In this document: positions 1-32,917 of the stretch, piece by piece
How the letters are laid out: every line of letters starts with the position of its first letter
Numbering within the stretch: the stretch's first letter is position 1
IMG/VR virus record: IMGVR_UViG_3300026549_000035
Coordinates: 1 to 32,917 of that record
Source of the DNA: a virus
DNA: 32,917 nucleotides
Reading direction: 5' to 3' (one strand)
Notes under the pieces: generated by a model
Databases searched by the model: none
Told to the model about the DNA's origin: nothing
What the model saw: only the letters and a program-made list of their open reading frames with translations
Program-made: the position numbers and the translations under genes

Positions 1-88
<88 letters not shown>

Positions 89-96
89 ATGTATTT

Positions 97-125
97 ATTA
101 TAACACACTTTATTAGAAATGTCAA
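97..125 (-). promoter_or_regulatory. Sigma-A type promoter (TTGACA, 17 bp spacer, TATAAT) firing toward the poly(T) tract
   Basis: Minus strand reads TTGACAtttctaataaagtgtgtTATAAT. Positions 97-140 nearly duplicate the promoter block at 1113-1160. Confidence 0.6.
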
Positions 126-276
126 TAGTTTTCGGGAAAATTTTTTCTCGATTGCGCCCGGGCCAAATCAAAACAAAAAGAGCTAAATGGCTAGCCTCGT
201 GAAAATTCGACCGCATCGCGGTCTGTGTCGGTCACCATTCAGCAGGTGACTTTTCACAAAAGTCTTTTAATGGACA

Positions 277-348
277 CTAATCGCAACCAGTGGCACTGGC
301 GCAAACTTTAGCAATCAATAAAAGGGCTTTTACTAATTCAAGAGTCAT
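277..348 (-). CDS. Possible 23-aa hydrophobic peptide (MTLELVKALLLIAKVCASATGCD), apparently translationally coupled downstream of the AbrB-like gene
   Basis: AGGAG 9 nt upstream of the ATG. TAG stop. Followed by a structured ~150 nt 3' region with hairpins GTCACC..GGTGAC and GACCGC..GCGGTC. Confidence 0.3.
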   Translation of the reverse strand: MTLELVKALLLIAKVCASATGCD

Positions 349-367
349 AACATTTAGCTCCTTTCAA

Positions 368-619
368 TTATTTAGTTTTACTTTCAATAAGTTGTATTAA
401 TTTTTCGAATCGCTCATCAACTTCAAGGTCATCTTGCCAGTCTTGCCGCAATTCGTTTAAAACAGGAATAGTATCATTTTGACGTTTGCGTAAAATCAAT
501 TCACCATTGTCTTTTGGAATGATTTCAATTTCATCGCCACCCATCCAACGCAAAGCGCGTCTTACATCTCTTGGAATAGCGATACGTCCAATATCATCAA
601 TCTTTTTAATTATTACCAT
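368..619 (-). CDS. AbrB/MazE/SpoVT-family swapped-hairpin DNA-binding protein (83 aa)
   Basis: N-terminus MVIIKKIDDIGRIAIPRDVRRAL matches the IDxLGRIVIPxxxR AbrB-N motif. RBS GGATGTG. TAA stop. Own promoter at 646-674. Confidence 0.8.
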   Translation of the reverse strand: MVIIKKIDDIGRIAIPRDVRRALRWMGGDEIEIIPKDNGELILRKRQNDTIPVLNELRQDWQDDLEVDERFEKLIQLIESKTK

Positions 620-645
620 TTTATCACATCCTTTATTATAATAAA

Positions 646-674
646 ATTATAACAAATTTTTTCAAAAAAGTCAA
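646..674 (-). promoter_or_regulatory. Sigma-A type promoter TTGACT-17-TATAAT for the AbrB-like gene
   Basis: Minus strand reads TTGACTtttttgaaaaaatttgtTATAAT, followed by the RBS and the ATG. Confidence 0.7.
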
Positions 675-684
675 AAAAATCGGT

Positions 685-722
685 AAAAAACCCTAAAAAA
701 TCGTTATTTTTAGGGTTTTTTC
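685..722. terminator. Intrinsic terminator hairpin AACCCTAAAAA..TTTTTAGGGTT flanked by A and T runs, possibly bidirectional
   Basis: Inverted repeat with a T-tract on both strands, directly after the stop codon of gene 723..1091. Confidence 0.7.
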
Positions 723-1091
723 TTACTTTTTAGGTGGTCTATGCTTAATTAATGTGATAGAATAGTCATTTGAGCCAACAATTAGCGAAATTTCACGCTC
801 TTTTTTGATAATTGATACATCAAAACCGTCTTTTTCACTCAAAAAATCAGCAATTTCTTCAATAATTTGTCTTTTTTCAAGGTCAGGTTTACGTTCTCTT
901 TTAGTGAAATTATACGCTGTTTGTTTGCGTTCAGCCTGTCTATACTTACGGGTGCTTTTTTCTTGCTCAGGAGTTAAGTCAAATTCTGTCTTTTTTCCTT
1001 TGTCAACATCTTCATCATAGGCAAGAATTTCTCTGGCTTCTGCTTCTGAGATATCTAATTTTTTCATTAAAGATTGAATTTTTTCATTCAT
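723..1091 (-). CDS. Hypothetical protein (122 aa), paralog A1 of gene 3049..3417; both end KLIKHRPPKK
   Basis: Start chosen at MNEK, 7 nt after GGGGA. Promoter at 1122-1150. Clear sequence similarity to the 3049..3417 product. Confidence 0.7.
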   Translation of the reverse strand: MNEKIQSLMKKLDISEAEAREILAYDEDVDKGKKTEFDLTPEQEKSTRKYRQAERKQTAYNFTKRERKPDLEKRQIIEEIADFLSEKDGFDVSIIKKEREISLIVGSNDYSITLIKHRPPKK

Positions 1092-1121
1092 AAGCATTTC
1101 CCCTTTTTATTTGATGTATTT

Positions 1122-1150
1122 ATTATAACACATTTTTATTTAAATGTCAA
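1122..1150 (-). promoter_or_regulatory. Sigma-A type promoter TTGACA-17-TATAAT with CGCCCGGGCG palindrome 10 bp upstream of the -35
   Basis: Minus strand reads cgcccgggcgaaaaaactaTTGACAtttaaataaaaatgtgtTATAAT. Confidence 0.7.
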
Positions 1151-1174
1151 TAGTTTTTTCGCCCGGGCGAATCG

Positions 1175-1209
1175 CCCCCCTAAGGGGGCTGAGGGGTTAA
1201 CCCTCAGCC
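1175..1209 (-). other. Tandem GC-rich hairpins (CCCCCCTAAGGGGG and GGCTGAGGGGTTAACCCTCAGCC) at the 3' end of gene 1197..1565
   Basis: The stop codon of the gene lies inside the second hairpin. A near-identical hairpin recurs at 11893-11915. Confidence 0.5.
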
Positions 1210-1565
1210 ACGATACGGAAGTAGGTTCTCCGCTTCTCGGAGTACTTCTCAACCTTGCCTGCTTCAATAAGCTGGCGCATGAGAGCGGAAACGTGCTGAT
1301 TACTGTCGCCTTCAAGCTCAGCGATAGCCTTAAGCAAATCGGAAACAGTGAATCCAGTGTCCGCATTATCAGCAAGGAAATCAACGATAACTTCTTTCAG
1401 TTCCTCGTTTTTAACCTGCTGAGCGGTCAGCTTCTTGGGAGAAGCATTTTTCTTGTCAAGCTGTTCGACCATCTTGGTCAGCTTAGCAATAACTTCAGCA
1501 GGAGCGTCAGTTAGATGGTCGATGGCGTAGGTCAGAGCCTTGCGATTAGTCATCTTGTCGTTCAT
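1197..1565 (-). CDS. Hypothetical winged-helix-like protein (122 aa), paralog B1 of gene 4127..4492
   Basis: Both paralogs share KLTKMVEQLDKKNASPKKLTAQQVKNEELKEVIVDFLADN. RBS AGGAT. Tandem promoters at ~1600-1650 and ~1745-1790 with a conserved TATTACAGTCAAGGG leader. Confidence 0.7.
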   Translation of the reverse strand: MNDKMTNRKALTYAIDHLTDAPAEVIAKLTKMVEQLDKKNASPKKLTAQQVKNEELKEVIVDFLADNADTGFTVSDLLKAIAELEGDSNQHVSALMRQLIEAGKVEKYSEKRRTYFRIVAEG

Positions 1566-1954
1566 AGTATCAAATCCTTTCTGGTTTATTGGGTTTTCCT
1601 TCCCTTACTGTAGTTTTATTATAGCACATTCAGCGCTGATTGTCAAGGGTTTTTTCAAACTTTTTTTATTTTTTATTTTGAACGCCTACTCGTCAGTAGT
1701 TCGGGCAAGGACTAAGTCGTGCTCGCTCTCCGTTCCCTTGACTGTAATACTATTATAACACATTTATAAAAAAATACAAGTGGTAAAATCTACAGAGTTC
1801 GTCTAAATTTTTAACACTTTTTCATGCAAAATGCCAGAACCCCCGGGCGCCATAGGCTTTGAAAGTTTTTCATTTTTTTCTATTATTATTATATAATATT
1901 TTTTTATAAAAATCAATTGGTTCCCCGCTCTTTTCAGAATGGGGAACCTCATGA

Positions 1955-2527
1955 TTAGGCAACAGCGGAAACACCGCTATCCAAATAACTTTTTACGATT
2001 TTGTTAAATGTCAGCGTAGGAATGTCAACACCGAAAAATCGGTCGTTTTTCTTGAAAGCGTCAGGGAATCTGTGAATAAAAGCGGCTCTTGTGACCGATT
2101 CTGCACCCTCGGCAGGATAAGCACCGCAGTCAATTACAGAACAAATATCGGCTGATTCAACAGGAATACCACGCTTTTTATAATACTTGATTTCTTCTTT
2201 CAGTCTTTGCTCAGGTAATCGAGTAGTTGTACCGACCTTTGAGCAAATCAGCTCGCCGTTACTGTCATAGAACTTGTATAAATACACAAGCTGTTTACCG
2301 CCCCTTAAAACCTTTTTAGCTTTCAGGGTAATGTGATAAAATGTCTTGCAGGCTTTTTCTAAAAGTCCAGCAAACTTTTTCACATAACGCTTAATCGTTG
2401 ATTCTGCGTAACCAGTCCATTTCTTGATTTCTTCGGGGGTAAATCCATGACTGTCAAGATAAACCACCTGTAAATGTTTCTTGTCTGTATCCTCAAAACT
2501 TTGGAACACCTCAATTTTCTTTGCCAT
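1955..2527 (-). CDS. Hypothetical protein (190 aa) with a possible N-terminal HTH
   Basis: Start at ATG (MAKKIEV), 10 nt after AAAGGA. The GTG chosen by the ORF caller lies upstream. Promoter TTGACAactggcacagaatgtgcTATAAT at ~2555-2585. Hairpin terminator GGTTCCCC..GGGGAACC at ~1925-1955. Confidence 0.65.
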   Translation of the reverse strand: MAKKIEVFQSFEDTDKKHLQVVYLDSHGFTPEEIKKWTGYAESTIKRYVKKFAGLLEKACKTFYHITLKAKKVLRGGKQLVYLYKFYDSNGELICSKVGTTTRLPEQRLKEEIKYYKKRGIPVESADICSVIDCGAYPAEGAESVTRAAFIHRFPDAFKKNDRFFGVDIPTLTFNKIVKSYLDSGVSAVA

Positions 2528-2589
2528 TTTAACCACGTCCTTTTCTTTAGTGTTTTAATTATAGCACATTCTGTGCCAGTTGTCAAGCG

Positions 2590-2763
2590 TTATCTGTCAA
2601 AAATTGCAATAATAATTGCACAAAGAATGACAATAGCCAGAGGAATCCAGAAGGGGGCAAGAACCCACCACCAAGACCAAGTAATTACGCCGACAAGCTT
2701 CAAGATGATAAAGACAATTCCAAGAACGTCACATACGCCTAAGCCTACAACTTTAGTGTCCAT
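2590..2763 (-). CDS. Small membrane protein (57 aa, two predicted TM segments; the sequence includes a WSWWW motif)
   Basis: Not in the ORF track because it is <60 aa. Promoter TTGACAttctacaacaagtatgcTATAAT and RBS GAAAGGAGAG precede the ATG. Confidence 0.5.
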   Translation of the reverse strand: MDTKVVGLGVCDVLGIVFIILKLVGVITWSWWWVLAPFWIPLAIVILCAIIIAIFDR

Positions 2764-2832
2764 CTTTTTCTCTCCTTTCTCTCTTGATTACAATGTTATT
2801 ATAGCATACTTGTTGTAGAATGTCAATAGTTA

Positions 2833-3036
2833 TTACAAAATTGTAACCGCGCCCGGGCGAAAAAAGGGCGGGGAACGCCCACTTGGAAAAGGCGTTCCCT
2901 CGTTAATAATAAGTGTGATTATTTTCGGTTGCGGGCGAGGAAGTTTAGGAGCTTCTTGCCTTTTCTCGAACTCCTCAACCTCAAGAATAAAAGAGTCAAA
3001 AAAATCCAGAAAATCAGAATAACTTGTGTAATACAT
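2833..3036 (-). CDS. Hypothetical protein (67 aa), translationally coupled to gene 3049..3417
   Basis: Strong RBS GGAGGtttagaATG. The C-terminal part of the ORF runs through a terminator-like hairpin, so its extent is uncertain. Confidence 0.4.
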   Translation of the reverse strand: MYYTSYSDFLDFFDSFILEVEEFEKRQEAPKLPRPQPKIITLIINEGTPFPSGRSPPFFRPGAVTIL

Positions 3037-3048
3037 TCTAAACCTCCA

Positions 3049-3417
3049 TTACTTTTTAGGCGGGCGATGTTTAATCAGCTTCACCGAATAGCTATCACCT
3101 TTGAAAGTGAAATGTAAATCAGTTTCATTTTTCAAGGGTTCTGTGATTGCGCCCATGCCTTCCAAAAGAACACGAATACAGTTAATAATTTCTTTCTTGA
3201 TTTTATCAACTTTTCGCTCTCTTTTTACAGGGGTGCGTTTTTTCGAGCCTACCTTAGAAGCAGATTTTATCGCTTTTTTCTGCTCTGCCGTTAAATCAGA
3301 CTGAGCTTCTTTTACCGACATTTTGTCGATTTCTTCATCTTCTTCAAGAAGTTGAATAGCTTCTTCTCTGGAACATTCAAGCGTTTTCATCAGCTTTTGG
3401 ATTCGTTCTTCATTCAT
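3049..3417 (-). CDS. Hypothetical protein (122 aa), paralog A2 of gene 723..1091
   Basis: Start MNEER after AGAGGTG. Promoter TTGACAttttaatcaaaacgtgtTATAAT at ~3445-3480. Confidence 0.7.
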   Translation of the reverse strand: MNEERIQKLMKTLECSREEAIQLLEEDEEIDKMSVKEAQSDLTAEQKKAIKSASKVGSKKRTPVKRERKVDKIKKEIINCIRVLLEGMGAITEPLKNETDLHFTFKGDSYSVKLIKHRPPKK

Positions 3418-3479
3418 TATTAGCACCTCTCTTTCAGTGTCTTTATTATAACACGTTTTGATTAAAATGTCAATACTTT

Positions 3480-3850
3480 TTTAACAAAAAAAAATCAAAA
3501 TGTGGAGCTTTCATTATGGGGGCGGATCTGTGGATGTTATGGTTACCCTCACCGCCCAATGCTATGTTTTTTGAGTTTTCCTCTCAAAACTCCTAGCTAA
3601 AAACATAGAAAAGACTGGAAAAAGCCACCCCGCTTTTTTTAGTTGTTTTTTAGGTAAAAACATAGAAATGGGAGGTTGAAAACTAAAAAACTGAGCACTT
3701 TCTTTAAATATTTTTTCTTCTTGAAAAATTTTTGCCGCACTCATAGCCGTATTCTAATAAGTCACCAACACATCCATTATTTATTACTCATAGGGTCTTG
3801 ATGTTGGGTATCCCTCGTATAGTCCTAAAGATGAGGTACCTATCTCCTTA
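3480..3850 (-). ncRNA. Candidate non-coding or leader transcript driven by a duplicated ~90-bp promoter cassette (TTGACT-17-TATACT) at ~3855-3935
   Basis: No ATG-initiated ORF with an RBS. The only ORF (3562..3744, 60 aa) is low-complexity with no SD. Internal direct repeats TAAAAACATAGAAA. Ends in a GGGCGG..CCGCCC hairpin plus a U9 tract. Confidence 0.35.
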
Positions 3851-4000
3851 GAACACTTATAGTATAACACATAAAAGGTAAAAAGTCAATAGTTTTTTGA
3901 AAATTTTTTTCGTTATTTTTTTTAACAGGCACCCGGGCGCAAAGCCTGCGGAAATCCGCAGGCTAAGCACAGAAAGGAGGACTCAAAAATGAGGAGTTAT

Positions 4001-4075
4001 TGGTGCGTATAGTGGGAGTCGAACCCACCTAAACACGATTAAAAGTCGTGTGCATAGCCGCTTTGCTACATACGC
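4001..4075 (-). tRNA. tRNA-Lys, anticodon UUU, with an encoded CCA
   Basis: Acceptor stem GCGTATG/TATACGC (six Watson-Crick pairs plus one G-U). D-loop contains GG. Anticodon stem CACGA/TCGTG with loop CTTTTAA. T-arm GTGGG-TTCGACT-CCCAC. Discriminator A then CCA. Co-transcribed downstream of gene 4127..4492. Confidence 0.85.
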
Positions 4076-4126
4076 ATGATAGGGGGTGGGGGGATTTCGC
4101 TCCCCCCACGGAGCGGACTGAGGGAA

Positions 4127-4492
4127 TTAACCCGCAATCTTGAAGTAAGTCCGACGCTTCTCGGAGTATTTCTCGACCTTGTTCGCTTCAACGAGCTGAC
4201 GCATGAGAGCGGAAACGTGCTGATTGCTGTCACCTTCAAGCTCTGTGACAGACTTGATAAGGTCAGTGACCGTGAAGCCCTCATTCTCGTTATCAGCGAG
4301 GAAATCAACAATGACCTCTTTCAGCTCTTCGTTCTTGACCTGCTGAGCGGTCAGCTTCTTGGGAGAAGCGTTCTTCTTCTCCAACTGCTCCACCATCTTC
4401 TGAAGCTTTGCGGTAACTTCGGAATTGCTGTCACCGATAGCGTCGATGGCAAAAAGCAGGGCGGTCTTGTTAGTCATCTTGGTATTACTCAT
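4127..4492 (-). CDS. Hypothetical winged-helix-like protein (121 aa), paralog B2 of gene 1197..1565
   Basis: High sequence identity to 1197..1565. Tandem promoters at ~4545-4580 and ~4715-4760. Confidence 0.7.
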   Translation of the reverse strand: MSNTKMTNKTALLFAIDAIGDSNSEVTAKLQKMVEQLEKKNASPKKLTAQQVKNEELKEVIVDFLADNENEGFTVTDLIKSVTELEGDSNQHVSALMRQLVEANKVEKYSEKRRTYFKIAG

Positions 4493-4834
4493 AGTATCAA
4501 ATCCTTTCTGGTTTATTGGGTTTTCCTTCCCTTACTGTAGTTTTATTATAACACACCTTGCGGTAAAAGTCAAGGGTTTTTTCAAAGTTTTTTGAAAAAA
4601 TTTCTTCAAGTGTTGCAACTGCAATTCGGCTGTGCCTGTCCATTCTCGTAACCCCGTTAGGGATTGGTCATCAAATCACATAGGTCTTGGCTTGCTTGCC
4701 CTTGCCCTTGACTGTAATATTATTATAGCACATTCTCAAAAAAATGCAATAGGCAAAATGCACAAATCGGTCTAAATTTTTAACACTTTTTTGTGCATTT
4801 TGCGGGTGGCGCCCGGGCGCCCAAGGGCAGGCTG

Positions 4835-5332
4835 TTAGCCCACCCATGAGTAAACCTTGACTTTGGGAGTAATAGTCTTTTTAACCTTTTGCCATGTACC
4901 ACCATGTTCACGCCAGTCATATTTCGGATTAGGAATTGTATAGTTATTCCCATCATCATCGTGAACAATCAGCTCACGAGGCGGTGCCTCAGGGTTATCT
5001 ACCCAGTCTTCAACTTCAATAGTGATAGGTTCTCCATCAATTATCTCAGTCTTGATAATACCTTTATCAGAGAGAATTTTCATAACTCTGCCAATAAAGC
5101 TCGACCAGCTCCGAGCTTCTTTAGTACGCCCATAGGAGGTGTAGTCAAGAGAGCTTGAAAACTTACGAATAGCGTGCTTAGAATACTCCTCTCCCATGAT
5201 AGCGATACCAATTTCTTTACAGGTCATAGGCTTTGTTGCAGAGCGCAGAATATCAAGGACGATTTCGGTATTTGAGATTGTTTTCTTAGACTTTCTTGCT
5301 CCTACAAAAATTTCTTCATAACTTAATGACAT
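4835..5332 (-). CDS. Hypothetical protein (165 aa)
   Basis: ORF with promoter TAGACA-17-TATAAT at ~5385-5430. Terminator-like GGGTGG..CCACCC hairpin enclosing GCGCCCGGGCGC at ~4800-4835. Confidence 0.65.
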   Translation of the reverse strand: MSLSYEEIFVGARKSKKTISNTEIVLDILRSATKPMTCKEIGIAIMGEEYSKHAIRKFSSSLDYTSYGRTKEARSWSSFIGRVMKILSDKGIIKTEIIDGEPITIEVEDWVDNPEAPPRELIVHDDDGNNYTIPNPKYDWREHGGTWQKVKKTITPKVKVYSWVG

Positions 5333-5511
5333 TTTAAAATCTCCTTTTATTTATTTGATGGGGCTTGGCTTCCCTTCCCTCATCTGACATACTTATTATA
5401 ACAGATAATTTTCATTTTGTCTATTGGCAAATTGTATAAATATGGGTCTAAATTTTTAATATTTTTATACAGATTGTTAAACATACTGACAAAGCCCGAA
5501 GGGGCTAAGCA

Positions 5512-5703
5512 TTATTTAGAACGCTTAGCCCTACAAGCTTTGCACATCAGCGGTGAAGTTGCAACCGCAACCAACACGCACATGATACAGCCCAAAATGC
5601 GGAAGAAATCAAACTCACCAAGAGTGAATCCAAAAACATACAGACCCGCAAAAAAGGCACAAAGATAAGAAATGACGAACTTTACAATGTTGAGAACTTT
5701 CAT
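5512..5703 (-). CDS. Small membrane protein (63 aa)
   Basis: Hydrophobic ORF. Promoter TTGTTG..TATAAT and RBS AAAGGGG at ~5705-5760. Hairpin terminator GGGCTAAGC..GCTTAGCCC at ~5480-5512. Confidence 0.55.
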   Translation of the reverse strand: MKVLNIVKFVISYLCAFFAGLYVFGFTLGEFDFFRILGCIMCVLVAVATSPLMCKACRAKRSK

Positions 5704-5869
5704 AATTCACAACCCCTTTCTTTGTTGTGTCTTTATTATAGCATACCTTTTGGAAAAAATCAACAACAGGGTTGTCATTTTTCGGTTACAGAATTTTAAC
5801 CAGCCCGGGCGCAAGAGGGCGTTTATGAAAATGAAATGAAAAATGAGAAAATACTTATAAAAATGAAAT

Positions 5870-6162
5870 AAAAAAGGAAATGGATAGGCTATTGCCTACC
5901 CAAATCCTATACGTATTATAAAACAGAAAAAAGAGGAGGAATCTCAAAATCTGCGTAGTATTGGAAAGGAGTTGCCGTCGTCCAGTCCACACTCACTTAC
6001 AACGGCTGTGAGTTGTCTTTGCCTCACTAATTTTTATACCGCAAGGTGGTCTTACCTGACAAGTATCCTGTCTTGTGCGCTAACCCCACGTCGCTTACAC
6101 TTTTGCCACTGCTGGAAGAAGGCTCAATGCTTGCGGTCGAAAGAAGTTCTATCTCTCTTTTA
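5870..6162 (-). ncRNA. Candidate ~290-nt non-coding RNA (unit 2)
   Basis: Promoter TTGACTttttcattaaagtatgtTATAAT at ~6168-6203. The transcribed minus strand contains no AUG. Ends in an 8-bp hairpin GGGUAGGC..GCCUAUCC followed by a U-rich tract at ~5870-5901. Confidence 0.4.
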
Positions 6163-6209
6163 GTGTCTTTATTATAACATACTTTAATGAAAAAGTCAAG
6201 AGATTTTTA

Positions 6210-6565
6210 AAAATTTTTTTCTATCGTGAATGGGGGCAAAAGAGCTGGACTTACATTATCTTCTCAAATGCCGTCGTAATGCCCCCATTGAACGAGAGTT
6301 CCCTCATTGTCGGTCACTCTAAACCCATGCAAGAAGTTCTTTTGCCACTCTAACGCAGGCAAAAAGCTACTCACGTTCAAAAAGCCCCGCGTTGCTACCG
6401 CACTTGTTATTGTTCTTCACTCTTGAAAACAATCCATCTTCCGAGGCAGCGTTGAACACTACTCTGAAAAGTCACCAAGCCCGTTTTTTTTACTACTCAT
6501 GGGAGACTACTGGAACTCCCCTTTGTAGTTCCAAGTTCGTGGCGCCCTCTCCCTTGGAACACTTA
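6210..6565 (-). ncRNA. Candidate ~350-nt structured non-coding RNA (unit 1)
   Basis: Driven by the second copy of the ~90-bp promoter cassette (TTGACT-17-TATACT) at ~6575-6640. Strong stems (GGGAGA..UCUCCC, AAUGGGGGCA..UGCCCCCAUU, CUUUUGCC..GGCAAAAG). Only 13-17 codon AUG ORFs without an RBS. Confidence 0.35.
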
Positions 6566-6663
6566 TAGTATAACACATAAAAGGTAAAAAGTCAATAGTT
6601 TTTTGAAAAATTTTTTTCGTTATTTTTTTAACAAATGCCCGGGCGCGCACTAAGAGTTTTCCC

Positions 6664-7014
6664 TTAGTGCGTAAAATGAATGAACTGTTGAGCAGGTTCC
6701 CATTTCAGGTCATCCCATAGGAAATCTAATAAATTGTATTTTTTAAAGAGCCTATCAAAAGCGAATCTGGTAGGAATATCTAAGAGTTTAGAGCTTGGTA
6801 TTACTGAATTAGAATCTTCATCAAGATAAAAAACAATTCCTAAGAAGTAGCCCTCATCTGTCCAAGTGCTAATAATCGGACAGTATTTTTCATCAAAAAA
6901 TTCTTCAAATTCTTCTTCTGTCATTCCTTGCTCAAGAAACTTATCTAAAAGTTTGTCCCTTGTTTCAGAATCAATAACGATACCATATCCAACAGCATAA
7001 CTATCTTCTATCAT
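6664..7014 (-). CDS. Hypothetical acidic protein (116 aa), second gene of a two-gene operon
   Basis: RBS GGAGGAAtataatcATG directly after the stop of 7017..7271. Its TAA stop lies inside the terminator hairpin GCACTAAG..CTTAGTGC, next to GCGCCCGGGC. Confidence 0.65.
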   Translation of the reverse strand: MIEDSYAVGYGIVIDSETRDKLLDKFLEQGMTEEEFEEFFDEKYCPIISTWTDEGYFLGIVFYLDEDSNSVIPSSKLLDIPTRFAFDRLFKKYNLLDFLWDDLKWEPAQQFIHFTH

Positions 7015-7016
7015 GA

Positions 7017-7271
7017 TTATATTCCTCCATTATACAATAAACATAAAAAATAAATATTTAATACTGCACTTGAAAGGTGCATTACTAATCCACTTACTCT
7101 GCGGTCAGTGGTTAAATCTCGGATTATTCCTACCACAGCGATACCTAAACCAAGCCAAGAAATAGAAAGACCGAAGCACATAATAAGTATTACATTGATT
7201 ACCATAGCAACACAGCGCAGGTCATTCCATTCAAAGATGTAAGGCTCAGTAATATTGAAAAATCTCTTCAT
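7017..7271 (-). CDS. Small membrane protein (84 aa)
   Basis: Start MKRFF after AGAGGAG. Promoter TTGACAaataatttaaaacatgaTATAAT (extended -10 TGaTATAAT) at ~7285-7320. Confidence 0.6.
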   Translation of the reverse strand: MKRFFNITEPYIFEWNDLRCVAMVINVILIMCFGLSISWLGLGIAVVGIIRDLTTDRRVSGLVMHLSSAVLNIYFLCLLYNGGI

Positions 7272-7320
7272 CTTTATCAGCTCCTCTCTTTTTTCTATAT
7301 ATATTATATCATGTTTTAAA

Positions 7321-7446
7321 TTATTTGTCAAGCATTTCTTTATCCCAATCATCAAGAGCTTCCTTGCTCTGGTCGAGCCACGCGCCGAGGCTCGCGTCGC
7401 TCTCCACTTTCGAACTATATAAAAGCCATATAGGGGCTGTTGACAT
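7321..7446 (-). CDS. Small acidic protein (41 aa; MSTAPIWLLYSSKVESDASLGAWLDQSKEALDDWDKEMLDK)
   Basis: Missed by the ORF track because it is <60 aa. Strong RBS GGAAAGGAGAGG. Promoter TTGACAaagtggcacggggtgtgcTATAAT at ~7525-7560. Its last codons (L D K, then stop) are encoded by the -35 TTGACAAATAA of the next promoter. Confidence 0.45.
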   Translation of the reverse strand: MSTAPIWLLYSSKVESDASLGAWLDQSKEALDDWDKEMLDK

Positions 7447-7559
7447 GATTTCCTCTCCTTTCCACTTTCACACTTTACTGCGGTAAAGCCCCTCTCTCCC
7501 CTCGCAGGGGCGGGCTTCCGACACCTTTATTATAGCACACCCCGTGCCACTTTGTCAAG

Positions 7560-7790
7560 TTACAATTTTGTAACCTTTTCGTGCTTTAACGTATTAAAGC
7601 GTAGCGGTTTAACGTTTTAGTGTGCTAAAGTACTTTCGGGATTTACCATGTTAGCACTTTAACGTGTTAAAGCGTAACGATTTATTGCTTTAACGCTTTA
7701 GTGCGTGAAAACGGGTCGCGGCACCCAATCGCGACCCGCCGAATGCATAATTATTCATGGGTATGCTTGCATAAATATGCAAAAAAGGAT
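7560..7790. promoter_or_regulatory. Repeat-rich intergenic regulatory region: TTGTAAC direct repeats, multiple GCTTTAAC/GTTAAAGC palindromes, TTGCATAAATATGCAA, and the GC hairpin GGGTCGCG..CGCGACCC
   Basis: Iteron-like repeats read directly from the sequence. Architecture mirrors 9895-10095. Confidence 0.5.
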
Positions 7791-7848
7791 TGAGGTTAAT
7801 TCTCAACCCTTTATAAGTTTGTGTAGCGGTTTGGATTTTGAGGAAAAG

Positions 7849-8250
7849 CTATTTTAACTTTTCCTCAAGCCATGCTAACATTTTTTTACTTTCATCACGC
7901 AAGCGGATTTTTTCAGCTCCGCCATTTTTTTCGCTCTCTCTGGTAACGTAACCAAAAGCATTTACAAAAGCGATATACTCAGCTTTTTCCATAACGTAGG
8001 CTGTGCCGTTTCTGGTAGCGTAAATGTAAAGGTCAGAAGCGTCAAGGTCAAGGTATCTTTCAAGGTCTGTGCCTTTGCAGATAGAAGCCTTTGCGCTTTT
8101 CACTTGGAAGTTAAGAACATCAGCCCCTTTGTCAAATCTCAGGTTATCAGCCTTTAGGATTTCACCTGTTAAATGAAATCTGATTGACTGCTCTGCGTTT
8201 TGTCCGTGATTGCGGTAGTTGTTAAGATAAGTGAAAGTAAATGCTCTCAT
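7849..8250 (-). CDS. Hypothetical protein (133 aa)
   Basis: Start MRAF after AAAGGA. Promoter TTGACAagCCCGGGCtgatgtgcTATAAT at ~8255-8310. Imperfect hairpin terminator at ~7775-7812. Confidence 0.65.
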   Translation of the reverse strand: MRAFTFTYLNNYRNHGQNAEQSIRFHLTGEILKADNLRFDKGADVLNFQVKSAKASICKGTDLERYLDLDASDLYIYATRNGTAYVMEKAEYIAFVNAFGYVTRESEKNGGAEKIRLRDESKKMLAWLEEKLK

Positions 8251-8319
8251 TTTTCGATCGTCCTTTCGTCTTTCGTTAATACTATTATAGCACATCAGCC
8301 CGGGCTTGTCAAGCCTTTT

Positions 8320-8481
8320 TCAAGAAAAAATATAATTTTTCTTGAAACTGTAAAAGGCTTGTTCAAACTGTAAAAGCTCCGACAGAGTGAAACGGCTTGC
8401 GAAATGCTCAGGCGTTTCATCAAACAGGTAATAGCCATTTTTTACCATTCTTTCCACGACATAAATTTTTGATTCTTTCAT
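8320..8481 (-). CDS. Small protein (53 aa; MKESKIYVVERMVKNGYYLFDETPEHF...)
   Basis: Below 60 aa, so absent from the ORF track. RBS GAGAGGAGAA. Extended -10 promoter (acaTGaTATAAT) paralogous to the promoter at 7285-7320. Confidence 0.45.
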   Translation of the reverse strand: MKESKIYVVERMVKNGYYLFDETPEHFASRFTLSELLQFEQAFYSFKKNYIFS

Positions 8482-8545
8482 TTTAGTTTTCTCCTCTCTC
8501 TTTACTATCTATATTATATCATGTTACGTGTCCTATAAACGGGAC

Positions 8546-8950
8546 TTAGAGAGCTACCGCTTCACCTTTTTCAGCTAAAGTGATTGCTTCATATCCAGCC
8601 TTTGTCCATTGGCGGGTATTCTTGGGGTCATCATCAACCAGAACGCCAACCTCACGGATAAAATCAACTTTGCGACCATAACCAACTATGCAGATAAAAT
8701 TTGCAAGTGCAAATTCGGGAATGTGCTTTGCAAGCCAATCAATTTTTCCCGCCTTGCCTGCTTCGTTGCGGGCTTTGGTCAGAATGTAAACCTTGACGCC
8801 TTCAGCGATAAGTCTGCGGACTGTTGAAACGTTCTCAGTGAATGGTTCAAGATTTGCCATAGCTTCACGGCTTGCGGCAGTGTTTTTGTCAGTAGCATAC
8901 GCTTTGTGGAAGTTGGCGAGAACGCCGTCCATGTCAAAGTAGTAAGTCAT
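8546..8950 (-). CDS. HAD-superfamily 5'(3')-deoxyribonucleotidase-like protein (134 aa)
   Basis: N-terminal motif YFDMDGVLANF (DxDGV, typical of NT5C-type nucleotidases). Start MTYYF after GGAGG. Promoter TTGACAtCCCGGGCtgtttggtgTATAAT. Confidence 0.8.
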   Translation of the reverse strand: MTYYFDMDGVLANFHKAYATDKNTAASREAMANLEPFTENVSTVRRLIAEGVKVYILTKARNEAGKAGKIDWLAKHIPEFALANFICIVGYGRKVDFIREVGVLVDDDPKNTRQWTKAGYEAITLAEKGEAVAL

Positions 8951-9093
8951 TTTTCGATCCTCCGTGTCTTTCATTGTCTTAATTATACACCAAACAGCCC
9001 GGGATGTCAAGCGTTTTTTGAAAAAAAATATTTTTTGTTAAAATGCACAAATTGGGAATATAGAATTTGTGCAACATTTAGCGCATTTTTCTC

Positions 9094-9122
9094 TTGACTT
9101 TTGGTGGGAGGTGTAGTATAAT
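9094..9122 (+). promoter_or_regulatory. Plus-strand sigma-A type promoter TTGACT-17-TATAAT driving a ~65-nt transcript antisense to the 3' end of gene 9181..9363
   Basis: TTGACTtttggtgggaggtgtagTATAAT. The transcript has hairpin GGGGCG..CGCCCC and terminates in the 10-bp stem ATAAGCGGAT..ATCCGCTTAT (9160-9184), shared with the convergent gene. Confidence 0.55.
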
Positions 9123-9180
9123 ATTTCGGGGCGCCACGCCCCTGATCGGTGACAAAAAAATAAGCGGATTTGCGATCCGC

Positions 9181-9363
9181 TTATCTGTGCCAGATTTTGA
9201 GGCTTGAAGCATACCGACCGAGGGGATACGTGCGAACCTCTTGTAGTTCAACATAAGAAACTTTGCCGACTTTTGAATTGAAGTAAGCAAGCGCCTCATC
9301 ATAGTTACGGAAAGCCTCATCTTCTCTAAAATTCCAAGTCACTACATAAAACATTTCTTTCAT
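9181..9363 (-). CDS. Small protein (60 aa), member of a 56-65 aa paralog family (with 12185..12355 and 13783..13980)
   Basis: Promoter TTGACAagCCCGGGCttttgatgTATAAT and RBS AAAGGAAAGAGG. Shares the YFN..V..ELK..IW pattern with 12185..12355. Confidence 0.6.
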   Translation of the reverse strand: MKEMFYVVTWNFREDEAFRNYDEALAYFNSKVGKVSYVELQEVRTYPLGRYASSLKIWHR

Positions 9364-9454
9364 TTTTCTTACCTCTTTCCTTTATCTTATGTATACATTA
9401 TACATCAAAAGCCCGGGCTTGTCAAGCCCTTTTATTGGACTTTGTAAAATTTTT

Positions 9455-9622
9455 TTATTTGCTCCAATCAGGGTTGAAAACCACAAAACCGTTGACATTT
9501 TTTGCGACTTCTTCTGCTTTGTCTGCGTTATCAAACGCACCCCAAAACCAGTCAGCACCGTCGCACTCTCTCGCTACGATGTAGGGAAAATCATCGGCGT
9601 AATCAGGCACATTCTTAATCAT
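9455..9622 (-). CDS. Small acidic protein (55 aa; MIKNVPDYADDFPYIVARECDGADWFWGAFDNADKAEEVAKNVNGFVVFNPDWSK)
   Basis: Missed by the ORF track. RBS AAGAGAGGAG. Promoter TTGACAaactcgatctcttggggTATACT, preceded by GGTTACAA..GTTACAA direct repeats. The overlapping plus-strand ORF 9389..9655 is an artefact. Confidence 0.5.
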   Translation of the reverse strand: MIKNVPDYADDFPYIVARECDGADWFWGAFDNADKAEEVAKNVNGFVVFNPDWSK

Positions 9623-9727
9623 TTTTCAAGCTCCTCTCTTAACTTTCTATACTAAGTATACCCCAAGAGATCGAGTTTGTCAAGCATTTTTTGAGATTGT
9701 AACTAATTTGTAACCTTTTGGATAATA

Positions 9728-9856
9728 AAAAAAATGAGGGCTTGCGCCCTCGGTGCTGACTTGCTCTCAGCTGGAACAGAGCTTTGTTTTAAGTGCGCCC
9801 ACCACTCGTAGTGTCGGCTGGTTTTTAGGTGTGCTCTGTTTCTCCCTTCACCCTAC
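9728..9856 (-). ncRNA. Candidate small RNA (~125 nt): consensus promoter, no AUG anywhere in the transcript, classic intrinsic terminator
   Basis: Promoter TTGACTtttataacataatcgtgTATAAT (-10 at 9863-9868). Terminator GAGGGCgcaaGCCCUC plus U8 at 9727-9752. Internal stem CAGAGC..GCUCUG. Confidence 0.5.
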
Positions 9857-9894
9857 AAGTAGATTATACACGATTATGTTATAAAAGTCAAGCA

Positions 9895-10095
9895 TTTTTT
9901 GAAATTGTAACTATTTTGTAACCTTTGCATACCCATGCATAATTATGCATACTTTCGGGATTTAATACTTTAGTGTGTTAAAGTGCATAATTATGCACTT
10001 TATTGTTGTAGCACTTTAACGCGCTAAAATCGGCGCGGGTCGATCGTAGGCGCGCCGCCGAAACAAAGTCCAATAAAATGGACTGAATAATTATG
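9895..10095. promoter_or_regulatory. Palindrome-rich regulatory region: ATGCATAATTATGCAT (perfect 16-bp), GTTAAAGTGCATAATTATGCACTTTA, GCACTTTAACG, TTGTAAC repeats, GC hairpin GGCGCG..GCGCGCC
   Basis: Read directly from the sequence. Shares TACTTTCGGGATTTA and the motif families with 7560-7790. Confidence 0.45.
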
Positions 10096-10117
10096 CAAAA
10101 AAAAATGCGGTCACCGC

Positions 10118-10375
10118 TCAGGGGAAAATCTGAGCGGTGATGTCAACGACAATCCAGCGAGAGCCGTCCTCAGAGAGGGAGCGTTCCCAGACCAAACCGC
10201 AAGGGAGAAAAATGCGGTTTCTGCGTTCCCAGCCTCGAACTGCCATGTCAATGAACAGCTCGAACATCTGGCTCTGAGTGAGACCTTCGAAAAGGCTTCT
10301 GACGAACCACATCTGACCATCGTCAGGAACAAGGCTCAGCAGAGTGCGGTAGTGGTTAAAATCTTTCTTAGTCAT
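10118..10375 (-). CDS. Hypothetical protein (85 aa)
   Basis: RBS AAAGGAGGAA. Promoter TTGACT-17-TATAAT at ~10400-10440. C-terminal codons and the TGA stop are encoded inside the terminator stem CACCGCTCAG..CTGAGCGGTG followed by a U9 tract. Confidence 0.6.
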   Translation of the reverse strand: MTKKDFNHYRTLLSLVPDDGQMWFVRSLFEGLTQSQMFELFIDMAVRGWERRNRIFLPCGLVWERSLSEDGSRWIVVDITAQIFP

Positions 10376-10528
10376 GTTAGTTCCTCCTTTGGGGGGGTAG
10401 CCCCTCTTTCATTGTCTTTATTATAGCACACTCGGGCAAAAAAGTCAATAGTTTTTTCAAAGAAAGTATTCGTCAAAATATACAAATCGGGAATCTTTTT
10501 TGACTGTGAAGTTTGTGCATTTTGCGAA

Positions 10529-10557
10529 TTGATTTTTGCGGCGGGCTGTGGTATAAT
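10529..10557 (+). promoter_or_regulatory. Plus-strand promoter TTGATT-17-TATAAT driving a short transcript antisense to the 3' end of gene 10603..10911
   Basis: The transcript begins AATTTCCGGC and ends at hairpin GGATTAGC..GCTAATCC (10600-10620). The same architecture recurs at 9094 and 12477. Confidence 0.5.
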
Positions 10558-10602
10558 AATTTCCGGCTCTGGCGCCCGGGCACGGTGACGAAAAGAAAAG
10601 GA

Positions 10603-10911
10603 TTAGCAATACGCTAATCCCATTGTTTTCCAATTCAAAATTGAAATTTGATTGCATTTTCTTCCAATTGTCAGAGCCTCTCTTTTAGTATTAACTCTGT
10701 GACTTTTATCAACATAGTAAATACCATTTGAAAACCATACGCCGCAGTTTCCATTATACGCTTTTACTGCGTTTATTGCTTCTCTTGGGCTTGTCGTTTC
10801 AACGCCTTCCGTTGCAACCTGCCAGCCTGTTTTGTAGGTTGTGGCTTTTCCCTTTTTTAAGGTTAAGCCCTCATTTTCTTTAAGTTTCAGAATTGAACGA
10901 ATGTTAATCAT
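10603..10911 (-). CDS. Hypothetical protein (102 aa)
   Basis: Start MINIRS after AGAGAGGAG. Promoter TTGACTtttcgCTCGGGCtgtgcTATAAT at ~10935-10980. Confidence 0.6.
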   Translation of the reverse strand: MINIRSILKLKENEGLTLKKGKATTYKTGWQVATEGVETTSPREAINAVKAYNGNCGVWFSNGIYYVDKSHRVNTKREALTIGRKCNQISILNWKTMGLAYC

Positions 10912-11002
10912 TTTCTTATCTCCTCTCTTTATTGTGTCTTTATTATAGCACAGCCCGAGCGAAAAGTCAAGTGTTTTTTCAAAAAAAATAAAGGGCGTAT
11001 TT

Positions 11003-11272
11003 TTACGCCCATTGTAATTTTCCATCGACTACATAGATAACACTCTCTGCGCCATCGTATTCATCGACATAGTGGTCGGTGCAATTTTCGGGAAGCTCAA
11101 CAACTTTTAACTCAGCGTGAGTTCCATTTACATCTTCCCCTGCTTCTATTGCTGAGATTAACTCAGCATTATAGCGGAGTTCTTCACTATCATGAGAATC
11201 AATTCCAAGGCGGTCTGCCCATTCCTTAGATACGCTAAATCCACCATAGCAAGCATTGACAATTAATTTCAT
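11003..11272 (-). CDS. Hypothetical acidic protein (89 aa)
   Basis: RBS AAGAGAGGAG. Promoter TTGACTtttggatgcgtctatgcTATAAT at ~11285-11335. Stop overlaps terminator GGGCGTA..TACGCCC plus a T-tract. Confidence 0.65.
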   Translation of the reverse strand: MKLIVNACYGGFSVSKEWADRLGIDSHDSEELRYNAELISAIEAGEDVNGTHAELKVVELPENCTDHYVDEYDGAESVIYVVDGKLQWA

Positions 11273-11397
11273 TTTTTTTTATCTCCTCTCTTTATTGTAT
11301 CTTTATTATAGCATAGACGCATCCAAAAGTCAATAGTTAAATTGCACAAAGATGTGATAAGAATTCTGTGCAGATTGACGAATCCGCCCGGGCGCAA

Positions 11398-11544
11398 TTA
11401 ATAAGGCAGATACGCCTTTTTGTGTTTGCGTTCTGCCTTTCTCAGCTTACCTTTTTTTGTATCTTCTACTTTTGGAGCGAAGCCCACAAAAGTCGGTCCT
11501 CTGTGTTTTCTTTTTTCCTCGGTTTTCTTTGTCCTGTGGCTCAT
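11398..11544 (-). CDS. Small highly basic protein (48 aa; MSHRTKKTEEKRKHRGPTFVGFAPKVEDTKKGKLRKAERKHKKAYLPY), likely nucleic-acid binding
   Basis: Start after GGGGAG. Promoter TTGACAtttgaggggttttgtgcTATAAT. The 79-aa ORF-track version starts upstream of the promoter and is rejected. Confidence 0.5.
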   Translation of the reverse strand: MSHRTKKTEEKRKHRGPTFVGFAPKVEDTKKGKLRKAERKHKKAYLPY

Positions 11545-11587
11545 TTTTATCTCCCCTTTCATTGTCTTTATTATAGCACAAAACCCC

Positions 11588-11881
11588 TCAAATGTCAAGA
11601 GGTTTTTCAGAAAAAAGTTCTTTTTCTTCAATTTCATAGTCTAAGCCATCAAGATGGAAGAAAAAAGCCTTCTTTTTTAATAAAATTTTAAGCCATTCTT
11701 TACCATATAAGTTTTTTAAACTCAACCATTTAGAATAAATTGAATAATAGCTTGTATAATTTTCACTTAATCCCTTGTTATCAATAAGCCATTGGATTGC
11801 GCTTGCATGGCTGTCACAAACCGCTACAACCTCAGTAGTATCATCAAAACCGTAAGTTTCTGTAATTGTAAATACTGTCAT
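11588..11881 (-). CDS. Hypothetical protein (97 aa), co-transcribed after gene 11912..12097
   Basis: RBS AAAAGGAG. Last codons L-D-I then stop are encoded by the next promoter's -35 (cTTGACAtttga). Confidence 0.6.
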   Translation of the reverse strand: MTVFTITETYGFDDTTEVVAVCDSHASAIQWLIDNKGLSENYTSYYSIYSKWLSLKNLYGKEWLKILLKKKAFFFHLDGLDYEIEEKELFSEKPLDI

Positions 11882-11911
11882 TTTTATCGCTCCTTTTGGA
11901 TAGCTGAGGGG

Positions 11912-12097
11912 TTAACTCTCAGCCCACCAGTCAGCAGTTTTCATCTTTGCGATTTCGCCCTCTAAGCGGTCAAGGCTCAGATTGTTGTCGGGATAGCTTT
12001 CGCATTTTCTTGCGAAGTCAATAGTTTCGGGAGCTTCATGTCCGAACATTCTGATTACTTCGGTCAACATTTCTTCTCTTGTTCTTCTTTCTGTCAT
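11912..12097 (-). CDS. Hypothetical protein (61 aa)
   Basis: Promoter TTGACAagcaagggtttttgtgtTATAAT and RBS AAGGAAAGGAAG. Stop inside hairpin GGCTGAGAGTTAACCCCTCAGC. Confidence 0.6.
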   Translation of the reverse strand: MTERRTREEMLTEVIRMFGHEAPETIDFARKCESYPDNNLSLDRLEGEIAKMKTADWWAES

Positions 12098-12184
12098 TTT
12101 GATAACTTCCTTTCCTTTTTTCTGTCTTTATTATAACACAAAAACCCTTGCTTGTCAAGTGTTTTTTAAACAAAATCTGGCGTT

Positions 12185-12355
12185 TTATTTACGCCAGATT
12201 TCAATGCTCTGTGAGTAGTAGCGGTGACCATTGTCATCAACTGCTTTCAGTTCGCAGTAGGTGAAATTTCTCTTTACTCTGTTAAAGTAAGCTCTCGCTT
12301 TTTCCTCAGTGTTAAATTCCTCATAGGTTTTATAAGCAGATACTACAAATGTCAT
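12185..12355 (-). CDS. Small protein (56 aa), paralog of gene 9181..9363
   Basis: Start MTFVV after AAGGAAAGAGAGG. Promoter TTGACTttaaagacttttcatgcTATAAT. The ORF-track N-terminal extension is rejected. Confidence 0.55.
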   Translation of the reverse strand: MTFVVSAYKTYEEFNTEEKARAYFNRVKRNFTYCELKAVDDNGHRYYSQSIEIWRK

Positions 12356-12476
12356 TTTGTTTTCCTCTCTTTCCTTTTTTCTGTCTTTATTATAGCATGA
12401 AAAGTCTTTAAAGTCAATAGGCAAAGTGCACAAATCGGGAGCGCCCGAGCGCATGAAAGTTTGTGCATTTTGCCTA

Positions 12477-12505
12477 TTGATTTTGTGTGGGGATTGTGCT
12501 ATAAT
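12477..12505 (+). promoter_or_regulatory. Plus-strand promoter TTGATT-17-TATAAT, divergent from the promoter of gene 12185..12355. The inverted repeat TGCACAAA..TTTGTGCA (12427-12467) lies between the two -35 elements
   Basis: Transcript ATTTCCGGCUACGCC... ends at hairpin GGGCTGA..TCAGCCC (12542-12559), which is also the terminator of the convergent gene 12553..12903. Confidence 0.5.
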
Positions 12506-12552
12506 ATTTCCGGCTACGCCGATCGTCCTCGAAAATTAAAAGGGCTGATTGC

Positions 12553-12903
12553 TCAGCCCCAAAGTGAATTAACTGCTATTGAAAGAGACCCTTCTCGAAC
12601 ACCAGTTTCACTGTAACCATAGTATTTGCTATAATCTGTTTGATTTTTTTCTCCTCTTGCTTTAATCTCTGCTTGGATTCTACGCCAACCAATTTCAAAG
12701 CAATAATCTATAAACCATTCAGAATATCTATATTTTTCTCTTCTTGCTTTACTATAGGTCATAACAGCAATTTGATCATTAGGGTATTCTCTTTTTAACT
12801 GTTGCTTTAATGCTTGTAATTCCTCAATGTTAGTGGAGTGTTGGATAATTTTACAACCATCGTGAGAAGGTTTTTCGTTTACTTTAATTACTGCATACTC
12901 CAT
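12553..12903 (-). CDS. Hypothetical protein (116 aa)
   Basis: Promoter TTGACAagCCCGGGCtaatatgcTATAAT. RBS AAAGAGAGAGG. Confidence 0.65.
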   Translation of the reverse strand: MEYAVIKVNEKPSHDGCKIIQHSTNIEELQALKQQLKREYPNDQIAVMTYSKARREKYRYSEWFIDYCFEIGWRRIQAEIKARGEKNQTDYSKYYGYSETGVREGSLSIAVNSLWG

Positions 12904-13009
12904 GATTATTTTCCTCTCTCTTTACTGTGTTTTTATTATAGCATATTAGCCCGGGCTTGTCAAGCGTTTTTTGAAAAAAAATAAAAAAAATAAGACTGAT
13001 TGCTCAGTC

Positions 13010-13324
13010 TTATAAATCTTCATCCATAGCATCTTCATAACACTTTGAACAATAGATTTTATTATTAATTAAATCTTCAAGGCTATCACCGAGTCTTAGT
13101 TCCAAATCTAAGGCGGAAACTGTCTCGCCGCAATCAGGACAAATAAAGATTTTTTGCTCTCTCAGGAAAGTATCTATTCTTTTACCTTCGGCGCTAAGTC
13201 TTGATTTTTCTCTCTGGCGAATTTCTCCACGATATTTATAAACCTTAACATACTTTTCGTGATACTTTGTGTAATAATTATTGGCATAGTCTAGTGCGAG
13301 TTCAGCAATTTCTTTTCTTGTCAT
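13010..13324 (-). CDS. Hypothetical zinc-ribbon protein (104 aa; CPDCGETV...CSKCYED)
   Basis: Start MTRKEIAEL after AAGGAAAGAGAGG. Promoter TTGACAttttgCTCGGGCtatgcTATAAT. Terminator AAGACTGA..TCAGTCTT with a T-run at ~12975-13010. Confidence 0.6.
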   Translation of the reverse strand: MTRKEIAELALDYANNYYTKYHEKYVKVYKYRGEIRQREKSRLSAEGKRIDTFLREQKIFICPDCGETVSALDLELRLGDSLEDLINNKIYCSKCYEDAMDEDL

Positions 13325-13440
13325 TTTTATTTTCCTCTCTTTCCTTTTTTCTGTATTTATTATAGCATAGCCCGAGCAAAATGTCAAGTGTTTTTTGAAA
13401 ATTTTTTTTGTTAATTTTTTAACAATCCATTTCCATAAAT

Positions 13441-13465
13441 AAAAACCGCCGTAGCGGTTTTTATT
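13441..13465 (-). terminator. Intrinsic terminator AAAACCGC-CGTA-GCGGTTTT. A second copy lies at 13764-13786
   Basis: Stem ACCGC/GCGGT with a CGTA loop flanked by A and T runs. Shares the CCGTAGCGG core with repeats in 14150-15310. Confidence 0.6.
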
Positions 13466-13489
13466 TAATTAATCACAGTACATCCAAGT

Positions 13490-13642
13490 TTCAAGTTCTT
13501 TCAAAGATACACCAAGATACTTTGACGCTGACTTCCAGCTTTCATCCAGTTTATCAAAAAAGATATCGTTCTGTTCATCTGTTAAACTATTGATTTTGGC
13601 TTCTACCTTATTGTATGTTTTTGTTAATTTTTTGACTGTCAT
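13490..13642 (-). CDS. Small protein (about 50 aa; MTVKKLTKTYNKVEAKINSLTDEQNDIFFDKLDESWKSASKYLGVSLKRT)
   Basis: RBS AAGAGAGGAG. Promoter TTGACAttttaCTCGGGCtatgtTATAAT. A +1 frame would extend it to 13468 across an A4/T5 run, so the 3' end is uncertain. Confidence 0.4.
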
Positions 13643-13782
13643 TTTTATTATCTCCTCTCTTTATCTTGATTACATTATAACATAGCCCGAGTAAAATGTC
13701 AAGTGTTTTTTTGAAAAAAATAAAAATTTTTTTTGTTAAATTTTTAACAATTTTTCCCAAAATTAAAACCGCCGTAGCGGTT

Positions 13783-13980
13783 TTAATCCATGTGTTCTTG
13801 GCGAACTACAAAGAACTTGTCGACCTTAGTCCAGTCAACCTTGTCACCGTTCCAGAGTCTTGCGGGTTTGGTAGCGTTCAGAGTGTTTACCTCAGCCTCG
13901 GCTCTTTCCACGGTCTTGTAGGTTTCGTATGCGAGATAGCTCTCACCAGTCTTGGTAGTGTAACAGATAGCAGTTGTCAT
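13783..13980 (-). CDS. Small protein (65 aa)
   Basis: Promoter TTGACAtttcctgtaattcatgtTATAAT. RBS AAGGAAAGGAAG. Followed by the CCGTAGCGG terminator. Confidence 0.55.
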   Translation of the reverse strand: MTTAICYTTKTGESYLAYETYKTVERAEAEVNTLNATKPARLWNGDKVDWTKVDKFFVVRQEHMD

Positions 13981-14204
13981 TTTAATACTTCCTTTCCTTT
14001 TTTCTGTCTAAATTATAACATGAATTACAGGAAATGTCAATAGTCAAATTGCACAAAGATAATCGCTAAAAAAAGGTTGGTTTTGTGCATAGTGCCCAAT
14101 TAGGGCTGTGCCGACCGTTGACGTAGATTGTTAATTATTTAACAATCTATCCCCAACCTGTGTCTAACTGATAGATGTTGACACCGTAGCGGTTTACATC
14201 ATTG

Positions 14205-14365
14205 TGTGTATAACACTGTTGTTCTGTGTGTGATACTCTCTCTTTGTCTTTGTGTGTGTTGTGCTTCTCTCTCTCTCTCTTTGCTTCTCTTTGTGTGTAT
14301 GCTTCTCTCTCTCTCTCTCTTTGCTTCTCTCTTACTCTCTTTGAGTGTGTCACACACACAAACGC
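14205..14365. repeat. Low-complexity CT/GT-rich tract with ~38-bp tandem units (GCTTCTCTCTCTCTCTCTTTGCTTCTCTTTGTGTGTAT-like)
   Basis: Read directly from the sequence. Lies 3' of gene 14374..14703. The overlapping ORFs in both strands here are low-complexity artefacts. Confidence 0.7.
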
Positions 14366-14373
14366 CTTGCCCC

Positions 14374-14703
14374 TTAGTCAGCAAAAGGGTCAAGGCGCAC
14401 ACTCAAGATTTCATCATCATAGATGGTTGAAGTTCCCTGATTATCCATGAGTACAATAACAGAGTTATCTTTTTGAAAATTTTCTGTTCCAAAGAACTCC
14501 CAAATCTCTCCATGAGAATCTTCTATTTGAACAGTGTCCGAGGCTGTATCTACATCTACTACTTTAGCCTGCATGGTGTAATTAGTATCATTAGTCGTGG
14601 GTGAACTTGCGCGATAAATAAGACATACTACAAAAATGGTAACTATTACCAAATGTGTTACTACGCAGATGTTAATGATTGCATAGAATGTTTTGTTTTC
14701 CAT
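14374..14703 (-). CDS. Membrane-anchored protein (109 aa; N-terminal TM helix, beta-rich C-terminal domain)
   Basis: Promoter TTGACAagaagccaagagtatgcTATAAT, preceded by the TGCACAAA..TTTGTGCA inverted repeat. RBS AAAGAGAGAGAGG. Confidence 0.65.
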   Translation of the reverse strand: MENKTFYAIINICVVTHLVIVTIFVVCLIYRASSPTTNDTNYTMQAKVVDVDTASDTVQIEDSHGEIWEFFGTENFQKDNSVIVLMDNQGTSTIYDDEILSVRLDPFAD

Positions 14704-14995
14704 GGGTGATTGTCCTCTCTCTCTTTATTGTATCTTTATTATAGCATACTCTTGGCTTCTTGTCAATAGTCAAATTGCACAAAGATAGTATTAGTCTTTT
14801 GTGCATTTTGCCAATAGCACAAACGTTCGAACGCTCCCCCAATCTTGGCACTACGCTGATGGGAGCGTGTGCCGTAGCGGTTACTGGGGCTGTAGGTTGG
14901 TTAGCCAATGCTAACTTAATAGGGAGATTACCCTAATTAGTAAAATAGGGGTTAGGTATTGCTAACTCAATTCAAACAAAAGTTCGAACAAACGT

Positions 14996-15036
14996 CCAGC
15001 CTGTGCGTTGGCTGATAGGAGCCAGCACCGTAGCGG
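14996..15036. repeat. 41-bp direct repeat, copy 2 (CCAGCCTGTGCGTTGGCTGATAGGAGCCAGCACCGTAGCGG). Copy 3 is at 15267-15307 and a diverged copy 1 at 14154-14193
   Basis: 37 bp are identical between copies 2 and 3. All copies end in the CACCGTAGCGG motif. Confidence 0.8.
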
Positions 15037-15625
15037 CATAGCAAGATGCACAAAGAGCCGCAATAGATTTTGTATAGTTTTACCAATCGTTAGAGATTCA
15101 GCAAGAGGGTCGTGCTTCATGGGGGTTTACACAAAAAATTATCGAAGAGCTTATTACACGCAAACTACGGTCGTTGCGCCCAGTAACGACCGTAGCAAAA
15201 CTAACTATCTCGTTTTAGGCGTGGCTAATCTTCACAGAGTTAGCCTTAGCTAATTGGTCTCATACTCCAACCTGTGCGTTGGCTGATAGGAGCCAGCACC
15301 GTAGCGGTTCATTCATTGGGGGTATTTAACTTACCCCAGGGTGTTTGACAGGGGTGAGATGCGACAGTAGGCCCTAGCATTTTTTCTCAATCAGCAATAC
15401 TTTTTATATATTTTTAATGAGATAAAAATGGAAAGAGGGGGGCACTATTTCGGGAAAAAATTTTTTTTAAAGAGAAAAAATTTTTTTGTCTGACCAAAAC
15501 TATCTTGAAACTAATTTTCATTTTCAATTACGATATCAGGAAAAATATTCTTCCCTCTTCTTTTTTTACCTTTTTCAAAAAAAATATGCCGGCCGCAATT
15601 ATCGCCACCGACATTCGAATTATCA

Positions 15626-15913
15626 TTAAACATTACGCACAAATACATGCCAAACTAATCCATCATCCATTTGAACTGTTCCTATATAATCTCCAATATA
15701 ACCATATTTACATCCCGTTCCCAAAACAGTAATTTCCACGGTTATTTTTTCATTTTCTTTCCGATGTTTTCCACTGTACTTTTCTATATGATTTTCAGCC
15801 CACATTACTAAATTATTGTTTTGTTTTCCAACTGTAAAAATTCCAGTAAACCAACCTTTAATTCTTACACATCCGCCTTCTGGAAGAATATATTTGTACA
15901 TTACTTTTTTCAT
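15626..15913 (-). CDS. Hypothetical protein (95 aa) in the AT-rich block
   Basis: Start MKKVMYK after AAAGGATGA. Promoter TTGATT-17-TATAAT at ~15930-15960, back-to-back with the plus-strand promoter at 15973-16001. Confidence 0.55.
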   Translation of the reverse strand: MKKVMYKYILPEGGCVRIKGWFTGIFTVGKQNNNLVMWAENHIEKYSGKHRKENEKITVEITVLGTGCKYGYIGDYIGTVQMDDGLVWHVFVRNV

Positions 15914-15972
15914 AAAAAAATCATCCTTTTTTTTTATTTTTATTATATAATATTTTTTTAAATTAATCAAAT

Positions 15973-16001
15973 TTGACAGAAGAAAAATTTTTTGTTATAA
16001 T
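15973..16001 (+). promoter_or_regulatory. Sigma-A type promoter TTGACA-17-TATAAT for the first plus-strand gene
   Basis: TTGACAgaagaaaaattttttgtTATAAT, then GGAGG and the ATG at 16031. Confidence 0.65.
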
Positions 16002-16030
16002 TCTATTAGAGACTGGAGGTAAGATAATAA

Positions 16031-17078
16031 ATGATAAAACTTGATTATTCTTTAACTTCTCCAGAAGATAGAAATAAATTAGTAAAAAAAATACTCGAAG
16101 AAAATCCTGACCCAGGAGAAAAATATCTAGAAATTTTGGCTGATTACCTTATCTTCGCCATGGAGAAAGAAGAAAAAAAGAAAAAGAAAATTCTTACTGA
16201 AAATAGGATGACTACCGTAAATAAGAGAGAAACATCTTTTGAAGGTCTTGTCGCTCAATTGGAAAATGGCGAAGATGGTATATATAATTTAATAACAAAC
16301 AATAAACAAGTAATATTTCAACCAAAAGTAACAATAACAAAAAAAGATTTAGCAGACATTCCCCCTCTTCGTGAATTGCGCGAGACTATTAGTAATTGGG
16401 AAACAAAATTAAAAACGGCTGAAGGTAAGGATCGTTTTATTATTAAAAAGGCGCTGATAGAAATGCGCAAAGACCAATACATAATAAAAAATTCTTATCG
16501 ACAACCAATTATCCCAAATAAAATAACAAGGTCTTCTAGTTATATCCATTTAGATGATAACACTAACGCATTTGATGAAGAGGGGTATCCTATTTCTGAA
16601 GGATTTTCCTTAATGAATCCAAAAGTTTGTGAAGCTATTTTATGCAACTATTCTCGATTAAAGCAAGATGCGGAAGGAAAGTTTGAAGGCGATACTTGGT
16701 ATATAATCTATGATTTTGAAAATCTTTGCGAAAAAGCCTTAGAAAAATATCCTTTATATATGCGCTTAGTCGAATATAAAATTGATGGTATGCAAAACAT
16801 TGATATTTAGGTTTAGCTTCAATTAGAGTTTGGAATTAAACATAGCGTAGAATACATCTCAAGTTTATGGCGCAATAAAATTCCTAAATTAATTGCGTCC
16901 GCAGCTGAAGATGAATATTTAGACTGGTATTATTTAAATATTGCTAAAGGAAAATATAAAAAATGTAGTCGATGCAACGAAATTAAACTTGCGCACAATA
17001 AATATTTTAGCAAAAATAAAACCAGTAAAGATGGTTTTTATAGTATATGTAAAAGTTGTCGAAATAAGAAAAAAACTT
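16031..17078 (+). CDS. Hypothetical protein. A 259-codon TAG-free body, then tandem in-frame TAG-GTT-TAG (16808, 16814), then an 88-codon C-terminal zinc-ribbon tail (CSRCNEI...CKSCRNKKK) ending at TGA
   Basis: The frame stays open through both TAGs and encodes a plausible CxxC...CxxC domain. The overlapping ORF 16941..17279 in another frame has no RBS. Readthrough depends on TAG being a sense codon. Confidence 0.55.
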
Positions 17079-17146
17079 GACATTGGGCAAAAATTCCAAA
17101 TTAAGGCTAGTTATTTATTATATTTTAATGAAAAGGAGGAATTTTT

Positions 17147-17908
17147 ATGCCTAGTGATGGCAAACAATATTATTGTGAAAAATGTAATAGAACAATGGCT
17201 GCCGAATAGTTTTATTCTTCAAACAATTTGGAGAAATATCCTAACGACGGCAAATTTCCTATGTGCAAAAAATGTATGACAATGCACGTAGACAATTGGA
17301 ATCCAGATAGTTATATGTGGATTATTCAAGAAGCAGATGTTCCATATATCCCAGAAGAGTGGAATAAATTAATGGCTTCATATGCGAAAGATCGTAATAA
17401 AGTCACTGGTATGACTATAATTGGGCGATATCTTTCTAAAATGAAATTAAAACAATTTAGAGATTATCGATGGAAAGATACCGAATTTTTACAAGAGCTT
17501 GCGAAATCTAAAAGAGAATAGATTATGAAGGAGCAAGGATATGATGCTCAATAGATTGCGCTCGCAAATGAAAGAGCTTCTTTCGAGGTCCCTTAGAATA
17601 TTGCGATTCCTGACCTTGCGGCTGAGCCTGTTAATCCGTTCCTTGCGTCTGGAACAGAAGATTATTTTGCAGATTAGTCGGGCGCAAGTGATGATGATAT
17701 TGATTTAACAGACGAAGATAAACTTTATCTTCGTTTAAAATGGGGAAAAACTTATAAGCCAGAGGAATGGGTAAAACTTGAATAGTTATATAATGATATG
17801 ATGAATTCATATGATATTCAAGGAGCAGGACATGAAGATAATCTTAAACTTTTATGTAAAACATCTCTTAAGGCAAATCAATTAATTGATATTGGGGATA
17901 AATCTTAA
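17147..17908 (+). CDS. Hypothetical zinc-ribbon protein (~253 aa) with five in-frame TAG codons (the first at 17204)
   Basis: RBS AAAGGAGG. CxxC..CxxC motifs (YYCEKCNRT...MCKKCMT). TAA stop at 17906-17908, immediately before the intron-like element. Confidence 0.55.
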
Positions 17909-17914
17909 TCTATG

Positions 17915-19010
17915 TTCCCATAAAACTCTCTTAATTGCTGGAAACTCTTAAAGCATTATAAACTACATAGGAAATCTTTTTTAAGATTAAACTAGAATGT
18001 TTGAAAATTATAATGATATATAGACAATCAGCAGCCAAATTATTTAAAAAAGGAATGATCAAAAATAATGTTTAAACAATATTATAATACACCATACGAT
18101 ATTTATGAAGATGGTAGATGTTTTAGTCATTTATCAAATAAATTTTTAACGCCTAAAATGTCTGCTAAATATCCATCTTATAATTTAACTTTTGAAGGCA
18201 AAAAACGTTAGGTAAAAGTGCATCGGATGGTAGCAGAAACTTTTATTCCAAATCCAGAAAATAAGCCAATTGTAAATCATATGGATGGCGATACACATAA
18301 TTTTCATGTAAATAACTTAGAATGGGTTACTTTTAAAGAAAATAATTAGCATGCTTATAATACTGGATTAAGAAAAAATGGTAATCAAACAATTAATAAA
18401 TATATAAGTAATTTACCTAATGAAGAATGGACTGATATAAAAAATTATCCAAATTATTTAATCTCTTCATATGGACGTATTATGAATAAAAGAACTAAAA
18501 GATTATTAAAGCTTTATATAAATCATAATGGATATTATAATGTAAATTTATGGAAAAATAATAAAGGAAAAACTTTACAAGTTCATCCTTTAATTTATTC
18601 TAATTTTACAAAAGATTATGATTTAAAAAACTATGTTATTAATCATAAAGATGGTAATAAACAAAATAATCAAATTTCTAATTTAGAAAAAATTACTTAT
18701 CAAGAAAACAATTTTCATGCTAGCTATATAATAAAGACACATAAACAAGAAAAACCTGTTTATTAGTTAAATGATTAGTATGAAATTATTACATCATTCC
18801 CTTCCATTGCATCCGCATAGCGTATAACCGGCATCTCAAATATTAGTAGAGCCATAAAAAAACAAGGTAAAGCTGGCGGTTATTATTGGAAATTTAAATA
18901 AAAGGTTCAACGACTATCCTAAATGGAGTAGGATACAAGCGTATCCGAAATGGAGAGTATTTATTTTATAGTTTGTAAATAAATAAAGATATAGTCTGAC
19001 CTTTATTGAA
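17915..19010 (+). mobile_element. Group I intron-like element carrying an HNH homing-endonuclease ORF. It has a 5' motif shared with two other elements and 3' ribozyme core R (GGTTCAACGACTATCC) and S (AAGATATAGTCTGACC)
   Basis: R and S elements at ~18903-19001. 5' element AACTCTCTTAATTGCTGGAAACTCTTAA at 17917. Homologous to the elements at 19775-20213 and 21577-22700. Exon junctions not resolved. Confidence 0.45.
18068..18766 (+). CDS. HNH homing endonuclease (~232 aa) with in-frame TAG at 18209 and 18347
   Basis: Motifs [40 protein letters not shown] and [17 protein letters not shown] are canonical HNH (HNH_3-like). RBS AAGGAA. Confidence 0.8.
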
Positions 19011-19048
19011 AAATAAAGAAAAAGTTTAGCGAACTTTAAAACAAAAAA

Positions 19049-19510
19049 ATGGTAGAAGGTTTCCAAAAGATGTCAAAAGTTTATGATTAGCTTATGAAGT
19101 CAGGCAAATTTACTGCAGCTTAGAATAAAGCTGAATCTGGTGAATATGTTGATTCTGTAGGTGAATTAGTAGCTATTTGTGAAAAAGATGGTTTTATTCC
19201 ACGTTATTATTTAGGAGAACCTAATGATAAAGTAGATTAGACTATTATTGATATGAAACGTTATACTCGTACCTTAATTACTGAAGAAACCAATCTTGGT
19301 AATCTTATTGAAGAAGCTATTAAAAATAACCAAAAAGAAGATGAAGAAGAACGCAATTCTAAGAATACTGATACTGGATTATTAGATGTTGAAGAATTAG
19401 AAGAACAATTGCGTGATGAAGACTTTGAAGAGTATAGTGAATTTTTAGATAATGAAGAGGCTAGTGATGCTGACCTTTTAAATTTCTTAACTGAAAATGG
19501 AGGTTAGTAA
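19049..19510 (+). CDS. Putative small terminase subunit (~153 aa, acidic C-terminus) with four in-frame TAG codons
   Basis: Immediately upstream of the large terminase, whose RBS is embedded in its end. The weak RBS of this gene suggests coupling or a splicing relationship with the upstream intron-like element. Confidence 0.4.
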
Positions 19511-19512
19511 TT

Positions 19513-19774
19513 ATGGCTTTACAAGATTTATTAGATATTAATACTAAACGATAGAAAATAGGTTTATCTGAAGAGCGCATTGAAGCTATAAAACCTGCGC
19601 TCAGGAAGTATATTGCGTTTTGGCGAGAATACCCAGACCTTTTTATTGATTTTTTAGTAAGAGGTCCTCGAACAGAAGTAAAAGAAGGAGAATTTCATTT
19701 CTATTTTTATTAGAGAGTTTTTCTTCGTTGTGTTATGCGACATTAGTATGTATATGCCGTATTCCCTCGTGCGT
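19513..19774 (+). CDS. Large terminase subunit, exon 1 (N-terminal ATPase segment up to the Walker A region ...MRHQYVYAVFPRA)
   Basis: RBS GGAGG. Two in-frame TAG codons. The reading frame closes at 19804. The exon end is approximate. Confidence 0.6.
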
Positions 19775-20213
19775 CAAAAAGTGGCGCCAATATTATTTTT
19801 CACTAATTGTGGAAAATTTTGGACAAAACTTCTCTAATTGTGGGAACTCTAAATTCATATGAATTATGAACAAGAGAATCCAGAGTAAATATAAAAGAGG
19901 AGTATGTTTAAATATAAAATTAGATAGTAGTAGTATTACAAAATGCTGCAAAGGGAAATTAAAAACTATAGGTGGTTTTATATTTAAATATGCTTAATTT
20001 TTATAAATCTTTAACGACTATCCTGAAAAAGTCTCCGAGGGATAATAAGTAGAGGCAATAGGAGTAGGGCGCAAGCAAATGGCGTGGGTGAGAGTCCCTT
20101 AAATCGAAAAGAGAAGATTTATTATATTTTATAATAAATGTGAGATAGTCTATTCTTATAGGAAACTATAAGCAGTTCATAAGAGAACGTAATGGAAGTT
20201 GCGATTCCATTAG
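19775..20213 (+). mobile_element. ORF-less group I intron interrupting the large terminase gene
   Basis: 5' element AACTTCTCTAATTGTGGGAACTCTAAATT (19826). R-like TTTAACGACTATCC (20012) and S-like GAGATAGTCTATTC (~20150), followed by P9-like hairpins CTTATAG..CTATAAG and TAATGGAA..TTCCATTA. Exon 2 resumes in a different frame (...DSKSFLSVMALMVRAILYPRANLFVTSGGKEQ). Boundaries approximate. Confidence 0.55.
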
Positions 20214-21574
20214 AATATTAAGACAGTAAATCATTTTTATCTGTTATGGCATTAATGGTTAGAGCAATTCTTTATCCTAGAGCTAATTTATTTGTTACCT
20301 CAGGAGGAAAAGAATAGGCTGCGGGTATCTTAAAAGATAAAGTAAATGAAATATGCACTTTAATTCCTGCACTCGATAGAGAAATTGACCGAAGAAGAGG
20401 TAAAACCCTTGAAGGTAAAGACTATTGTAAATATGTTTTTAGAAATGGGTCTACTTTAGATAATATTGCGGCGAGAGAAAGTTCTAGAGGTAAACGTCGA
20501 CATGGCGGGCTTGTAGAGGAGTGCGTTGGTGTTGATGATTAGATTTTACGAGAAGTAATTATTCCTGTTATGGCAATTCCTCGTCGTTGTATGGATGGTA
20601 GCACATAGGAAACTGAAACATTAAATAAAAGTTAGGTATTTGTTACTACTGCTGGATATAAAGGAACTTATCCATATGAGCGTTTAATTGGTTTTTTAGT
20701 GCGTATGGTTACCCAGCCAGAACGATGTGTAGTTATAGGTGGAACATGGCGATTACCAGTAGAAGTTGGATTACAAAGTAAAACTTTTATTAAAGACCAA
20801 AAAGATGAAGGAACCTTTAATGAAGCTTCTTTCGAACGTGAATATGAATCACGTTGGACTGGTGATGTAGAAGATGCTTTCTTTAATGCTGATATGTTTA
20901 ATAGAAATCGTATTTTAAAACAACCTGAGTATGAAGCTTCTGGTCGTTCTAGTAAAAATTAGTATTATATTATTTCTGTTGACGTAGGTCGTAAAGGCTG
21001 TGATACTGTATGTTGTATTTTTAAAGTATCTCCTTAGCCACAAGGACCTTCTTTAAAATCATTAGTTAATATTGAAATTATTAGTAATGAACACTTTGGT
21101 GACTAGGCTCTTGAATTAAAGAAATTATATTATAAATATAATGCAAGAAGAATTGTAATAGATGGTAATGGACTTGGAATTGGCTTAATTGATTATATGG
21201 TTAAACCTTCTATAGACCCAGAAACAAATGATGTTTTGCCTGATTTTGGAGTATATGGCGGAACTCAAGATGATGCGGCGGATGAATATAAAAAATATAG
21301 AACATCTGACTGTGAATAGGATGCTATTTATATTATAAAAGCTAATGCTCCAATTAATACAGAAGCACATGCTAATGCTTAGGTAAACTTGTCTTCTGGA
21401 AAAGTAAAAATGTTAATTGACGAACGTGATGCTAAAATAAAATTATTAGGAACTAAAGTCGGTCAAAATATGAAACCTGAAGAAAGGTCAATTTATTTAA
21501 AACCATTTACATTAACTTCCATATTAAAAGAGGAAATAGAATTCATTGTTTCCCTATATAGAAATATATAGTAA
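20214..21574 (+). CDS. Large terminase subunit, exon 2 (rest of the ATPase domain plus the C-terminal RNase H-like nuclease domain), with ~12 in-frame TAG codons
   Basis: Nuclease motifs YYIISVDVGRKGCDTVCCIFKV and RIVIDGNGLGIGLIDYMV. Ends TAG-TAA at 21569-21574, followed by terminator-like hairpin CTCTAAcugcGGGaaaCCCcTTAGAG plus a T5 run. Confidence 0.65.
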
Positions 21575-21576
21575 AA

Positions 21577-22700
21577 AAAACTCTCTAACTGCGGGAAACC
21601 CCTTAGAGTTTTTCATACCGCGGTATTATAGTGATATAATACGCAGCAGATATTATAATAGATATTAGATGGTAAAAATTGAAAAAATTGGGCAATCCGC
21701 AACCAAGATACTATTTTAAATTTTATTTATTATTGAAAGGGGAGTTCTGAATTATGTTTGTACCTTTAATAATAAATAATAAGACAACTCAATATTTAAT
21801 TTCTGATATTGGAGAAATTAAAAATATAAAAACAAATAAAATTTTAAAAGGAACTATTAGAAATGGATATTAGATGGTAAAATTAACAATAAATTCATAG
21901 AAAAAAGATTTTTTAATACATAGATTAGTAGCAACAACTTTCTTAGAAAATCCTTTAAATTTACCATAGGTAAATCATAAAGATAAAAATAAATTAAATA
22001 ACGCAGTATCCAATTTAGAGTGGGTATCTATTTAGGAAAATATGCTTCATCGAAGTAAAAATCTATTTATAGATAAGAAAATAAGAAAAAAGAAAGAGAA
22101 AATTATTCTTAATGAACATTGGCGTCAATATAAAAATAGTAATTATTGGATTAGTGATACTGGGAAATGTTATAATCAACAAACTCAATATTTATTATCA
22201 CCCATTAAATCTGGTAATTATTATAAATATTGTTTTTCTATAAATGGAAAGAAAAAATCTGCGTTAATTCATAAATTAGTTTATAGTTTATTTAAAGATG
22301 ATTATGATGAACAAAAACAAATTAATCATATAGATGGTGATAAATAGAATAATTCATTAGAAAATTTAGAATTAGTTACTAATCAATAGAATGTATTACA
22401 TAGCTATTATATTTTACATAATAATATCCATTAGATAGGGCAATTTGACACATAGAACAATTTAATTACTATTTACGATAGTATGAGTGCGGCCGCTCGC
22501 GCAATTAATGGTTCAGTAAGTGCTATTAGTTAGGTTTGTGCGGGAAAAGCTAAAACTCATAAAGGTTTTATTTGGAAAAAAATAGTATAAGGCTCAACGA
22601 CTATCCGGAAGGAGTAGGCTTTTTGCCGAAATGGGAGTCCCTAAACAGATAATGCTGTAGGTGAAGATATAGTCTGAACATTAGTTGAAAAACTAAGATA
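21577..22700 (+). mobile_element. Group I intron-like element carrying a tandem HNH endonuclease ORF. 5' motif AACTCTCTAACTGCGGGAAACCCCTTAGAG and 3' core R (GGCTCAACGACTATCC) and S (GAAGATATAGTCTGAAC)
   Basis: R and S elements at ~22595-22690. Homologous to the other two elements. Whether it splices an exon or is a degenerate intergenic intron is unresolved. Confidence 0.45.
21754..22590 (+). CDS. Tandem-HNH homing endonuclease (~278 aa) with ~9 in-frame TAG codons
   Basis: Two HNH modules (IHRLVATTFLENP...VNHKDKNKLNNAVSNLEWV and LIHKLVYSLF...INHIDGDKQNNSLENLELV). RBS AAAGGGGAG. TAA stop at 22588-22590. Confidence 0.7.
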
Positions 22701-22907
22701 ACGTTATTTTGGATGAATCTCAGAGAAGAAAATGAAGGCACCAATATTATTCTTAAATAGGCTAATAAAGGTATTAAAAAGGATAAGTTTTCAGCTTTTG
22801 AATATGGTTTATATTATATAAAAGTAGAAGAAGATAATAAAAAGAGAAAAAGAAGATTTAATGCTAAAGATTGGATGATGTTTAATTAATAGAAAAGGAG
22901 AGGTTAA

Positions 22908-23265
22908 ATGCGAGCTTCTAGAGGAGAGATCAAGATAGAGGAGATACTTCGTGATGCAGGATTACCTTTTAAAATGGAATATAGTTTTCCAGAATTAAAA
23001 AGTGAAAATGGCAGACCTCTTCGTTTTGATTTTGTTATATTTGATGATGATGGAAATATTGATTTTATTATAGAATTTTAGGGTAGACAGCATTATGAAG
23101 CAAGTCAAAAGTTTGGTGGAAAAAGGGGCCTTTATCAATAGCAACATAATGATAACCGCAAACGGAGATTTTGTGCATTACATGGGTTTACTTTAATTGA
23201 AATCCCTTATACAGAAGAAAATTTGATTAATTATGATTATATAATGCACAGAGCAGGTTATTAAA
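22908..23265 (+). CDS. Putative endonuclease-like protein (~118 aa; D..D..IEFQG signature), with two in-frame TAG codons
   Basis: RBS AAAAGGAGAGG. Motif FDFVIFDDDGNIDFIIEFQGRQHY resembles a PD-(D/E)XK-type core. Assignment tentative. Confidence 0.4.
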
Positions 23266-23289
23266 TGTTTAAGAAAGGAGGTATATGTT

Positions 23290-24984
23290 TTGGATATGGA
23301 TCATTTATCATCTAATGAAAATCTTTTTTTAAATAGTGAACAACGACAAGCACGTATTTTTAGTAAAGGATTTGATATGCTTTCAAGTAATAGATATATA
23401 GATTATCGAACAGCAGATAATAACTTTAGTAAAATTAAAGTTGGAGTTAAAAATTTAGAAGATGCTGTTTTAGAATTAGGAGAATTAAGAAAAACAATTC
23501 CACAATCTCCTTATTATAATAAAAAAGAATTAATGAAAGCTATCTTAAAAAATGATTATAGAAAACTAAGAGAATTTTCTAGATTTTTTTATAAAATAAA
23601 TGGTATTTATTCAAAACTTTGTCAATATATATCTTTTATGTATCGTTATGATTGGTATATTGTTCCAGAGATATTTGATGACAATGTAAAAGAAGAAAAA
23701 GTTTTAAAAGATTTTTCTAAATTATTAAATTATTTAGATAATAGTTATATTAAAAAGATTTGCGGCGAAATGGCTTTAAAGGTTCTTATAGATGGGTGCT
23801 ATTATGGTTATTTAGTAGAATCAAATGATTCAATTATGATTCAAGAACTCCCCGCAGATTTTTGTAGAACTAGATATTCTGTAAAAGGTATGCCGGCAAT
23901 TGAATTTAATATGGCTTTTTTTGATACTTTTAGAGATCTTAATTATCGAATGAGAGTTTTAAATTTATTTCCAAGTGAATTTAAAAAGGGATATATCTTA
24001 TTTAAACAGGGAAAATTACAACCTGATTATTAGGATTATCCTAGTTAGTTAGGCTTCCAAGAACGTTCTGGAGGTTGGTATTTACTTACTCCTGGTTCTG
24101 CGTTTAAGTTTAATTTAAATAATAATGATATTCCACCCTTTATAAATATTATTCCTTATTTAATTGATTTAGACTCTGCCCAAGACTTAGATAGACGTAA
24201 ATAGATGCAATAGTTATTAAAAATTATTATTCAAAAATTACCACTTGATAAAAATGGAGAATTAATTTTTGATGTAGATGAAGCAAGAGATATTCATAAT
24301 AATGCTGTTGCAATGCTGTAGCGAGCTATTGGAGTAGATGTTTTAACTACTTTTGCAGATGTTGAAAGTATTGATATGTCAGATAAAAATACTACAACTA
24401 CAAGAGATGACTTAGCAAAAGTTGAAAGAACAGTTTATAATGCCGCTGGTATTTCAAAAAATGTTTTTAATACAGAAGGAAATCTTGCTTTAGAGAAATC
24501 TATTTTAGAAGATGAGTCTACAGTTAGAAATTTATTGTTATAGTTTATAGTGTTTTTTGACAGAATAGTTTAGACTAAAAATTCTAATAAAAAGAAATAC
24601 GCTTTTAGATTTTATATGTTAGAAACAACTCAATATAATTATCAGAATTTATCTAAAATGTATAAAGAACAAGCTTAGATGGGACATTCAAAAATTCTCC
24701 CTCAAATTGCTTTAGGTCATTCTTAGAGCTTTATTTTAAATACTGCTTATTTTGAAAATAACGTTTTACACTTAACTGAATTAATGTTACCTAACTTATT
24801 AAGTTCAACAATGAATTTAGCAGATTTATTGGGTAAAAATGAACAAAATAATAATAACAATTAGCAAAAGAAAACAGGAGGACAAAATAAATAGGCTTCT
24901 GATAAACAAGAAGCGGGTCGTCCAGAAAAAGCTGATGATGAAAAAAGCGAAAAAACAATTCAAAATAAAGAGTCTATGAATTAA
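23290..24984 (+). CDS. Putative portal protein (~564 aa) with many in-frame TAG codons
   Basis: Position between terminase and scaffold. Size. RBS AAAGGAGG, with a probable TTG or ATG start at 23290-23296. TAA stop at 24982-24984. Confidence 0.55.
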
Positions 24985-24995
24985 GGAGGGTTATA

Positions 24996-26570
24996 ATGAA
25001 ACATACTAGTGTATTAAAATTAAATTCTCCGATTGAATTTATTGAAAGTTCAAAAATAAGTCCTTTTGTATCAAAAGTGCAAATAAAGGTTTGTTATGTT
25101 GGAGAAGAACCAAATAGAAATCATTGTGTTATTACTAAAGATGTTGCAAAAGAAATGGCTCCTAGTTTACGAGGATGTCCAATTGTAGGATTTTATAATG
25201 AGTCTACTGGAGATTTTGAAGAGCATAACAAGTAGATTACTATTTCAAATGGAGAATGGCGAATTACTGATTCAACTACTCCTTATGGTTTTATTGATTT
25301 AAATGCAAAAATTTGGTTTGCTACCTATATTGATGATAACAAAGTTGAAAGAGAATATCTATGCACTGAAGGATATATTTGGGATCATGCTTATCCAGAA
25401 GCAAAAAGAGTTTTAACAAATGGTAATAATCATTCTATGGAATTTGATGAAGAAACTCTTGATACTACCTGGTCAAAAGATTAGAATAAAAGACCTCAAT
25501 TTTTCATTGTAAATGAGGCACTTTTATCTAAACTTTGTATTTTAGGAGAAGATTATGAACCTTGTTTTGAGGGTTCTCAAATTACAGCTTTTTCTTTAGT
25601 TGTTGATAAATCATTTCAAGAGAAAATGTATTCAATGATGAATGAAATAAAAGAATTATTAACAGAAGGAGGAACGAAAGTGTTTAATACATATGCAGTT
25701 GAAATTGGCGATGCTCTTTGGTCTGCTCTTTATAGATATATTGAAAGCACCTACCCAGATGAACAAAGAGACGGGTGTTCAAAATATATAATTGAGGGCA
25801 TATATGAAGAAGGCGGTCAAAAATTTGCAATTTTAAACGACCATTTAAATACAAAATACTATCGTTTAAACTTTTCTATTACTGAAGGAGAAGGATTTTC
25901 TGCTTAGGGCGATCTTATTGAAGTAACTAAAAGTTACACCCCTGCGGCCGAGGCTCAATTCTCCGCAGCTGAAGTTGAGACATATATAAAAGAATATGTC
26001 AAGAAAAAAAATGAGGACAAAAAAGATGAAAAAGATAAAAAGAATTCTGAAGATTCATCAGAAGATAAAGGAAAATCTGAAGATGAAGATAAAAACAATG
26101 AAGGTTCTTCTGAAGATGATGACGATGAAGATAAGAAAAAGAAAAAGTTTTCTTATAATTCTTTAGAAGAAATTCCTGAATATGTTGAACTTTAGAACAA
26201 CTTTTCTAATCTTAAATCCCAAGTATCTAATCTCAATAGCACTATTGAGAATTTAAATAGCGAACTTGCTACTTTACGTGAATTCAAGCTTAAAGCTGAA
26301 CGTAAGGAAAAAGAAGCCAAGATCGCTGAATTCTATATGTTGTCTGACGAGAGTAAAAAAGATATTCTTGAGAATATTGACAATTATTCTCTTGATGATA
26401 TTGAAGCAAAACTTTCAGTTATTTGTTTCCGTAATAAAGTGAGCTTTAAAAATGATGAAGAAAGTGCAGGAAATCAAACCACTTATTCTTTAAATGGAAA
26501 TGAAGAAGAGGATCTTTCTATTCCAGCTTGGGTAAAAGCCGCTTTAGATACTGCTAAAACTTTAAATTAA
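24996..26570 (+). CDS. Putative scaffolding or prohead-core protein (~524 aa; acidic low-complexity linker plus a C-terminal coiled coil), with in-frame TAG codons
   Basis: RBS AAGGAGG. D/E/K-rich tract (KKNEDKKDEKDKKNSEDSSEDKGKSEDEDKNNEGSSEDDDDEDKKKKK) followed by heptad-like NLKSQVSNLNSTIENLNSELATLREFKLKAERKEKEAK. Confidence 0.5.
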
Positions 26571-26590
26571 TAAAGGAGGATATTTGAACG

Positions 26591-27616
26591 ATGATGTTTA
26601 AAGATTTTTTAAATAGCCGCATTCCTGCTGCATATAAATCTCAAGCAAAGTATGTTGAATTCGGCTATGGACAAGTTGAACCAAATCATCTTTCCGCTCA
26701 AAGAACTGGTCAAATTTATGCTCAGCTCCCTGCTGATCCAGCAATTAAAATGCTTGAACAAGGTCAGTTTGTAAAGTATGATTACGCAGCAGATGTTGCT
26801 GGTCAGAATGGCGTTGGTAATGGTATTGGTTTGGTAAATTTCACCGGAGCAGGTGAATGGATGCTCGTTTATAACGAGATTAAACTTTATCGCGATCATC
26901 CAGATGGAACTAAACAATGGGATTGCGAATTTGTTATGTTAAAAGACGATTATCAAGCTCGTATTTATAGTCCATATGATTATGAAAATGCTGAACTTGA
27001 ATATAAAGATTGGCATAGACTTAATGGAGTTGATGAAAAAGGTAATACTTCTATTACTCTTAATCAATATGTAACTCTTGATGTTGAAGGTCAAACCGTT
27101 ACCATCGGTGGAGATCGTTATGCTGTAACTACTGCAACTATTCCTGCAGAAGGCACTCAAGGTGAAGAAGGTTATAAACCAGCTCATGAAGCAAAAGTAT
27201 TCTCTTATAAGGGAACTCAGTATGAGCTTGACGAGACTGGCACTTCTAAACTTCAAGTTCCTGTTGAATACCCTTATGATGATGTAACTAAGGATGTTGA
27301 AGATATCTATGAGTGGGGCTTCACTAATGATCCTTGGAGACGTCTTGGTATTTATCATGAAAAGAAAATGCCTGCAGGTACCGCTATGGTTCCTCGTGTC
27401 TTTAAGACAAATGTAGGAGATTTATTTACAACTAACACTGTTGATGAAACAACACTTGCTGTTGGAGATATTTTAATGCCAAGAACTACTGATGGTATTC
27501 TTGTAAAAAATAACACTACTGGTGCAGATACCGCATCTGGTATGAAATGGCAAGTTGTAAAAGTATATACAATGCCTGATAATCAAAAAGGCGTAAAAGT
27601 AATGCGTATCGCTTAA
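26591..27616 (+). CDS. Abundant structural protein (341 aa), possibly a major head or decoration protein. No in-frame TAG. GC-richer codon usage
   Basis: RBS AAAGGAGG. Uninterrupted in the standard code. Composition distinct from neighbouring late genes. Confidence 0.45.
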   Translation: MMFKDFLNSRIPAAYKSQAKYVEFGYGQVEPNHLSAQRTGQIYAQLPADPAIKMLEQGQFVKYDYAADVAGQNGVGNGIGLVNFTGAGEWMLVYNEIKLYRDHPDGTKQWDCEFVMLKDDYQARIYSPYDYENAELEYKDWHRLNGVDEKGNTSITLNQYVTLDVEGQTVTIGGDRYAVTTATIPAEGTQGEEGYKPAHEAKVFSYKGTQYELDETGTSKLQVPVEYPYDDVTKDVEDIYEWGFTNDPWRRLGIYHEKKMPAGTAMVPRVFKTNVGDLFTTNTVDETTLAVGDILMPRTTDGILVKNNTTGADTASGMKWQVVKVYTMPDNQKGVKVMRIA

Positions 27617-27634
27617 TGAAAGGAGAGAAGAGTA

Positions 27635-28741
27635 ATGTTAGATAAAAATAATCTTATTGCTTTAATGAAGCAAGTTGCTAAAGCTGACCCTTCTGCTCCT
27701 GTTGCTTACTCTTGGGAAGGAGAACAACTTTCTTACGAGGCGCTTAATACTACACTTCGTAATGAGCTTAATGAGTTAGCTGGCACATATAGCCAATATC
27801 GTGAAAATAAGAACCTTATTTTCTCTATGATGGAACAAACTCTTGATGAGATTTTACCTAAAAAGGTAGCTCAAAGATATGATCAATTCGCTGAAGTAAA
27901 GAGCTTTGCTCAAGGCGACAAGGCAGTATTCCGTCGTCCATTGAACAATCGTGCTCGTGCAAAACAATTCATCACTCGCGTTGGACTTGCAGGTATTTAT
28001 GAAGTATTCAAGCTTGGACCAGCAGAGAAAGAAAGCTTCGAAGTTCGCACCAGTGCTATCGGTGGAGCTGCTCAAATTGGATTTGAAGAGTTCCTCGATG
28101 GACGTGTTGATTTCTCAGAAGTAACCCGTATTATCATGGAGGGTATGGACGAGCTTATCTATAAAGAGGTTGCGGCTGCCCTTAAAGCTTCTATCAATCA
28201 ACTTCCACCTGCTAACCGTGTTGCTGCAGTTGGTTTTGATGAAGGTGCTATGGATCGTTTAATTCAAATTGCTGCCGCTTATGGAACTCCAACTATTTAT
28301 TGTACTTATGAATTTGCAGTAAAAATGATTCCAAATGAAGCTTGGCGTTATACCGAAGACATGAAACGTGAACTTTGGGAGACTGGTCGTCTTGCTAGTT
28401 ACAAAGGAACTAAAGTTGTTATTTTAGAGCAAGGTTTTGAAGATGAAACTAATACTCGTAAAGTAATTGATCCTGGTTATGCTTGGGTTATTCCTACTGG
28501 AGCAGATGGTAAGCCAGTAAAGATTGCTTTTGAGGGTAATACAATCGTTGATGAATTCAATAACAAAGATCGCTCTCGCGAGATTCAGGTTTATAAAAAG
28601 GTTGGCGTAACTGCTATTCTTGCTAATAATATTTGTTGCTATGTTGATACCGCTCTTCTTGGTCAAATGATCAATTGGAACCTTAATGGTGTAGACGGTA
28701 ATGTAGCTACTTATGATGGTCGTGCAAGCGGCAATATCTAA
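27635..28741 (+). CDS. Putative major capsid protein (368 aa). No in-frame TAG. Followed by a strong intrinsic terminator
   Basis: RBS AAAGGAGAG. Size and position (after portal, scaffold and head protein). Optimised codon usage. Terminator at 28757-28794. Confidence 0.5.
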   Translation: MLDKNNLIALMKQVAKADPSAPVAYSWEGEQLSYEALNTTLRNELNELAGTYSQYRENKNLIFSMMEQTLDEILPKKVAQRYDQFAEVKSFAQGDKAVFRRPLNNRARAKQFITRVGLAGIYEVFKLGPAEKESFEVRTSAIGGAAQIGFEEFLDGRVDFSEVTRIIMEGMDELIYKEVAAALKASINQLPPANRVAAVGFDEGAMDRLIQIAAAYGTPTIYCTYEFAVKMIPNEAWRYTEDMKRELWETGRLASYKGTKVVILEQGFEDETNTRKVIDPGYAWVIPTGADGKPVKIAFEGNTIVDEFNNKDRSREIQVYKKVGVTAILANNICCYVDTALLGQMINWNLNGVDGNVATYDGRASGNI

Positions 28742-28756
28742 TAAAATATAACGGTA

Positions 28757-28794
28757 AGGGGGAGCTGGGGATATTCCCCTCTCTCCCTTTTTTC
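28757..28794 (+). terminator. Intrinsic terminator after the capsid gene
   Basis: Hairpin GGGGGAGCTGGGGAtattCCCCTCTCTCCC followed by TTTTTT. Confidence 0.6.
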
Positions 28795-28824
28795 ATTTTA
28801 ATAAAGAGATAAAGGAGAAAAAAC

Positions 28825-29406
28825 ATGATTACTGAAAATACTACCTATAATGTAAAAAATAGAAGTTCGAGCGTTGTTGTTTACAGAATTCCAGAAAGCA
28901 ATTTACGTCGTGAATTTGCGCCCGGAGAAACTAAGAAAATTCCTTTTGGAGAATTGGAAAAACTTACTTATCAGCAAGGCGGAAGAGAGCTGCTTGAACA
29001 GTTTTTGCAAATTGTTGATGAAGCTGTAACTCAAGATTTAAATATCCATAGAGAAGTAGAATATGATATGTCTGAAAATCAAGTTAAAGAGTTGTTATTA
29101 ACAGGCTCTATAGATGCATTTTTAGATGCTTTAGATTTTGCTCCAATGGGAGTCATTGATCTTATTAAAACCTTATCTGTTTCATTACCTTTAACAGATT
29201 TTAATAAAAGAAAAATCTTAAAAGAAAAAACTGGTTTTGATGTTGATAAAGCTCTTGCTCATATTGAAGAAGAAAAAGAAGAAGACGGAGGGCATATTCA
29301 ACCAATTTCTCATTAGCGCAGAGTACAGCCAGCTACTTCAAATGGTCGTCGAACTACTACAAATTATAAAGTGGTAAACAGAGAAGCTATAAGTCCAAAA
29401 GAATGA
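28825..29406 (+). CDS. Hypothetical structural protein (~193 aa). One in-frame TAG at 29314, then a TGA stop
   Basis: RBS AAAGGAG. The ORF track stops at the TAG. The frame continues 30 codons to TGA. Confidence 0.45.
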
Positions 29407-29423
29407 TTAAGGAGGCGTAAATA

Positions 29424-30032
29424 GTGAATACACAATTTAAGACTATTTACGACCGCTTTCTCGGAAAAATAACTGATGATATGTATGTAGAATTAACTCC
29501 AGAAGACACTTTAAGAGATTTGCAAACTTTATTAATAGATTCTTTACCTGGTTTTGAATTCCCTCGAATTCCTCTAGATGATTATACTCTTTAGACGATT
29601 GTTAAACCTTCAAATGAAGTAACTGATGAAGATTTTGTTCGTGGTCCAGTATGGCATGAGTTAGCTTCAGAGGAAGAAGAGAGTGAAGAAGTATATGTAG
29701 ATCAATCTACTTTTAACTTTGAATTAACTTCAGAAGAAATTAATATTATTGCTATCTTAATGATGTGCGGCTGGGTCCAACGATAGGTTACTTCAATCGA
29801 GAACACTCGCATGAAATATTCTGGCAGTGATTTTAAAATGACCTCTTAGGCAAATCATTTATAGAAATTAATGAGTTTACTCTCAGAGTGTCAAAAACAA
29901 TCTCTCCATATGCAAAGACTTTATAAGCGTAGACGTTTAATTTAGAATGAGAATAGTCCATACAATGGTTTTTATCGTTCTAATTGGGATACGCTGGGAA
30001 GGGGAGTATATTATGATCGATATGACAACTAA
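29424..30032 (+). CDS. Hypothetical protein (~202 aa, GTG start) with five in-frame TAG codons
   Basis: AAGGAGG 8 nt upstream of the GTG. The frame stays open only if TAG is sense. Overlaps the next gene by 20 nt. Confidence 0.4.
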
Positions 30033-30321
30033 TTATGGATTTGATATTACAACCGAAGAAGCCTTTGATAAAAATATTTCTAGATTAACAAATCAAATGT
30101 GGAAATTAATTCCCATGAGAGAAAATGAGGAAGATTGGAAAAAACAACTTAATACAGTTATTTTAGAAATTGCGGGTCTTAATGAAATTTTTATTGAGAA
30201 TCCGCAATTTTTATAGTTACTTTCTAAACTTGAAGGAATAAAAACTAAAGAACCTGATTTTAGTATTTATAGAAAGACTGTATTTGAATCAATTGGACTC
30301 TTACGGGGGTTATGTAAATGA
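30013..30321 (+). CDS. Hypothetical protein (~102 aa) with one in-frame TAG
   Basis: RBS GGGAAGGGGAG. ATG at 30013. TGA stop overlapping the next start (ATGA). Confidence 0.5.
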
Positions 30322-31391
30322 AACGAAAAGAAAAGTTTTTTACTGACGGATTAAGAAATCTCGGAGGAAGATTAGGTTATTTATCTTCTCCCGAATACTC
30401 TGGAAGTTCAGTCCAAGGAGTTTCTTAGATGGCTAATCGTCTTTAGTAGATGGGTGGTCGCACATAGCAAGAACGTATGATTCGAGATAAGCGTCGAAGT
30501 TTAGATAAAGCTTTGCTTTATTCTTATTAGGGTGCTTTTGTTAAAAAAGTGCAAAAATTAGTTAATGAGTCTTCTCCAGAAGACAATTAGCCTCCAGTTC
30601 GTGCTTTAATCAATCCTGATAAAGTAAAATAGGATTATGATGATAAAATTATTTCAATTGGATTTGAGCATGATTATAAAGCAGGAGACGTTTTTGAATG
30701 GGTAAATACTAATTCTTATTGGTTAATTTATTTATAGGATAAAACTGAACTAGCTTATTTCCGAGGGGAAATCCGCAGATGCAGACATACTATTAAGTTT
30801 AAAGATGAAAATGGTAATGAATGTATTACATATGCGGCCGTGCGCGGACCAGTTGAAACAAAAATAGACTATATTCAAAAAAATGGAATATCTGTTGATA
30901 GACCTAATTATTCTTTGCATATACTATTACCTGCAAATGAAGATAATTTAAATTATTTTAATAGATATTCTAAATTTTATCTATTGGAAGATAATAAGAA
31001 AATTTGTTGGCGAGTAGAAGCTACTGATTGGATTTCAACTCCTGGTATATTAGAAATTAGTGCTGTTGAGTATTATGTTAATGAATTTGAAGACGACGTT
31101 GAAAATGGCGTAGTCGGTGGCTTAATAGTAAAAGAAGAAAATCCTAACAATACAGAAGTTGAAAATCTTATTTAGGGAGAATCTTTCATTAAACCTAAGG
31201 GAGCTTATGAATATACTTTTACAGGAGAAGAGCCTGCGGTTTGGTCAATAGATAAAAATAAATACCCAATAGAATATAAAGAGATTAATGATAAAACGAT
31301 TCGATTACGATGGAATTCTAGTTATAGTGGACAATTTGATATCATTTGTAATAATATAACTAAAACTGTTGTTGTTGAGTCTTTATTTTGA
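30318..31391 (+). CDS. Hypothetical structural protein (~357 aa) with ~12 in-frame TAG codons
   Basis: Long open frame under TAG=sense, incorporating ORF 30840..31175. TGA stop. Confidence 0.5.
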
Positions 31392-31405
31392 GATAAAGGA
31401 GTTTA

Positions 31406-32014
31406 ATGCTTATGAAAGTTGTAAATTATTCTTTTCCAAAGTCAAGCTTTTTGGCAGTTGAAAAAGATATGAATCTTTTAATTAATCTATTCTTAAAAAA
31501 TGATAGATTAAAGAAGTTGCTTTATTATGATATTCCAAGCGCATTAGATTAGCCTAATGTGCCACAAGATAAAGCTCTTGAAATGTTTGGAAAACAAATT
31601 AAAATTGTTCCAAAACTAAAAGTTGATTAGCCAGATTTTTGTTATATTATTATCAGTTTTGATAATTTTACTGAAAATATGACTAATCCTGAATTTAGAG
31701 ATAATATAATTTCTTTTGATATTATATGTCATTTTGATCAATGGCAATTAAAAGATACTTAGCTTAGACCTTATAAGATTGCGGCTGAGATTGACAGTAT
31801 GTTAAATGACAAAAGACTTACTGGAATTGGCACAGTGCAATTTTTAGGTGCTAATTAGATTGTATTATCTGATGAATTTGCGGGATTAACTTTAATGTAT
31901 CAAACAATTCATGGATATGATGGAGAGGATTCAAAATATGCATAGAAACCAGGAGAGCAAGAAAGTATAAATGCTAATTGGAATAGGATTTATAATTAGC
32001 CTGATGAATTATGA
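31406..32014 (+). CDS. Hypothetical structural protein (~202 aa) with in-frame TAG codons
   Basis: RBS AAAGGAG. TGA stop overlapping the next ATG. Confidence 0.45.
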
Positions 32015-32732
32015 TATTCGTTTAGCATTAATGTGTGGCTCAGATATTCCAATTCCAGAATGTGGAGTCATATTTCATTAGCCTAGTATAAAAGAAATTG
32101 CTCTTATTGGCGAAAATGATTTTTTTATAGGTGTATAGACTCTATGTATTAATAAAAATATGATTATGTAGGGCGAAACTCTTTTATCAAATACAAGTAA
32201 TTTTTAGATATTTATGACAATAATGCAAGAAAAAGAAACTGCTGATAAAAAAGATGCTATTAAATCACTATTTTCTTTAATTTTTCCTAATCAGAAATTA
32301 ATAATAACTCCAAGAGGTATGGTTCTTAGCGAAGGAGAAAATAGTGCTACTATTGATGAAACAAATTTTGATTTTTTATAGCAAGTTTCTTTTTAGGCGT
32401 TTTGTATTAATACAGGTCCTATGGATGCTCAAACATTTAACCCTGCTAATGAAAAAGCTAAAGAAATAGCAGATAAATTAATGCGCGCTCGACAAAGAGT
32501 AGCCGAGCAAAAGGGTGGAAATGGAAGTATTTTTTCTTAGTATATTTCTACTTTAACGGTTGGATTAAATTCAATGAGTATAGAAAACTGTTGTAATTTA
32601 ACTATGTATTAGCTTTTTGATTTAGTAGAAAGATATATGCTTTGGGTTAATTGGGATCTTGATGTAAAATCACGCTTAGCAGGTGGAAAACCTGATAAGC
32701 AACCAGACAATTGGATGAAAAATATCCATTAA
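32004..32732 (+). CDS. Hypothetical structural protein (~242 aa) with ~12 in-frame TAG codons
   Basis: Frame open from ATG 32004 to TAA 32730-32732 under TAG=sense. Confidence 0.45.
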
Positions 32733-32754
32733 TAAAAAAAGGAGGAAAATACCC

Positions 32755-32917
32755 ATGAAATTTGGTGTTCGTGAAATTTGCGATGTTGTTCTTAGAGCAA
32801 AAGCTGCCCAAAAAGTCGGTAATAAAGTTTTTTATAAGAATGAACCAGTTATTTATTTTGATAGTTTAAAAACTTCTACTTTAGAAGGCGCAGCTACTAC
32901 TGTATATGCTCAAGGTG
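32755..32917 (+). CDS. Putative tail or structural protein, 5' fragment (runs off the window). No TAG in the first 54 codons
   Basis: Strong RBS AAAGGAGGAAAAT. Sequence MKFGVREICDVVLRAKAAQKVGNKVFYKNEPVIYFDSLKTSTLEGAATTVYAQG. Confidence 0.5.
   Translation, partial: MKFGVREICDVVLRAKAAQKVGNKVFYKNEPVIYFDSLKTSTLEGAATTVYAQG

Follow-up and report, generated by a model that had tools for sequence, protein, structure and literature searches.

Our results indicate that the minus-strand segment at 9728-9856, referred to here as module A, is best explained as an independent gene for a structured non-coding small RNA (sRNA) of ~122-129 nt in the early, host-takeover-type region of a phage genome, an overall reading that sequence comparison favours with somewhat better than even confidence. 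That module A is a genuine functional non-coding RNA gene appears likely. The window, i.e. the whole stretch of DNA that was analysed, comprises 32,917 nt (IMG/VR virus record IMGVR_UViG_3300026549_000035, positions 1 to 32,917). An earlier note had read the segment as a candidate phage small RNA, and this is supported by three observations: no ORF is conserved, the promoter is not followed by a Shine-Dalgarno and start-codon ORF, unlike nearly all of its sibling promoters, and the stems of the RNA are kept in a diverged copy found in the related contig L007.

Module A is an autonomous promoter-to-terminator unit, with its own promoter and Rho-independent terminator placed around an RNA within the ~50-300 nt usual for stand-alone sRNA genes. 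The consensus promoter described in the earlier note was confirmed at 9863-9891, with the -35 TTGACT at 9891-9886 and the -10 TATAAT at 9868-9863, and the terminator with its U8 run was also recovered, as a GAGGGC-GCAA-GCCCTC hairpin at 9751-9736 followed by A and T8 at 9735-9727. Read along the minus strand after TATAAT, the unit runs GUAGGGUGAAGGGAGAAACAGAGC...GCUCUGUUCCAGCUGAGAGCAAGUCAGCACC, then GAGGGC-GCAA-GCCCUC (9751-9736), A and U8 (9734-9727), giving an RNA of ~122-129 nt from promoter to terminator, or ~107 nt for the core alone. Such features exceed chance: between 8000 and 12000 the scan counted 20 promoter-like sites, where shuffles gave 7.3 +/- 3.2, and 20 terminator-like sites, where shuffles gave 4.0 +/- 2.0. 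The features of module A and its surroundings are as follows.

~9927-10100, minus strand: upstream palindrome array, with TGCATAATTATGCA, the 22-bp palindrome AAAGTGCATAATTATGCACTTT, CTTTAACGCGTTAAAG-like units and a hairpin
9887-9926, minus strand: direct-repeat copy 1, a promoter-upstream element AAAGGTTACAAAATAGTTACAATTTCAAAAAATGCTTGAC; left boundary of the cassette
9863-9891, minus strand: promoter of module A, sigma-A/sigma-70-type, TTGACT-17-TATAAT, 17-nt spacer, 11/12 matches
9841-9856, minus strand: predicted 5' end and unpaired purine-rich tail GUAGGGUGAAGGGAGA, the start being placed by its distance from the -10 element
9775-9840, minus strand: predicted core domain, with stem P1, A-rich internal loops and the variable hairpin P2
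9797-9818, minus strand: variable hairpin P2, inside P1, 5 modelled pairs
9755-9771, minus strand: predicted hairpin P3, GCUGA-GAGCAAG-UCAGC
9727-9751, minus strand: intrinsic terminator of module A, GAGGGC-GCAA-GCCCUC, A, U8; -12.7 kcal/mol
9679-9718, minus strand: direct-repeat copy 2, right boundary of the cassette and upstream element of promoter 9683-9655

From position 1 to ~16000 the window carries minus-strand genes with near-consensus sigma-A-type promoters, and a script scan of the window found ~33 minus-strand promoters that match at 10 or more of 12 positions. For nearly all of these, a Shine-Dalgarno sequence with a start-codon ORF (31-190 aa) comes next, at a distance of 24-52 nt (62 in one case, 82 in another); those that lack such an ORF lie at 9891 (module A), 6595, 6199, 3889 and 1916, plus 125 at the window edge. 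The 5' tail of module A is itself Shine-Dalgarno-like, yet no start codon comes after it. The minus strand from 9862 to 9728 indeed contains no ATG, as had been claimed, and no sense-strand ORF of 25 aa or more was found in module A. Comparison of the window with the L007 copy revealed no reading frame common to the two variants on either strand, TAG read-through included, and antisense frames accumulate many non-conservative replacements between them. A sense ORF rescued by TAG read-through was rejected because L007 has TGA stops in that frame, and a plus-strand ORF, read as a type I toxin, was rejected because its frame is unconserved in L007. Module A thus has no conserved protein-coding frame, as expected of the sRNA class, with an 8-codon GUG frame, discussed below, as the reservation.

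The RNA is also predicted to be more structured than its composition would suggest. The 129-nt RNA folds at -41.7 kcal/mol, compared with -32.6 +/- 3.6 for shuffles (z = -2.57 against dinucleotide shuffles; 3 of 200 fold as well), and the GC content of module A is 52% vs ~39% in the surrounding region. In the modelled fold, a long P1 encloses the A-rich loop and P2 and is followed by P3 and the terminator hairpin, while the purine-rich 5' tail is left unpaired. The CAGAGC/GCUCUG stem pointed out in the earlier note corresponds to P1, in which 9833-9840 pairs with 9775-9782 (pair probabilities 0.85-1.0) around the conserved, A-rich internal loops ACACCUAAA and CUUAAAAYAAA and hairpin P2; pair probabilities for P1, P3 and the terminator hairpin taken together are ~0.8-1.0.

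The diverged copy of module A, at L007:3061-3167, is 77% identical over 97 nt. It lies in another intergenic gap, behind its own promoter (TTGACT-17-TATACT), and has no terminator of its own, running straight into a second structured unit, module B, which ends at a terminator. This different site, separate promoter and fusion 5' of module B show that module A is not tied to any neighbouring protein gene. When the two variants were aligned, all 18 modelled pairs were standard in both and 5 were changed on both sides, with no broken pair in P1, P2 or P3 despite 23% divergence. P1 keeps 8/8 pairs with one double-sided change (A-U to G-C), P2 has two such changes among its 5 modelled pairs (C-G to U-A and A-U to U-A), part of its pairing having been chosen for fitting both sequences, and in P3 two of the five pairs are changed on both sides (C-G to U-A and U-A to C-G), so that the hairpin reads GUCGA-GAGUAAG-UCGAC in L007 with the loop GAGYAAG conserved. 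Sliding the 3' partners by 1-3 columns reduced pairing to 22-42%, with 0-1 double-sided changes, and P1 and P3 were also predicted independently from the single-sequence fold of each variant. The 23 differences between the variants include 10 that make up the double-sided paired changes, the remainder falling in P2 and the linkers. Nearly invariant are the tail AGGGUGARGGGAGA, which is the best-conserved segment of module A, the loops ACACCUAAA and CUUAAAAYAAA and the P3 loop GAGYAAG. The stems of module A therefore appear to have been kept through compensatory change, as in structured sRNAs, although the support is modest, since the covariation set consists of two distinct sequence variants and one 1-nt variant and remains anecdotal at that number. 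The 1-nt variant concerns the terminator: in L012 and L018 the 3' arm GCCCUC is changed to GCCCUU, the only polymorphism among window-type copies, and the resulting replacement of a G-C pair by G-U preserves pairing in the sense RNA alone.

Examination of the flanks showed that module A is a 208-bp cassette between two 40-nt direct repeats, which are 95% identical and spaced by 208. The downstream repeat belongs to promoter 9683-9655, which drives a 55-aa gene at 9622-9455 on the minus strand. The earlier note placed module A between two palindrome arrays, and this holds only upstream, where an array occupies ~9927-10100; on the downstream side there is just the 40-nt duplicated element at 9679-9718, and the second full palindrome array is found 2 kb away, at ~7560-7800. 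The upstream array, which includes the GC-rich hairpin CGGCGCG..CGCGCCG, is kept in all related contigs, where its number of units varies and the promoter-proximal GGTTACAAA element invariably lies downstream of it; the array probably serves the next promoter as a site of protein binding or regulation. Of the 16 related contigs covering this site, 5 carry the cassette there and the 11 others do not. The 211-nt promoter-RNA-terminator unit is 99.5-100% identical in L003, L006, L012 and L018, and in L019 copy 1 is joined directly to the sequence downstream of copy 2, i.e. the cassette is precisely absent. These junctions show homologous recombination between the 40-nt promoter-upstream repeats to be the route by which the cassette comes and goes. 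Gain and loss of the cassette make module A an accessory and not a core gene; it is dispensable and rare: most close relatives lack it, and so do more distant ones.

Such a pattern also calls for other explanations to be weighed. It is unlikely that module A is a decayed gene cassette in which promoter, leader and terminator were left after deletion of the ORF, transcribed but functionless. In favour of decay, the cassette is dispensable and rare and sits in a region that recombines frequently; its 5' tail GAAGGGAGA, moreover, is purine-rich like the leaders of early genes nearby and has a Shine-Dalgarno-like GGGAG, but 5-10 nt further on there is no start codon. Decay would not be expected, however, to leave five double-sided compensatory changes without a broken pair over 23% divergence or a GC-rich structured island, and junk would hardly have kept its body in L007, where both site and promoter differ and the terminator is missing. 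The 8-codon frame at 9851-9825 suggests another explanation, which we consider quite unlikely, namely that a translated micro-ORF acts through its peptide or through ribosome engagement, as in the sibling modules of related phages. The frame reads GUG-AAG-GGA-GAA-ACA-GAG-CAC-ACC-UAA, or MKGETEHT in the window and MRGETEHT in L007, remaining open in both with one K-to-R and one synonymous change; no other part of the RNA is as well conserved (2 differences in 27 nt), and sibling modules in relatives carry the conserved micro-ORFs MRDPPN and MRIRDST. Initiation on this GUG is difficult to envisage, though, only ~5 nt from the predicted transcription start and without a properly spaced Shine-Dalgarno sequence, as leaderless initiation normally requires a 5'-terminal AUG. 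Two substitutions are moreover unable to tell coding from non-coding constraint, and the "synonymous" one is half of a compensatory P1 pair (columns 19/84), which points to selection on this segment at the RNA level. Barely credible is a role as antisense partner, in the manner of type I toxin-antitoxin systems, of a peptide gene on the plus strand. Two candidate ORFs do exist there, one of 25 aa (9734-9811) with an ATG, possibly leaderless, 7 nt after a weak TTGTAA-18-GATAAT promoter, and one of 43 aa (9753-9884), and a promoter-like site with 9/12 matches is found at 9697-9726, but the ATG and promoter context are absent in L007, the translated frame is full of non-conservative changes, there is no Shine-Dalgarno sequence and the peptides are unlike typical hydrophobic type I toxins.

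Module A immediately precedes the 55-aa gene in the same orientation, which raises the question of an action in cis, either as a leader or attenuator tuning read-through into that gene or as a transcribed insulator between the array and the promoter of that gene. The internal loop is complementary at 13 of 14 nt to codons of the 55-aa gene, a match that falls within the range of shuffles and is lost in L007. A separate promoter (9683-9655), right behind the terminator of module A, serves this gene, which is present with that promoter in the 11 of 16 site-spanning contigs that have no cassette there, and in L007 module A precedes a different unit. Cis-acting leaders are expected to stay with a single downstream gene and to have no promoter in between; module A shows neither trait, and we regard such a role as very improbable. 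An RNA mimic directed against host defence (an RNA anti-CRISPR, a type III pseudo-antitoxin or another decoy) would agree with the accessory nature and rapid exchange of the cassette and with its place in the early region, the usual location of phage counter-defence genes. P3 and its flanks (GUUCCA, 5-bp stem, ACCGAG) presumably share the general shape of type I CRISPR repeats, a lead only, and a likeness of module A to tracrRNA/sgRNA and to Cas13 direct repeats is likewise our assumption. A search for GTTCCAGCTGA-N7-TCAGCAC in 185,579 species genomes (GTDB), with one candidate segment and an exact match required, returned 32 scattered single hits, about chance level, with no array and no credible homologue among them. 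No tandem or direct repeats were found inside 9728-9856, neither of the ToxI type nor of the ~34-36 nt that a type III antitoxin mimic would need, and the putative 3' handle is unconserved in L007. We consider this explanation, as formulated, very unlikely.

The preferred reading, a structured sRNA gene, was also compared with known RNA families. The covariance check proposed in the earlier note was run, and Rfam 15, whose families include Phage_pRNA, 6S, tmRNA, tRNA, GOLLD/ROOL, riboswitches and known Firmicutes sRNAs, gave no match to module A at the gathering threshold in the window and six related loci; the only Rfam hit in the whole window is a tRNA-Lys at 4004-4075. With E values up to 10, region 9600-10000 gave chance-level miRNA and snoRNA hits, none of them on the sense strand of 9728-9856, and L007:3000-3400 gave nothing relevant. 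ARAGORN identified no tRNA or tmRNA at module A, megablast and blastn found no DNA match to it among GenBank phages, and exact and degenerate DNA patterns run against IMG/VR, JGI metagenomes and GTDB genomes retrieved only L007's own contig. Related contigs, ~20 in number, were gathered by exact-protein look-ups of the flanking 55-aa and 85-aa genes, and a wider look-up through the 55-aa, 85-aa, 60-aa and 102-aa proteins and their homologue clusters raised this to ~25 distinct contigs, in which there were still only two variants of module A. A covariance model (R1) was built from these two variants and run, with filters off, on the window and also on every fetched locus, including those of distant relatives with 55-81% identical flanking proteins; it detected neither a paralogue nor a distant copy. 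By these searches, module A is a new RNA family, without a match in Rfam and with two known variants. A motif common to module A and module E of a relative, CACCTAAA, was rejected as ~8 contexts were seen and ~7 expected.

The genomic setting helps to place module A in the phage cycle. Early proteins near module A are almost all orphans in Pfam and PHROGs, the only matches being a deoxyribonucleotidase (8546-8950), more precisely a 5'-deoxyribonucleotidase, and phrog_16527, of unknown function (11003-11272), so the neighbouring genes give no functional clue to module A. The plus-strand half of the window (16031-32732) looks fragmented in the standard code and, once TAG is treated as a sense codon, resolves into closely packed long ORFs; the frame at 23290-24984, with 11 in-frame TAGs, has a full-length portal-protein family match (E 1.8e-72) and the frame at 20222-21574, with 10 TAGs, matches the large terminase. 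Related contigs come from metagenomes with record names (STEW18/19, PRJEB21624) that we take to belong to cattle-rumen studies. Among GenBank relatives, tblastn places phAss-1 nearest; this 136-kb phage of the human gut is described as reading TAG as Gln, and its predicted hosts belong to the Clostridia (PMC10607447). Together, the minus-strand early genes, the TAG-recoded plus-strand half and the kinship with phAss-1 identify the window, as far as can be read from sequence, as the early/late junction of a TAG-recoded, phAss-1-related phage, with module A in the standard-code early region. The source phage is, by the same signs, a large, uncultured phage of the gut or rumen with TAG-recoded late genes.

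In the mechanism that we propose, the host sigma-A RNA polymerase would transcribe module A from its near-consensus promoter once the DNA enters the cell, with transcription probably modulated by the upstream palindrome array that all relatives conserve, and would stop at the GNRA-capped intrinsic terminator. The RNA would most likely act in trans, early in infection, exposing conserved unpaired surfaces (the tail, the two A-rich internal loops and the P3 loop GAGYAAG) that could base-pair with host or phage RNA or could bind and titrate a host protein, while the stems would serve as scaffold and for stability. If module A is a genuine RNA gene, it could be a base-pairing regulator, for which the chance is close to even, or a protein or defence decoy, a possibility that we take seriously but hold at less than even; something else altogether would be rather unlikely. 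Being dispensable and rapidly exchanged, module A would fit an accessory role in host takeover or counter-defence better than a core function. Target prediction, suggested in the earlier note, was run on the phage window, and no convincing target emerged there when the conserved unpaired segments were tested for duplex formation with either strand. The best duplex joins the internal loop to codons of the 55-aa gene at ~9538-9556 (13/14 nt, -18.3 kcal/mol); it was rejected as a target because shuffles gave -15.4 +/- 1.5, with a best value of -18.6, and because it is lost in L007.

Trans-acting phage sRNAs with their own promoter and terminator include lambda OOP, P22 Sar, prophage DicF and the anti-sRNAs of EHEC prophages, and sRNAs have reportedly been mapped by cappable-seq in virulent Pseudomonas phages. 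Like these sRNAs, module A is a short (~100-200 nt), ORF-less unit running from a sigma-70-type promoter to a terminator, predicted to be structured and to leave unpaired segments as potential seeds. Unlike them, it has no sequence or structure match (Rfam), is not antisense to a neighbouring gene, and is a mobile cassette in a TAG-recoded phage whose host would be a Gram-positive-type gut or rumen bacterium. Phi29 pRNA (Rfam Phage_pRNA) is a structured RNA of ~174 nt expressed from a strong early promoter in a Firmicutes phage, and small phi29-like podoviruses need it as a core component of their packaging motor. Module A resembles it as an early, strongly promoted, structured and apparently non-coding RNA in a phage of a low-GC Gram-positive-type host, but has no Rfam match, is dispensable among near-identical relatives and belongs to a large, phAss-1-like phage with a different packaging module. 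With RNA counter-defence elements, such as RNA anti-CRISPRs and pseudo-ToxI, module A shares its accessory nature, its own promoter, its place in a variable early region and a presence that differs between close relatives; it differs from them in the lack of tandem repetition and of any host-repeat or antitoxin similarity in the GTDB scan. GOLLD, ROOL, HEARO and the T4 "species 1/2" RNAs are, as module A would be, phage-encoded structured RNAs of unknown function, and the stringing of several modules into one transcript by relatives of the window (A+B, B+C, D+C) is a further likeness, although module A is far smaller (~107-nt core) and matches nothing in Rfam 15.

To our knowledge, almost all characterised phage-encoded sRNAs come from proteobacterial phages and prophages. 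Module A represents a comparatively well supported RNA gene in an uncultured, stop-codon-recoded gut or rumen phage lineage, whose early region is a hotspot in which near-identical genomes differ by the gain, loss and fusion of ORF-less RNA cassettes. Should these RNAs turn out to be effectors of host takeover or counter-defence, the idea of an accessory anti-defence island would extend from proteins to RNAs, and such effectors would be small, portable parts for study. Taken alone, module A is of moderate reach, which would be greater if the hotspot turned out to be a toolkit of accessory RNAs.

This exchange is seen between the 85-aa and 55-aa genes, in a gap with at least six combinations of ORF-less modules across the window and its relatives:

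gap empty: L007
A only: window, L003, L006
C only: L004, L005, L008, L013, L015-L017
C+A: L012, L018
B+C: L002, L010
D+C: L019

It is conceivable, though rather unlikely in our judgement, that module A is one piece of an interchangeable, RNA-only toolkit whose members disarm host defence or reprogramme translation before the TAG switch. A TAG-recoded gut or rumen lineage would, on such a model, maintain a hypervariable early hotspot in which promoter-to-terminator RNA cassettes (A, B, C, D and E), some with micro-ORFs of 6-7 codons such as MRDPPN, are shuffled and concatenated, much as protein anti-defence genes are shuffled in other phages. The RNAs could then serve as decoys or regulators that disarm host defence or, alternatively, could reprogramme translation in the host before the TAG-reading code takes over.

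The combinations of modules in relatives, together with further ORF-less units in the window, indicate that RNA genes are a regular feature of this early region. Module B is widespread and occurs alone in L022, L023 and L029. Module C carries the micro-ORF GTG-AGA-GAY-CCN-CCN-AAY-stop (MRDPPN), in which third codon positions alone vary among seven contigs, and module E carries ATG-AGA/CGG-ATT-AGG/AGA-GAT-TCC-ACC-TAA (MRIRDST), with synonymous changes of Arg codons. Within the window, the ORF-less units X1 (~6562-6215) and X3 (~3856-3500) have the same promoter region, identical over 70 nt, beyond which they diverge except for some conserved blocks, and one stretch of a third ORF-less unit, X2 (~6165-5881), resembles module B.

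The gap between two early minus-strand genes, coding for 85-aa and 55-aa proteins, is a hypervariable hotspot of modules that run from promoter to terminator without an ORF, and it is here that the probable small RNA gene of the window (module A, 9728-9856, minus strand) lies. Among contigs with near-identical flanking proteins the hotspot was found empty or carrying A, C, C+A, B+C or D+C, where B, C and D are other ORF-less modules of related contigs, and single predicted transcripts also hold concatenated modules. Module B, of about 170-250 nt, is conserved as far as relatives with 55-60% identity in the flanking protein, and the hotspot modules of related loci gave no Rfam match. Examples of hotspot or module loci in related contigs are:

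L012:4259-5031
L002:3342-4000
L019:1014-1695
L007:3029-3375

Further ORF-less units are present in the window itself:

X1, 6215-6625, minus strand, paralogue of X3
X3, 3500-3920, minus strand, paralogue of X1
X2, 5881-6199, minus strand, third unit

X1 and X3 have an identical 70-nt promoter region (TTGACT-17-TATACT), past which the RNA has diverged with blocks conserved; in this comparison their stems look compensatory (GUUCCAAGG..CUUGGAAC vs GUUCUAAGG..CUUUAGGAC), and neither unit matched Rfam. The X2 promoter (TTGACT-17-TATAAT, 6199-6171, minus strand) precedes a predicted transcribed stretch of ~290 nt, up to a terminator at 5902-5881, and ACCACCUUGCGGUAUAAAAAUUAGUGAGG inside X2 is similar to the module B core of related phages (ACCACCGCAAGGGUCUCAGCGUUGCGGUAUACAAAUGUGAACC).

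The "non-coding" modules of related contigs contain conserved micro-ORFs, both of which are absent from the window by blastn:

MRDPPN, L012:4378-4398, also in L002, L004, L005, L019, L029 and L034
MRIRDST, L012:3331-3354 and L002:~2575-2600

MRDPPN consists of a Shine-Dalgarno sequence followed by GTG-AGA-GAY-CCN-CCN-AAY-stop and varies at third codon positions only; given the Pro-Pro in it, this micro-ORF may encode a leader peptide that stalls ribosomes. MRIRDST reads ATG-(AGA/CGG)-ATT-(AGG/AGA)-GAT-TCC-ACC-TAA, and its Arg codon swaps are synonymous.

In the adjacent 55-aa gene (9622-9455), ~9538-9556 (minus strand) is complementary to the internal loop CACCUAAAAACCAG of the small RNA at 13/14 nt. 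Shuffled controls give duplex energies in a range that includes its -18.3 kcal/mol, and the diverged L007 version of the small RNA does not retain the complementarity.

Two other kinds of element were recorded in the window:

9927-10100, AT-rich palindrome array
7560-7800, AT-rich palindrome array
9074-9126, plus strand, 53-nt promoter (TTGAYT-17-TATAAT)
10509-10561, plus strand, same promoter family
12457-12509, plus strand, same promoter family

The arrays are built of TGCATAATTATGCA, the 22-bp AAAGTGCATAATTATGCACTTT, GTTACAAAATTGTAAC and units resembling CTTTAACGCGTTAAAG. A GC-rich hairpin comes before each of them and a strong early promoter after it, and the unit count differs between relatives; the arrays are probably operator sites, other protein-binding sites or origin-like elements. 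The 53-nt promoters, conserved among their window copies and kept in related contigs, stand immediately 3' of early minus-strand genes and are directed back into them, and therefore would yield antisense transcripts.

The late or structural genes (16031-32732, plus strand) are TAG-recoded. Plus-strand ORFs there are fragmented, and TAG read-through turns them into a packed series of 156-579 aa each. No suppressor tRNA was found within the window, whose sole tRNA is tRNA-Lys(UUU) at 4001-4075; a relative of its phage is phAss-1 (PMC10607447). The frame at 23290-24984 (plus strand) gives a full-length portal protein across 11 in-frame TAGs (phrog_2739, E 1.8e-72), and that at 20222-21574 (plus strand), with 10 TAGs, matches the large terminase. 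The early minus-strand genes of the window are unaffected by the recoding.

What the first reader, a model, noticed from the sequence alone, without database searches (positions are those of the whole stretch)
14100..15500. Structured non-coding transition region with perfect 37-bp direct repeats and CCGTAGCGG motifs
Between the early and late modules lie: a GT/CT low-complexity tandem tract (14205-14365); three copies of CCAACCTGTG..CTGATAG..CACCGTAGCGG (14154, 14996, 15267; the last two identical over 37 bp); a 70-nt hairpin GCACAAACGTTCGAACGCTCCC..GGGAGCGTGTGC (14812-14880) containing the palindrome CGTTCGAACG; further CCGTAGCGG copies (14870, 15029); and hairpins GGTCGTT..AACGACC and GGCTAA..TTAGCC. 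There is no credible ORF. The CCGTAGCGG core is also the loop-stem of the terminators at 13441 and 13764. Candidate functions are an origin, a packaging or partition site, or a large structured RNA.
Basis: seen in the sequence. Interest (0 to 1): 0.65.

Follow-up and report, generated by a model that had tools for sequence, protein, structure and literature searches.

The report
Origin-like non-coding region of recoded phage
Between the early and late genes of a large uncultured phage that reads TAG as an amino acid lies an ~830-bp gene-free stretch with a family-wide conserved core and lineage-specific repeated hairpins; it most resembles a replication origin or control region, but its function is unproven.

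Summary
The repeats are real. CCGTAGCGG occurs 6 times, all on the + strand (0.04 expected). The composite hairpin unit occurs 4 times, not 3. The interval is not one object, and "no credible ORF" is wrong.

14100-14790 is ordinary early-gene furniture: consensus sigma-A promoters, a real 109-aa gene (14703..14374, - strand), a slippage-prone CT/GT tract, and one hairpin unit.

14790-15620 is truly ORF-free and lacks a consensus promoter. It has two layers:
- A single-copy core (15437-15534: G-run, A6T8 tract, 37-39-bp iteron-like block) is found in the same place and orientation in 59 of 80 related phage loci. The iteron-like block is tandemly expanded in about 10 of them.
- A flank restricted to one narrow clade is built of hairpins. 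Stems change by compensatory substitutions while three boxes stay fixed. Units are exchanged, lost or decayed between relatives.

There is no Rfam, tRNA, phage-database or pseudogene match.

Best reading (~0.35): a replication origin or control region, analogous in position and evolution to the lactococcal c2-type ori. Rivals are a non-coding RNA, a transcription-control array, a pac site, and recombination debris. Sequence alone cannot tell whether it acts as DNA or as RNA.

The parts
13436..13467 (-). Intrinsic terminator AAAAACCGC-UACG-GCGGUUUUU of an early cassette. It carries CCGTAGCGG.
   Evidence: Perfect 14-nt arms (I12). The - strand RNA folds at -16.6 kcal/mol for the sister copy.
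13763..13786 (-). Second copy of the same terminator, after the 65-aa gene 13980..13783. It is the standard terminator of this clade.
   Evidence: (D10). The same sequence occurs 1-3 times per locus in every clade relative.
14012..14040 (-). Consensus early promoter TTGACA-N17-TGnTATAAT for the 65-aa gene.
   Evidence: 12/12 match. It is one of 28 such leftward promoters.
14035..14061 (.). 27-bp block TGTCAATAGTCAAATTGCACAAAGATA, identical to 14761-14787. It holds the -35 of the leftward promoter, one arm of the TGCACAAA/TTTGTGCA inverted repeat, and a weaker rightward promoter-like site.
   Evidence: D14, 100%. (+ strand, 9/12 sites at 14034 and 14760).
14127..14145 (.). Palindrome TTGTTAATTATTTAACAA. 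It recurs upstream of neighbouring early promoters and is a probable operator or UP region.
   Evidence: D5, I4, I5.
14153..14194 (.). Hairpin unit D (CCAACC..CTGATAG..CCGTAGCGGTT). It sits where other cassettes have their terminator.
   Evidence: A compensatory A-T to G-C change is seen in L211/L213/L214/L217.
14205..14365 (.). CT/GT low-complexity tract enclosed by a 19-bp inverted repeat (14222-14240 / 14343-14361). It lies in the 3' untranslated region of the 109-aa gene.
   Evidence: I8. Its length varies between strains and it is the most diverged segment, 13-32%.
14374..14703 (-). Real gene: a 109-aa protein with an N-terminal hydrophobic segment and no Pfam family.
14738..14766 (-). 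Consensus early promoter of the 109-aa gene. It is the rightmost of the leftward consensus promoter series.
14776..14805 (.). Inverted repeat TGCACAAA(N14)TTTGTGCA next to the -35. It is conserved in the clade and present in more distant relatives such as L001.
   Evidence: H0.
14825..14832 (.). Palindrome GTTCGAAC. A second copy lies at 14982-14989. Each sits 7-9 nt left of a hairpin unit (A and B), and both are kept in the most diverged relatives.
14839..14882 (.). Hairpin unit A.
   Evidence: L212 shows two compensatory pairs plus a bulge shift. L232 shows a decayed copy.
14996..15038 (.). Hairpin unit B. It has the same stem as unit C in the window but an A-type stem in L212 and L232.
   Evidence: A compensatory C-G to T-A change separates L212 from L232.
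15165..15195 (.). 11-bp hairpin CTACGGTCGTT-GCGCCCAGT-AACGACCGTAG. It is the probable ortholog of the G+C-rich hairpin found left of the core across the family. Only on the - strand is it followed by a T-rich run (UUUGCGUGU).
   Evidence: H6, compensatory changes in L207 and L212; T-A to C-G in L232.
15267..15309 (.). Hairpin unit C. It is absent in L232.
   Evidence: The contigs L202 and L206 break at units B and C. L208 lacks the 271 bp between B and C.
15316..15436 (.). Semi-conserved left arm of the family element (GGGGTG, CAATACTTTTTATA).
15437..15534 (.). Single-copy, family-wide core: GGGGGG-N6-TTTCGGG, an A6T8 tract, A6T7-GTCTGACC, and the iteron-like block ATCTTGAAAC..ATTTTCATTTTCAATTACGA.
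   Evidence: 59 of 80 loci, always the + strand, one per locus; at least 3.5 tandem copies in L057. The fold z-score is only about -2.
15577..15614 (-). Strong intrinsic terminator (12-bp interrupted stem plus U8) ending the DUF7352 transcript before it reaches the core.
15626..15913 (-). DUF7352 gene (95 aa) with its own promoter at 15942-15970. It forms the right border of the non-coding region. The rightward consensus promoter of the sigma-factor gene lies at 15973-16001.

Best explanation
The interval contains two different things.

14100-14790 is normal early-region furniture. It holds consensus host-type promoters, the clade's standard terminator motif, one real small gene and a hypervariable CT/GT tract.

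14790-15620 is an ~830-bp spacer with no ORF and no consensus promoter. It lies between the last leftward early cassette and the divergent DUF7352/sigma-factor promoters. I read it as the phage's cis-acting replication-control region, that is, its origin.

The proposed mechanism has two parts.
- The single-copy core (15437-15534) would supply a binding block for an initiator. This is the 37-39-bp iteron-like unit, present once here and in 2 to at least 3.5 tandem copies in relatives. Next to it lie an AnTn tract that is easily bent or melted and a G/C run.
- The adjoining hairpins (units A-C, the 15165-15195 hairpin, and the two GTTCGAAC palindromes) would be recognition, priming or transcription-stop signals. 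They would act once the region is single-stranded or transcribed.

Shown: location, absence of ORFs, single-copy family-wide conservation with fixed orientation, tandem expansion of the block, compensatory maintenance of the hairpins, and rapid lineage-specific turnover of the flank.

Inferred: everything about replication itself. No initiator protein, start site or replication activity has been observed.
For: 1. Position. The region sits between the leftward early array (28 near-consensus promoters, the last at 14766) and the rightward sigma/late module.
2. No coding capacity. No ORF with a ribosome-binding site exists under code 11 or with TAG as sense. Six-frame translation gives no protein similarity to the 80 related loci.
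3. Core conservation. The core is unique in the 33-kb window. It occurs once per locus, always on the sigma strand, in 59 of 80 relatives. It is therefore a unique cis site, not a general promoter.
4. Iteron behaviour. The right block is tandemly repeated 2-3 times in 9 loci and at least 3.5 times perfectly in L057.
5. Inconsistent transcription context, which argues for DNA-level action. In the window a strong terminator insulates the core from the right. L042/L047/L049 have a perfect rightward promoter. Most relatives have no consensus promoter nearby. The core folds no better than shuffles, z about -2.
6. Selected hairpins. At least 7 compensatory events are seen in units A, B, D and the 15165-15195 hairpin. 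The family hairpins are all Watson-Crick.
7. Flank turnover. The flanking sequence differs completely between lineages while always being repeat- or hairpin-rich (L001, L002, L229). The functionally proven Ceduovirus ori types behave the same way. They lie between the early and late clusters, are non-coding, are flanked by early promoters, and form three mutually unrelated sequence types (PMC7150918).
Against: - No replication gene or initiator is adjacent.
- The window has only one copy of the iteron-like block.
- The lowest-G+C stretch is at 15900-16100, not in the core.
- GC skew turns here, but gene orientation turns here too, so the skew is uninformative.
- Divergence of 14790-15340 is 7-25%. 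That is only equal to, or somewhat below, third-codon-position divergence of neighbouring genes, so constraint on the flank as a whole is weak.
- Some hairpins decay (TAGGG/CCCTA and GGCTAA/TTAGCC). Unit C is dispensable (L232).
- The family hairpin has a T-rich 3' flank only on the - strand. That fits a plain terminator and an RNA-level reading equally well.
Confidence: 0.35

Rival explanations
1. It is a non-coding RNA gene, in one of two forms. The first is a leftward RNA of about 330 nt. It would start at a weak conserved promoter-like site (TTGAAA-N17-GATAGT, 15527-15499) or arise by read-through. It would run through the core and unit C and end at the 15165-15195 hairpin. It would display C-rich motifs (CCCCCC, CACCCC, CUCCU loops) able to pair with ribosome-binding sites. 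The second form is a rightward structured RNA of about 0.75 kb, starting from the weak promoter at 14760-14789.
For: - The family-wide G+C hairpin is followed by a T-rich run only on the - strand.
- YYGAAA-N17-GATWNT is conserved in the right block.
- 14790-15370 folds with z = -4.1 on either strand.
- Hairpins are kept by compensation while loops stay conserved.
- L232's decayed unit A keeps pairing mostly through G.U pairs on the + strand.
- The TAGGG/CCCTA hairpin keeps pairing only as - strand RNA.
- L042/L047/L049 have a perfect + strand promoter reading into the element.
Against: - The strand signals contradict each other: 17 G.T-type against 19 A.C-type mismatches.
- The core itself is not structured, z about -2.
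- Conservation in the core is of contiguous sequence blocks and A/T tracts, not of pairings.
- Tandem multiplication of the putative promoter block is odd for a promoter.
- No Rfam family matches; the best E-value is 1.8.
- No consensus promoter is present in most relatives.
Confidence: 0.25
2. It is a transcription-control array for the early-to-middle switch. The hairpin units share 12 nt (AAACCGCUACGG on the - strand) with the 5' arm and loop of the clade's standard early terminator. A phage factor that binds this sequence, in RNA or DNA, could modulate termination at those terminators. The units would act as loading sites or decoys. The GTTCGAAC and TGCACAAA palindromes would be operators.
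For: - The shared 12-mer, and the position of unit D exactly where a terminator is expected.
- All copies have the same orientation as early transcription.
- A conserved linear box followed by a covarying hairpin with a conserved loop resembles the lambda boxA-boxB layout (own knowledge).
- The palindromes are conserved in L212 and L232.
Against: - Units A-C lie upstream of, not inside, any transcript predicted from consensus promoters.
- No candidate binding protein is identified.
- Sharing with the terminator can be explained by common descent and gene conversion.
- This reading does not explain the family-wide core.
Confidence: 0.15
3. It is a packaging recognition site (pac or cos-like). 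The terminase small subunit would bind the repeated block next to an intrinsic bend, about 1.6 kb upstream of the packaging genes.
For: The site is unique and orientation-fixed, with an A-tract bend and tandem repeats. It lies close to the YonG_N-like, TerL and portal genes. One Logan contig (L203) ends exactly in the G-run at 15441.
Against: The ends of related contigs do not coincide with the element. Most assemblies read straight through it. A sigma gene and other genes lie between it and the packaging genes. A single contig end is weak evidence.
Confidence: 0.1
4. The clade-specific part (14812-15310) is recombination debris. Gene-less remnants of shuffled promoter/terminator cassettes would be kept only because they are harmless.
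For: - The early region is a cassette array with indels at cassette borders between relatives.
- Units are exchanged by gene conversion, deleted or decayed.
- Divergence is close to the synonymous level.
- The segment is absent from L001 and L002.
Against: - Compensatory substitutions keep units and the 15165-15195 hairpin paired.
- The box sequences and their 16-nt spacing are invariant at 25-30% divergence.
- The ~915-930-nt spacer length is kept in L209-L211, L213, L214 and L232.
- G+C is 46% in a 30% genome.
- There is no pseudogene signal.
Confidence: 0.1

Closest known systems
Origin region of lactococcal Ceduovirus (c2-type) phages
   Same: It is a non-coding region between divergently oriented early and late gene clusters, bounded by early promoters, with no ORF or ribosome-binding site. 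It is highly conserved within a lineage but unrelated between lineages: three ori types that are functionally equivalent. A structured non-coding transcript is implicated in initiation (PMC7150918 and the references cited there).
   Different: There is no sequence similarity. Here a family-wide core does exist. No consensus promoter reads into the region in this clade. Replication activity is untested. The genome is about 177 kb rather than 22 kb.
Iteron origins with single-strand initiation hairpins (RSF1010 oriV with ssiA/ssiB; G4-type ssi signals). Comparison from own knowledge.
   Same: It combines tandem direct-repeat blocks, a G/C-rich segment, an A/T-rich segment and hairpins of about 40 nt. 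Hairpin sequence is conserved at defined positions while the stems only need to pair.
   Different: All hairpins here point the same way. The iteron is single in the window. No primase or initiator link has been shown. No homology was tested or expected.
PeSL promoter-terminator cassettes of T4-type phages
   Same: Small early genes are each flanked by a near-identical early promoter and a stem-loop terminator. The cassettes serve as recombination points, producing indels between close relatives (PMC2839356, PMC4122927). This describes 13300-14800 and the behaviour of the units: deletion in L208 and conversion in L212.
   Different: The host type (Gram-positive-style extended -10) and the sequences are different. 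The hairpin units lack a U tract and are not attached to promoters or genes.
Lambda nut sites (boxA plus boxB) and RNase III processing hairpins of SP82/T7 early RNAs. Comparison from own knowledge.
   Same: A conserved linear box lies next to a hairpin whose stem varies while its loop is conserved. The motif is repeated in the early region in the direction of early transcription.
   Different: Three of the four units lie outside predicted early transcripts. The stems are 8-10 bp with a bulge, which is short for RNase III. No N-like protein has been identified.

Membership tests
Any Rfam family (riboswitch, ribozyme, group I/II intron, sRNA, large ncRNAs) | Covariance-model score at or above the family's gathering threshold | tested here: not met
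   The only hit in the window is tRNA at 4004-4075. Within 13900-15700 the best E-value is 1.8, at 19 bits against a threshold of 41.5.
tRNA / tmRNA (including a suppressor tRNA for TAG) | Cloverleaf detected by ARAGORN or the Rfam tRNA model | tested here: not met
   Only tRNA-Lys(UUU) at 4001-4075 is found. The 20 closest related loci have none.
Intrinsic (rho-independent) terminator | G+C-rich hairpin immediately followed by a U tract | tested here: not met
   For units A-D, a hairpin is present but no U run follows on either strand. The criterion is met by 13436-13467, 13763-13786 and 15577-15614. It is only weakly met by 15165-15195 on the - strand.
PeSL-like early cassette array | Repeated early promoter plus stem-loop flanking small ORFs | tested here: met
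   28 leftward promoters have at most 1 mismatch to the consensus. Terminators and intergenic blocks are repeated. This holds by analogy only; there is no homology to T4 PeSLs.
PeSL-like early cassette array | Indels or replacements between close relatives bounded by the cassettes | tested here: met
   L203, L204 and L210 differ from the window by replaced or deleted segments between conserved intergenic blocks. L208 has a deletion exactly between units B and C, although assembly collapse is not excluded.
Phage replication origin (c2-type / iteron-type) | Non-coding region at the early/late divergence, without ORF or ribosome-binding site | tested here: met
Phage replication origin (c2-type / iteron-type) | Tandem direct repeats (iterons) next to an A/T-rich unwinding tract | tested here: inconclusive
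   A6T8 and A6T7 tracts are present. The iteron-like block is single in the window, occurs 2-3 times in 9 relatives, and at least 3.5 times in L057.
Phage replication origin (c2-type / iteron-type) | Supports autonomous or phage-dependent replication; coincides with the replication start or coverage peak | not testable with these tools
   Requires cloning or read-depth analysis of the raw reads.
CRISPR array / solitary repeat units | Regularly spaced identical repeats of 28-37 nt with spacers of 30-40 nt; similarity to host repeats | tested here: not met
   Unit spacings are 688, 156 and 271 nt. The unit pattern gives only 4 scattered hits in 185,579 genomes, about the number I estimate chance would give for a pattern of this specificity.
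cos/pac packaging site | Coincides with virion DNA ends or the first packaging cut | not testable with these tools
   The only indirect evidence is from contig ends. These do not cluster on the element, apart from L203 ending at 15441.
Protein-coding gene or pseudogene in 14790-15620 | ORF with start codon and ribosome-binding site, or translated similarity to relatives | tested here: not met

The most novel reading that the evidence does not exclude
The hairpin units may be a new class of protein-recognised nucleic-acid module, co-opted from the phage's own early terminator. Each has three boxes at a fixed 16-nt spacing and a freely covarying stem. In this reading the whole 14790-15540 segment is transcribed as a structured RNA of about 0.7 kb. 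That RNA would prime replication at the G-run/A-T-tract core, in the manner of ColE1 RNA II or c2 PE1-T. Alternatively it would titrate a termination or antitermination factor. Either way it would time the switch from standard-code early genes to TAG-recoded late genes.
Probability: 0.15. Interest if true: 0.75.

Novelty: new variant of a known kind. Interest (0 to 1): 0.45.

Why it matters
Large TAG-recoded gut and rumen phages are uncultured, and nothing is known about their origins of replication or their non-coding control elements. This work defines a single-copy element that is easy to recognise. Its consensus is GGGGGG-N6-TTTCGGG-AnTn ... CTGGNC ... CTAAA-N3-ATTTT-N-ATTT ... ACG. It marks the early/late junction across a whole phage family.

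If it is the origin, it gives three things:
- an anchor for read-depth replication analysis in metagenomes;
- a part for building shuttle replicons for hosts that cannot yet be manipulated;
- a case of an origin flank that turns over rapidly while a core persists.

The hairpin units are a clean natural example of stem covariation combined with gene conversion inside a single locus.

If the region is only regulatory furniture, the result is still useful. It removes a false 'giant structured RNA' call and corrects a missed gene.

Tried and rejected
- Known RNA families, at gathering and at permissive thresholds, gave nothing.
- Searches for tRNA or a suppressor tRNA gave nothing in the region or in 20 relatives.
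- DNA similarity to 50,697 phage records gave nothing.
- A loose pattern scan of IMG/VR returned only one-per-contig chance hits. The strict three-box pattern found 0 in IMG/VR. In JGI metagenomes it found only clade members plus 3 unrelated hits. In genomes it found 4 scattered hits, about the number I estimate chance would give. This rejects a host repeat, a CRISPR mimic and a widespread mobile element.
- The hidden-gene idea fails under code 11 and with TAG as sense: no ORF has a ribosome-binding site. The pseudogene idea fails too, as six-frame tblastn against 80 loci gave nothing.
- Assigning an RNA strand from G.U asymmetry was inconclusive, 17 against 19. RNAalifold on five close relatives gave 1-2 compensatory and 17-18 broken pairs on each strand.
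- The core is not a general late or middle promoter. Profile searches find no second copy in the 33-kb window.
- I first took unit C to be the ortholog of the family-wide hairpin, because of the shared TTGGCTG. I dropped this after L232 showed that unit C is dispensable. The 15165-15195 hairpin matches better in stem length, in loop (GCGCCCAGT against GCGCCTGTC) and in flank.
- The poly-T at the window start is not a genome end. Relatives continue into an HD-domain gene there.
- The paper on phAss-1 (PMC10607447) contained nothing relevant. The primary c2 ori papers are not held.
Full report
**Context**

The window is part of a large phage. An identical stretch lies on ENA contig ERZ27252065:k141_7166, which is 177,555 bp long. 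From 16031 rightward, long + strand ORFs appear only if TAG is read as sense. These ORFs encode a phage sigma factor (phrog_5767), a YonG_N-like protein, TerL, a portal protein and head proteins.

Leftward of 14766 lie 28 promoters on the - strand, each within one mismatch of TTGACA-N17-TGnTATAAT. Each drives a small gene. The only such promoter on the + strand (15973) drives the sigma gene. The finding therefore does sit at the early/late junction.

**Observation**

- CCGTAGCGG occurs six times, all on the + strand and all within 13449-15307, against 0.04 expected.
- The composite CTGATNG-N8-12-CCGTAGCGG occurs four times, against 0 expected. The units are D (14153-14194), A (14839-14882), B (14996-15038) and C (15267-15309).
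- B and C are identical over 37 bp.
- Two copies of the 9-mer form the loop and 3' arm of the terminators at 13436-13467 and 13763-13786. Read on the - strand these are AAAACCGC-UACG-GCGGUUUU.
- The CT/GT tract is a real tandem array enclosed by a 19-bp inverted repeat.
- G+C is 45-47% against about 30% around it. 14790-15370 folds better than shuffles on both strands, z = -4.1.

**What is not as described**

14374-14703 (- strand) is a gene. It has a perfect promoter, a GAGG ribosome-binding site, a 109-aa product with a hydrophobic N-terminus and 36 database homologues. Codon positions 1+2 diverge less than position 3 in every comparison.

The left part of the interval (14000-14790) is thus a pair of ordinary early cassettes. 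Unit D sits exactly where neighbouring cassettes carry their terminator.

On the right, a strong terminator (15577-15614, - strand, U8) ends the DUF7352 transcript. This leaves about 780 bp with no ORF, no translated similarity to relatives and no consensus promoter.

**Known families**

There is no Rfam match, no tRNA and no match among 50,697 phage records.

**Comparative layer 1: the family**

The sigma factor retrieved 80 related loci from IMG/VR, at 58-81% amino-acid identity. Only 15316-15533 is alignable to them.

Its core (15437-15534) reads GGGGGG-N6-TTTCGGG, then A6T8, then A6T7-GTCTGACC, then ATCTTGAAAC-TAATTTTCATTTTCAATTACGA. It is found in 59 of 80 loci, always once per locus, always on the sigma strand, and 0.3-5 kb upstream of sigma. 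Many of the remaining loci are cut off upstream of sigma.

The right block behaves like an iteron. It has 2-3 tandem copies in nine loci. One 118-kb contig (L057) starts inside at least 3.5 perfect 39-nt copies.

The core has no second copy in the 33-kb window, so it is not a general promoter. It is not significantly structured, z about -2. Its transcription context is inconsistent:
- it is insulated by a terminator in this clade;
- a perfect rightward promoter reads into it in L042/L047/L049;
- most relatives have no consensus promoter nearby.

Left of the core, most relatives have one G+C-rich hairpin with a 7-11-bp all-Watson-Crick stem. The stem sequence differs from phage to phage. The loop is related (TTTGGCTGTCA, GCGCCTGTC and similar). 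The 3' flank is T-rich only on the - strand. The window's 15165-15195 hairpin is its likely ortholog, and it too shows compensatory changes.

**Comparative layer 2: the clade**

Relatives found through the 109-aa protein and by pattern search keep the same spacer of about 915-930 nt. They are 7-30% diverged.

The unit boxes (CCAAYC, CTGATRG, CCGTAGCGG) and their 16-nt spacing persist. The stems change while staying paired:
- unit D: A-T to G-C in L211/L213/L214/L217;
- unit A in L212: two compensatory pairs plus a bulge shift;
- B-type stem: C-G to T-A between L212 and L232;
- the 15165-15195 hairpin: T-A to C-G in L232, with further compensatory changes in L207 and L212.

Unit types also swap positions. 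In L212, B has the A-type stem and D has the C-type stem. Assemblies break at B and C. L208 lacks exactly the B-C interval. L232 lacks unit C and has a decayed unit A.

Other local hairpins (TAGGG/CCCTA and GGCTAA/TTAGCC) are not maintained. Overall divergence of 14790-15340 is close to, or somewhat below, third-position divergence of flanking genes.

Mismatches that would be G.U on the + strand and those that would be G.U on the - strand are equally common, 17 against 19. No RNA strand can therefore be assigned.

The strict unit pattern is absent from IMG/VR. It is absent from 185,579 genomes apart from 4 scattered hits, about the number I estimate chance would give for a pattern of this specificity.

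More distant lineages carry quite different repeat sets at this position. L001 has a GT-rich tract. L229 has 42-nt tandem repeats plus CTTTA/TAAAG inverted-repeat arrays.

**Interpretation**

The facts to be explained are these:
- a unique, orientation-fixed, family-wide DNA block with A/T tracts and an expandable direct repeat;
- a position at the early/late divergence;
- a fast-evolving flank that is always repeat- or hairpin-rich, and in which particular hairpins are under selection for pairing.

The best single fit is a replication origin or control region. The closest documented parallel is the Ceduovirus ori. It is non-coding, lies between the early and late clusters, is bounded by early promoters, exists in three mutually unrelated but functionally equivalent sequence types, and involves a structured non-coding transcript (PMC7150918).

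The early cassettes themselves behave like T4-type PeSLs (PMC2839356, PMC4122927). That explains the gene conversion and deletions among the units.

I put the origin reading at about 0.35. The rivals are:
- a non-coding RNA, either leftward (core to the 15165-15195 hairpin) or rightward (about 0.75 kb), at about 0.25;
- a termination/antitermination control array exploiting the 12 nt shared between units and terminators, at about 0.15;
- a pac site, at about 0.10;
- recombination debris, at about 0.10.

Nothing here demonstrates replication, transcription or protein binding. Those steps are inferred.

**Verdict**

The finding is real and uncharacterised, but it is a composite. Part of it is ordinary. 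The remarkable repeats are lineage-specific and partly dispensable.

It is a new variant of a known kind of phage non-coding control region. It is moderately interesting, and directly testable with read-depth and strand-specific RNA data.

Noticed in passing
window 16031-32917 (+ strand): Late genes form long ORFs only if TAG is translated; total ORF length nearly doubles. Early - strand genes do not need this. No suppressor tRNA is present in the window; the only tRNA is tRNA-Lys(UUU) at 4001-4075.
   Followed up: partly
window 17900-19051 and 21538-22711; also 19511-20221: Two insertions of about 1.15 kb, each carrying an HNH/NUMOD endonuclease ORF, split a YonG_N-like gene (phrog_3314) and TerL. 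Both are precisely absent from relative L217. Their flanks carry group-I-intron-like core motifs (AATTGCTGGAAAC, TCAACGACTATCC, GATATAGTCTGACC). A third set of such motifs lies at 19511-20221. Rfam does not detect them.
   Followed up: partly
window 98-14766 (- strand): There are 28 promoters within one mismatch of TTGACA-N17-TATAAT, nearly all with the extended -10 TG, about one per 500 bp. Relatives differ by cassette-bounded indels. This looks like a host-takeover-style hyperplastic early region.
   Followed up: partly
window 1-87: The window starts with about 87 T directly after a leftward promoter. In relatives (L224) an HD-domain gene follows that promoter, so the poly-T is probably a contig-end artefact. 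Two related large contigs (L007, L038) also end in poly-T.
   Followed up: partly
L057:1-110: A 118-kb related contig begins inside at least 3.5 perfect tandem copies of a 39-nt unit (AAAAAAATCTTGAAACGTATTTTGATTTCGA). This unit is homologous to the right block of the conserved core.
   Followed up: yes
L042, L047, L049, about 127 nt left of the core anchor: In this sub-lineage a perfect rightward promoter (TTGACA-N18-TGtTATAAT) reads into the hairpin and core. No such promoter exists in the other relatives.
   Followed up: partly
window 368-619 (- strand): An 83-aa early protein with a weak MazE/AbrB-like (PF04014) hit is identical in at least 56 blocks of the contig collection. It is far more widespread than its neighbours.
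   Followed up: no
L229:1388-2007 (reverse complement shown): In a sister lineage the region upstream of the 109-aa-gene homologue carries three tandem repeats of about 42 nt, an alternating purine-pyrimidine tract, and a dense array of GCTTTA...TAAAGC inverted repeats instead of the hairpin units. Alternating Pu/Py or GT-rich tracts recur near the core in L001, L016, L023 and L074.
   Followed up: no

Follow-up and report, generated by a model that had tools for sequence, protein, structure and literature searches.

A large phage related to SPbeta and phAss-1 with sense TAG codons, probably for glutamine, in its late genes

TAG recoding in gut phages is already documented. In code-15 phages (crAss-like, Lak and Firmicutes-infecting clades) the recoding falls mainly on genes for late, structural and lytic functions, and suppressor tRNAs were detected in only ~40% of the TAG-recoded genomes (Borges et al., bioRxiv 2021.08.26.457843), so that a tRNA with a CUA anticodon is not a strict criterion of the class. 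Peters et al. 2022 (PMC9523058) gave proteomic validation of code 15 in gut phages. According to Babkin et al. 2023 (PMC10607447), the human-gut phage phAss-1 has TAG read as Gln in the genes for terminase, portal and tail; NCBI files phAss-1 (proposed Phassvirus) under 'Caudoviricetes code 15 clade'. The wider phAss-1 group holds several divergent members with sense TAGs, some of them without detectable tRNA-Sup, together with members that keep the standard code, among them Enterococcus phage EF1, which has no stop-codon recoding (PMC10607447).

The window analysed here is a stretch of 32,917 nt, the first 33 kb of a ~177-kb (177.5-kb) genome of a large gut or rumen phage that is kin to SPbeta and phAss-1. 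Its host is probably a member of the Bacillota of gut or rumen; the relatives come from MAG contigs only, binned as Bacillota, Clostridia or Lachnospiraceae. In tblastn the proteins of the window match phAss-1, Enterococcus EF1, SPbeta-like and phiCD211 phages. The nearest named relative is phAss-1 (portal 41% identical, YonB-like protein 50%), already filed in the code 15 clade, and the phage belongs to a known type. The window is thus a new and well-supported example, not a new phenomenon. Similar to phAss-1, it carries TAGs in terminase, portal and tail genes, but the two are distant kin only, phAss-1 having 136 kb and 36 tRNAs, including three tRNA-Sup(CTA), whereas a solitary tRNA-Lys(UUU) is the only tRNA across the searched regions of the phage's clade. 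Unlike that of Phassvirus, the gene order is that of SPbeta (YonG, TerL, portal, YonD, YonB, then YomW, YomV, YomU), and Pfam calls on the identical ENA contig follow it with YonG_N, YonD_N, YonB, YomW, YomV_2nd, YomU_Tube and a tape-measure gene. With the SPbeta-like Bacillota phages (Bacillus SPbeta, Enterococcus EF1, Clostridioides phiCD211, Brevibacillus Sundance) the phage has in common the head, packaging and tail module and a genome of >120 kb. The families YonG, YonD, YonB, YomW, YomV and YomU are common to it and SPbeta, and portal and YonB homologs occur in SPbeta-like isolates, although identity to those isolates is just 22-40% and EF1 is not recoded. The likeness to code-15 gut phages lies in the apparent reading of TAG as Gln, its concentration in late, structural and lytic genes, early genes readable without recoding, close relatives that use the standard code and low GC. 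Unlike those phages, this one belongs to an SPbeta-like siphovirus module lineage, its major head proteins avoid TAG, as do those of 68 recoded relatives, and a consensus host promoter precedes its first recoded gene, that of a sigma-like factor.

The window divides into two blocks (Table 1). The - strand block (1 to ~15,970) consists of small genes, each with its own host-type sigma-A promoter, and the 27 promoters observed on this strand compare with 0.38 expected from shuffled sequence. The + strand block, from 16031, encodes the sigma-like factor, the proteins of packaging, portal, head and tail, and two HNH endonucleases that lie in introns; the perfect promoter in front of it is the sole one of its type in the late block (27 on the early strand vs 1 on the late strand). 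We infer the early and late timing of the blocks from promoters and gene content only. The first 87 nt of the window are a poly-T run; a sister assembly lacks it, which marks this contig end as artefactual.

Table 1. Features of the window, with the number of in-frame TAG codons and the observations that identify each.
Feature	Position	Strand	In-frame TAG	Observations
Early block, promoters	97..14766	-		27 near-consensus extended -10 sigma-A-type promoters (TTGACW-17-TGnTATAAT), ~1 per small gene
Cys-rich conserved ORF, 38 aa	232..348	-	1	sense TAG at codon 24 (277-279)
tRNA-Lys(UUU)	4001..4075	-		only tRNA in window; not a suppressor
Early gene with genuine TAG stop	7849..8295 (gene 7852-8295, TAG 7849-7851)	-		homologs stop at same position
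Perfect sigma-A-type promoter (TTGACA-17-TATAAT, with TG)	15973..16001	+		precedes first gene of recoded block
PHROG 5767 family protein (annotated 'sigma factor'), 349 aa	16031..17080	+	2	TAG codons 260, 262 (16808, 16814)
YonG-like gene exon 1	17147..17899	+	6	PHROG 3314 positions 7-190; Pfam YonG_N on ENA gene call
Intron-like insertion, 1,152 nt	17900..19051	+		missing from L003 (97% identical)
Homing endonuclease HNH-1, 277 aa	18068-18901	+	5	HNH_3 + NUMOD4 domains; within 17900..19051
YonG-like gene exon 2	19052..19510	+	4	last TAG abuts TAA stop; PHROG 3314 positions 192-285
Large terminase (TerL) exon 1	19513..19774	+	3	
TerL intron 1, 448 nt, no ORF	19775..20222	+		TerL uninterrupted here in ~135 related loci
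TerL exon 2	20223..21537	+	9	
TerL intron 2, 1,174 nt	21538..22711	+		missing from 152 related loci
HNH-2, 278 aa	21754-22590	+	9	HNH_3, NUMOD4, NUMOD1 domains; within TerL intron 2
TerL exon 3	22712..22889	+	1	90% identical to L012 TerL residues 527-584
DUF2726-like nuclease, 118 aa	22908..23264	+	2	profile matches
Portal protein (YonE-like), 562 aa	23296..24984	+	11	PHROG 2739, 5e-71
YonD-like head protein, 524 aa	24996..26570	+	4	profile and ENA-contig Pfam
Head-module protein, 341 aa	26591..27616	+	0	17 CAA/CAG; 37% GC
YonB-like protein, putative HK97-fold major capsid protein, 368 aa	27635..28741	+	0	14 CAA/CAG; 40% GC
193-aa protein	28825..29406	+	1	gene model
Virion-module protein, 183 aa	29481..30032	+	5	
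102-aa protein	30013..30321	+	1	
357-aa protein	30318..31391	+	9	
YomW-like protein, 200 aa	31412..32014	+	6	
YomV-like protein, 253 aa	31971..32732	+	8	
YomU-like tail tube gene, start only (cut at window end)	32755..32917	+	0 (visible part)	

With the three introns removed, the + strand between 16031 and 32732 yields 16 products (5,092 codons) that contain 86 in-frame TAGs and no in-frame TAA or TGA, and their terminators are TAA (11) or TGA (5), never TAG. TAG makes up 37% of all Gln-type codons in the + strand block. Coverage of the late block (~16.9 kb) by + strand ORFs of at least 100 aa rises from 7,170 nt under the standard code to 16,272 nt with TAG as sense, whereas the control with TGA as sense gives 7,968 nt only. 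The TAGs do not interrupt PHROG and Pfam profile matches (portal 5e-71, sigma-factor family 3e-59, TerL, HNH_3), TAG is retained at 328 of 347 aligned TAG positions when the same or a near-identical phage is compared in seven further assemblies (L003-L009), and the relatives overall show 3,223 TAG vs 46 TAA/TGA among 351,838 aligned codons. In the late block TAG is a sense codon, far beyond chance, and the counts and the profiles that span TAGs bear out a preliminary description of the window, in which TAG was taken to be reassigned across the late and structural block.

The standard code breaks the late block into short ORFs, as would be seen if the TAGs were nonsense mutations and the late genes pseudogenes in a phage or prophage under decay. 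However, the interruptions are TAG alone, both in the window and among the relatives, they fall at the Gln residues of homologs and are kept as TAG in the seven assemblies, frameshifts are absent, and the profile matches continue across them at full length. This explanation has next to no probability and is effectively refuted by the TAG-only interruptions, the Gln alignment and the retained TAGs. Sequencing, assembly or base-modification artefacts, such as C-to-T miscalls that turn CAG into TAG, are just as exceedingly improbable. The artefactual contig end could be counted in their favor, but the same TAGs occur in assemblies of several different ENA samples, CAA, the main Gln codon opposite TAG, differs from it by two substitutions, and the absence of TAG from specific genes is kept across 68 relatives; the independent assemblies effectively refute this source of TAGs.

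The preliminary description took the reassignment to be code-15-like, most plausibly from TAG to Gln, and proposed aligning homologs at the TAG positions; in these alignments CAA and CAG dominate the aligned columns. Across ~85 related loci the codons opposite the window's TAGs are mainly CAA (1,427), TAG (1,246) and CAG (348), and many columns hold these three alone. Gln accounts for 43% of the non-TAG residues opposite window TAGs vs 0.1-3.4% opposite other non-Gln window residues. The substitution profile at TAG positions is best fitted by Gln [log-likelihood -9,527; Glu next with -14,170, Lys -14,470]. In the 15 relatives without in-frame TAG (standard code), 54% of the residues aligned to window TAGs are Gln, compared with a conservation of 59% for the window's true Gln codons. 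The mass balance agrees, as recoded relatives have 3.10% Gln and 1.20% TAG, or 4.30% together, vs 4.28% Gln in standard-code relatives. These four independent results bear out the code-15-like reading and support TAG as the probable equivalent of Gln in the late genes.

A different residue (Glu, Lys, Tyr, Leu, Ser, Trp or pyrrolysine) would also make TAG a sense codon. Glu and Lys rank next opposite TAG (~7% each), and many Bacillota form Gln-tRNA through a Glu-tRNA intermediate, which makes misincorporation of Glu conceivable; the program ARAGORN names any CUA anticodon 'Pyl'. The gap in log-likelihood and the columns holding only TAG, CAA and CAG nevertheless point to Gln, and relatives with and without recoding do not differ in their content of Glu and Lys, whereas Gln falls by the exact TAG fraction in the recoded ones. 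We consider another residue very improbable.

The same pattern is seen gene by gene. The product of the first recoded gene matches its PHROG profile from residue 31 to 347 (profile positions 77-393/393, E 3e-59), and the standard code would cut it at 259 aa, upstream of a C-terminal Cys-rich region; in relatives codon 260 is CAA in 47 cases, CAG in 11 and TAG in 6. Both TAG columns of the DUF2726-like nuclease gene hold only TAG, CAA and CAG in relatives. Every recognisable late gene had been said to carry multiple TAGs, but the head-module and YonB-like genes have none and two others have one each. None of the 31 Gln-type codons of these two head genes is TAG (P ~2e-8), and across 68 recoded relatives the TAG share of their Gln-type codons is 1%. 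TAG is likewise sparse, at 5%, in the homologs of the 193-aa protein gene in recoded relatives. The YonB-like identity comes from the Pfam YonB call on the ENA gene, the match to NF042927 being weak, and in phAss-1 the homolog reads as an unbroken CDS in the standard code. At the level of sequence, the comparisons establish recoding by strand and by gene, with Gln as the sense of TAG and with avoidance of TAG by the most abundant head proteins.

Phage group I introns with HNH endonucleases include the DNA-polymerase intron of Bacillus phage SPO1 (I-HmuI) and the ribonucleotide-reductase introns of SPbeta. Three insertions in the late block resemble them. All are precise when set against alleles that lack them, the last base being U in the 5' exon and G in the intron, and splicing them in silico gives the uninterrupted homologs exactly. 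The YonG-like junction was mapped on the uninterrupted L003 gene, and the spliced product has 403 aa; for TerL, splicing restores FPRA-YSKS-FLSV at intron 1 and KEEMMNLR at intron 2, and the resulting 584 aa equal the length of the uninterrupted L012 homolog. The RNA of TerL intron 1 is predicted to be structured (z = -5.3), with the splice-site U in a U.G pair of a P1-like helix, and HNH/NUMOD ORFs lie inside two of the three insertions. Unlike the phage group I introns, the endonuclease genes carry 5 and 9 sense TAGs, splicing is predicted, and the Rfam group I and group II models have no match to the window at gathering score or at E <= 1, so we say only that the insertions behave like group I introns. 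The preliminary description gave TerL two exons, where we find three, and let several genes end in TAG-TAA. That ending holds for the YonG-like gene only (19505-19510); with three exons in TerL, its apparent TAG-TAA end (21569-21574) is intron sequence.

Among 22 modelled early genes, 0 of 54 Gln-type codons are TAG, vs 87 of 231 in late genes (Fisher P = 3e-10). The standard code suffices for the - strand genes with one exception, and at least one of them ends in TAG. At the end of gene 7852-8295 the comparison with homologs gives ...WLEDMAA* against ...WLEEKLK-TAG, and the 'extension' beyond the TAG is frame-shifted in one related locus (L179). This true stop contradicts the earlier claim that all early genes end in TAA or TGA except ORFs 277..348 and 3562..3744, in which TAG was taken as an ordinary stop. 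ORF 3562..3744 finds no support as a gene in comparison with related loci, and the TAG assigned to ORF 277..348 lies inside the conserved 38-aa gene, of which at least 18 homologs all stop at codon 39 with TAA or TGA and relatives have TAG at codon 19 (Q in others) or codon 32. Together with a TAG-rich four-gene operon within the early region of a sister assembly, this sense TAG means that the early/late split is not clean. The contrast drawn earlier between the blocks stands in broad terms, on the Gln-type codons and the 27 host-type promoters; ORF 232-348 and the TAG-free capsid genes are exceptions.

If the host itself read TAG as Gln, or lacked RF1, the phage would simply follow the host code with no switch of its own. 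Phage suppressor tRNAs were not found in the window, ~16 kb of flanks or >250 related loci, and the host is known only through the MAG bins of relatives, both of which would suit such a host. On the other hand, the TAG of gene 7852-8295 aligns with the stop of its homologs, the early genes as modelled and the capsid genes are without any sense TAG, and standard-code relatives occur in the same clade at similar divergence. To our knowledge no bacterium with TAG as Gln has been described. For all of the TAG-recoded clades in their study, Borges et al. (bioRxiv 2021.08.26.457843) predicted Firmicutes or Bacteroidetes hosts with the standard code. A recoded host is, in our view, very improbable.

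The search for a tRNA with a CUA anticodon covered ~49 kb of the 177.5-kb genome (the window plus flanks of 10 kb on the left and 5.8 kb on the right, taken from the same or near-identical phage) and >250 related loci around four anchor genes, and found none, so we can only infer the decoding agent. Among code-15 gut phages such tRNAs are detectable in only a minority of genomes. Among the window proteins scanned, namely the late ones as far as YonB plus ten more, there was no release factor or aminoacyl-tRNA synthetase.

We regard it as highly probable that the evidence is jointly explained by an SPbeta/phAss-1-related phage with two coding regimes, in which late TAG would mean Gln, with a phage tRNA(CUA) as a putative gate of the late genes. 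A less orthodox combination, which we think unlikely, has UAG read as Gln without a canonical phage suppressor tRNA (its place being taken by a host tRNA in modified form, by a non-canonical RNA or by interference with RF1), a code labile both ways, a TAG-gated sigma-like factor that wires the switch into the transcription cascade, and capsid genes kept TAG-free for bulk production. The lability of the code in this combination draws on two standard-code lineages that appear nested within recoded ones. As for the gating by a phage tRNA(CUA), by analogy with published code-15 work (Borges et al.; Babkin et al.) this UAG-decoding tRNA would come from the other 129 kb of the genome, or be hard to detect, and would be charged through the host Gln pathway. 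Before it builds up, the TAG-containing late genes would give truncated products, and recoding would thus gate late and lytic functions at the level of translation. Because the sigma-like factor is the first recoded gene behind a perfect host promoter, we speculate that it may be a plausible link of the code switch to late transcription.

Reading TAG as a sense codon raises the plus-strand sequence held in ORFs of at least 100 aa between 15973 and 32917 from 7,170 nt under the standard code to 16,272 nt, in agreement with the preliminary description, which had proposed that TAG is translated across the late block. When TGA is read as sense the figure is 7,968 nt, the gain consisting only of overlapping off-frame ORFs, and reading TAA as sense inflates all frames non-specifically. 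Profile matches run through the TAG positions: that of the portal to PHROG 2739 continues across its TAGs (5e-71), that of the sigma-like gene to the 'sigma factor' PHROG 5767 (3e-59) extends to the final profile position, well beyond both TAGs, and the matches to large terminase (TerL) PHROGs and to HNH_3/NUMOD domains also span in-frame TAGs. After correction for three introns, the late block encodes 16 products with 86 in-frame TAG and no in-frame TAA or TGA in 5,092 codons, terminated by TAA (11 products) or TGA (5), and TAG makes up 37% of the Gln-type codons (TAG, CAA and CAG). Pseudogenisation, which the preliminary description had set against its own reading, is ruled out by the restriction of the pattern to TAG and by the conservation of these codons: across the aligned relatives there are 3,223 TAG vs 46 TAA or TGA in 351,838 codons, and among the 347 TAG positions that align in seven further assemblies, of the same or a near-identical phage, 328 keep TAG. 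The nucleotide after TAG shows much the same distribution as the one after CAA or CAG, and we find in it no evidence of context-dependent read-through.

For the amino acid at TAG, we aligned 80 IMG/VR loci around the YonB-like gene together with other ENA assemblies of the same or a near-identical phage. Summed over all loci, the codons opposite the TAGs of the window are mainly CAA (1,427), TAG (1,246), CAG (348), GAA (295) and AAA (248), and many alignment columns hold TAG, CAA and CAG exclusively, among them residue 73 of the TerL exon-1 ORF, residues 32 and 295 of the TerL exon-2 ORF, residues 433 and 494 of the portal ORF and both TAG positions of the nuclease gene. Gln represents 43% of the non-TAG residues opposite window TAGs, compared with 59% opposite true Gln codons and 0.1-3.4% opposite any other non-Gln residue, and the TAG substitution profile has a log-likelihood of -9,527 with Gln and of -14,170 with the next best amino acid, Glu. 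In fifteen relatives, more than 4,200 aligned codons include not one in-frame TAG, so that these relatives use the standard code; in them, Gln forms 54% of the residues opposite window TAGs and holds the majority in 39 of 82 columns. The composition balances as well, with Gln (3.10%) and TAG (1.20%) adding to 4.30% in recoded relatives and Gln alone at 4.28% in standard-code relatives, the Glu and Lys content being equal in both. The aligned codons, the likelihoods, the standard-code relatives and the composition balance together indicate that TAG encodes Gln, so that the comparison with homologs bears out the earlier assignment.

Table. Features of the window discussed in the text
Feature	Position	Strand	Remarks
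38-aa Cys-rich mini-protein	232-348	-	MTLELVKALLLIAKVCASATGCDxCPLKDFCEKSPAEW; sense TAG despite early strand
AbrB/SpoVT-like regulator gene	368-619		38-aa ORF just downstream
Paralogous ~122-aa early genes	723-1091, 1197-1565, 3049-3417, 4127-4492	-	two subfamilies
300-nt DNA repeat in ~122-aa family	1218-1517, 4142-4441		copies 77% identical
tRNA-Lys(UUU)	4001-4075	-	preceded by G-rich hairpin, ~4080-4110
TAG-terminated early gene	7852-8295	-	stop codon 7849-7851
Repeats in ORF-poor stretch	14225-14340, 14839-15307		just upstream of early/late junction; repeat-bearing
Late-block promoter	15973-16001	+	perfect 12/12 with TG
Sigma-like gene	16031-17080	+	codons 260 and 262 are TAG
Insertion (i) in YonG-like gene	17900-19051	+	carries HNH-1; missing from L003
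HNH-1	18068-18901	+	5 sense TAG
Insertion (ii) in TerL	19775-20222	+	ORF-less; ~135 related loci with uninterrupted TerL here
Insertion (iii) in TerL	21538-22711	+	carries HNH-2; 152 related loci without insertion
HNH-2	21754-22590	+	9 sense TAG, 2 within HNH_3 domain match
Last TerL exon	22713-22889		58-aa ORF
341-aa head gene	26591-27616	+	no TAG
YonB-like gene	27635-28741	+	no TAG; putative major capsid
Next gene downstream	to 29406	+	1 TAG

The early block on the minus strand (1 to ~15,970) consists of small, poorly conserved genes in which TAG behaves differently. Among 22 modelled early genes there is no internal TAG in 54 Gln-type codons, and the stops are TAA (18), TGA (3) and TAG (1). 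The single TAG stop is genuine: homologs of that gene stop at the same position, and the sequence past the TAG is frame-shifted in a sister assembly. The view that TAG is an ordinary stop in the early block is thereby upheld in outline, on a different gene from the two ORFs first offered as examples. In ORF 277..348, the supposed terminal TAG at 277-279 is codon 24 inside the conserved 38-aa ORF, whose homologs all stop at codon 39 with TAA or TGA and in some cases carry their own TAGs at codon 19, where other members have Gln; ORF 3562..3744 is without comparative support. TAG read-through joins no substantial early ORFs, and recoding of the whole early block is therefore rejected, with the 38-aa ORF as an exception. 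TAG thus serves as both stop and Gln codon within one genome.

The promoters lend the early/late assignment a support that does not depend on codon use. Between 97 and 14766 the early strand carries 27 near-consensus extended -10 promoters of the host sigma-A type (TTGACW-17-TGnTATAAT), vs 0.38 in shuffled sequence, each followed by a GGAGG-type ribosome-binding site, at roughly one promoter per small gene. The late block has a single promoter of this type, immediately before the sigma-like gene. In the early region of a sister assembly (L175 17236-19094, ~7-9 kb left of the window start), an operon of four genes in late-strand orientation has TAG in every gene (10, 1, 1 and 1), its first gene encoding a 209-aa MarR-like winged-helix protein with sub-threshold Pfam matches; recoding therefore tracks transcription units and reaches beyond virion genes. 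The early block also holds a family of paralogous ~122-aa genes, one copy of which directly precedes tRNA-Lys; the family has 1,210 homologs in a large protein database, most of them from short contigs, and in a few sources they are labelled 'predicted transcriptional regulator'. The ORF-poor stretch contains a CT-rich imperfect tandem repeat with periods of ~22-40 nt and a 42-nt GC-rich direct repeat in three copies, two of them 98% identical and 271 nt apart.

The preliminary description had assigned TAGs to every recognisable late gene, and this does not hold for two adjacent head genes, the 341-aa gene and the YonB-like gene, which together have no TAG in 31 Gln-type codons (P of about 2e-8, with the other genes of the late block as reference). 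Their GC content, 37-40%, is the highest among the late genes. In 68 recoded relatives the TAG share of Gln-type codons is 1% in the 341-aa gene, 1% in the YonB-like gene and 5% in the next gene downstream, compared with 20-50% in every other late gene, and the phAss-1 homolog of the YonB-like gene is an intact standard-code CDS. Since a Protein Data Bank sequence search with the two TAG-free head proteins gave no match, the designation of the YonB-like protein as a putative major capsid leans on its place in the gene order, on the Pfam YonB family and on a weak match to an HK97-fold major capsid family. As judged from these sequences, the most abundant virion proteins may be selected against a codon whose decoding is limiting.

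TerL contains two intron-like insertions and the YonG-like gene one, all within 5 kb of the packaging genes. Each is precise, with U as the last base of the upstream exon and G as the last base of the insertion. In-silico splicing recovers the uninterrupted homologs exactly (FPRA-YSKS-FLSV, KEEMMNLR): the YonG-like gene is continuous, at 403 aa, in L003, a 97% identical assembly, and the spliced TerL has 584 aa, matching the related locus L012. The TerL model also makes the 58-aa ORF the last TerL exon. Compared with shuffled sequence, the ORF-less insertion folds much better (z = -5.3), and its predicted splice-site U sits in a U.G pair of a P1-like helix. Because Rfam group I and group II models gave no match to the three insertions, even at E <= 1, we describe them as group-I-like mobile introns of unconfirmed family membership, with splicing predicted in silico. 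The two endonuclease genes that they carry, both of the HNH/NUMOD homing type, are themselves recoded. The earlier observation that several genes end in TAG-TAA stands only for the YonG-like gene (...GG-TAG-TAA), where 12 related loci have TAA at exactly this position, and fails for TerL, where 21569-21574 is intron sequence.

The window belongs to a phage also represented by the ENA metagenome contig ERZ27252065:k141_7166 (177,555 bp), which is 100% identical to it over 17635-32917 and begins where the window begins, window position being record position + 37. An 87-nt poly-T run (1-87), missing at the equivalent position of L175 and within which the ENA contig begins, is most likely a contig-end artefact. 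Gene calls on the ENA contig include a tape-measure protein of 3,308 aa and Pfam YonG_N, YonD_N, YonB, YomW, YomV_2nd and YomU_Tube, families named after proteins of Bacillus phage SPbeta. The closest annotated phage is phAss-1 (OQ749652), placed by NCBI in the 'Caudoviricetes code 15 clade', with 41% identity in the portal and 50% in the YonB-like protein; farther homologs occur in phages of the SPbeta-like type from Enterococcus, Bacillus, Clostridioides, Brevibacillus and Staphylococcus. Relatives in the GTDB genome collection are found solely on MAG contigs from gut and rumen, binned mostly as Bacillota, Clostridia or Lachnospiraceae, and the host is therefore probably a Firmicute; several of these contigs are phage-sized (150-175 kb).

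In phAss-1 there are three tRNA-Sup(CTA) genes, two adjoining nrdD and one in a large tRNA array, and by analogy a tRNA suppressor would decode TAG in the window phage. ARAGORN and Rfam detect no suppressor tRNA in the window, where tRNA-Lys(UUU) is the only tRNA. Exact 41-mer matching against IMG/VR and JGI metagenomes yielded no hit to the source genome. There is no further tRNA in the 5.8 kb to the right (L002, the same or a near-identical phage), and no suppressor tRNA across the 10 kb left of the window in five sister assemblies from other samples, by Rfam over 145 kb of flanks, within 10 kb on either side of the YonB-like, sigma-like and NT5C-like genes of 240 IMG/VR relatives, in 15 contigs from the genome collection, or in the neighbourhoods of the paralogous early-gene family recovered by a large protein search. 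Over more than 250 related loci in total, the 10 kb on either side of four anchor genes hold no tRNA with a CUA anticodon. A tRNA-Lys probe matched only an unrelated contig, and a probe with phAss-1 NrdD, the gene beside the suppressor tRNAs of that phage, matched in the genus of phAss-1 only. The search reached 27% of the genome, with ~129 kb outside it, and a negative result over that fraction is uninformative because TAG suppressors were detected in only ~40% of TAG-recoded genomes by Borges et al. (bioRxiv 2021.08.26.457843). The solitary tRNA-Lys is the only recurrent tRNA of the clade in the sampled regions, and it lies near NT5C-like genes in many relatives. A contig whose only overlap with the window is the tRNA-Lys gene (L174 285-357, IMGVR_UViG_3300031867_000045) carries seven tRNAs in an array, one of them predicted as an ochre-type 'tRNA-Stop' (anticodon UUA); this one has an atypical T-loop and may be a false positive.

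Both code states occur among close relatives. Nineteen relatives (L033-L045, L057-L063), at 60-66% protein identity, have at most one in-frame TAG and use the standard code. Within the same module, protein identity between recoded and standard-code members is 60-67%, and the TAG share of Gln codons in the clade varies from 0 to 75% per gene. In a rough neighbour-joining tree built from six late proteins in 75 taxa, computed without support values or recombination control, the 19 standard-code relatives form two groups nested among recoded lineages. This suggests at least two changes of code state, possibly including reversion to the standard code, and is a lead rather than a result.

The phenomenon in the window is genetic code 15, which is already known; the earlier observation is confirmed and the code-15-like interpretation is supported, with corrections to its detail. 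Code 15 was described earlier in crAss-like, Lak and several Firmicutes-infecting gut phage clades, which, like the window phage, show a late-gene bias, close standard-code relatives and patchy detection of suppressor tRNAs (bioRxiv 2021.08.26.457843). It was also described in the phAss-1 group, of which the window phage is a distant relative, by Babkin et al. 2023 (PMC10607447), who reported other divergent members with sense TAGs and undetectable tRNA-Sup. The known picture of code-15 phages is unchanged by these results. To this the window adds head genes whose lack of TAG is conserved, a consensus host promoter in front of the first recoded gene, which is sigma-like, three insertions resembling introns with recoded endonuclease genes, and a genome in which TAG is a stop in one place and a sense codon in others. 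Annotation has to apply table 15 to this genome and to dozens of gut and rumen phage contigs of 100-200 kb related to it, and has to remove the three introns; otherwise the terminase, portal and tail genes look shattered. With its recoded and standard-code members, its variable TAG share and its TAG-free major head genes, the clade is a natural experiment, suited to asking how recoding arises and reverts and whether suppression efficiency limits the expression of abundant proteins.

What the first reader, a model, noticed from the sequence alone, without database searches (positions are those of the whole stretch)
16031..17078. Boundary gene with sigma-A promoter and tandem TAG-GTT-TAG before a zinc-ribbon tail: candidate suppressor-dependent switch
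The first plus-strand gene has a perfect host-type promoter and RBS and 259 TAG-free codons. It then has two TAG codons three nucleotides apart, followed by 88 further in-frame codons. These encode a CxxC...CxxC domain and end at TGA. Without TAG suppression the gene yields a 259-aa protein. With suppression it yields a ~347-aa protein carrying an extra zinc-ribbon domain. Its position at the junction between the standard-code early module and the recoded late module makes it a plausible timing device or sensor of recoding status.
Basis: inference. Interest (0 to 1): 0.7.

Follow-up and report, generated by a model that had tools for sequence, protein, structure and literature searches.

The report
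Recoded regulator gene, not a switch
The two in-frame TAG codons are ordinary glutamine codons in a gut phage that reads TAG as an amino acid, so the gene encodes one conserved 349-residue DNA-binding protein, not a short and a long form.

Summary
A perfect TTGACA-17-TGnTATAAT promoter and a GGAGG RBS precede an ATG at 16031. TAG codons sit at 16808-16810 and 16814-16816, followed by 87 more codons with CxxC...CxxC and a TGA stop at 17078-17080.

The "switch" reading does not hold. The whole plus-strand arm (16.0-32.9 kb) reads TAG as Gln: 84 in-frame TAGs, 38% of Gln codons. The focal ORF matches one phage family (PHROG 5767, labelled "sigma factor") end to end, across both TAGs. Standard-code relatives have a full-length protein with no stop there.

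In 41 distinct recoded relatives the gene carries 0-7 TAGs, with the first at codon 6 to 260. TAG use equals that of downstream genes. TAG260 replaces a near-invariant Gln; TAG262 occurs only in this strain group. Both lie inside a helix of a well-folded HTH domain. The zinc-ribbon end is the most conserved part and is under purifying selection.

This is the only gene in the window with both an early-class host promoter (27 sites against 0.02 expected, none in the late arm) and TAG codons, and it heads the late operon. Gating by a suppressor tRNA is plausible but applies to the whole arm. The sigma-factor identity is unproven.

The parts
15973..16001 (+). Host sigma-A-type promoter: TTGACA, 17-nt spacer, TG-extended TATAAT
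   Evidence: 12/12 match. It is one of 27 exact TTGACW-N17-TATAAT sites against 0.02 expected, and none lies in 16002-32917. The same promoter type sits about 25-30 nt upstream of the ATG in 47 of 55 distinct relatives.
16015..16019 (+). Ribosome-binding site GGAGG, 11 nt before the ATG
   Evidence: Read directly from the sequence. GGAGG is conserved in relatives.
16031..17080 (+). Single ORF of 349 codons plus a TGA stop, read with TAG = Gln. It encodes a PHROG 5767 protein (labelled 'sigma factor').
   Evidence: PHROG 5767 at E = 1.5e-59, one stretch covering aa 31-347. There are at least 6574 database homologues, most about 350 aa. P0001 is 99% identical and was called as 349 aa.
16808..16810 (+). 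TAG codon 260, read as Gln
   Evidence: The alignment column holds 46 Gln and 9 TAG among 57 unique sequences. It is retained in six strains of about 97% nt identity.
16814..16816 (+). TAG codon 262, read as Gln, at a variable position
   Evidence: TAG occurs here only in the window and its near-identical strains. Other sequences have I/L/A/D/N.
16751..16939 (+). Helix-turn-helix-like three-helix unit (residues about 241-303). The TAG codons lie in its second helix (256-267).
16955..17065 (+). C-terminal zinc ribbon (residues about 309-345; C312, C315, C340, C343)
   Evidence: All four Cys are invariant in 73 sequences. This is the most conserved segment, with majority-residue frequency 0.61. 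Weak PHROG matches to zinc-ribbon parts of HNH and Lar-like proteins.
17147..17908 (+). Next gene (YonG-like, exon 1), likely co-transcribed with the focal gene
   Evidence: PHROG 3314 and Pfam YonG_N in near-identical strains. The gap to the focal gene is 66 nt here and -8 to about 70 nt in most relatives, often an overlapping TAATG; two relatives have 140- and 171-nt gaps. No terminator-like site lies between the two genes.

Best explanation
The window comes from a large gut phage related to the Enterococcus EF1, Phass-1 and SPbeta-like group. Its plus-strand structural arm is written in genetic code 15 (TAG = Gln).

The focal feature is the first gene of that arm. It encodes one continuous, conserved 349-aa protein with three parts: an N-terminal helical region, a sigma-4/LuxR-like helix-turn-helix, and a C-terminal CxxC...CxxC zinc ribbon. 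It is most likely a DNA-binding transcription regulator. Databases label it 'sigma factor', which is unproven.

The two TAGs are ordinary Gln codons that arose by the same CAG-to-TAG drift that recoded the rest of the arm. They fall inside the HTH, so termination there would give a fragment lacking DNA binding, not a designed short isoform.

Shown:
- TAG is a sense codon and means Gln.
- The protein is continuous and under selection downstream of the TAGs.
- TAG positions vary among relatives.
- The promoter belongs to the early class.

Inferred:
- The gene and the genes behind it are transcribed by host RNA polymerase from the consensus sigma-A promoter at 15973.
- Like every gene of the arm, it yields full-length protein only once a phage suppressor tRNA(CUA)-Gln, encoded elsewhere in the genome, is available.
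- Output then scales roughly with the square of suppression efficiency.
For: Recoding of the whole arm:
- Reading TAG as sense raises coverage by ORFs of at least 100 aa from 0.23 to 0.87.
- 15 of the 17 downstream genes carry in-frame TAGs, 1-11 each.
- Stops are only TAA or TGA.

TAG = Gln:
- 120 of 250 TAG positions align to Gln in unrecoded relatives.
- Within the family, TAG columns are 18.6% Gln against a 3.2% background.

One protein:
- A single PHROG match runs across the TAGs.
- Standard-code homologues cover 99% of the length.
- 80 IMG/VR loci are all full length.

No special site:
- Relatives carry 0-7 TAGs, with the first at codon 6-260.
- All 11 unrecoded relatives have 0 TAG. 38 of 41 recoded ones have at least one.
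- TAG share is 0.23 in this gene against 0.26 downstream, p = 0.21.

Selection downstream of the TAGs: 6-8 synonymous and 0 non-synonymous differences against six strains.

Codon signature: like the late genes, the focal gene has CAG 0, CAA 8, TAG 2.

Promoter class and operon layout.

Suppressor location: tRNAs-Sup(CTA) sit on the opposite, largely standard-code arm in the complete relative Phass-1 (PMC10607447).
Against: - No suppressor tRNA is present in the window or within 10 kb of the gene in 38 relatives. The decoding agent for this phage is therefore inferred, not seen.
- Phass-1, the only complete annotated relative used for the tRNA location, lacks a homologue of this protein.
- The regulator or sigma function rests on weak evidence. 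There is no Pfam, NCBIfam or PDB sequence hit, Foldseek found nothing, and hhalign gave E = 0.15.
- No expression data exist. A truncated 259-aa product could in principle accumulate and act.
Confidence: 0.85

Rival explanations
1. One reading: the tandem TAGs are a programmed, suppressor-dependent switch. A functional 259-aa protein is made early. A 349-aa form with an added zinc ribbon appears once suppression starts, acting as a timer or sensor of recoding status.
For: - This is the only gene in the window that combines an early-class sigma-A promoter with TAG codons.
- In this lineage the first TAG comes late (codon 260), so a sizeable N-terminal fragment would be made.
- Both TAGs are retained in six strains of about 97% nt identity.
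- The closeness of the two TAGs is mildly unlikely by chance, 2 of 45 pairs.
Against: - TAG position and number are not conserved. In 37 of 38 TAG-bearing relatives the first TAG is earlier, at codon 6-244, and most would give a useless peptide.
- The TAGs interrupt a helix inside a compact domain rather than a linker.
- Unrecoded relatives make only the long form.
- TAG density equals that of ordinary late genes.
- The 'extra' part is the most conserved part of the family.
Confidence: 0.05
2. Coupling gate at arm level. The protein is the activator or sigma factor for late transcription. Placing TAGs in it makes late transcription itself depend on the code switch, so host sigma-A transcription AND suppressor tRNA are both needed. 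This is selected for, beyond neutral recoding.
For: - The gene has an early-class promoter and heads the late arm, in the position of a regulator.
- 38 of 41 recoded relatives keep at least one TAG in it.
- A sigma-4-like HTH is plausible.
- The general model of recoding as a late-gene regulator has been published (bioRxiv 10.1101/2021.08.26.457843).
Against: - The number of relatives with at least one TAG is what neutral use predicts. With a TAG share of about 0.26 over about 12 Gln codons, P(no TAG) is about 3% (my own estimate from the figures). The three TAG-free cases are the least recoded genomes.
- There is no enrichment or depletion relative to neighbouring genes (p = 0.21).
- The same promoter and gene layout exist in unrecoded relatives, so the architecture predates recoding.
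- No distinct late-promoter motif was found.
- The regulator function is unproven.
Confidence: 0.25
3. The gene is a pseudogene inactivated by two nonsense mutations, or the TAGs are assembly errors.
For: Under the standard code the ORF ends at codon 259.
Against: - The same two TAGs occur in six independent assemblies.
- Downstream codons show 6-8 synonymous and 0 non-synonymous changes.
- The whole arm carries 84 in-frame TAGs that align to Gln.
Confidence: 0.01

Closest known systems
TAG-to-Gln (genetic code 15) recoded gut phages: crAss-like, Lak, Agate and similar clades, and the Phass-1 group (bioRxiv 10.1101/2021.08.26.457843; PMC9523058; PMC10607447)
   Same: - Early or standard-code genes are free of TAG, while structural genes are full of in-frame TAGs that align to Gln.
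- TAG is not used as a stop in the recoded arm.
- Recoded and unrecoded members occur in one clade.
- In Phass-1, suppressor tRNAs are encoded on the other arm.
   Different: - Here the first recoded gene is a putative regulator under an early-class host promoter.
- No suppressor tRNA lies in the 33-kb window.
- Phass-1 itself lacks this protein.
'Sigma factor' proteins of large SPbeta-like Firmicute phages: Enterococcus EF1/VRE9, Brevibacillus Sundance gp13, phiCD211 PHICD211_20175, Geobacillus E3 GP4 (PHROG 5767)
   Same: - Homologous over the full length, at 27-41% identity and 98-99% coverage for EF1 and Sundance.
- Same C-terminal HTH plus zinc ribbon.
- Same position upstream of the YonG-like, terminase and portal genes.
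   Different: - Those genes contain no TAG, because those phages use the standard code.
- Some are longer (480-566 aa).
- None has been characterised experimentally as far as the searched literature shows.
Phage sigma cascades: SPO1 gp28 followed by gp33/34, and T4 gp55 (from general knowledge)
   Same: A phage regulator gene transcribed from a host sigma-A promoter and placed to turn on later genes.
   Different: - There is no detectable sigma-2 domain and no significant sigma-70 family match.
- The gene heads the structural operon itself rather than a separate early unit.
Programmed stop-codon readthrough that makes two isoforms, e.g. the Qbeta A1 protein (from general knowledge)
   Same: An in-frame stop followed by a conserved extension.
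   Different: The site is not conserved, it is not at a domain boundary, and here the 'stop' is reassigned genome-wide rather than leaky at one site.

Membership tests
Gene of a code-15 (TAG = Gln) recoded phage module | In-frame TAGs inside an otherwise conserved ORF, with homology continuing downstream | tested here: met
   A single PHROG 5767 match runs across the TAGs. 80 loci are full length. Downstream differences are 6-8 synonymous and 0 non-synonymous.
Gene of a code-15 (TAG = Gln) recoded phage module | TAG positions align with Gln in homologues | tested here: met
   Codon 260 column: 46 Gln and 9 TAG. 120 of 250 TAG positions across ten late genes align to Gln.
Gene of a code-15 (TAG = Gln) recoded phage module | Module-wide pattern: many genes need TAG as sense, and TAG is not used as a stop | tested here: met
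   ORF coverage rises from 0.23 to 0.87. There are 84 in-frame TAGs, and all stops are TAA or TGA.
Gene of a code-15 (TAG = Gln) recoded phage module | Phage-encoded suppressor tRNA(CUA) | tested here: not met
   None in the window or within 10 kb in 38 relatives. The window is only part of the genome. The relative Phass-1 has three elsewhere in its genome. Some published recoded phages lack one (PMC10607447).
Sigma-70 family sigma factor | Sigma-2 domain (core binding and -10 recognition; Pfam Sigma70_r2) | tested here: not met
   No Pfam or NCBIfam hit in 73 members at E <= 1. hhalign against FliA, RpoH, RpoE and FecI aligns nothing in the N-terminal half.
Sigma-70 family sigma factor | Sigma-4 helix-turn-helix (-35 recognition) | tested here: inconclusive
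- hhalign: correct register but E = 0.15.
- The phiCD211 homologue hits the YlxM HTH at E = 0.0013, below the Pfam cut-off.
- Foldseek: nothing.
Sigma-70 family sigma factor | Binds RNA polymerase core and directs promoter-specific initiation | not testable with these tools
   Needs biochemistry.
PHROG 5767 ('sigma factor' by label) | Significant full-length match to the family profile | tested here: met
   E = 1.5e-59; aa 31-347 match profile positions 77-393 of 393.
Programmed readthrough or two-isoform stop-codon switch | The recoding site is conserved in position among homologues | tested here: not met
   The first TAG lies at codon 6-260. TAG262 is unique to this strain group. Unrecoded relatives have none.
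Programmed readthrough or two-isoform stop-codon switch | The stop lies at a domain boundary, so the short form is a folded unit | tested here: not met
   The TAGs lie within helix 256-267 of a compact domain with pLDDT above 95.
Programmed readthrough or two-isoform stop-codon switch | Both isoforms are produced in vivo | not testable with these tools
   Needs a Western blot, proteomics or Ribo-seq.
Zinc ribbon (CxxC...CxxC) | Four conserved Cys in two CxxC knuckles on beta hairpins | tested here: met
   C312, C315, C340 and C343 are invariant. The model places strands at 309-311 and 318-320.

The most novel reading that the evidence does not exclude
The regulator is transcribed from the start of infection by host sigma-A RNA polymerase. 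Until the phage suppressor tRNA accumulates, it is translated only to codon 259. In this lineage the resulting N-terminal fragment lacks the HTH and zinc ribbon. It could occupy the protein's partner (for example RNA polymerase) as an inactive decoy. The full-length form would then switch on late functions. That would be a translational-code-gated AND gate sitting on top of the transcription programme.
Probability: 0.07. Interest if true: 0.6.

Novelty: new member of a known kind. Interest (0 to 1): 0.25.

Why it matters
The finding mainly shows how code-15 phage genes mislead a standard-code reading: an apparent "stop plus extension" is one protein.

Three points have modest value.
- It gives a concrete, abundant test case for the published idea that stop-codon recoding gates late functions. 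The family has at least 6574 database homologues and 1250 clusters at 50% identity. The case is a putative regulator with an early-class host promoter and TAG codons at the head of the late operon.
- The clade holds recoded and unrecoded members at 60-80% protein identity. This allows a natural comparison of how recoding spreads gene by gene.
- The widely propagated label "sigma factor" for this family has no solid sequence or structural support and deserves an experimental test.

Tried and rejected
- Alternative codes: TGA or TAA as sense do not restore long ORFs.
- Suppressor tRNA: searched for in the window with ARAGORN and Rfam and around the gene in 38 relatives. None was found.
- Sigma-factor identity:
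  - Pfam, NCBIfam and PDB by sequence and by profile gave no support.
  - Foldseek against the PDB, with the full model and with the C-terminal domain, also gave none.
  - hhalign against four E. coli sigma factors gave E = 0.15.
- Homologue in the complete recoded relative Phass-1: absent.
- Late-promoter motif in 138 late-arm intergenic stretches: only RBSs, a hairpin and intron core elements were enriched.
- Terminators in the late arm: at chance level.
- Rfam for group I introns, with the gathering threshold and with E <= 1: no hit.
The single-protein scan hit only phage-sized MAG contigs with mixed, mostly Clostridia labels, so host evidence is weak.
- Literature search for experimental work on this protein family: nothing found.
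- Pseudogene or assembly-error explanations: rejected.

Full report
**1. Observation.**

- TTGACA lies at 15973-15978, followed by a 17-nt spacer ending in TG, and TATAAT at 15996-16001.
- GGAGG lies at 16015-16019 and the ATG at 16031.
- 259 TAG-free codons follow. TAG is at 16808-16810, GTT comes next, and TAG is at 16814-16816.
- 87 further sense codons then encode C312-x2-C315 and C340-x2-C343, and TGA is at 17078-17080.
- The consensus scan scores the promoter 12/12. It is the only perfect site between 15300 and 19600.
- The read-through product is 349 aa.

**2. The whole plus-strand arm is recoded.**

- Under the standard code the window is a mosaic of short ORFs.
- Reading TAG as sense restores a continuous series of plus-strand genes from 16031 to the end of the window. 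TGA or TAA as sense do not.
- Of the 17 genes downstream of the focal one, 15 carry 1-11 in-frame TAGs and two carry none. The small minus-strand genes at 368-15913 carry essentially none.
- Gln codon counts, as CAA/CAG/TAG:
  - early arm: 34/28/0
  - focal gene: 8/0/2
  - late arm: 123/13/84
- The focal gene therefore shares the late-arm signature, in which CAG is replaced by TAG.
- All late-arm stops are TAA or TGA.
- TAG means Gln. In ten late genes, 120 of 250 TAG positions align to Gln in six unrecoded relatives; the next most frequent residue is Glu at 29.

**3. The focal ORF is one conserved protein.**

- With TAG read as Gln, the protein matches PHROG 5767 at E = 1.5e-59. The match is a single stretch, aa 31-347 onto profile positions 77-393 of 393, running across both TAGs and through the zinc ribbon.
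- Standard-code phages encode full-length homologues with no stop at that place:
  - Enterococcus EF1/VRE9: 41% identity, 99% coverage
  - Brevibacillus Sundance: 27% identity, 98% coverage
  - human-gut contig MT836163: 57% identity
- MT836163 reads NIEIQQLLQ where the window reads NIDI-TAG-V-TAG-LQ.
- The public protein collection holds at least 6574 homologues. One is a 349-aa sequence 99% identical to the window's, already called with TAG as sense.
- A search of cluster representatives finds 1250 clusters at 50% identity, most about 340-370 aa.
- In a 73-sequence alignment the invariant residues are Y39, S277, P285 and the four cysteines.
- The 87 residues after the TAGs are the most conserved part, with majority-residue frequency 0.55 against 0.45 upstream.
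- Against six strains of about 97% nucleotide identity, the region after the TAGs shows 6-8 synonymous and 0 non-synonymous codon differences. It is therefore translated in this frame.

**4. The TAG pair is not a conserved device.**

- An IMG/VR scan returned 80 related loci (58-81% identity, all full length).
- In them the gene holds 0-7 in-frame TAGs at scattered positions, from codon 6 to codon 350.
- On the alignment, the window's codon 260 column has 46 Gln and 9 TAG. Codon 262 is TAG only in the window, while other sequences have I/L/A/D/N.
- All 11 distinct relatives with unrecoded downstream genes have zero TAGs in this gene. 38 of 41 distinct recoded relatives have at least one.
- The first TAG falls at codon 6-260 (median about 76). 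The window's is the latest of all.
- The TAG share of Gln codons in this gene (0.23) does not differ from that in downstream genes (0.26; Wilcoxon p = 0.21).
- The three recoded relatives without a TAG are the least recoded genomes, as neutral use predicts.
- The closeness of the two TAGs is weakly unusual: 2 of 45 possible pairs among the 10 Gln codons. This follows from a local Q-x-Q-x-Q run.
- Both TAGs persist in six near-identical strains. That is expected for sense codons.

**5. Structure.**

- The AlphaFold2 model built from the 73-sequence alignment has mean pLDDT 87.
- The C-terminal half modelled alone (residues 195-349) reaches pLDDT 95.
- Residues 241-303 form three helices, and the TAG codons lie within the second (256-267). 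A zinc ribbon follows (strands at 309-311 and 318-320, then the second CxxC).
- Termination at codon 260 would therefore cut a compact domain in the middle of a helix. It would remove the putative recognition helix (the S277, W280, I284, P285 motif) and the zinc ribbon.

**6. What the protein is.**

- The name "sigma factor" comes from PHROG and GenBank labels.
- The following give no support:
  - Pfam, NCBIfam and PDB sequence or profile searches
  - Foldseek, which finds nothing significant
- Three weak pointers agree that the region around residues 227-300 is a sigma-4/LuxR-type HTH:
  - hhalign against E. coli FliA, RpoH, RpoE and FecI aligns residues 227-263 to region 4 in the canonical register, but at E = 0.15
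  - the phiCD211 homologue hits a YlxM-type HTH at E = 0.0013, below the Pfam cut-off
- There is no sign of a sigma-2 domain.
- I therefore call it a putative DNA-binding regulator with an HTH and a zinc ribbon. Membership of the sigma-70 family is unproven.

**7. Transcriptional context.**

- TTGACW-N17-TATAAT occurs 27 times in the window against 0.02 expected.
- 25 of these sites are on the minus strand of the early arm, roughly one per small gene. One is at 9094 on the plus strand, and one is the focal promoter.
- None lies in 16002-32917. Promoter-like sites in the late arm are at chance level, 86 against 89.6 expected.
- The same promoter type sits about 25-30 nt before the ATG in 47 of 55 distinct relatives, recoded and unrecoded alike.
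- The next gene (YonG-like) follows after 66 nt here and after -8 to about 70 nt in most relatives, often as an overlapping TAATG. Two relatives have 140- and 171-nt gaps. No terminator-like site lies between the two genes.
- The focal gene therefore heads the operon that contains the terminase and portal genes.
- It is the only gene in the window that is early by promoter and recoded by codons.
- Because the same layout exists in unrecoded relatives, the layout predates recoding.

**8. How TAG is decoded.**

- The window has one tRNA, Lys(UUU) at 4001-4075 on the minus strand, and no suppressor.
- No tRNA lies within 10 kb of the gene in 37 of 38 relatives, and the one found is not a suppressor.
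- The complete, annotated, TAG-recoded relative Phass-1 (portal 42% identical) carries three tRNA-Sup-CTA genes. They sit on the opposite replication/early arm, in or near its tRNA arrays (PMC10607447).
- Phass-1 lacks a homologue of the focal protein.
- By analogy, the suppressor of this phage is probably encoded outside the window on the standard-code arm. This is inference.

**9. Mechanism.**

- Most likely, host sigma-A RNA polymerase transcribes the focal gene and the genes behind it.
- Full-length translation of all of them needs suppressor tRNA-Gln(CUA).
- For the focal gene, yield scales about with the square of suppression efficiency.
- This is the published general model for recoded phages (bioRxiv 10.1101/2021.08.26.457843) applied to one more gene.
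- A selected coupling gate, in which the regulator's TAGs tie late transcription to the code switch, cannot be excluded. The TAG statistics give it no support.
- A designed pair of short and long isoforms is unlikely.

**10. Comparison and novelty.**

- The feature belongs to the known class of code-15 recoded phage genes.
- Its protein belongs to an abundant, uncharacterised family of SPbeta-like and EF1-like phages.
- Genome-scan hits are phage-sized contigs binned mostly into Clostridia MAGs, which is weak host evidence.
- Nothing here is categorically new. The value lies in correcting the annotation and in offering a testable case.

Noticed in passing
window 97-14766, minus strand: The early arm carries 25 exact TTGACW-N17-TATAAT promoters, most with a TG extension, about one per small gene (27 in the window against 0.02 expected). 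Several spacers share a GCCCGGGC or CTCGGGC core, which may be an operator.
   Followed up: partly
window 17900-19051: A 1,152-nt insert splits the YonG-like gene (exons 17147-17899 and 19052-19510). It contains an HNH/NUMOD endonuclease ORF (18068-18901). It is precisely absent from strains of about 97% nt identity, where the gene is an uninterrupted 403 aa. Sequences resembling the group I intron P, Q, R and S elements flank the ORF, but Rfam finds no intron.
   Followed up: partly
window 19513-22907: The terminase large subunit appears split into three exons. An ORF-less insert of about 440 nt (19807-20245) carries an HNH ORF in relative L084. A second insert holds an HNH ORF (21754-22590), followed by R- and S-like elements at 22591-22680. 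A further homing-endonuclease-like ORF lies at 22908-23264.
   Followed up: partly
window 26591-27616 and 27635-28741: Two adjacent late genes have no TAG among 31 Gln codons, while neighbouring genes use TAG for 30-60% of Gln. The second matches PHROG 4088 and is probably a major head protein. A GC-rich hairpin with a T-run follows at about 28760-28800. This may mean highly expressed genes avoid TAG.
   Followed up: no
window 4001-4075, minus strand: A tRNA-Lys(UUU) is the only tRNA in the window. It sits in the early arm downstream of a consensus promoter (4545-4573). It may be the edge of a tRNA array like that of Phass-1.
   Followed up: no
loci L004-L083 compared with L011, L026-L032, L035-L042, L045-L052: Within this one clade (58-81% identity to the focal protein) some phages are heavily TAG-recoded and others not at all, so code change is evolutionarily recent and labile. 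L057 and L058 are weakly recoded and still have no TAG in this gene.
   Followed up: partly
window 16160-16330 (protein residues about 44-100): This segment is highly conserved (T56, R59, T62, R66 and S69 at 90% or more) but is modelled with low confidence (pLDDT about 58-65). It could be a partner-binding region that folds on binding.
   Followed up: no
window 17147-17300: The next protein (YonG-like) starts with the same kind of zinc ribbon (C-x2-C ... DG-x4-CK-x-C) that ends the focal protein.
   Followed up: no
window 7690-8295, minus strand: One early-arm ORF (7849-8295) ends at a TAG and would extend to 7690 if TAG were read through. Either it is the only early gene that uses TAG as a stop, or it is a recoded gene in the early arm.
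   Followed up: no

Follow-up and report, generated by a model that had tools for sequence, protein, structure and literature searches.

The 32,917-nt window analysed here, from a large SPbeta/Schiekvirus-like siphovirus (a gut phage whose late genes read TAG as glutamine), contains three homologous elements on the + strand, at 17900-19051, 19775-20222 and 21538-22711, that are subgroup-IA group I introns. Very probably the region holds three mobile introns of this subgroup, predicted to splice, in two adjacent late packaging genes: the large terminase gene (TerL) and a YonG-like gene that adjoins it on its upstream side. They are of a well-known kind of mobile self-splicing intron, subgroup IA with P7.1/P7.2 being the usual phage type of group I intron, and none lies outside a gene. 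An earlier note had recognised three homologous group I intron-like elements, and the core helices, the covariance models and the precise insertions bear out that they are introns. The reading of TAG as glutamine is supported by TerL, in which 7 of the 13 TAG codons correspond to CAA or CAG in the related locus L003; no suppressor tRNA is present in the 32,917-nt window.

Exon 1 of the YonG-like gene (17147..17899, +) ends in ...LIDIGD, and its last base supplies the U of the U·G pair at the splice site. It is followed by intron 1 (17900..19051, +; group I, IA-type, 1152 nt, terminal G at 19051) and by exon 2 (19052..19510, +), which starts VEGFQKMSKVYDQ... and ends with a TAA stop at 19508-19510. 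The predicted spliced protein has 403 aa, equal in length to its uninterrupted counterparts in L001 and L002, with which it shares 98% aa identity; the junction peptide LIDIGD/VEGFQK (slashes in sequences that span an insertion site mark the junction) recurs unchanged in L001, L002 and L003, and a PHROG 3314 match crosses the junction in one stretch.

Introns 2 and 3 cut TerL into three exons. Exon 1 (19513..19774, +) ends in ...AVFPRA plus the T of a Tyr codon; intron 2 (19775..20222, +; group I, 448 nt, endonuclease gene deleted, terminal G at 20222) separates it from exon 2 (20223..21537, +), which runs from the AC of the Tyr codon and SKSFLSV... to ...LKEE plus AT; and intron 3 (21538..22711, +; group I, IA-type, 1174 nt, terminal G at 22711) precedes exon 3 (22712..22889, +), which begins with the G of a Met codon, encodes MNLREENEG...WMMFN and ends with a TAA stop at 22887-22889. 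The predicted spliced TerL has 584 aa, as do most of the uninterrupted homologues P0001 to P0120, and both junction peptides are invariant among the top database homologues, with FPRAYSKSFLSV at the intron 2 site. Intron 2 splits TerL within a Walker-A-like motif (FPRAY/SKS, aa 87/88), as had been proposed. The exon end then given, ...VFPRASKSG, was misplaced, and SKS is not encoded on both sides of the junction: with exon 1 closing at 19774 and exon 2 opening at 20223, the first "SKS(G)" comes from reading on into the first intron bases (CAAAAAGTGG), and SKS occurs only once in the mature protein.

We aligned the region by blastn with intron-less relatives of 92-96% and 76-80% DNA identity; in the closer group (92-96%) the uninterrupted genes agree in length with both predicted spliced products, 403 aa and 584 aa. 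Positions 17899 and 19052 are contiguous in the intron-less loci, and 21537 and 22712 are contiguous in L001, L002, L003 and L128, showing that introns 1 and 3 are precise insertions. Intron 2 is likewise an insertion relative to L001, L002 and L003, with breaks at 19772-4 and 20223-7 that are contiguous there.

Each of the introns has P3-P9 with P7.1/P7.2; each 5' exon ends in a U paired to a G in the predicted P1, and each intron ends in G. To score them we used two covariance models, R1 for the 3' half, built from 81 unrelated viral introns and with strong covariation in P7.2, P8 and P9, and R2 for P3-P4-P5, built from 30 introns already recognised by Rfam and also with covariation. Within the window R1 matches the three intron sites only, with 89.9 bits at 18900-19031 (intron 1) and 75.3 bits at 22587-22710 (intron 3), while R2, likewise confined to these sites, matches at 17923-18036 (46.6 bits) and 21577-21704 (44.4 bits), and weakly at 19826-19885. 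The Rfam group I model, in contrast, gives no match at gathering score anywhere in the window, which formally counts against the assignment even though it can be explained. Rfam misses these introns because ORFs of ~840 nt occupy the P6a loop; ORF-less relatives with the same R...S core reach 51-114 bits on RF00028.

Of the core motifs, both first listed as occurring three times, R (CAACGACTATCC) is exact in introns 1 and 3 (18908-18919 and 22595-22606) and has one mismatch (TAACGACTATCC) in intron 2 (20012-20023), the chance expectation for such matches being ~0.03. S (AAGATATAGTCTGA) is exact at 18986-18999 and 22664-22677, but intron 2 holds only a shortened variant (GTGAGATAGTCTA, about 20146-20158), with no match within 3 mismatches. 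The shared 5' motif is found exactly as originally written only at 21579-21599, but the P3-P4-P5 model finds all three 5' regions, the copies of the motif in introns 1 and 2 having small indels (AACTCTCTTAATTGCTGGAAAC at 17924 and AACTTCTCTAATTGTGGGAAC at 19829); its distance upstream of R is 0.98, 0.18 and 1.0 kb, and not 0.4-1.1 kb.

In intron 1 (+ strand) the helices are P1 (17893-17900/17913-17920), P3 (17925-31/18952-58), P4 (17936-41/18028-33), P5 (17946-48/18022-24), P6 (18034-36/18904-06), P6a (18040-48/18893-18901), P7 (18912-16/18992-96), P7.1, P7.2, P8 and a P9 with a GAAA loop (19001-19018), together with a P10 of 5 bp. Intron 3 (+ strand) has P1 (21532-38/21547-53), P2 (21554-59/21566-71), P3 (21580-85/22633-38), P4 (21590-95/21696-21701), P5 (21599-01/21690-92), P6a (21708-14/22582-88), P7 (22599-03/22670-74), P7.1, P7.2, P8 and P9 (22681-96, GAAA loop), and its P10 pairs 21541-47 with exon 3 at 22712-18 (7 bp). 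An ORF-less intron in the IMG/VR contigs L205, L206 and L210 occupies the same TerL insertion point as intron 3 (about aa 525-527) and has a homologous core (79% over the 5' half), but it is 333 nt long, lacks an endonuclease gene and sits in a TerL only 64% identical to that of the window. In L205 and L210 this orthologue scores 62-62.8 bits on Rfam, which exceeds the gathering score (50). Its guide sequence shows covariation with its own exons: P1 is AGAGAU/GUCUC versus GGAAAU/GUUUCC in the window (here slashes separate the two strands), P10 is GUUCAUU/GAUGAAC versus AUUCAUU/GAUGAAU, and P2 is likewise compensated.

Intron 2 (+ strand) has a short P1 of 4 exon pairs and 2 intron pairs (19771-76/19782-87; GCGU/CA with UGGCGC), a long P2 hairpin, P3 (19829-35/20110-16), P4 with one G-G mismatch (19839-44/19879-84), P7 (20016-20 with about 20150-54), enlarged P7.1/P7.2, P8, P9 (20155-72, GAAA loop), P9.1 and P9.2. 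Its 5' half matches R2 weakly (13.7 bits, E=0.044), and the alignment to the model lacks two P4 pairs; a narrow search with RF00028 gives 21.8 bits (E=0.002), below the gathering score; and no convincing P10 pairing was found by eye or in folds. The G-G pair, the weak 5'-half match, the short P1 and the missing P10 suggest that intron 2 may splice less efficiently than the others or need help. Its endonuclease gene is reduced to a 43-aa ORF (19866..19997, +; Pfam I-HmuI_NUMOD-like, E=4.7e-5), in which the N-terminal 16 aa of a 298-aa endonuclease are fused in frame to its C-terminal 27 aa (I-HmuI NUMOD-like). The full 298-aa gene is found at this place in L128 (95% identical), in comparison with which the window has lost 765 nt in frame at 19915.

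These features could mean that intron 2 is a decaying relic that splices poorly or not at all, leaving TerL defective or its splicing dependent on a trans-acting factor or on the protein of another intron, but we consider this improbable. The core is kept at 96-98% identity in L128, with the same P4, next to an intact endonuclease gene, and the 3' half matches R1 with 46.9 bits (20004-20185). The related cores of L127 and L129 carry compensatory changes in P8, P9.2 and P7.2, so this intron subtype is under structural selection. Further, the exon flanks are specifically adapted, being GCG T/AC AGT in both intron-bearing alleles versus GCT T/AT TCT in all three intron-less ones, and TerL, an essential protein, has exons without damage. 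In the favoured reading intron 2, having lost its endonuclease gene by the 765-nt deletion, should now be a splicing-only passenger.

Copies 1 and 3 had been placed after the ends of complete genes, and it was proposed that they may be degenerate introns, may lie in a 3'-UTR or may create an exon tail; in favour of this, in-frame stops (17906-17908 and 21572-21574) follow shortly after the 5' ends of the repeats. The stops exist, but they are not gene ends: they are located 7 nt inside intron 1 (start 17900) and 35 nt inside intron 3 (start 21538), as is usual in group I introns, so that no copy comes after a gene end or in a 3'-UTR. The frames resume at 19052 and 22712, giving proteins of homologue length whose residues on both sides of the junctions agree one by one with those of uninterrupted homologues, and the true exon ends take part in P1 and P10. 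Copy 1 interrupts the YonG-like gene and copy 3 interrupts TerL; the reading as degenerate introns in a 3'-UTR or exon tail, already ruled out by the intron-less alleles, has a negligible probability. Just as implausible are non-ribozyme mobile elements (free-standing endonuclease cassettes, inteins or IS-like elements) in genes translated in pieces: Rfam gives no match at gathering score, and in T4-type phages some genes are split by free-standing endonuclease genes, but here the downstream exons lack a suitably placed start codon or ribosome-binding site, TerL exon 2 would begin partway through the Walker A motif, the full set of group I core helices is present and covaries, and inteins are excluded because the insertions are out of frame.

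Pfam confirms that the two large copies carry HNH homing-endonuclease ORFs. Endonuclease gene 1 (18068..18901, +; 277 aa, 5 in-frame TAG) occupies the P6a loop of intron 1 and gene 3 (21754..22590, +; 278 aa, 9 in-frame TAG) that of intron 3, each with its own ribosome-binding site. Endonuclease 1 is made of two modules, each NUMOD4-like plus HNH_3, and a NUMOD1-like tail (Pfam HNH_3 in two stretches, E=1.2e-16, and NUMOD4); its residues 120-215 match I-HmuI (PDB 1u3e, E=1.6e-17), which was also the sole match in a fold search, and it has >1000 metagenomic homologues. Endonuclease 3 has the same tandem-HNH layout (Pfam HNH_3 in two stretches, E=1.4e-19, NUMOD4, NUMOD1 and I-HmuI_NUMOD-like) and is 37% identical to endonuclease 1 (BLASTP). 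Given their 5 and 9 in-frame TAG codons, full-length endonucleases would be made only once the TAG suppression of the phage is active.

The T4 td and nrdB introns and the SPO1 DNA-polymerase intron also belong to subgroup IA of the group I introns and hold an endonuclease ORF in a peripheral loop. They have a P/Q/R/S core, a GAAA-capped P9, P7.1/P7.2 lying between P7 and P3', and a P6a ORF with a ribosome-binding site, and the intron of SPO1, a Bacillus phage, encodes I-HmuI. The window introns share with them the core, P7.1/P7.2, the GAAA-capped P9, the P6a ORF and a conserved site in an essential gene, and their endonucleases, like that of SPO1, are HNH enzymes of the I-HmuI family by sequence and fold. 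They differ in the host genes (YonG-like and TerL), in an extra N-terminal copy of the I-HmuI-like binding-plus-HNH module, and in the in-frame TAG codons read as Gln.

A terL in two or three pieces, split by group I introns of which some carry HNH genes, is also found in the Jug gut phages and in Enterococcus phages EF1 and EF5. For 37 of the 76 introns predicted in Jug phages, split terL included, splicing is backed by metatranscriptome reads, but Jug introns usually have no ORF, measure about 206 nt and sit in a TerL unrelated to that of the window (Sci Adv 2026, PMC12880540). The TerL of EF1, homologous to that of the window at 45% identity, has three interruptions, at about aa 202, 232 and 295 versus aa 87/88 and about 525-527 in the window, and EF1 carries an annotated "HNH homing endonuclease # Phage intron" there. 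Agate phages resemble the window in that the endonuclease gene of a group I intron contains, in frame, the stop codon that the phage has reassigned; the authors propose that this delays the enzyme until late infection (Borges et al., bioRxiv 10.1101/2021.08.26.457843); there, however, TGA is read as Trp and the intron lies in an early gene, whereas here TAG is Gln and the introns lie in late packaging genes.

The anatomy of the three introns predicts splicing for all of them. In the transcript each would fold into a P1-P9 ribozyme, an external guanosine would attack 3' of the U in the P1 U·G pair, and the freed 5' exon would then attack after the terminal G, ligating the exons and restoring the 403-aa and 584-aa frames. 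Introns 1 and 3 are also predicted to be mobile through their endonucleases: during co-infection either enzyme would be expected to cleave or nick alleles that lack the intron, close to its insertion site, and repair would copy the intron and some flanking exon sequence into the cut allele (homing). Relatives carry none, one or other combinations of the introns, a mixture that probably reflects the homing cycle in its usual form, in which introns are gained, degenerate and are lost.

When TAG is read as glutamine, one ORF of the region ends at 17908 and an ORF fragment spans 19040-19510; TerL is represented by a short N-terminal ORF that stops at 19806 and a long one at 20222-21574, and an unassigned stretch at 22700-22890 lies 3' of an ORF for a 278-aa HNH protein. 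Comparison with related viral contigs by blastn places breaks in the window at 17899/19052, at about 19773/20225 and at 21537/22712. Because the two sides of each break adjoin in the relatives, the three elements are precise insertions inside genes: intron 1 (17900-19051) in a YonG-like gene, and intron 2 (19775-20222) and intron 3 (21538-22711) in the large terminase gene TerL, all on the plus strand. The earlier note had placed the first and third copies just after the stops of upstream genes, at 17908 and 21574. Both stops are intronic, since the break points are contiguous in intron-less relatives, and the placement that it found unusual therefore disappears; it rightly recognised the elements as introns and misread two of the three gene contexts.

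The splice sites were predicted first, by applying the rules for group I introns (U paired with G in P1, G as the final nucleotide, and a P10). The 5' exons terminate in U at 17899, 19774 and 21537, and in minimum-energy folds this U faces a G in a hairpin spanning the splice site in all three introns. The terminal intron nucleotide is G at 19051, 20222 and 22711, positions that were fixed independently by aligning the intron-less alleles. The predicted junctions run from ATTGGGGAT through aaatc...aaaatg to GTAGAAGG for intron 1, from CGTGCGT through caaaa...attaag to ACAGTAAA for intron 2, and from GAGGAAAT through agaat...attttg to GATGAATC for intron 3, while the empty alleles of L001 and L002, two close intron-less relatives, have the sites ATTGGAGAT/GTAGAAGG and AAGAAGAGAT/GATGAATC. 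Removal of the introns leaves an uninterrupted frame identical to that of the intron-less alleles, and with the predicted sites TerL has 584 aa and the protein encoded upstream 403 aa. In a search of 5.8 billion proteins, uninterrupted TerL homologues were mostly exactly 584 aa long (75-99% identity), and in the contigs encoding the closest homologues both genes are unbroken, at 403 aa (Pfam YonG_N) and 584 aa respectively. The TerL junction peptide FPRAYSKSFLSV is invariant across homologues, and the other, LKEEMMNLREENEG, is conserved save one M/L position.

No convincing P10 candidate was found for intron 2; a pairing of AUUGU (around 19810) with ACAGU was rejected, as AUUGU sits within the P2 stem. 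If intron 2 is left unspliced, translation of TerL exon 1 continues through 19775-19806 as ...FPRASKSGANIIFH and a stop, mimicking the genuine Walker-A sequence FPRAYSKSF. The SKS tripeptide, which had been described as encoded on both sides of the junction, is in its first occurrence intron read-through. A target-site duplication was considered for the repeated SKS and rejected: the two DNA stretches differ (TCAAAAAGT versus AGTAAATCA) and the first belongs to P1, where it occupies upper stem and loop; we treat the repetition as a coincidence.

All three introns contain P3, P4, P5, P6, P7 and P8 together with P, Q, R and S in canonical order, with one mismatch in P4 of intron 2. As read from the sequence, P3, P4, P5 and P8 differ among the copies by compensatory changes, for example ACUCUCU/GGAGAGU versus CUUCUCU/AGAGAAG in P3 and UCU/AGA versus CCC/GGG in P5. 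P7.1/P7.2 lie between P7 and the 3' strand of P3 in every copy (18917-18946 in intron 1, 22604-22627 in intron 3, and enlarged in intron 2), and P7.2 shows strong covariation in an 81-sequence family alignment. Because P7.1/P7.2 are present, the three introns belong to subgroup IA. The three repeated motifs that the earlier note called R, S and a 5' motif, which are the P, Q, R and S elements classically seen in group I introns, recur less uniformly than it stated. R has two exact copies and a third with one mismatch (0.03 expected by chance), S has two exact copies and a shortened variant in the middle element, and the 5' motif is present in all three, exact in one and with small indels in the other two.

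The covariance-model check proposed earlier gave, with Rfam RF00028, no match at the gathering score (50 bits) in the whole window and none at E<=10 within 17000-23500; in a narrow search the 3' half of intron 2 reached 21.8 bits (E=0.002), below threshold. This miss is explained by ORFs in the P6a loop, which split the core beyond the model's tolerance. The inserted ORF measures about 840 nt both in intron 1 (P6a strands UUAUUUAAA/UUUAAAUAA) and in intron 3 (AUACUAU/AUAGUAU), and ORF insertions in the loop range from 0.13 to 0.84 kb across introns; the model has 253 positions. The exact R...S core, used as a probe for independent introns, is present in >120 viral contigs. At 32 of these loci, ORF-less introns sharing that core reach 51-114 bits on RF00028, and an ORF-less orthologue at the intron-3 site scores 62-62.8 bits, above the gathering score. 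An unrelated viral contig with the intron core (L031) also carries a ROOL RNA (1848-2415, 197 bits) within a tRNA array.

Two half models built from independent introns match all three elements in the correct order and strand, and bear out the group I identity that had been proposed. The model of the 3' half (R1; P7-P7.1-P7.2-P8-P7'-P9, 81 sequences), in which 16 of 24 pairs have double compensatory changes, matches in the window only 18900-19031 (89.9 bits), 22587-22710 (75.3 bits) and 20004-20185 (46.9 bits), all on the plus strand. The model of the 5' half (R2; P3-P4-P5-P4', 30 sequences, 97% of cells paired), whose observed covariation was reached by none of 500 shuffles, matches 17923-18036 (46.6 bits), 21577-21704 (44.4 bits) and, weakly, 19826-19885 (13.7 bits). 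R2 also gave a stray match (26728-26756, minus strand, 22.4 bits), which is nothing more than a hairpin, AAUUGCUGGA/UCAGCAG, within sequence that codes on the plus strand. A fourth intron copy at this position was rejected as a chance match, because P5 and a nearby 3' half are absent.

The three introns are absent from L001, L002 and a third close relative, L003, and a relative 95% identical to the window (L128) carries intron 2 and lacks intron 3. TerL is uninterrupted in 76 of 80 viral-contig relatives; three of the four interrupted ones (64% aa identity) have, exactly at the intron-3 codon, a 333-nt ORF-less homologue of intron 3 (79% in the 5' core). In this orthologue the internal guide has changed along with its own exons, P1, P10 and P2 being compensated, and such a co-change is direct covariation support for the splice-site helices. 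Two contigs with cores related to intron 2 (L127 and L129) show compensatory changes in P8, P9.2 and P7.2. The intron-2 junction reads GCG T/AC AGT in both intron-2 alleles versus GCT T/AT TCT in all three intron-less ones; these differences are synonymous and create the GCGU/GCGC pairing of P1. Synonymous differences between intron-bearing and intron-less alleles concentrate at the insertion sites, an indirect hint that the endonucleases may nick or cleave the empty allele close by. One of the contigs with the ORF-less intron (L210) has a further intron at about TerL aa 404 (7206-7968), whose HNH ORF has a single module.

The window has a G+C content of 34%, in-frame TAG is abundant in plus-strand genes from 16 kb on, and TAG read-through about doubles total ORF length. 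TAG is evidently read as glutamine, since 7 of the 13 TAG codons of TerL are CAA or CAG in L003 (77% identical); TAG thus stands at glutamine positions of relatives, mainly in late genes. Code usage differs by strand and region, between 1-15970 and 16031-32732. In the first 16 kb the minus strand has 11 ORFs that reach 110 aa or more, nine without TAG and two with one; most late genes on the plus strand contain 1-13. Two late genes (26591-27616 and 27635-28741) have none despite 14-17 Gln codons, and could be genes for capsid or scaffold proteins with high expression. Neither a suppressor tRNA(CUA) nor other code-change machinery was found in the window, whose only tRNA is a tRNA-Lys(UUU) (4001-4075, minus strand); as the complete genome may measure 130-200 kb and the window is one piece of it, this absence carries little weight. 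The first gene of the late operon (16031-17080, plus strand), read with TAG as glutamine, matches sigma-factor family phrog_5767 (E=1.5e-59), and its Cys-rich C-terminal tail gives weak HNH and Lar-like family matches.

The endonuclease ORFs of introns 1 and 3 (18068-18901, 277 aa, and 21754-22590, 278 aa) are 37% identical to each other and match HNH_3, NUMOD4 and NUMOD1 in Pfam, which pairs an HNH (beta-beta-alpha-metal) catalytic motif with NUMOD-type DNA-binding modules, as in I-HmuI-type enzymes. Each is an internal tandem duplication, with two successive modules, a NUMOD4-like beta-sheet plus HNH_3, followed by one NUMOD1/I-HmuI-like tail, an architecture also found in L128 (731-1627). 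The second module and tail match I-HmuI of SPO1 (1u3e) by sequence (E=1.6e-17), and a predicted fold (mean pLDDT 89.8) has 1u3e as its sole significant PDB match in Foldseek (E=1.3e-10, 172 columns). In a 30-sequence alignment neither module varies at its H, N and N residues; in a 54-sequence alignment those of module 1 are invariant and the module 2 His is at least 90% conserved. The family has >1000 metagenomic homologues of about 277 aa. The 43-aa ORF in intron 2 is a remnant: the window has lost 765 nt in frame from a gene of this family that is intact, at 298 aa, in L128. The two complete genes have 5 and 9 in-frame TAG codons, similar in number to their CAA codons, and so use the late code of the phage. 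I-HmuI has one module and nicks one strand only, whereas these enzymes have two modules. A full-text literature search found no description of a tandem double-HNH homing endonuclease and returned unrelated systems only; we regard the architecture as a lead, not a result. That these proteins are an undescribed single-chain 'double I-HmuI', able to cut both strands and TAG-gated to late infection, seems to us rather unlikely; if it were true, the introns would couple homing to the phage's genetic-code switch.

Neither TerL nor the YonG-like protein has a Pfam match, and PHROGs gave only weak terminase matches; TerL was identified through tblastn matches to terminases annotated in phages of Enterococcus, Geobacillus and Bacillus. 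Its sequence is 45% identical to those of Enterococcus phages VRE9_4, H1 and EF1, has more distant relatives in Geobacillus E3, phAss-1 and SPbeta-like YonF, and places TerL with the large Firmicutes siphoviruses. Megablast of 16000-25000 against GenBank phages found no close relative, only 50-nt intron-core matches in phiKZ-like and Bacillus phages. In the cultured phage EF1 (MF001358.1, 76.7-79.8 kb) the TerL homologue has breaks near aa 202, 232 and 295 (window TerL numbering), its pieces being annotated as separate hypothetical proteins and one 'HNH homing endonuclease'; it probably contains three unannotated introns, at sites different from those of the window. An extra 294-aa gene with a weak DUF723 match lies between TerL and a DUF2726 gene in L001 (3867-4751) and L002 (4944-5828) and is absent from L128 and the window, where 22890 leads directly to 22908; this extra gene could encode a mobile, free-standing nuclease that occupies the neighbouring intergenic site.

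According to PMC3984707, terminases belong to the genes that phage group I introns usually target, and in gut Jug phages such introns divide terL into two or three parts, whose splicing has support from metatranscriptome reads (PMC12880540). TerL of the phage group described here appears to be an intron hot spot. In Agate phages, an intron endonuclease carries the phage's reassigned stop codon, which was suggested to delay its expression (bioRxiv 10.1101/2021.08.26.457843). The present locus is a TAG-recoded addition to that one published intron endonuclease in a phage alternative code. The three introns are ordinary elements and leave knowledge of group I introns unchanged. Default gene callers and Rfam would report here a truncated YonG-like gene, three TerL fragments and zero introns; as TerL is a standard marker for phage phylogeny, its three exons need joining before use. 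Together with its close relatives, the locus offers a clear natural snapshot of the homing cycle, in which identical sites show the empty state, endonuclease-bearing and endonuclease-deleted introns, and an ORF-less orthologue.
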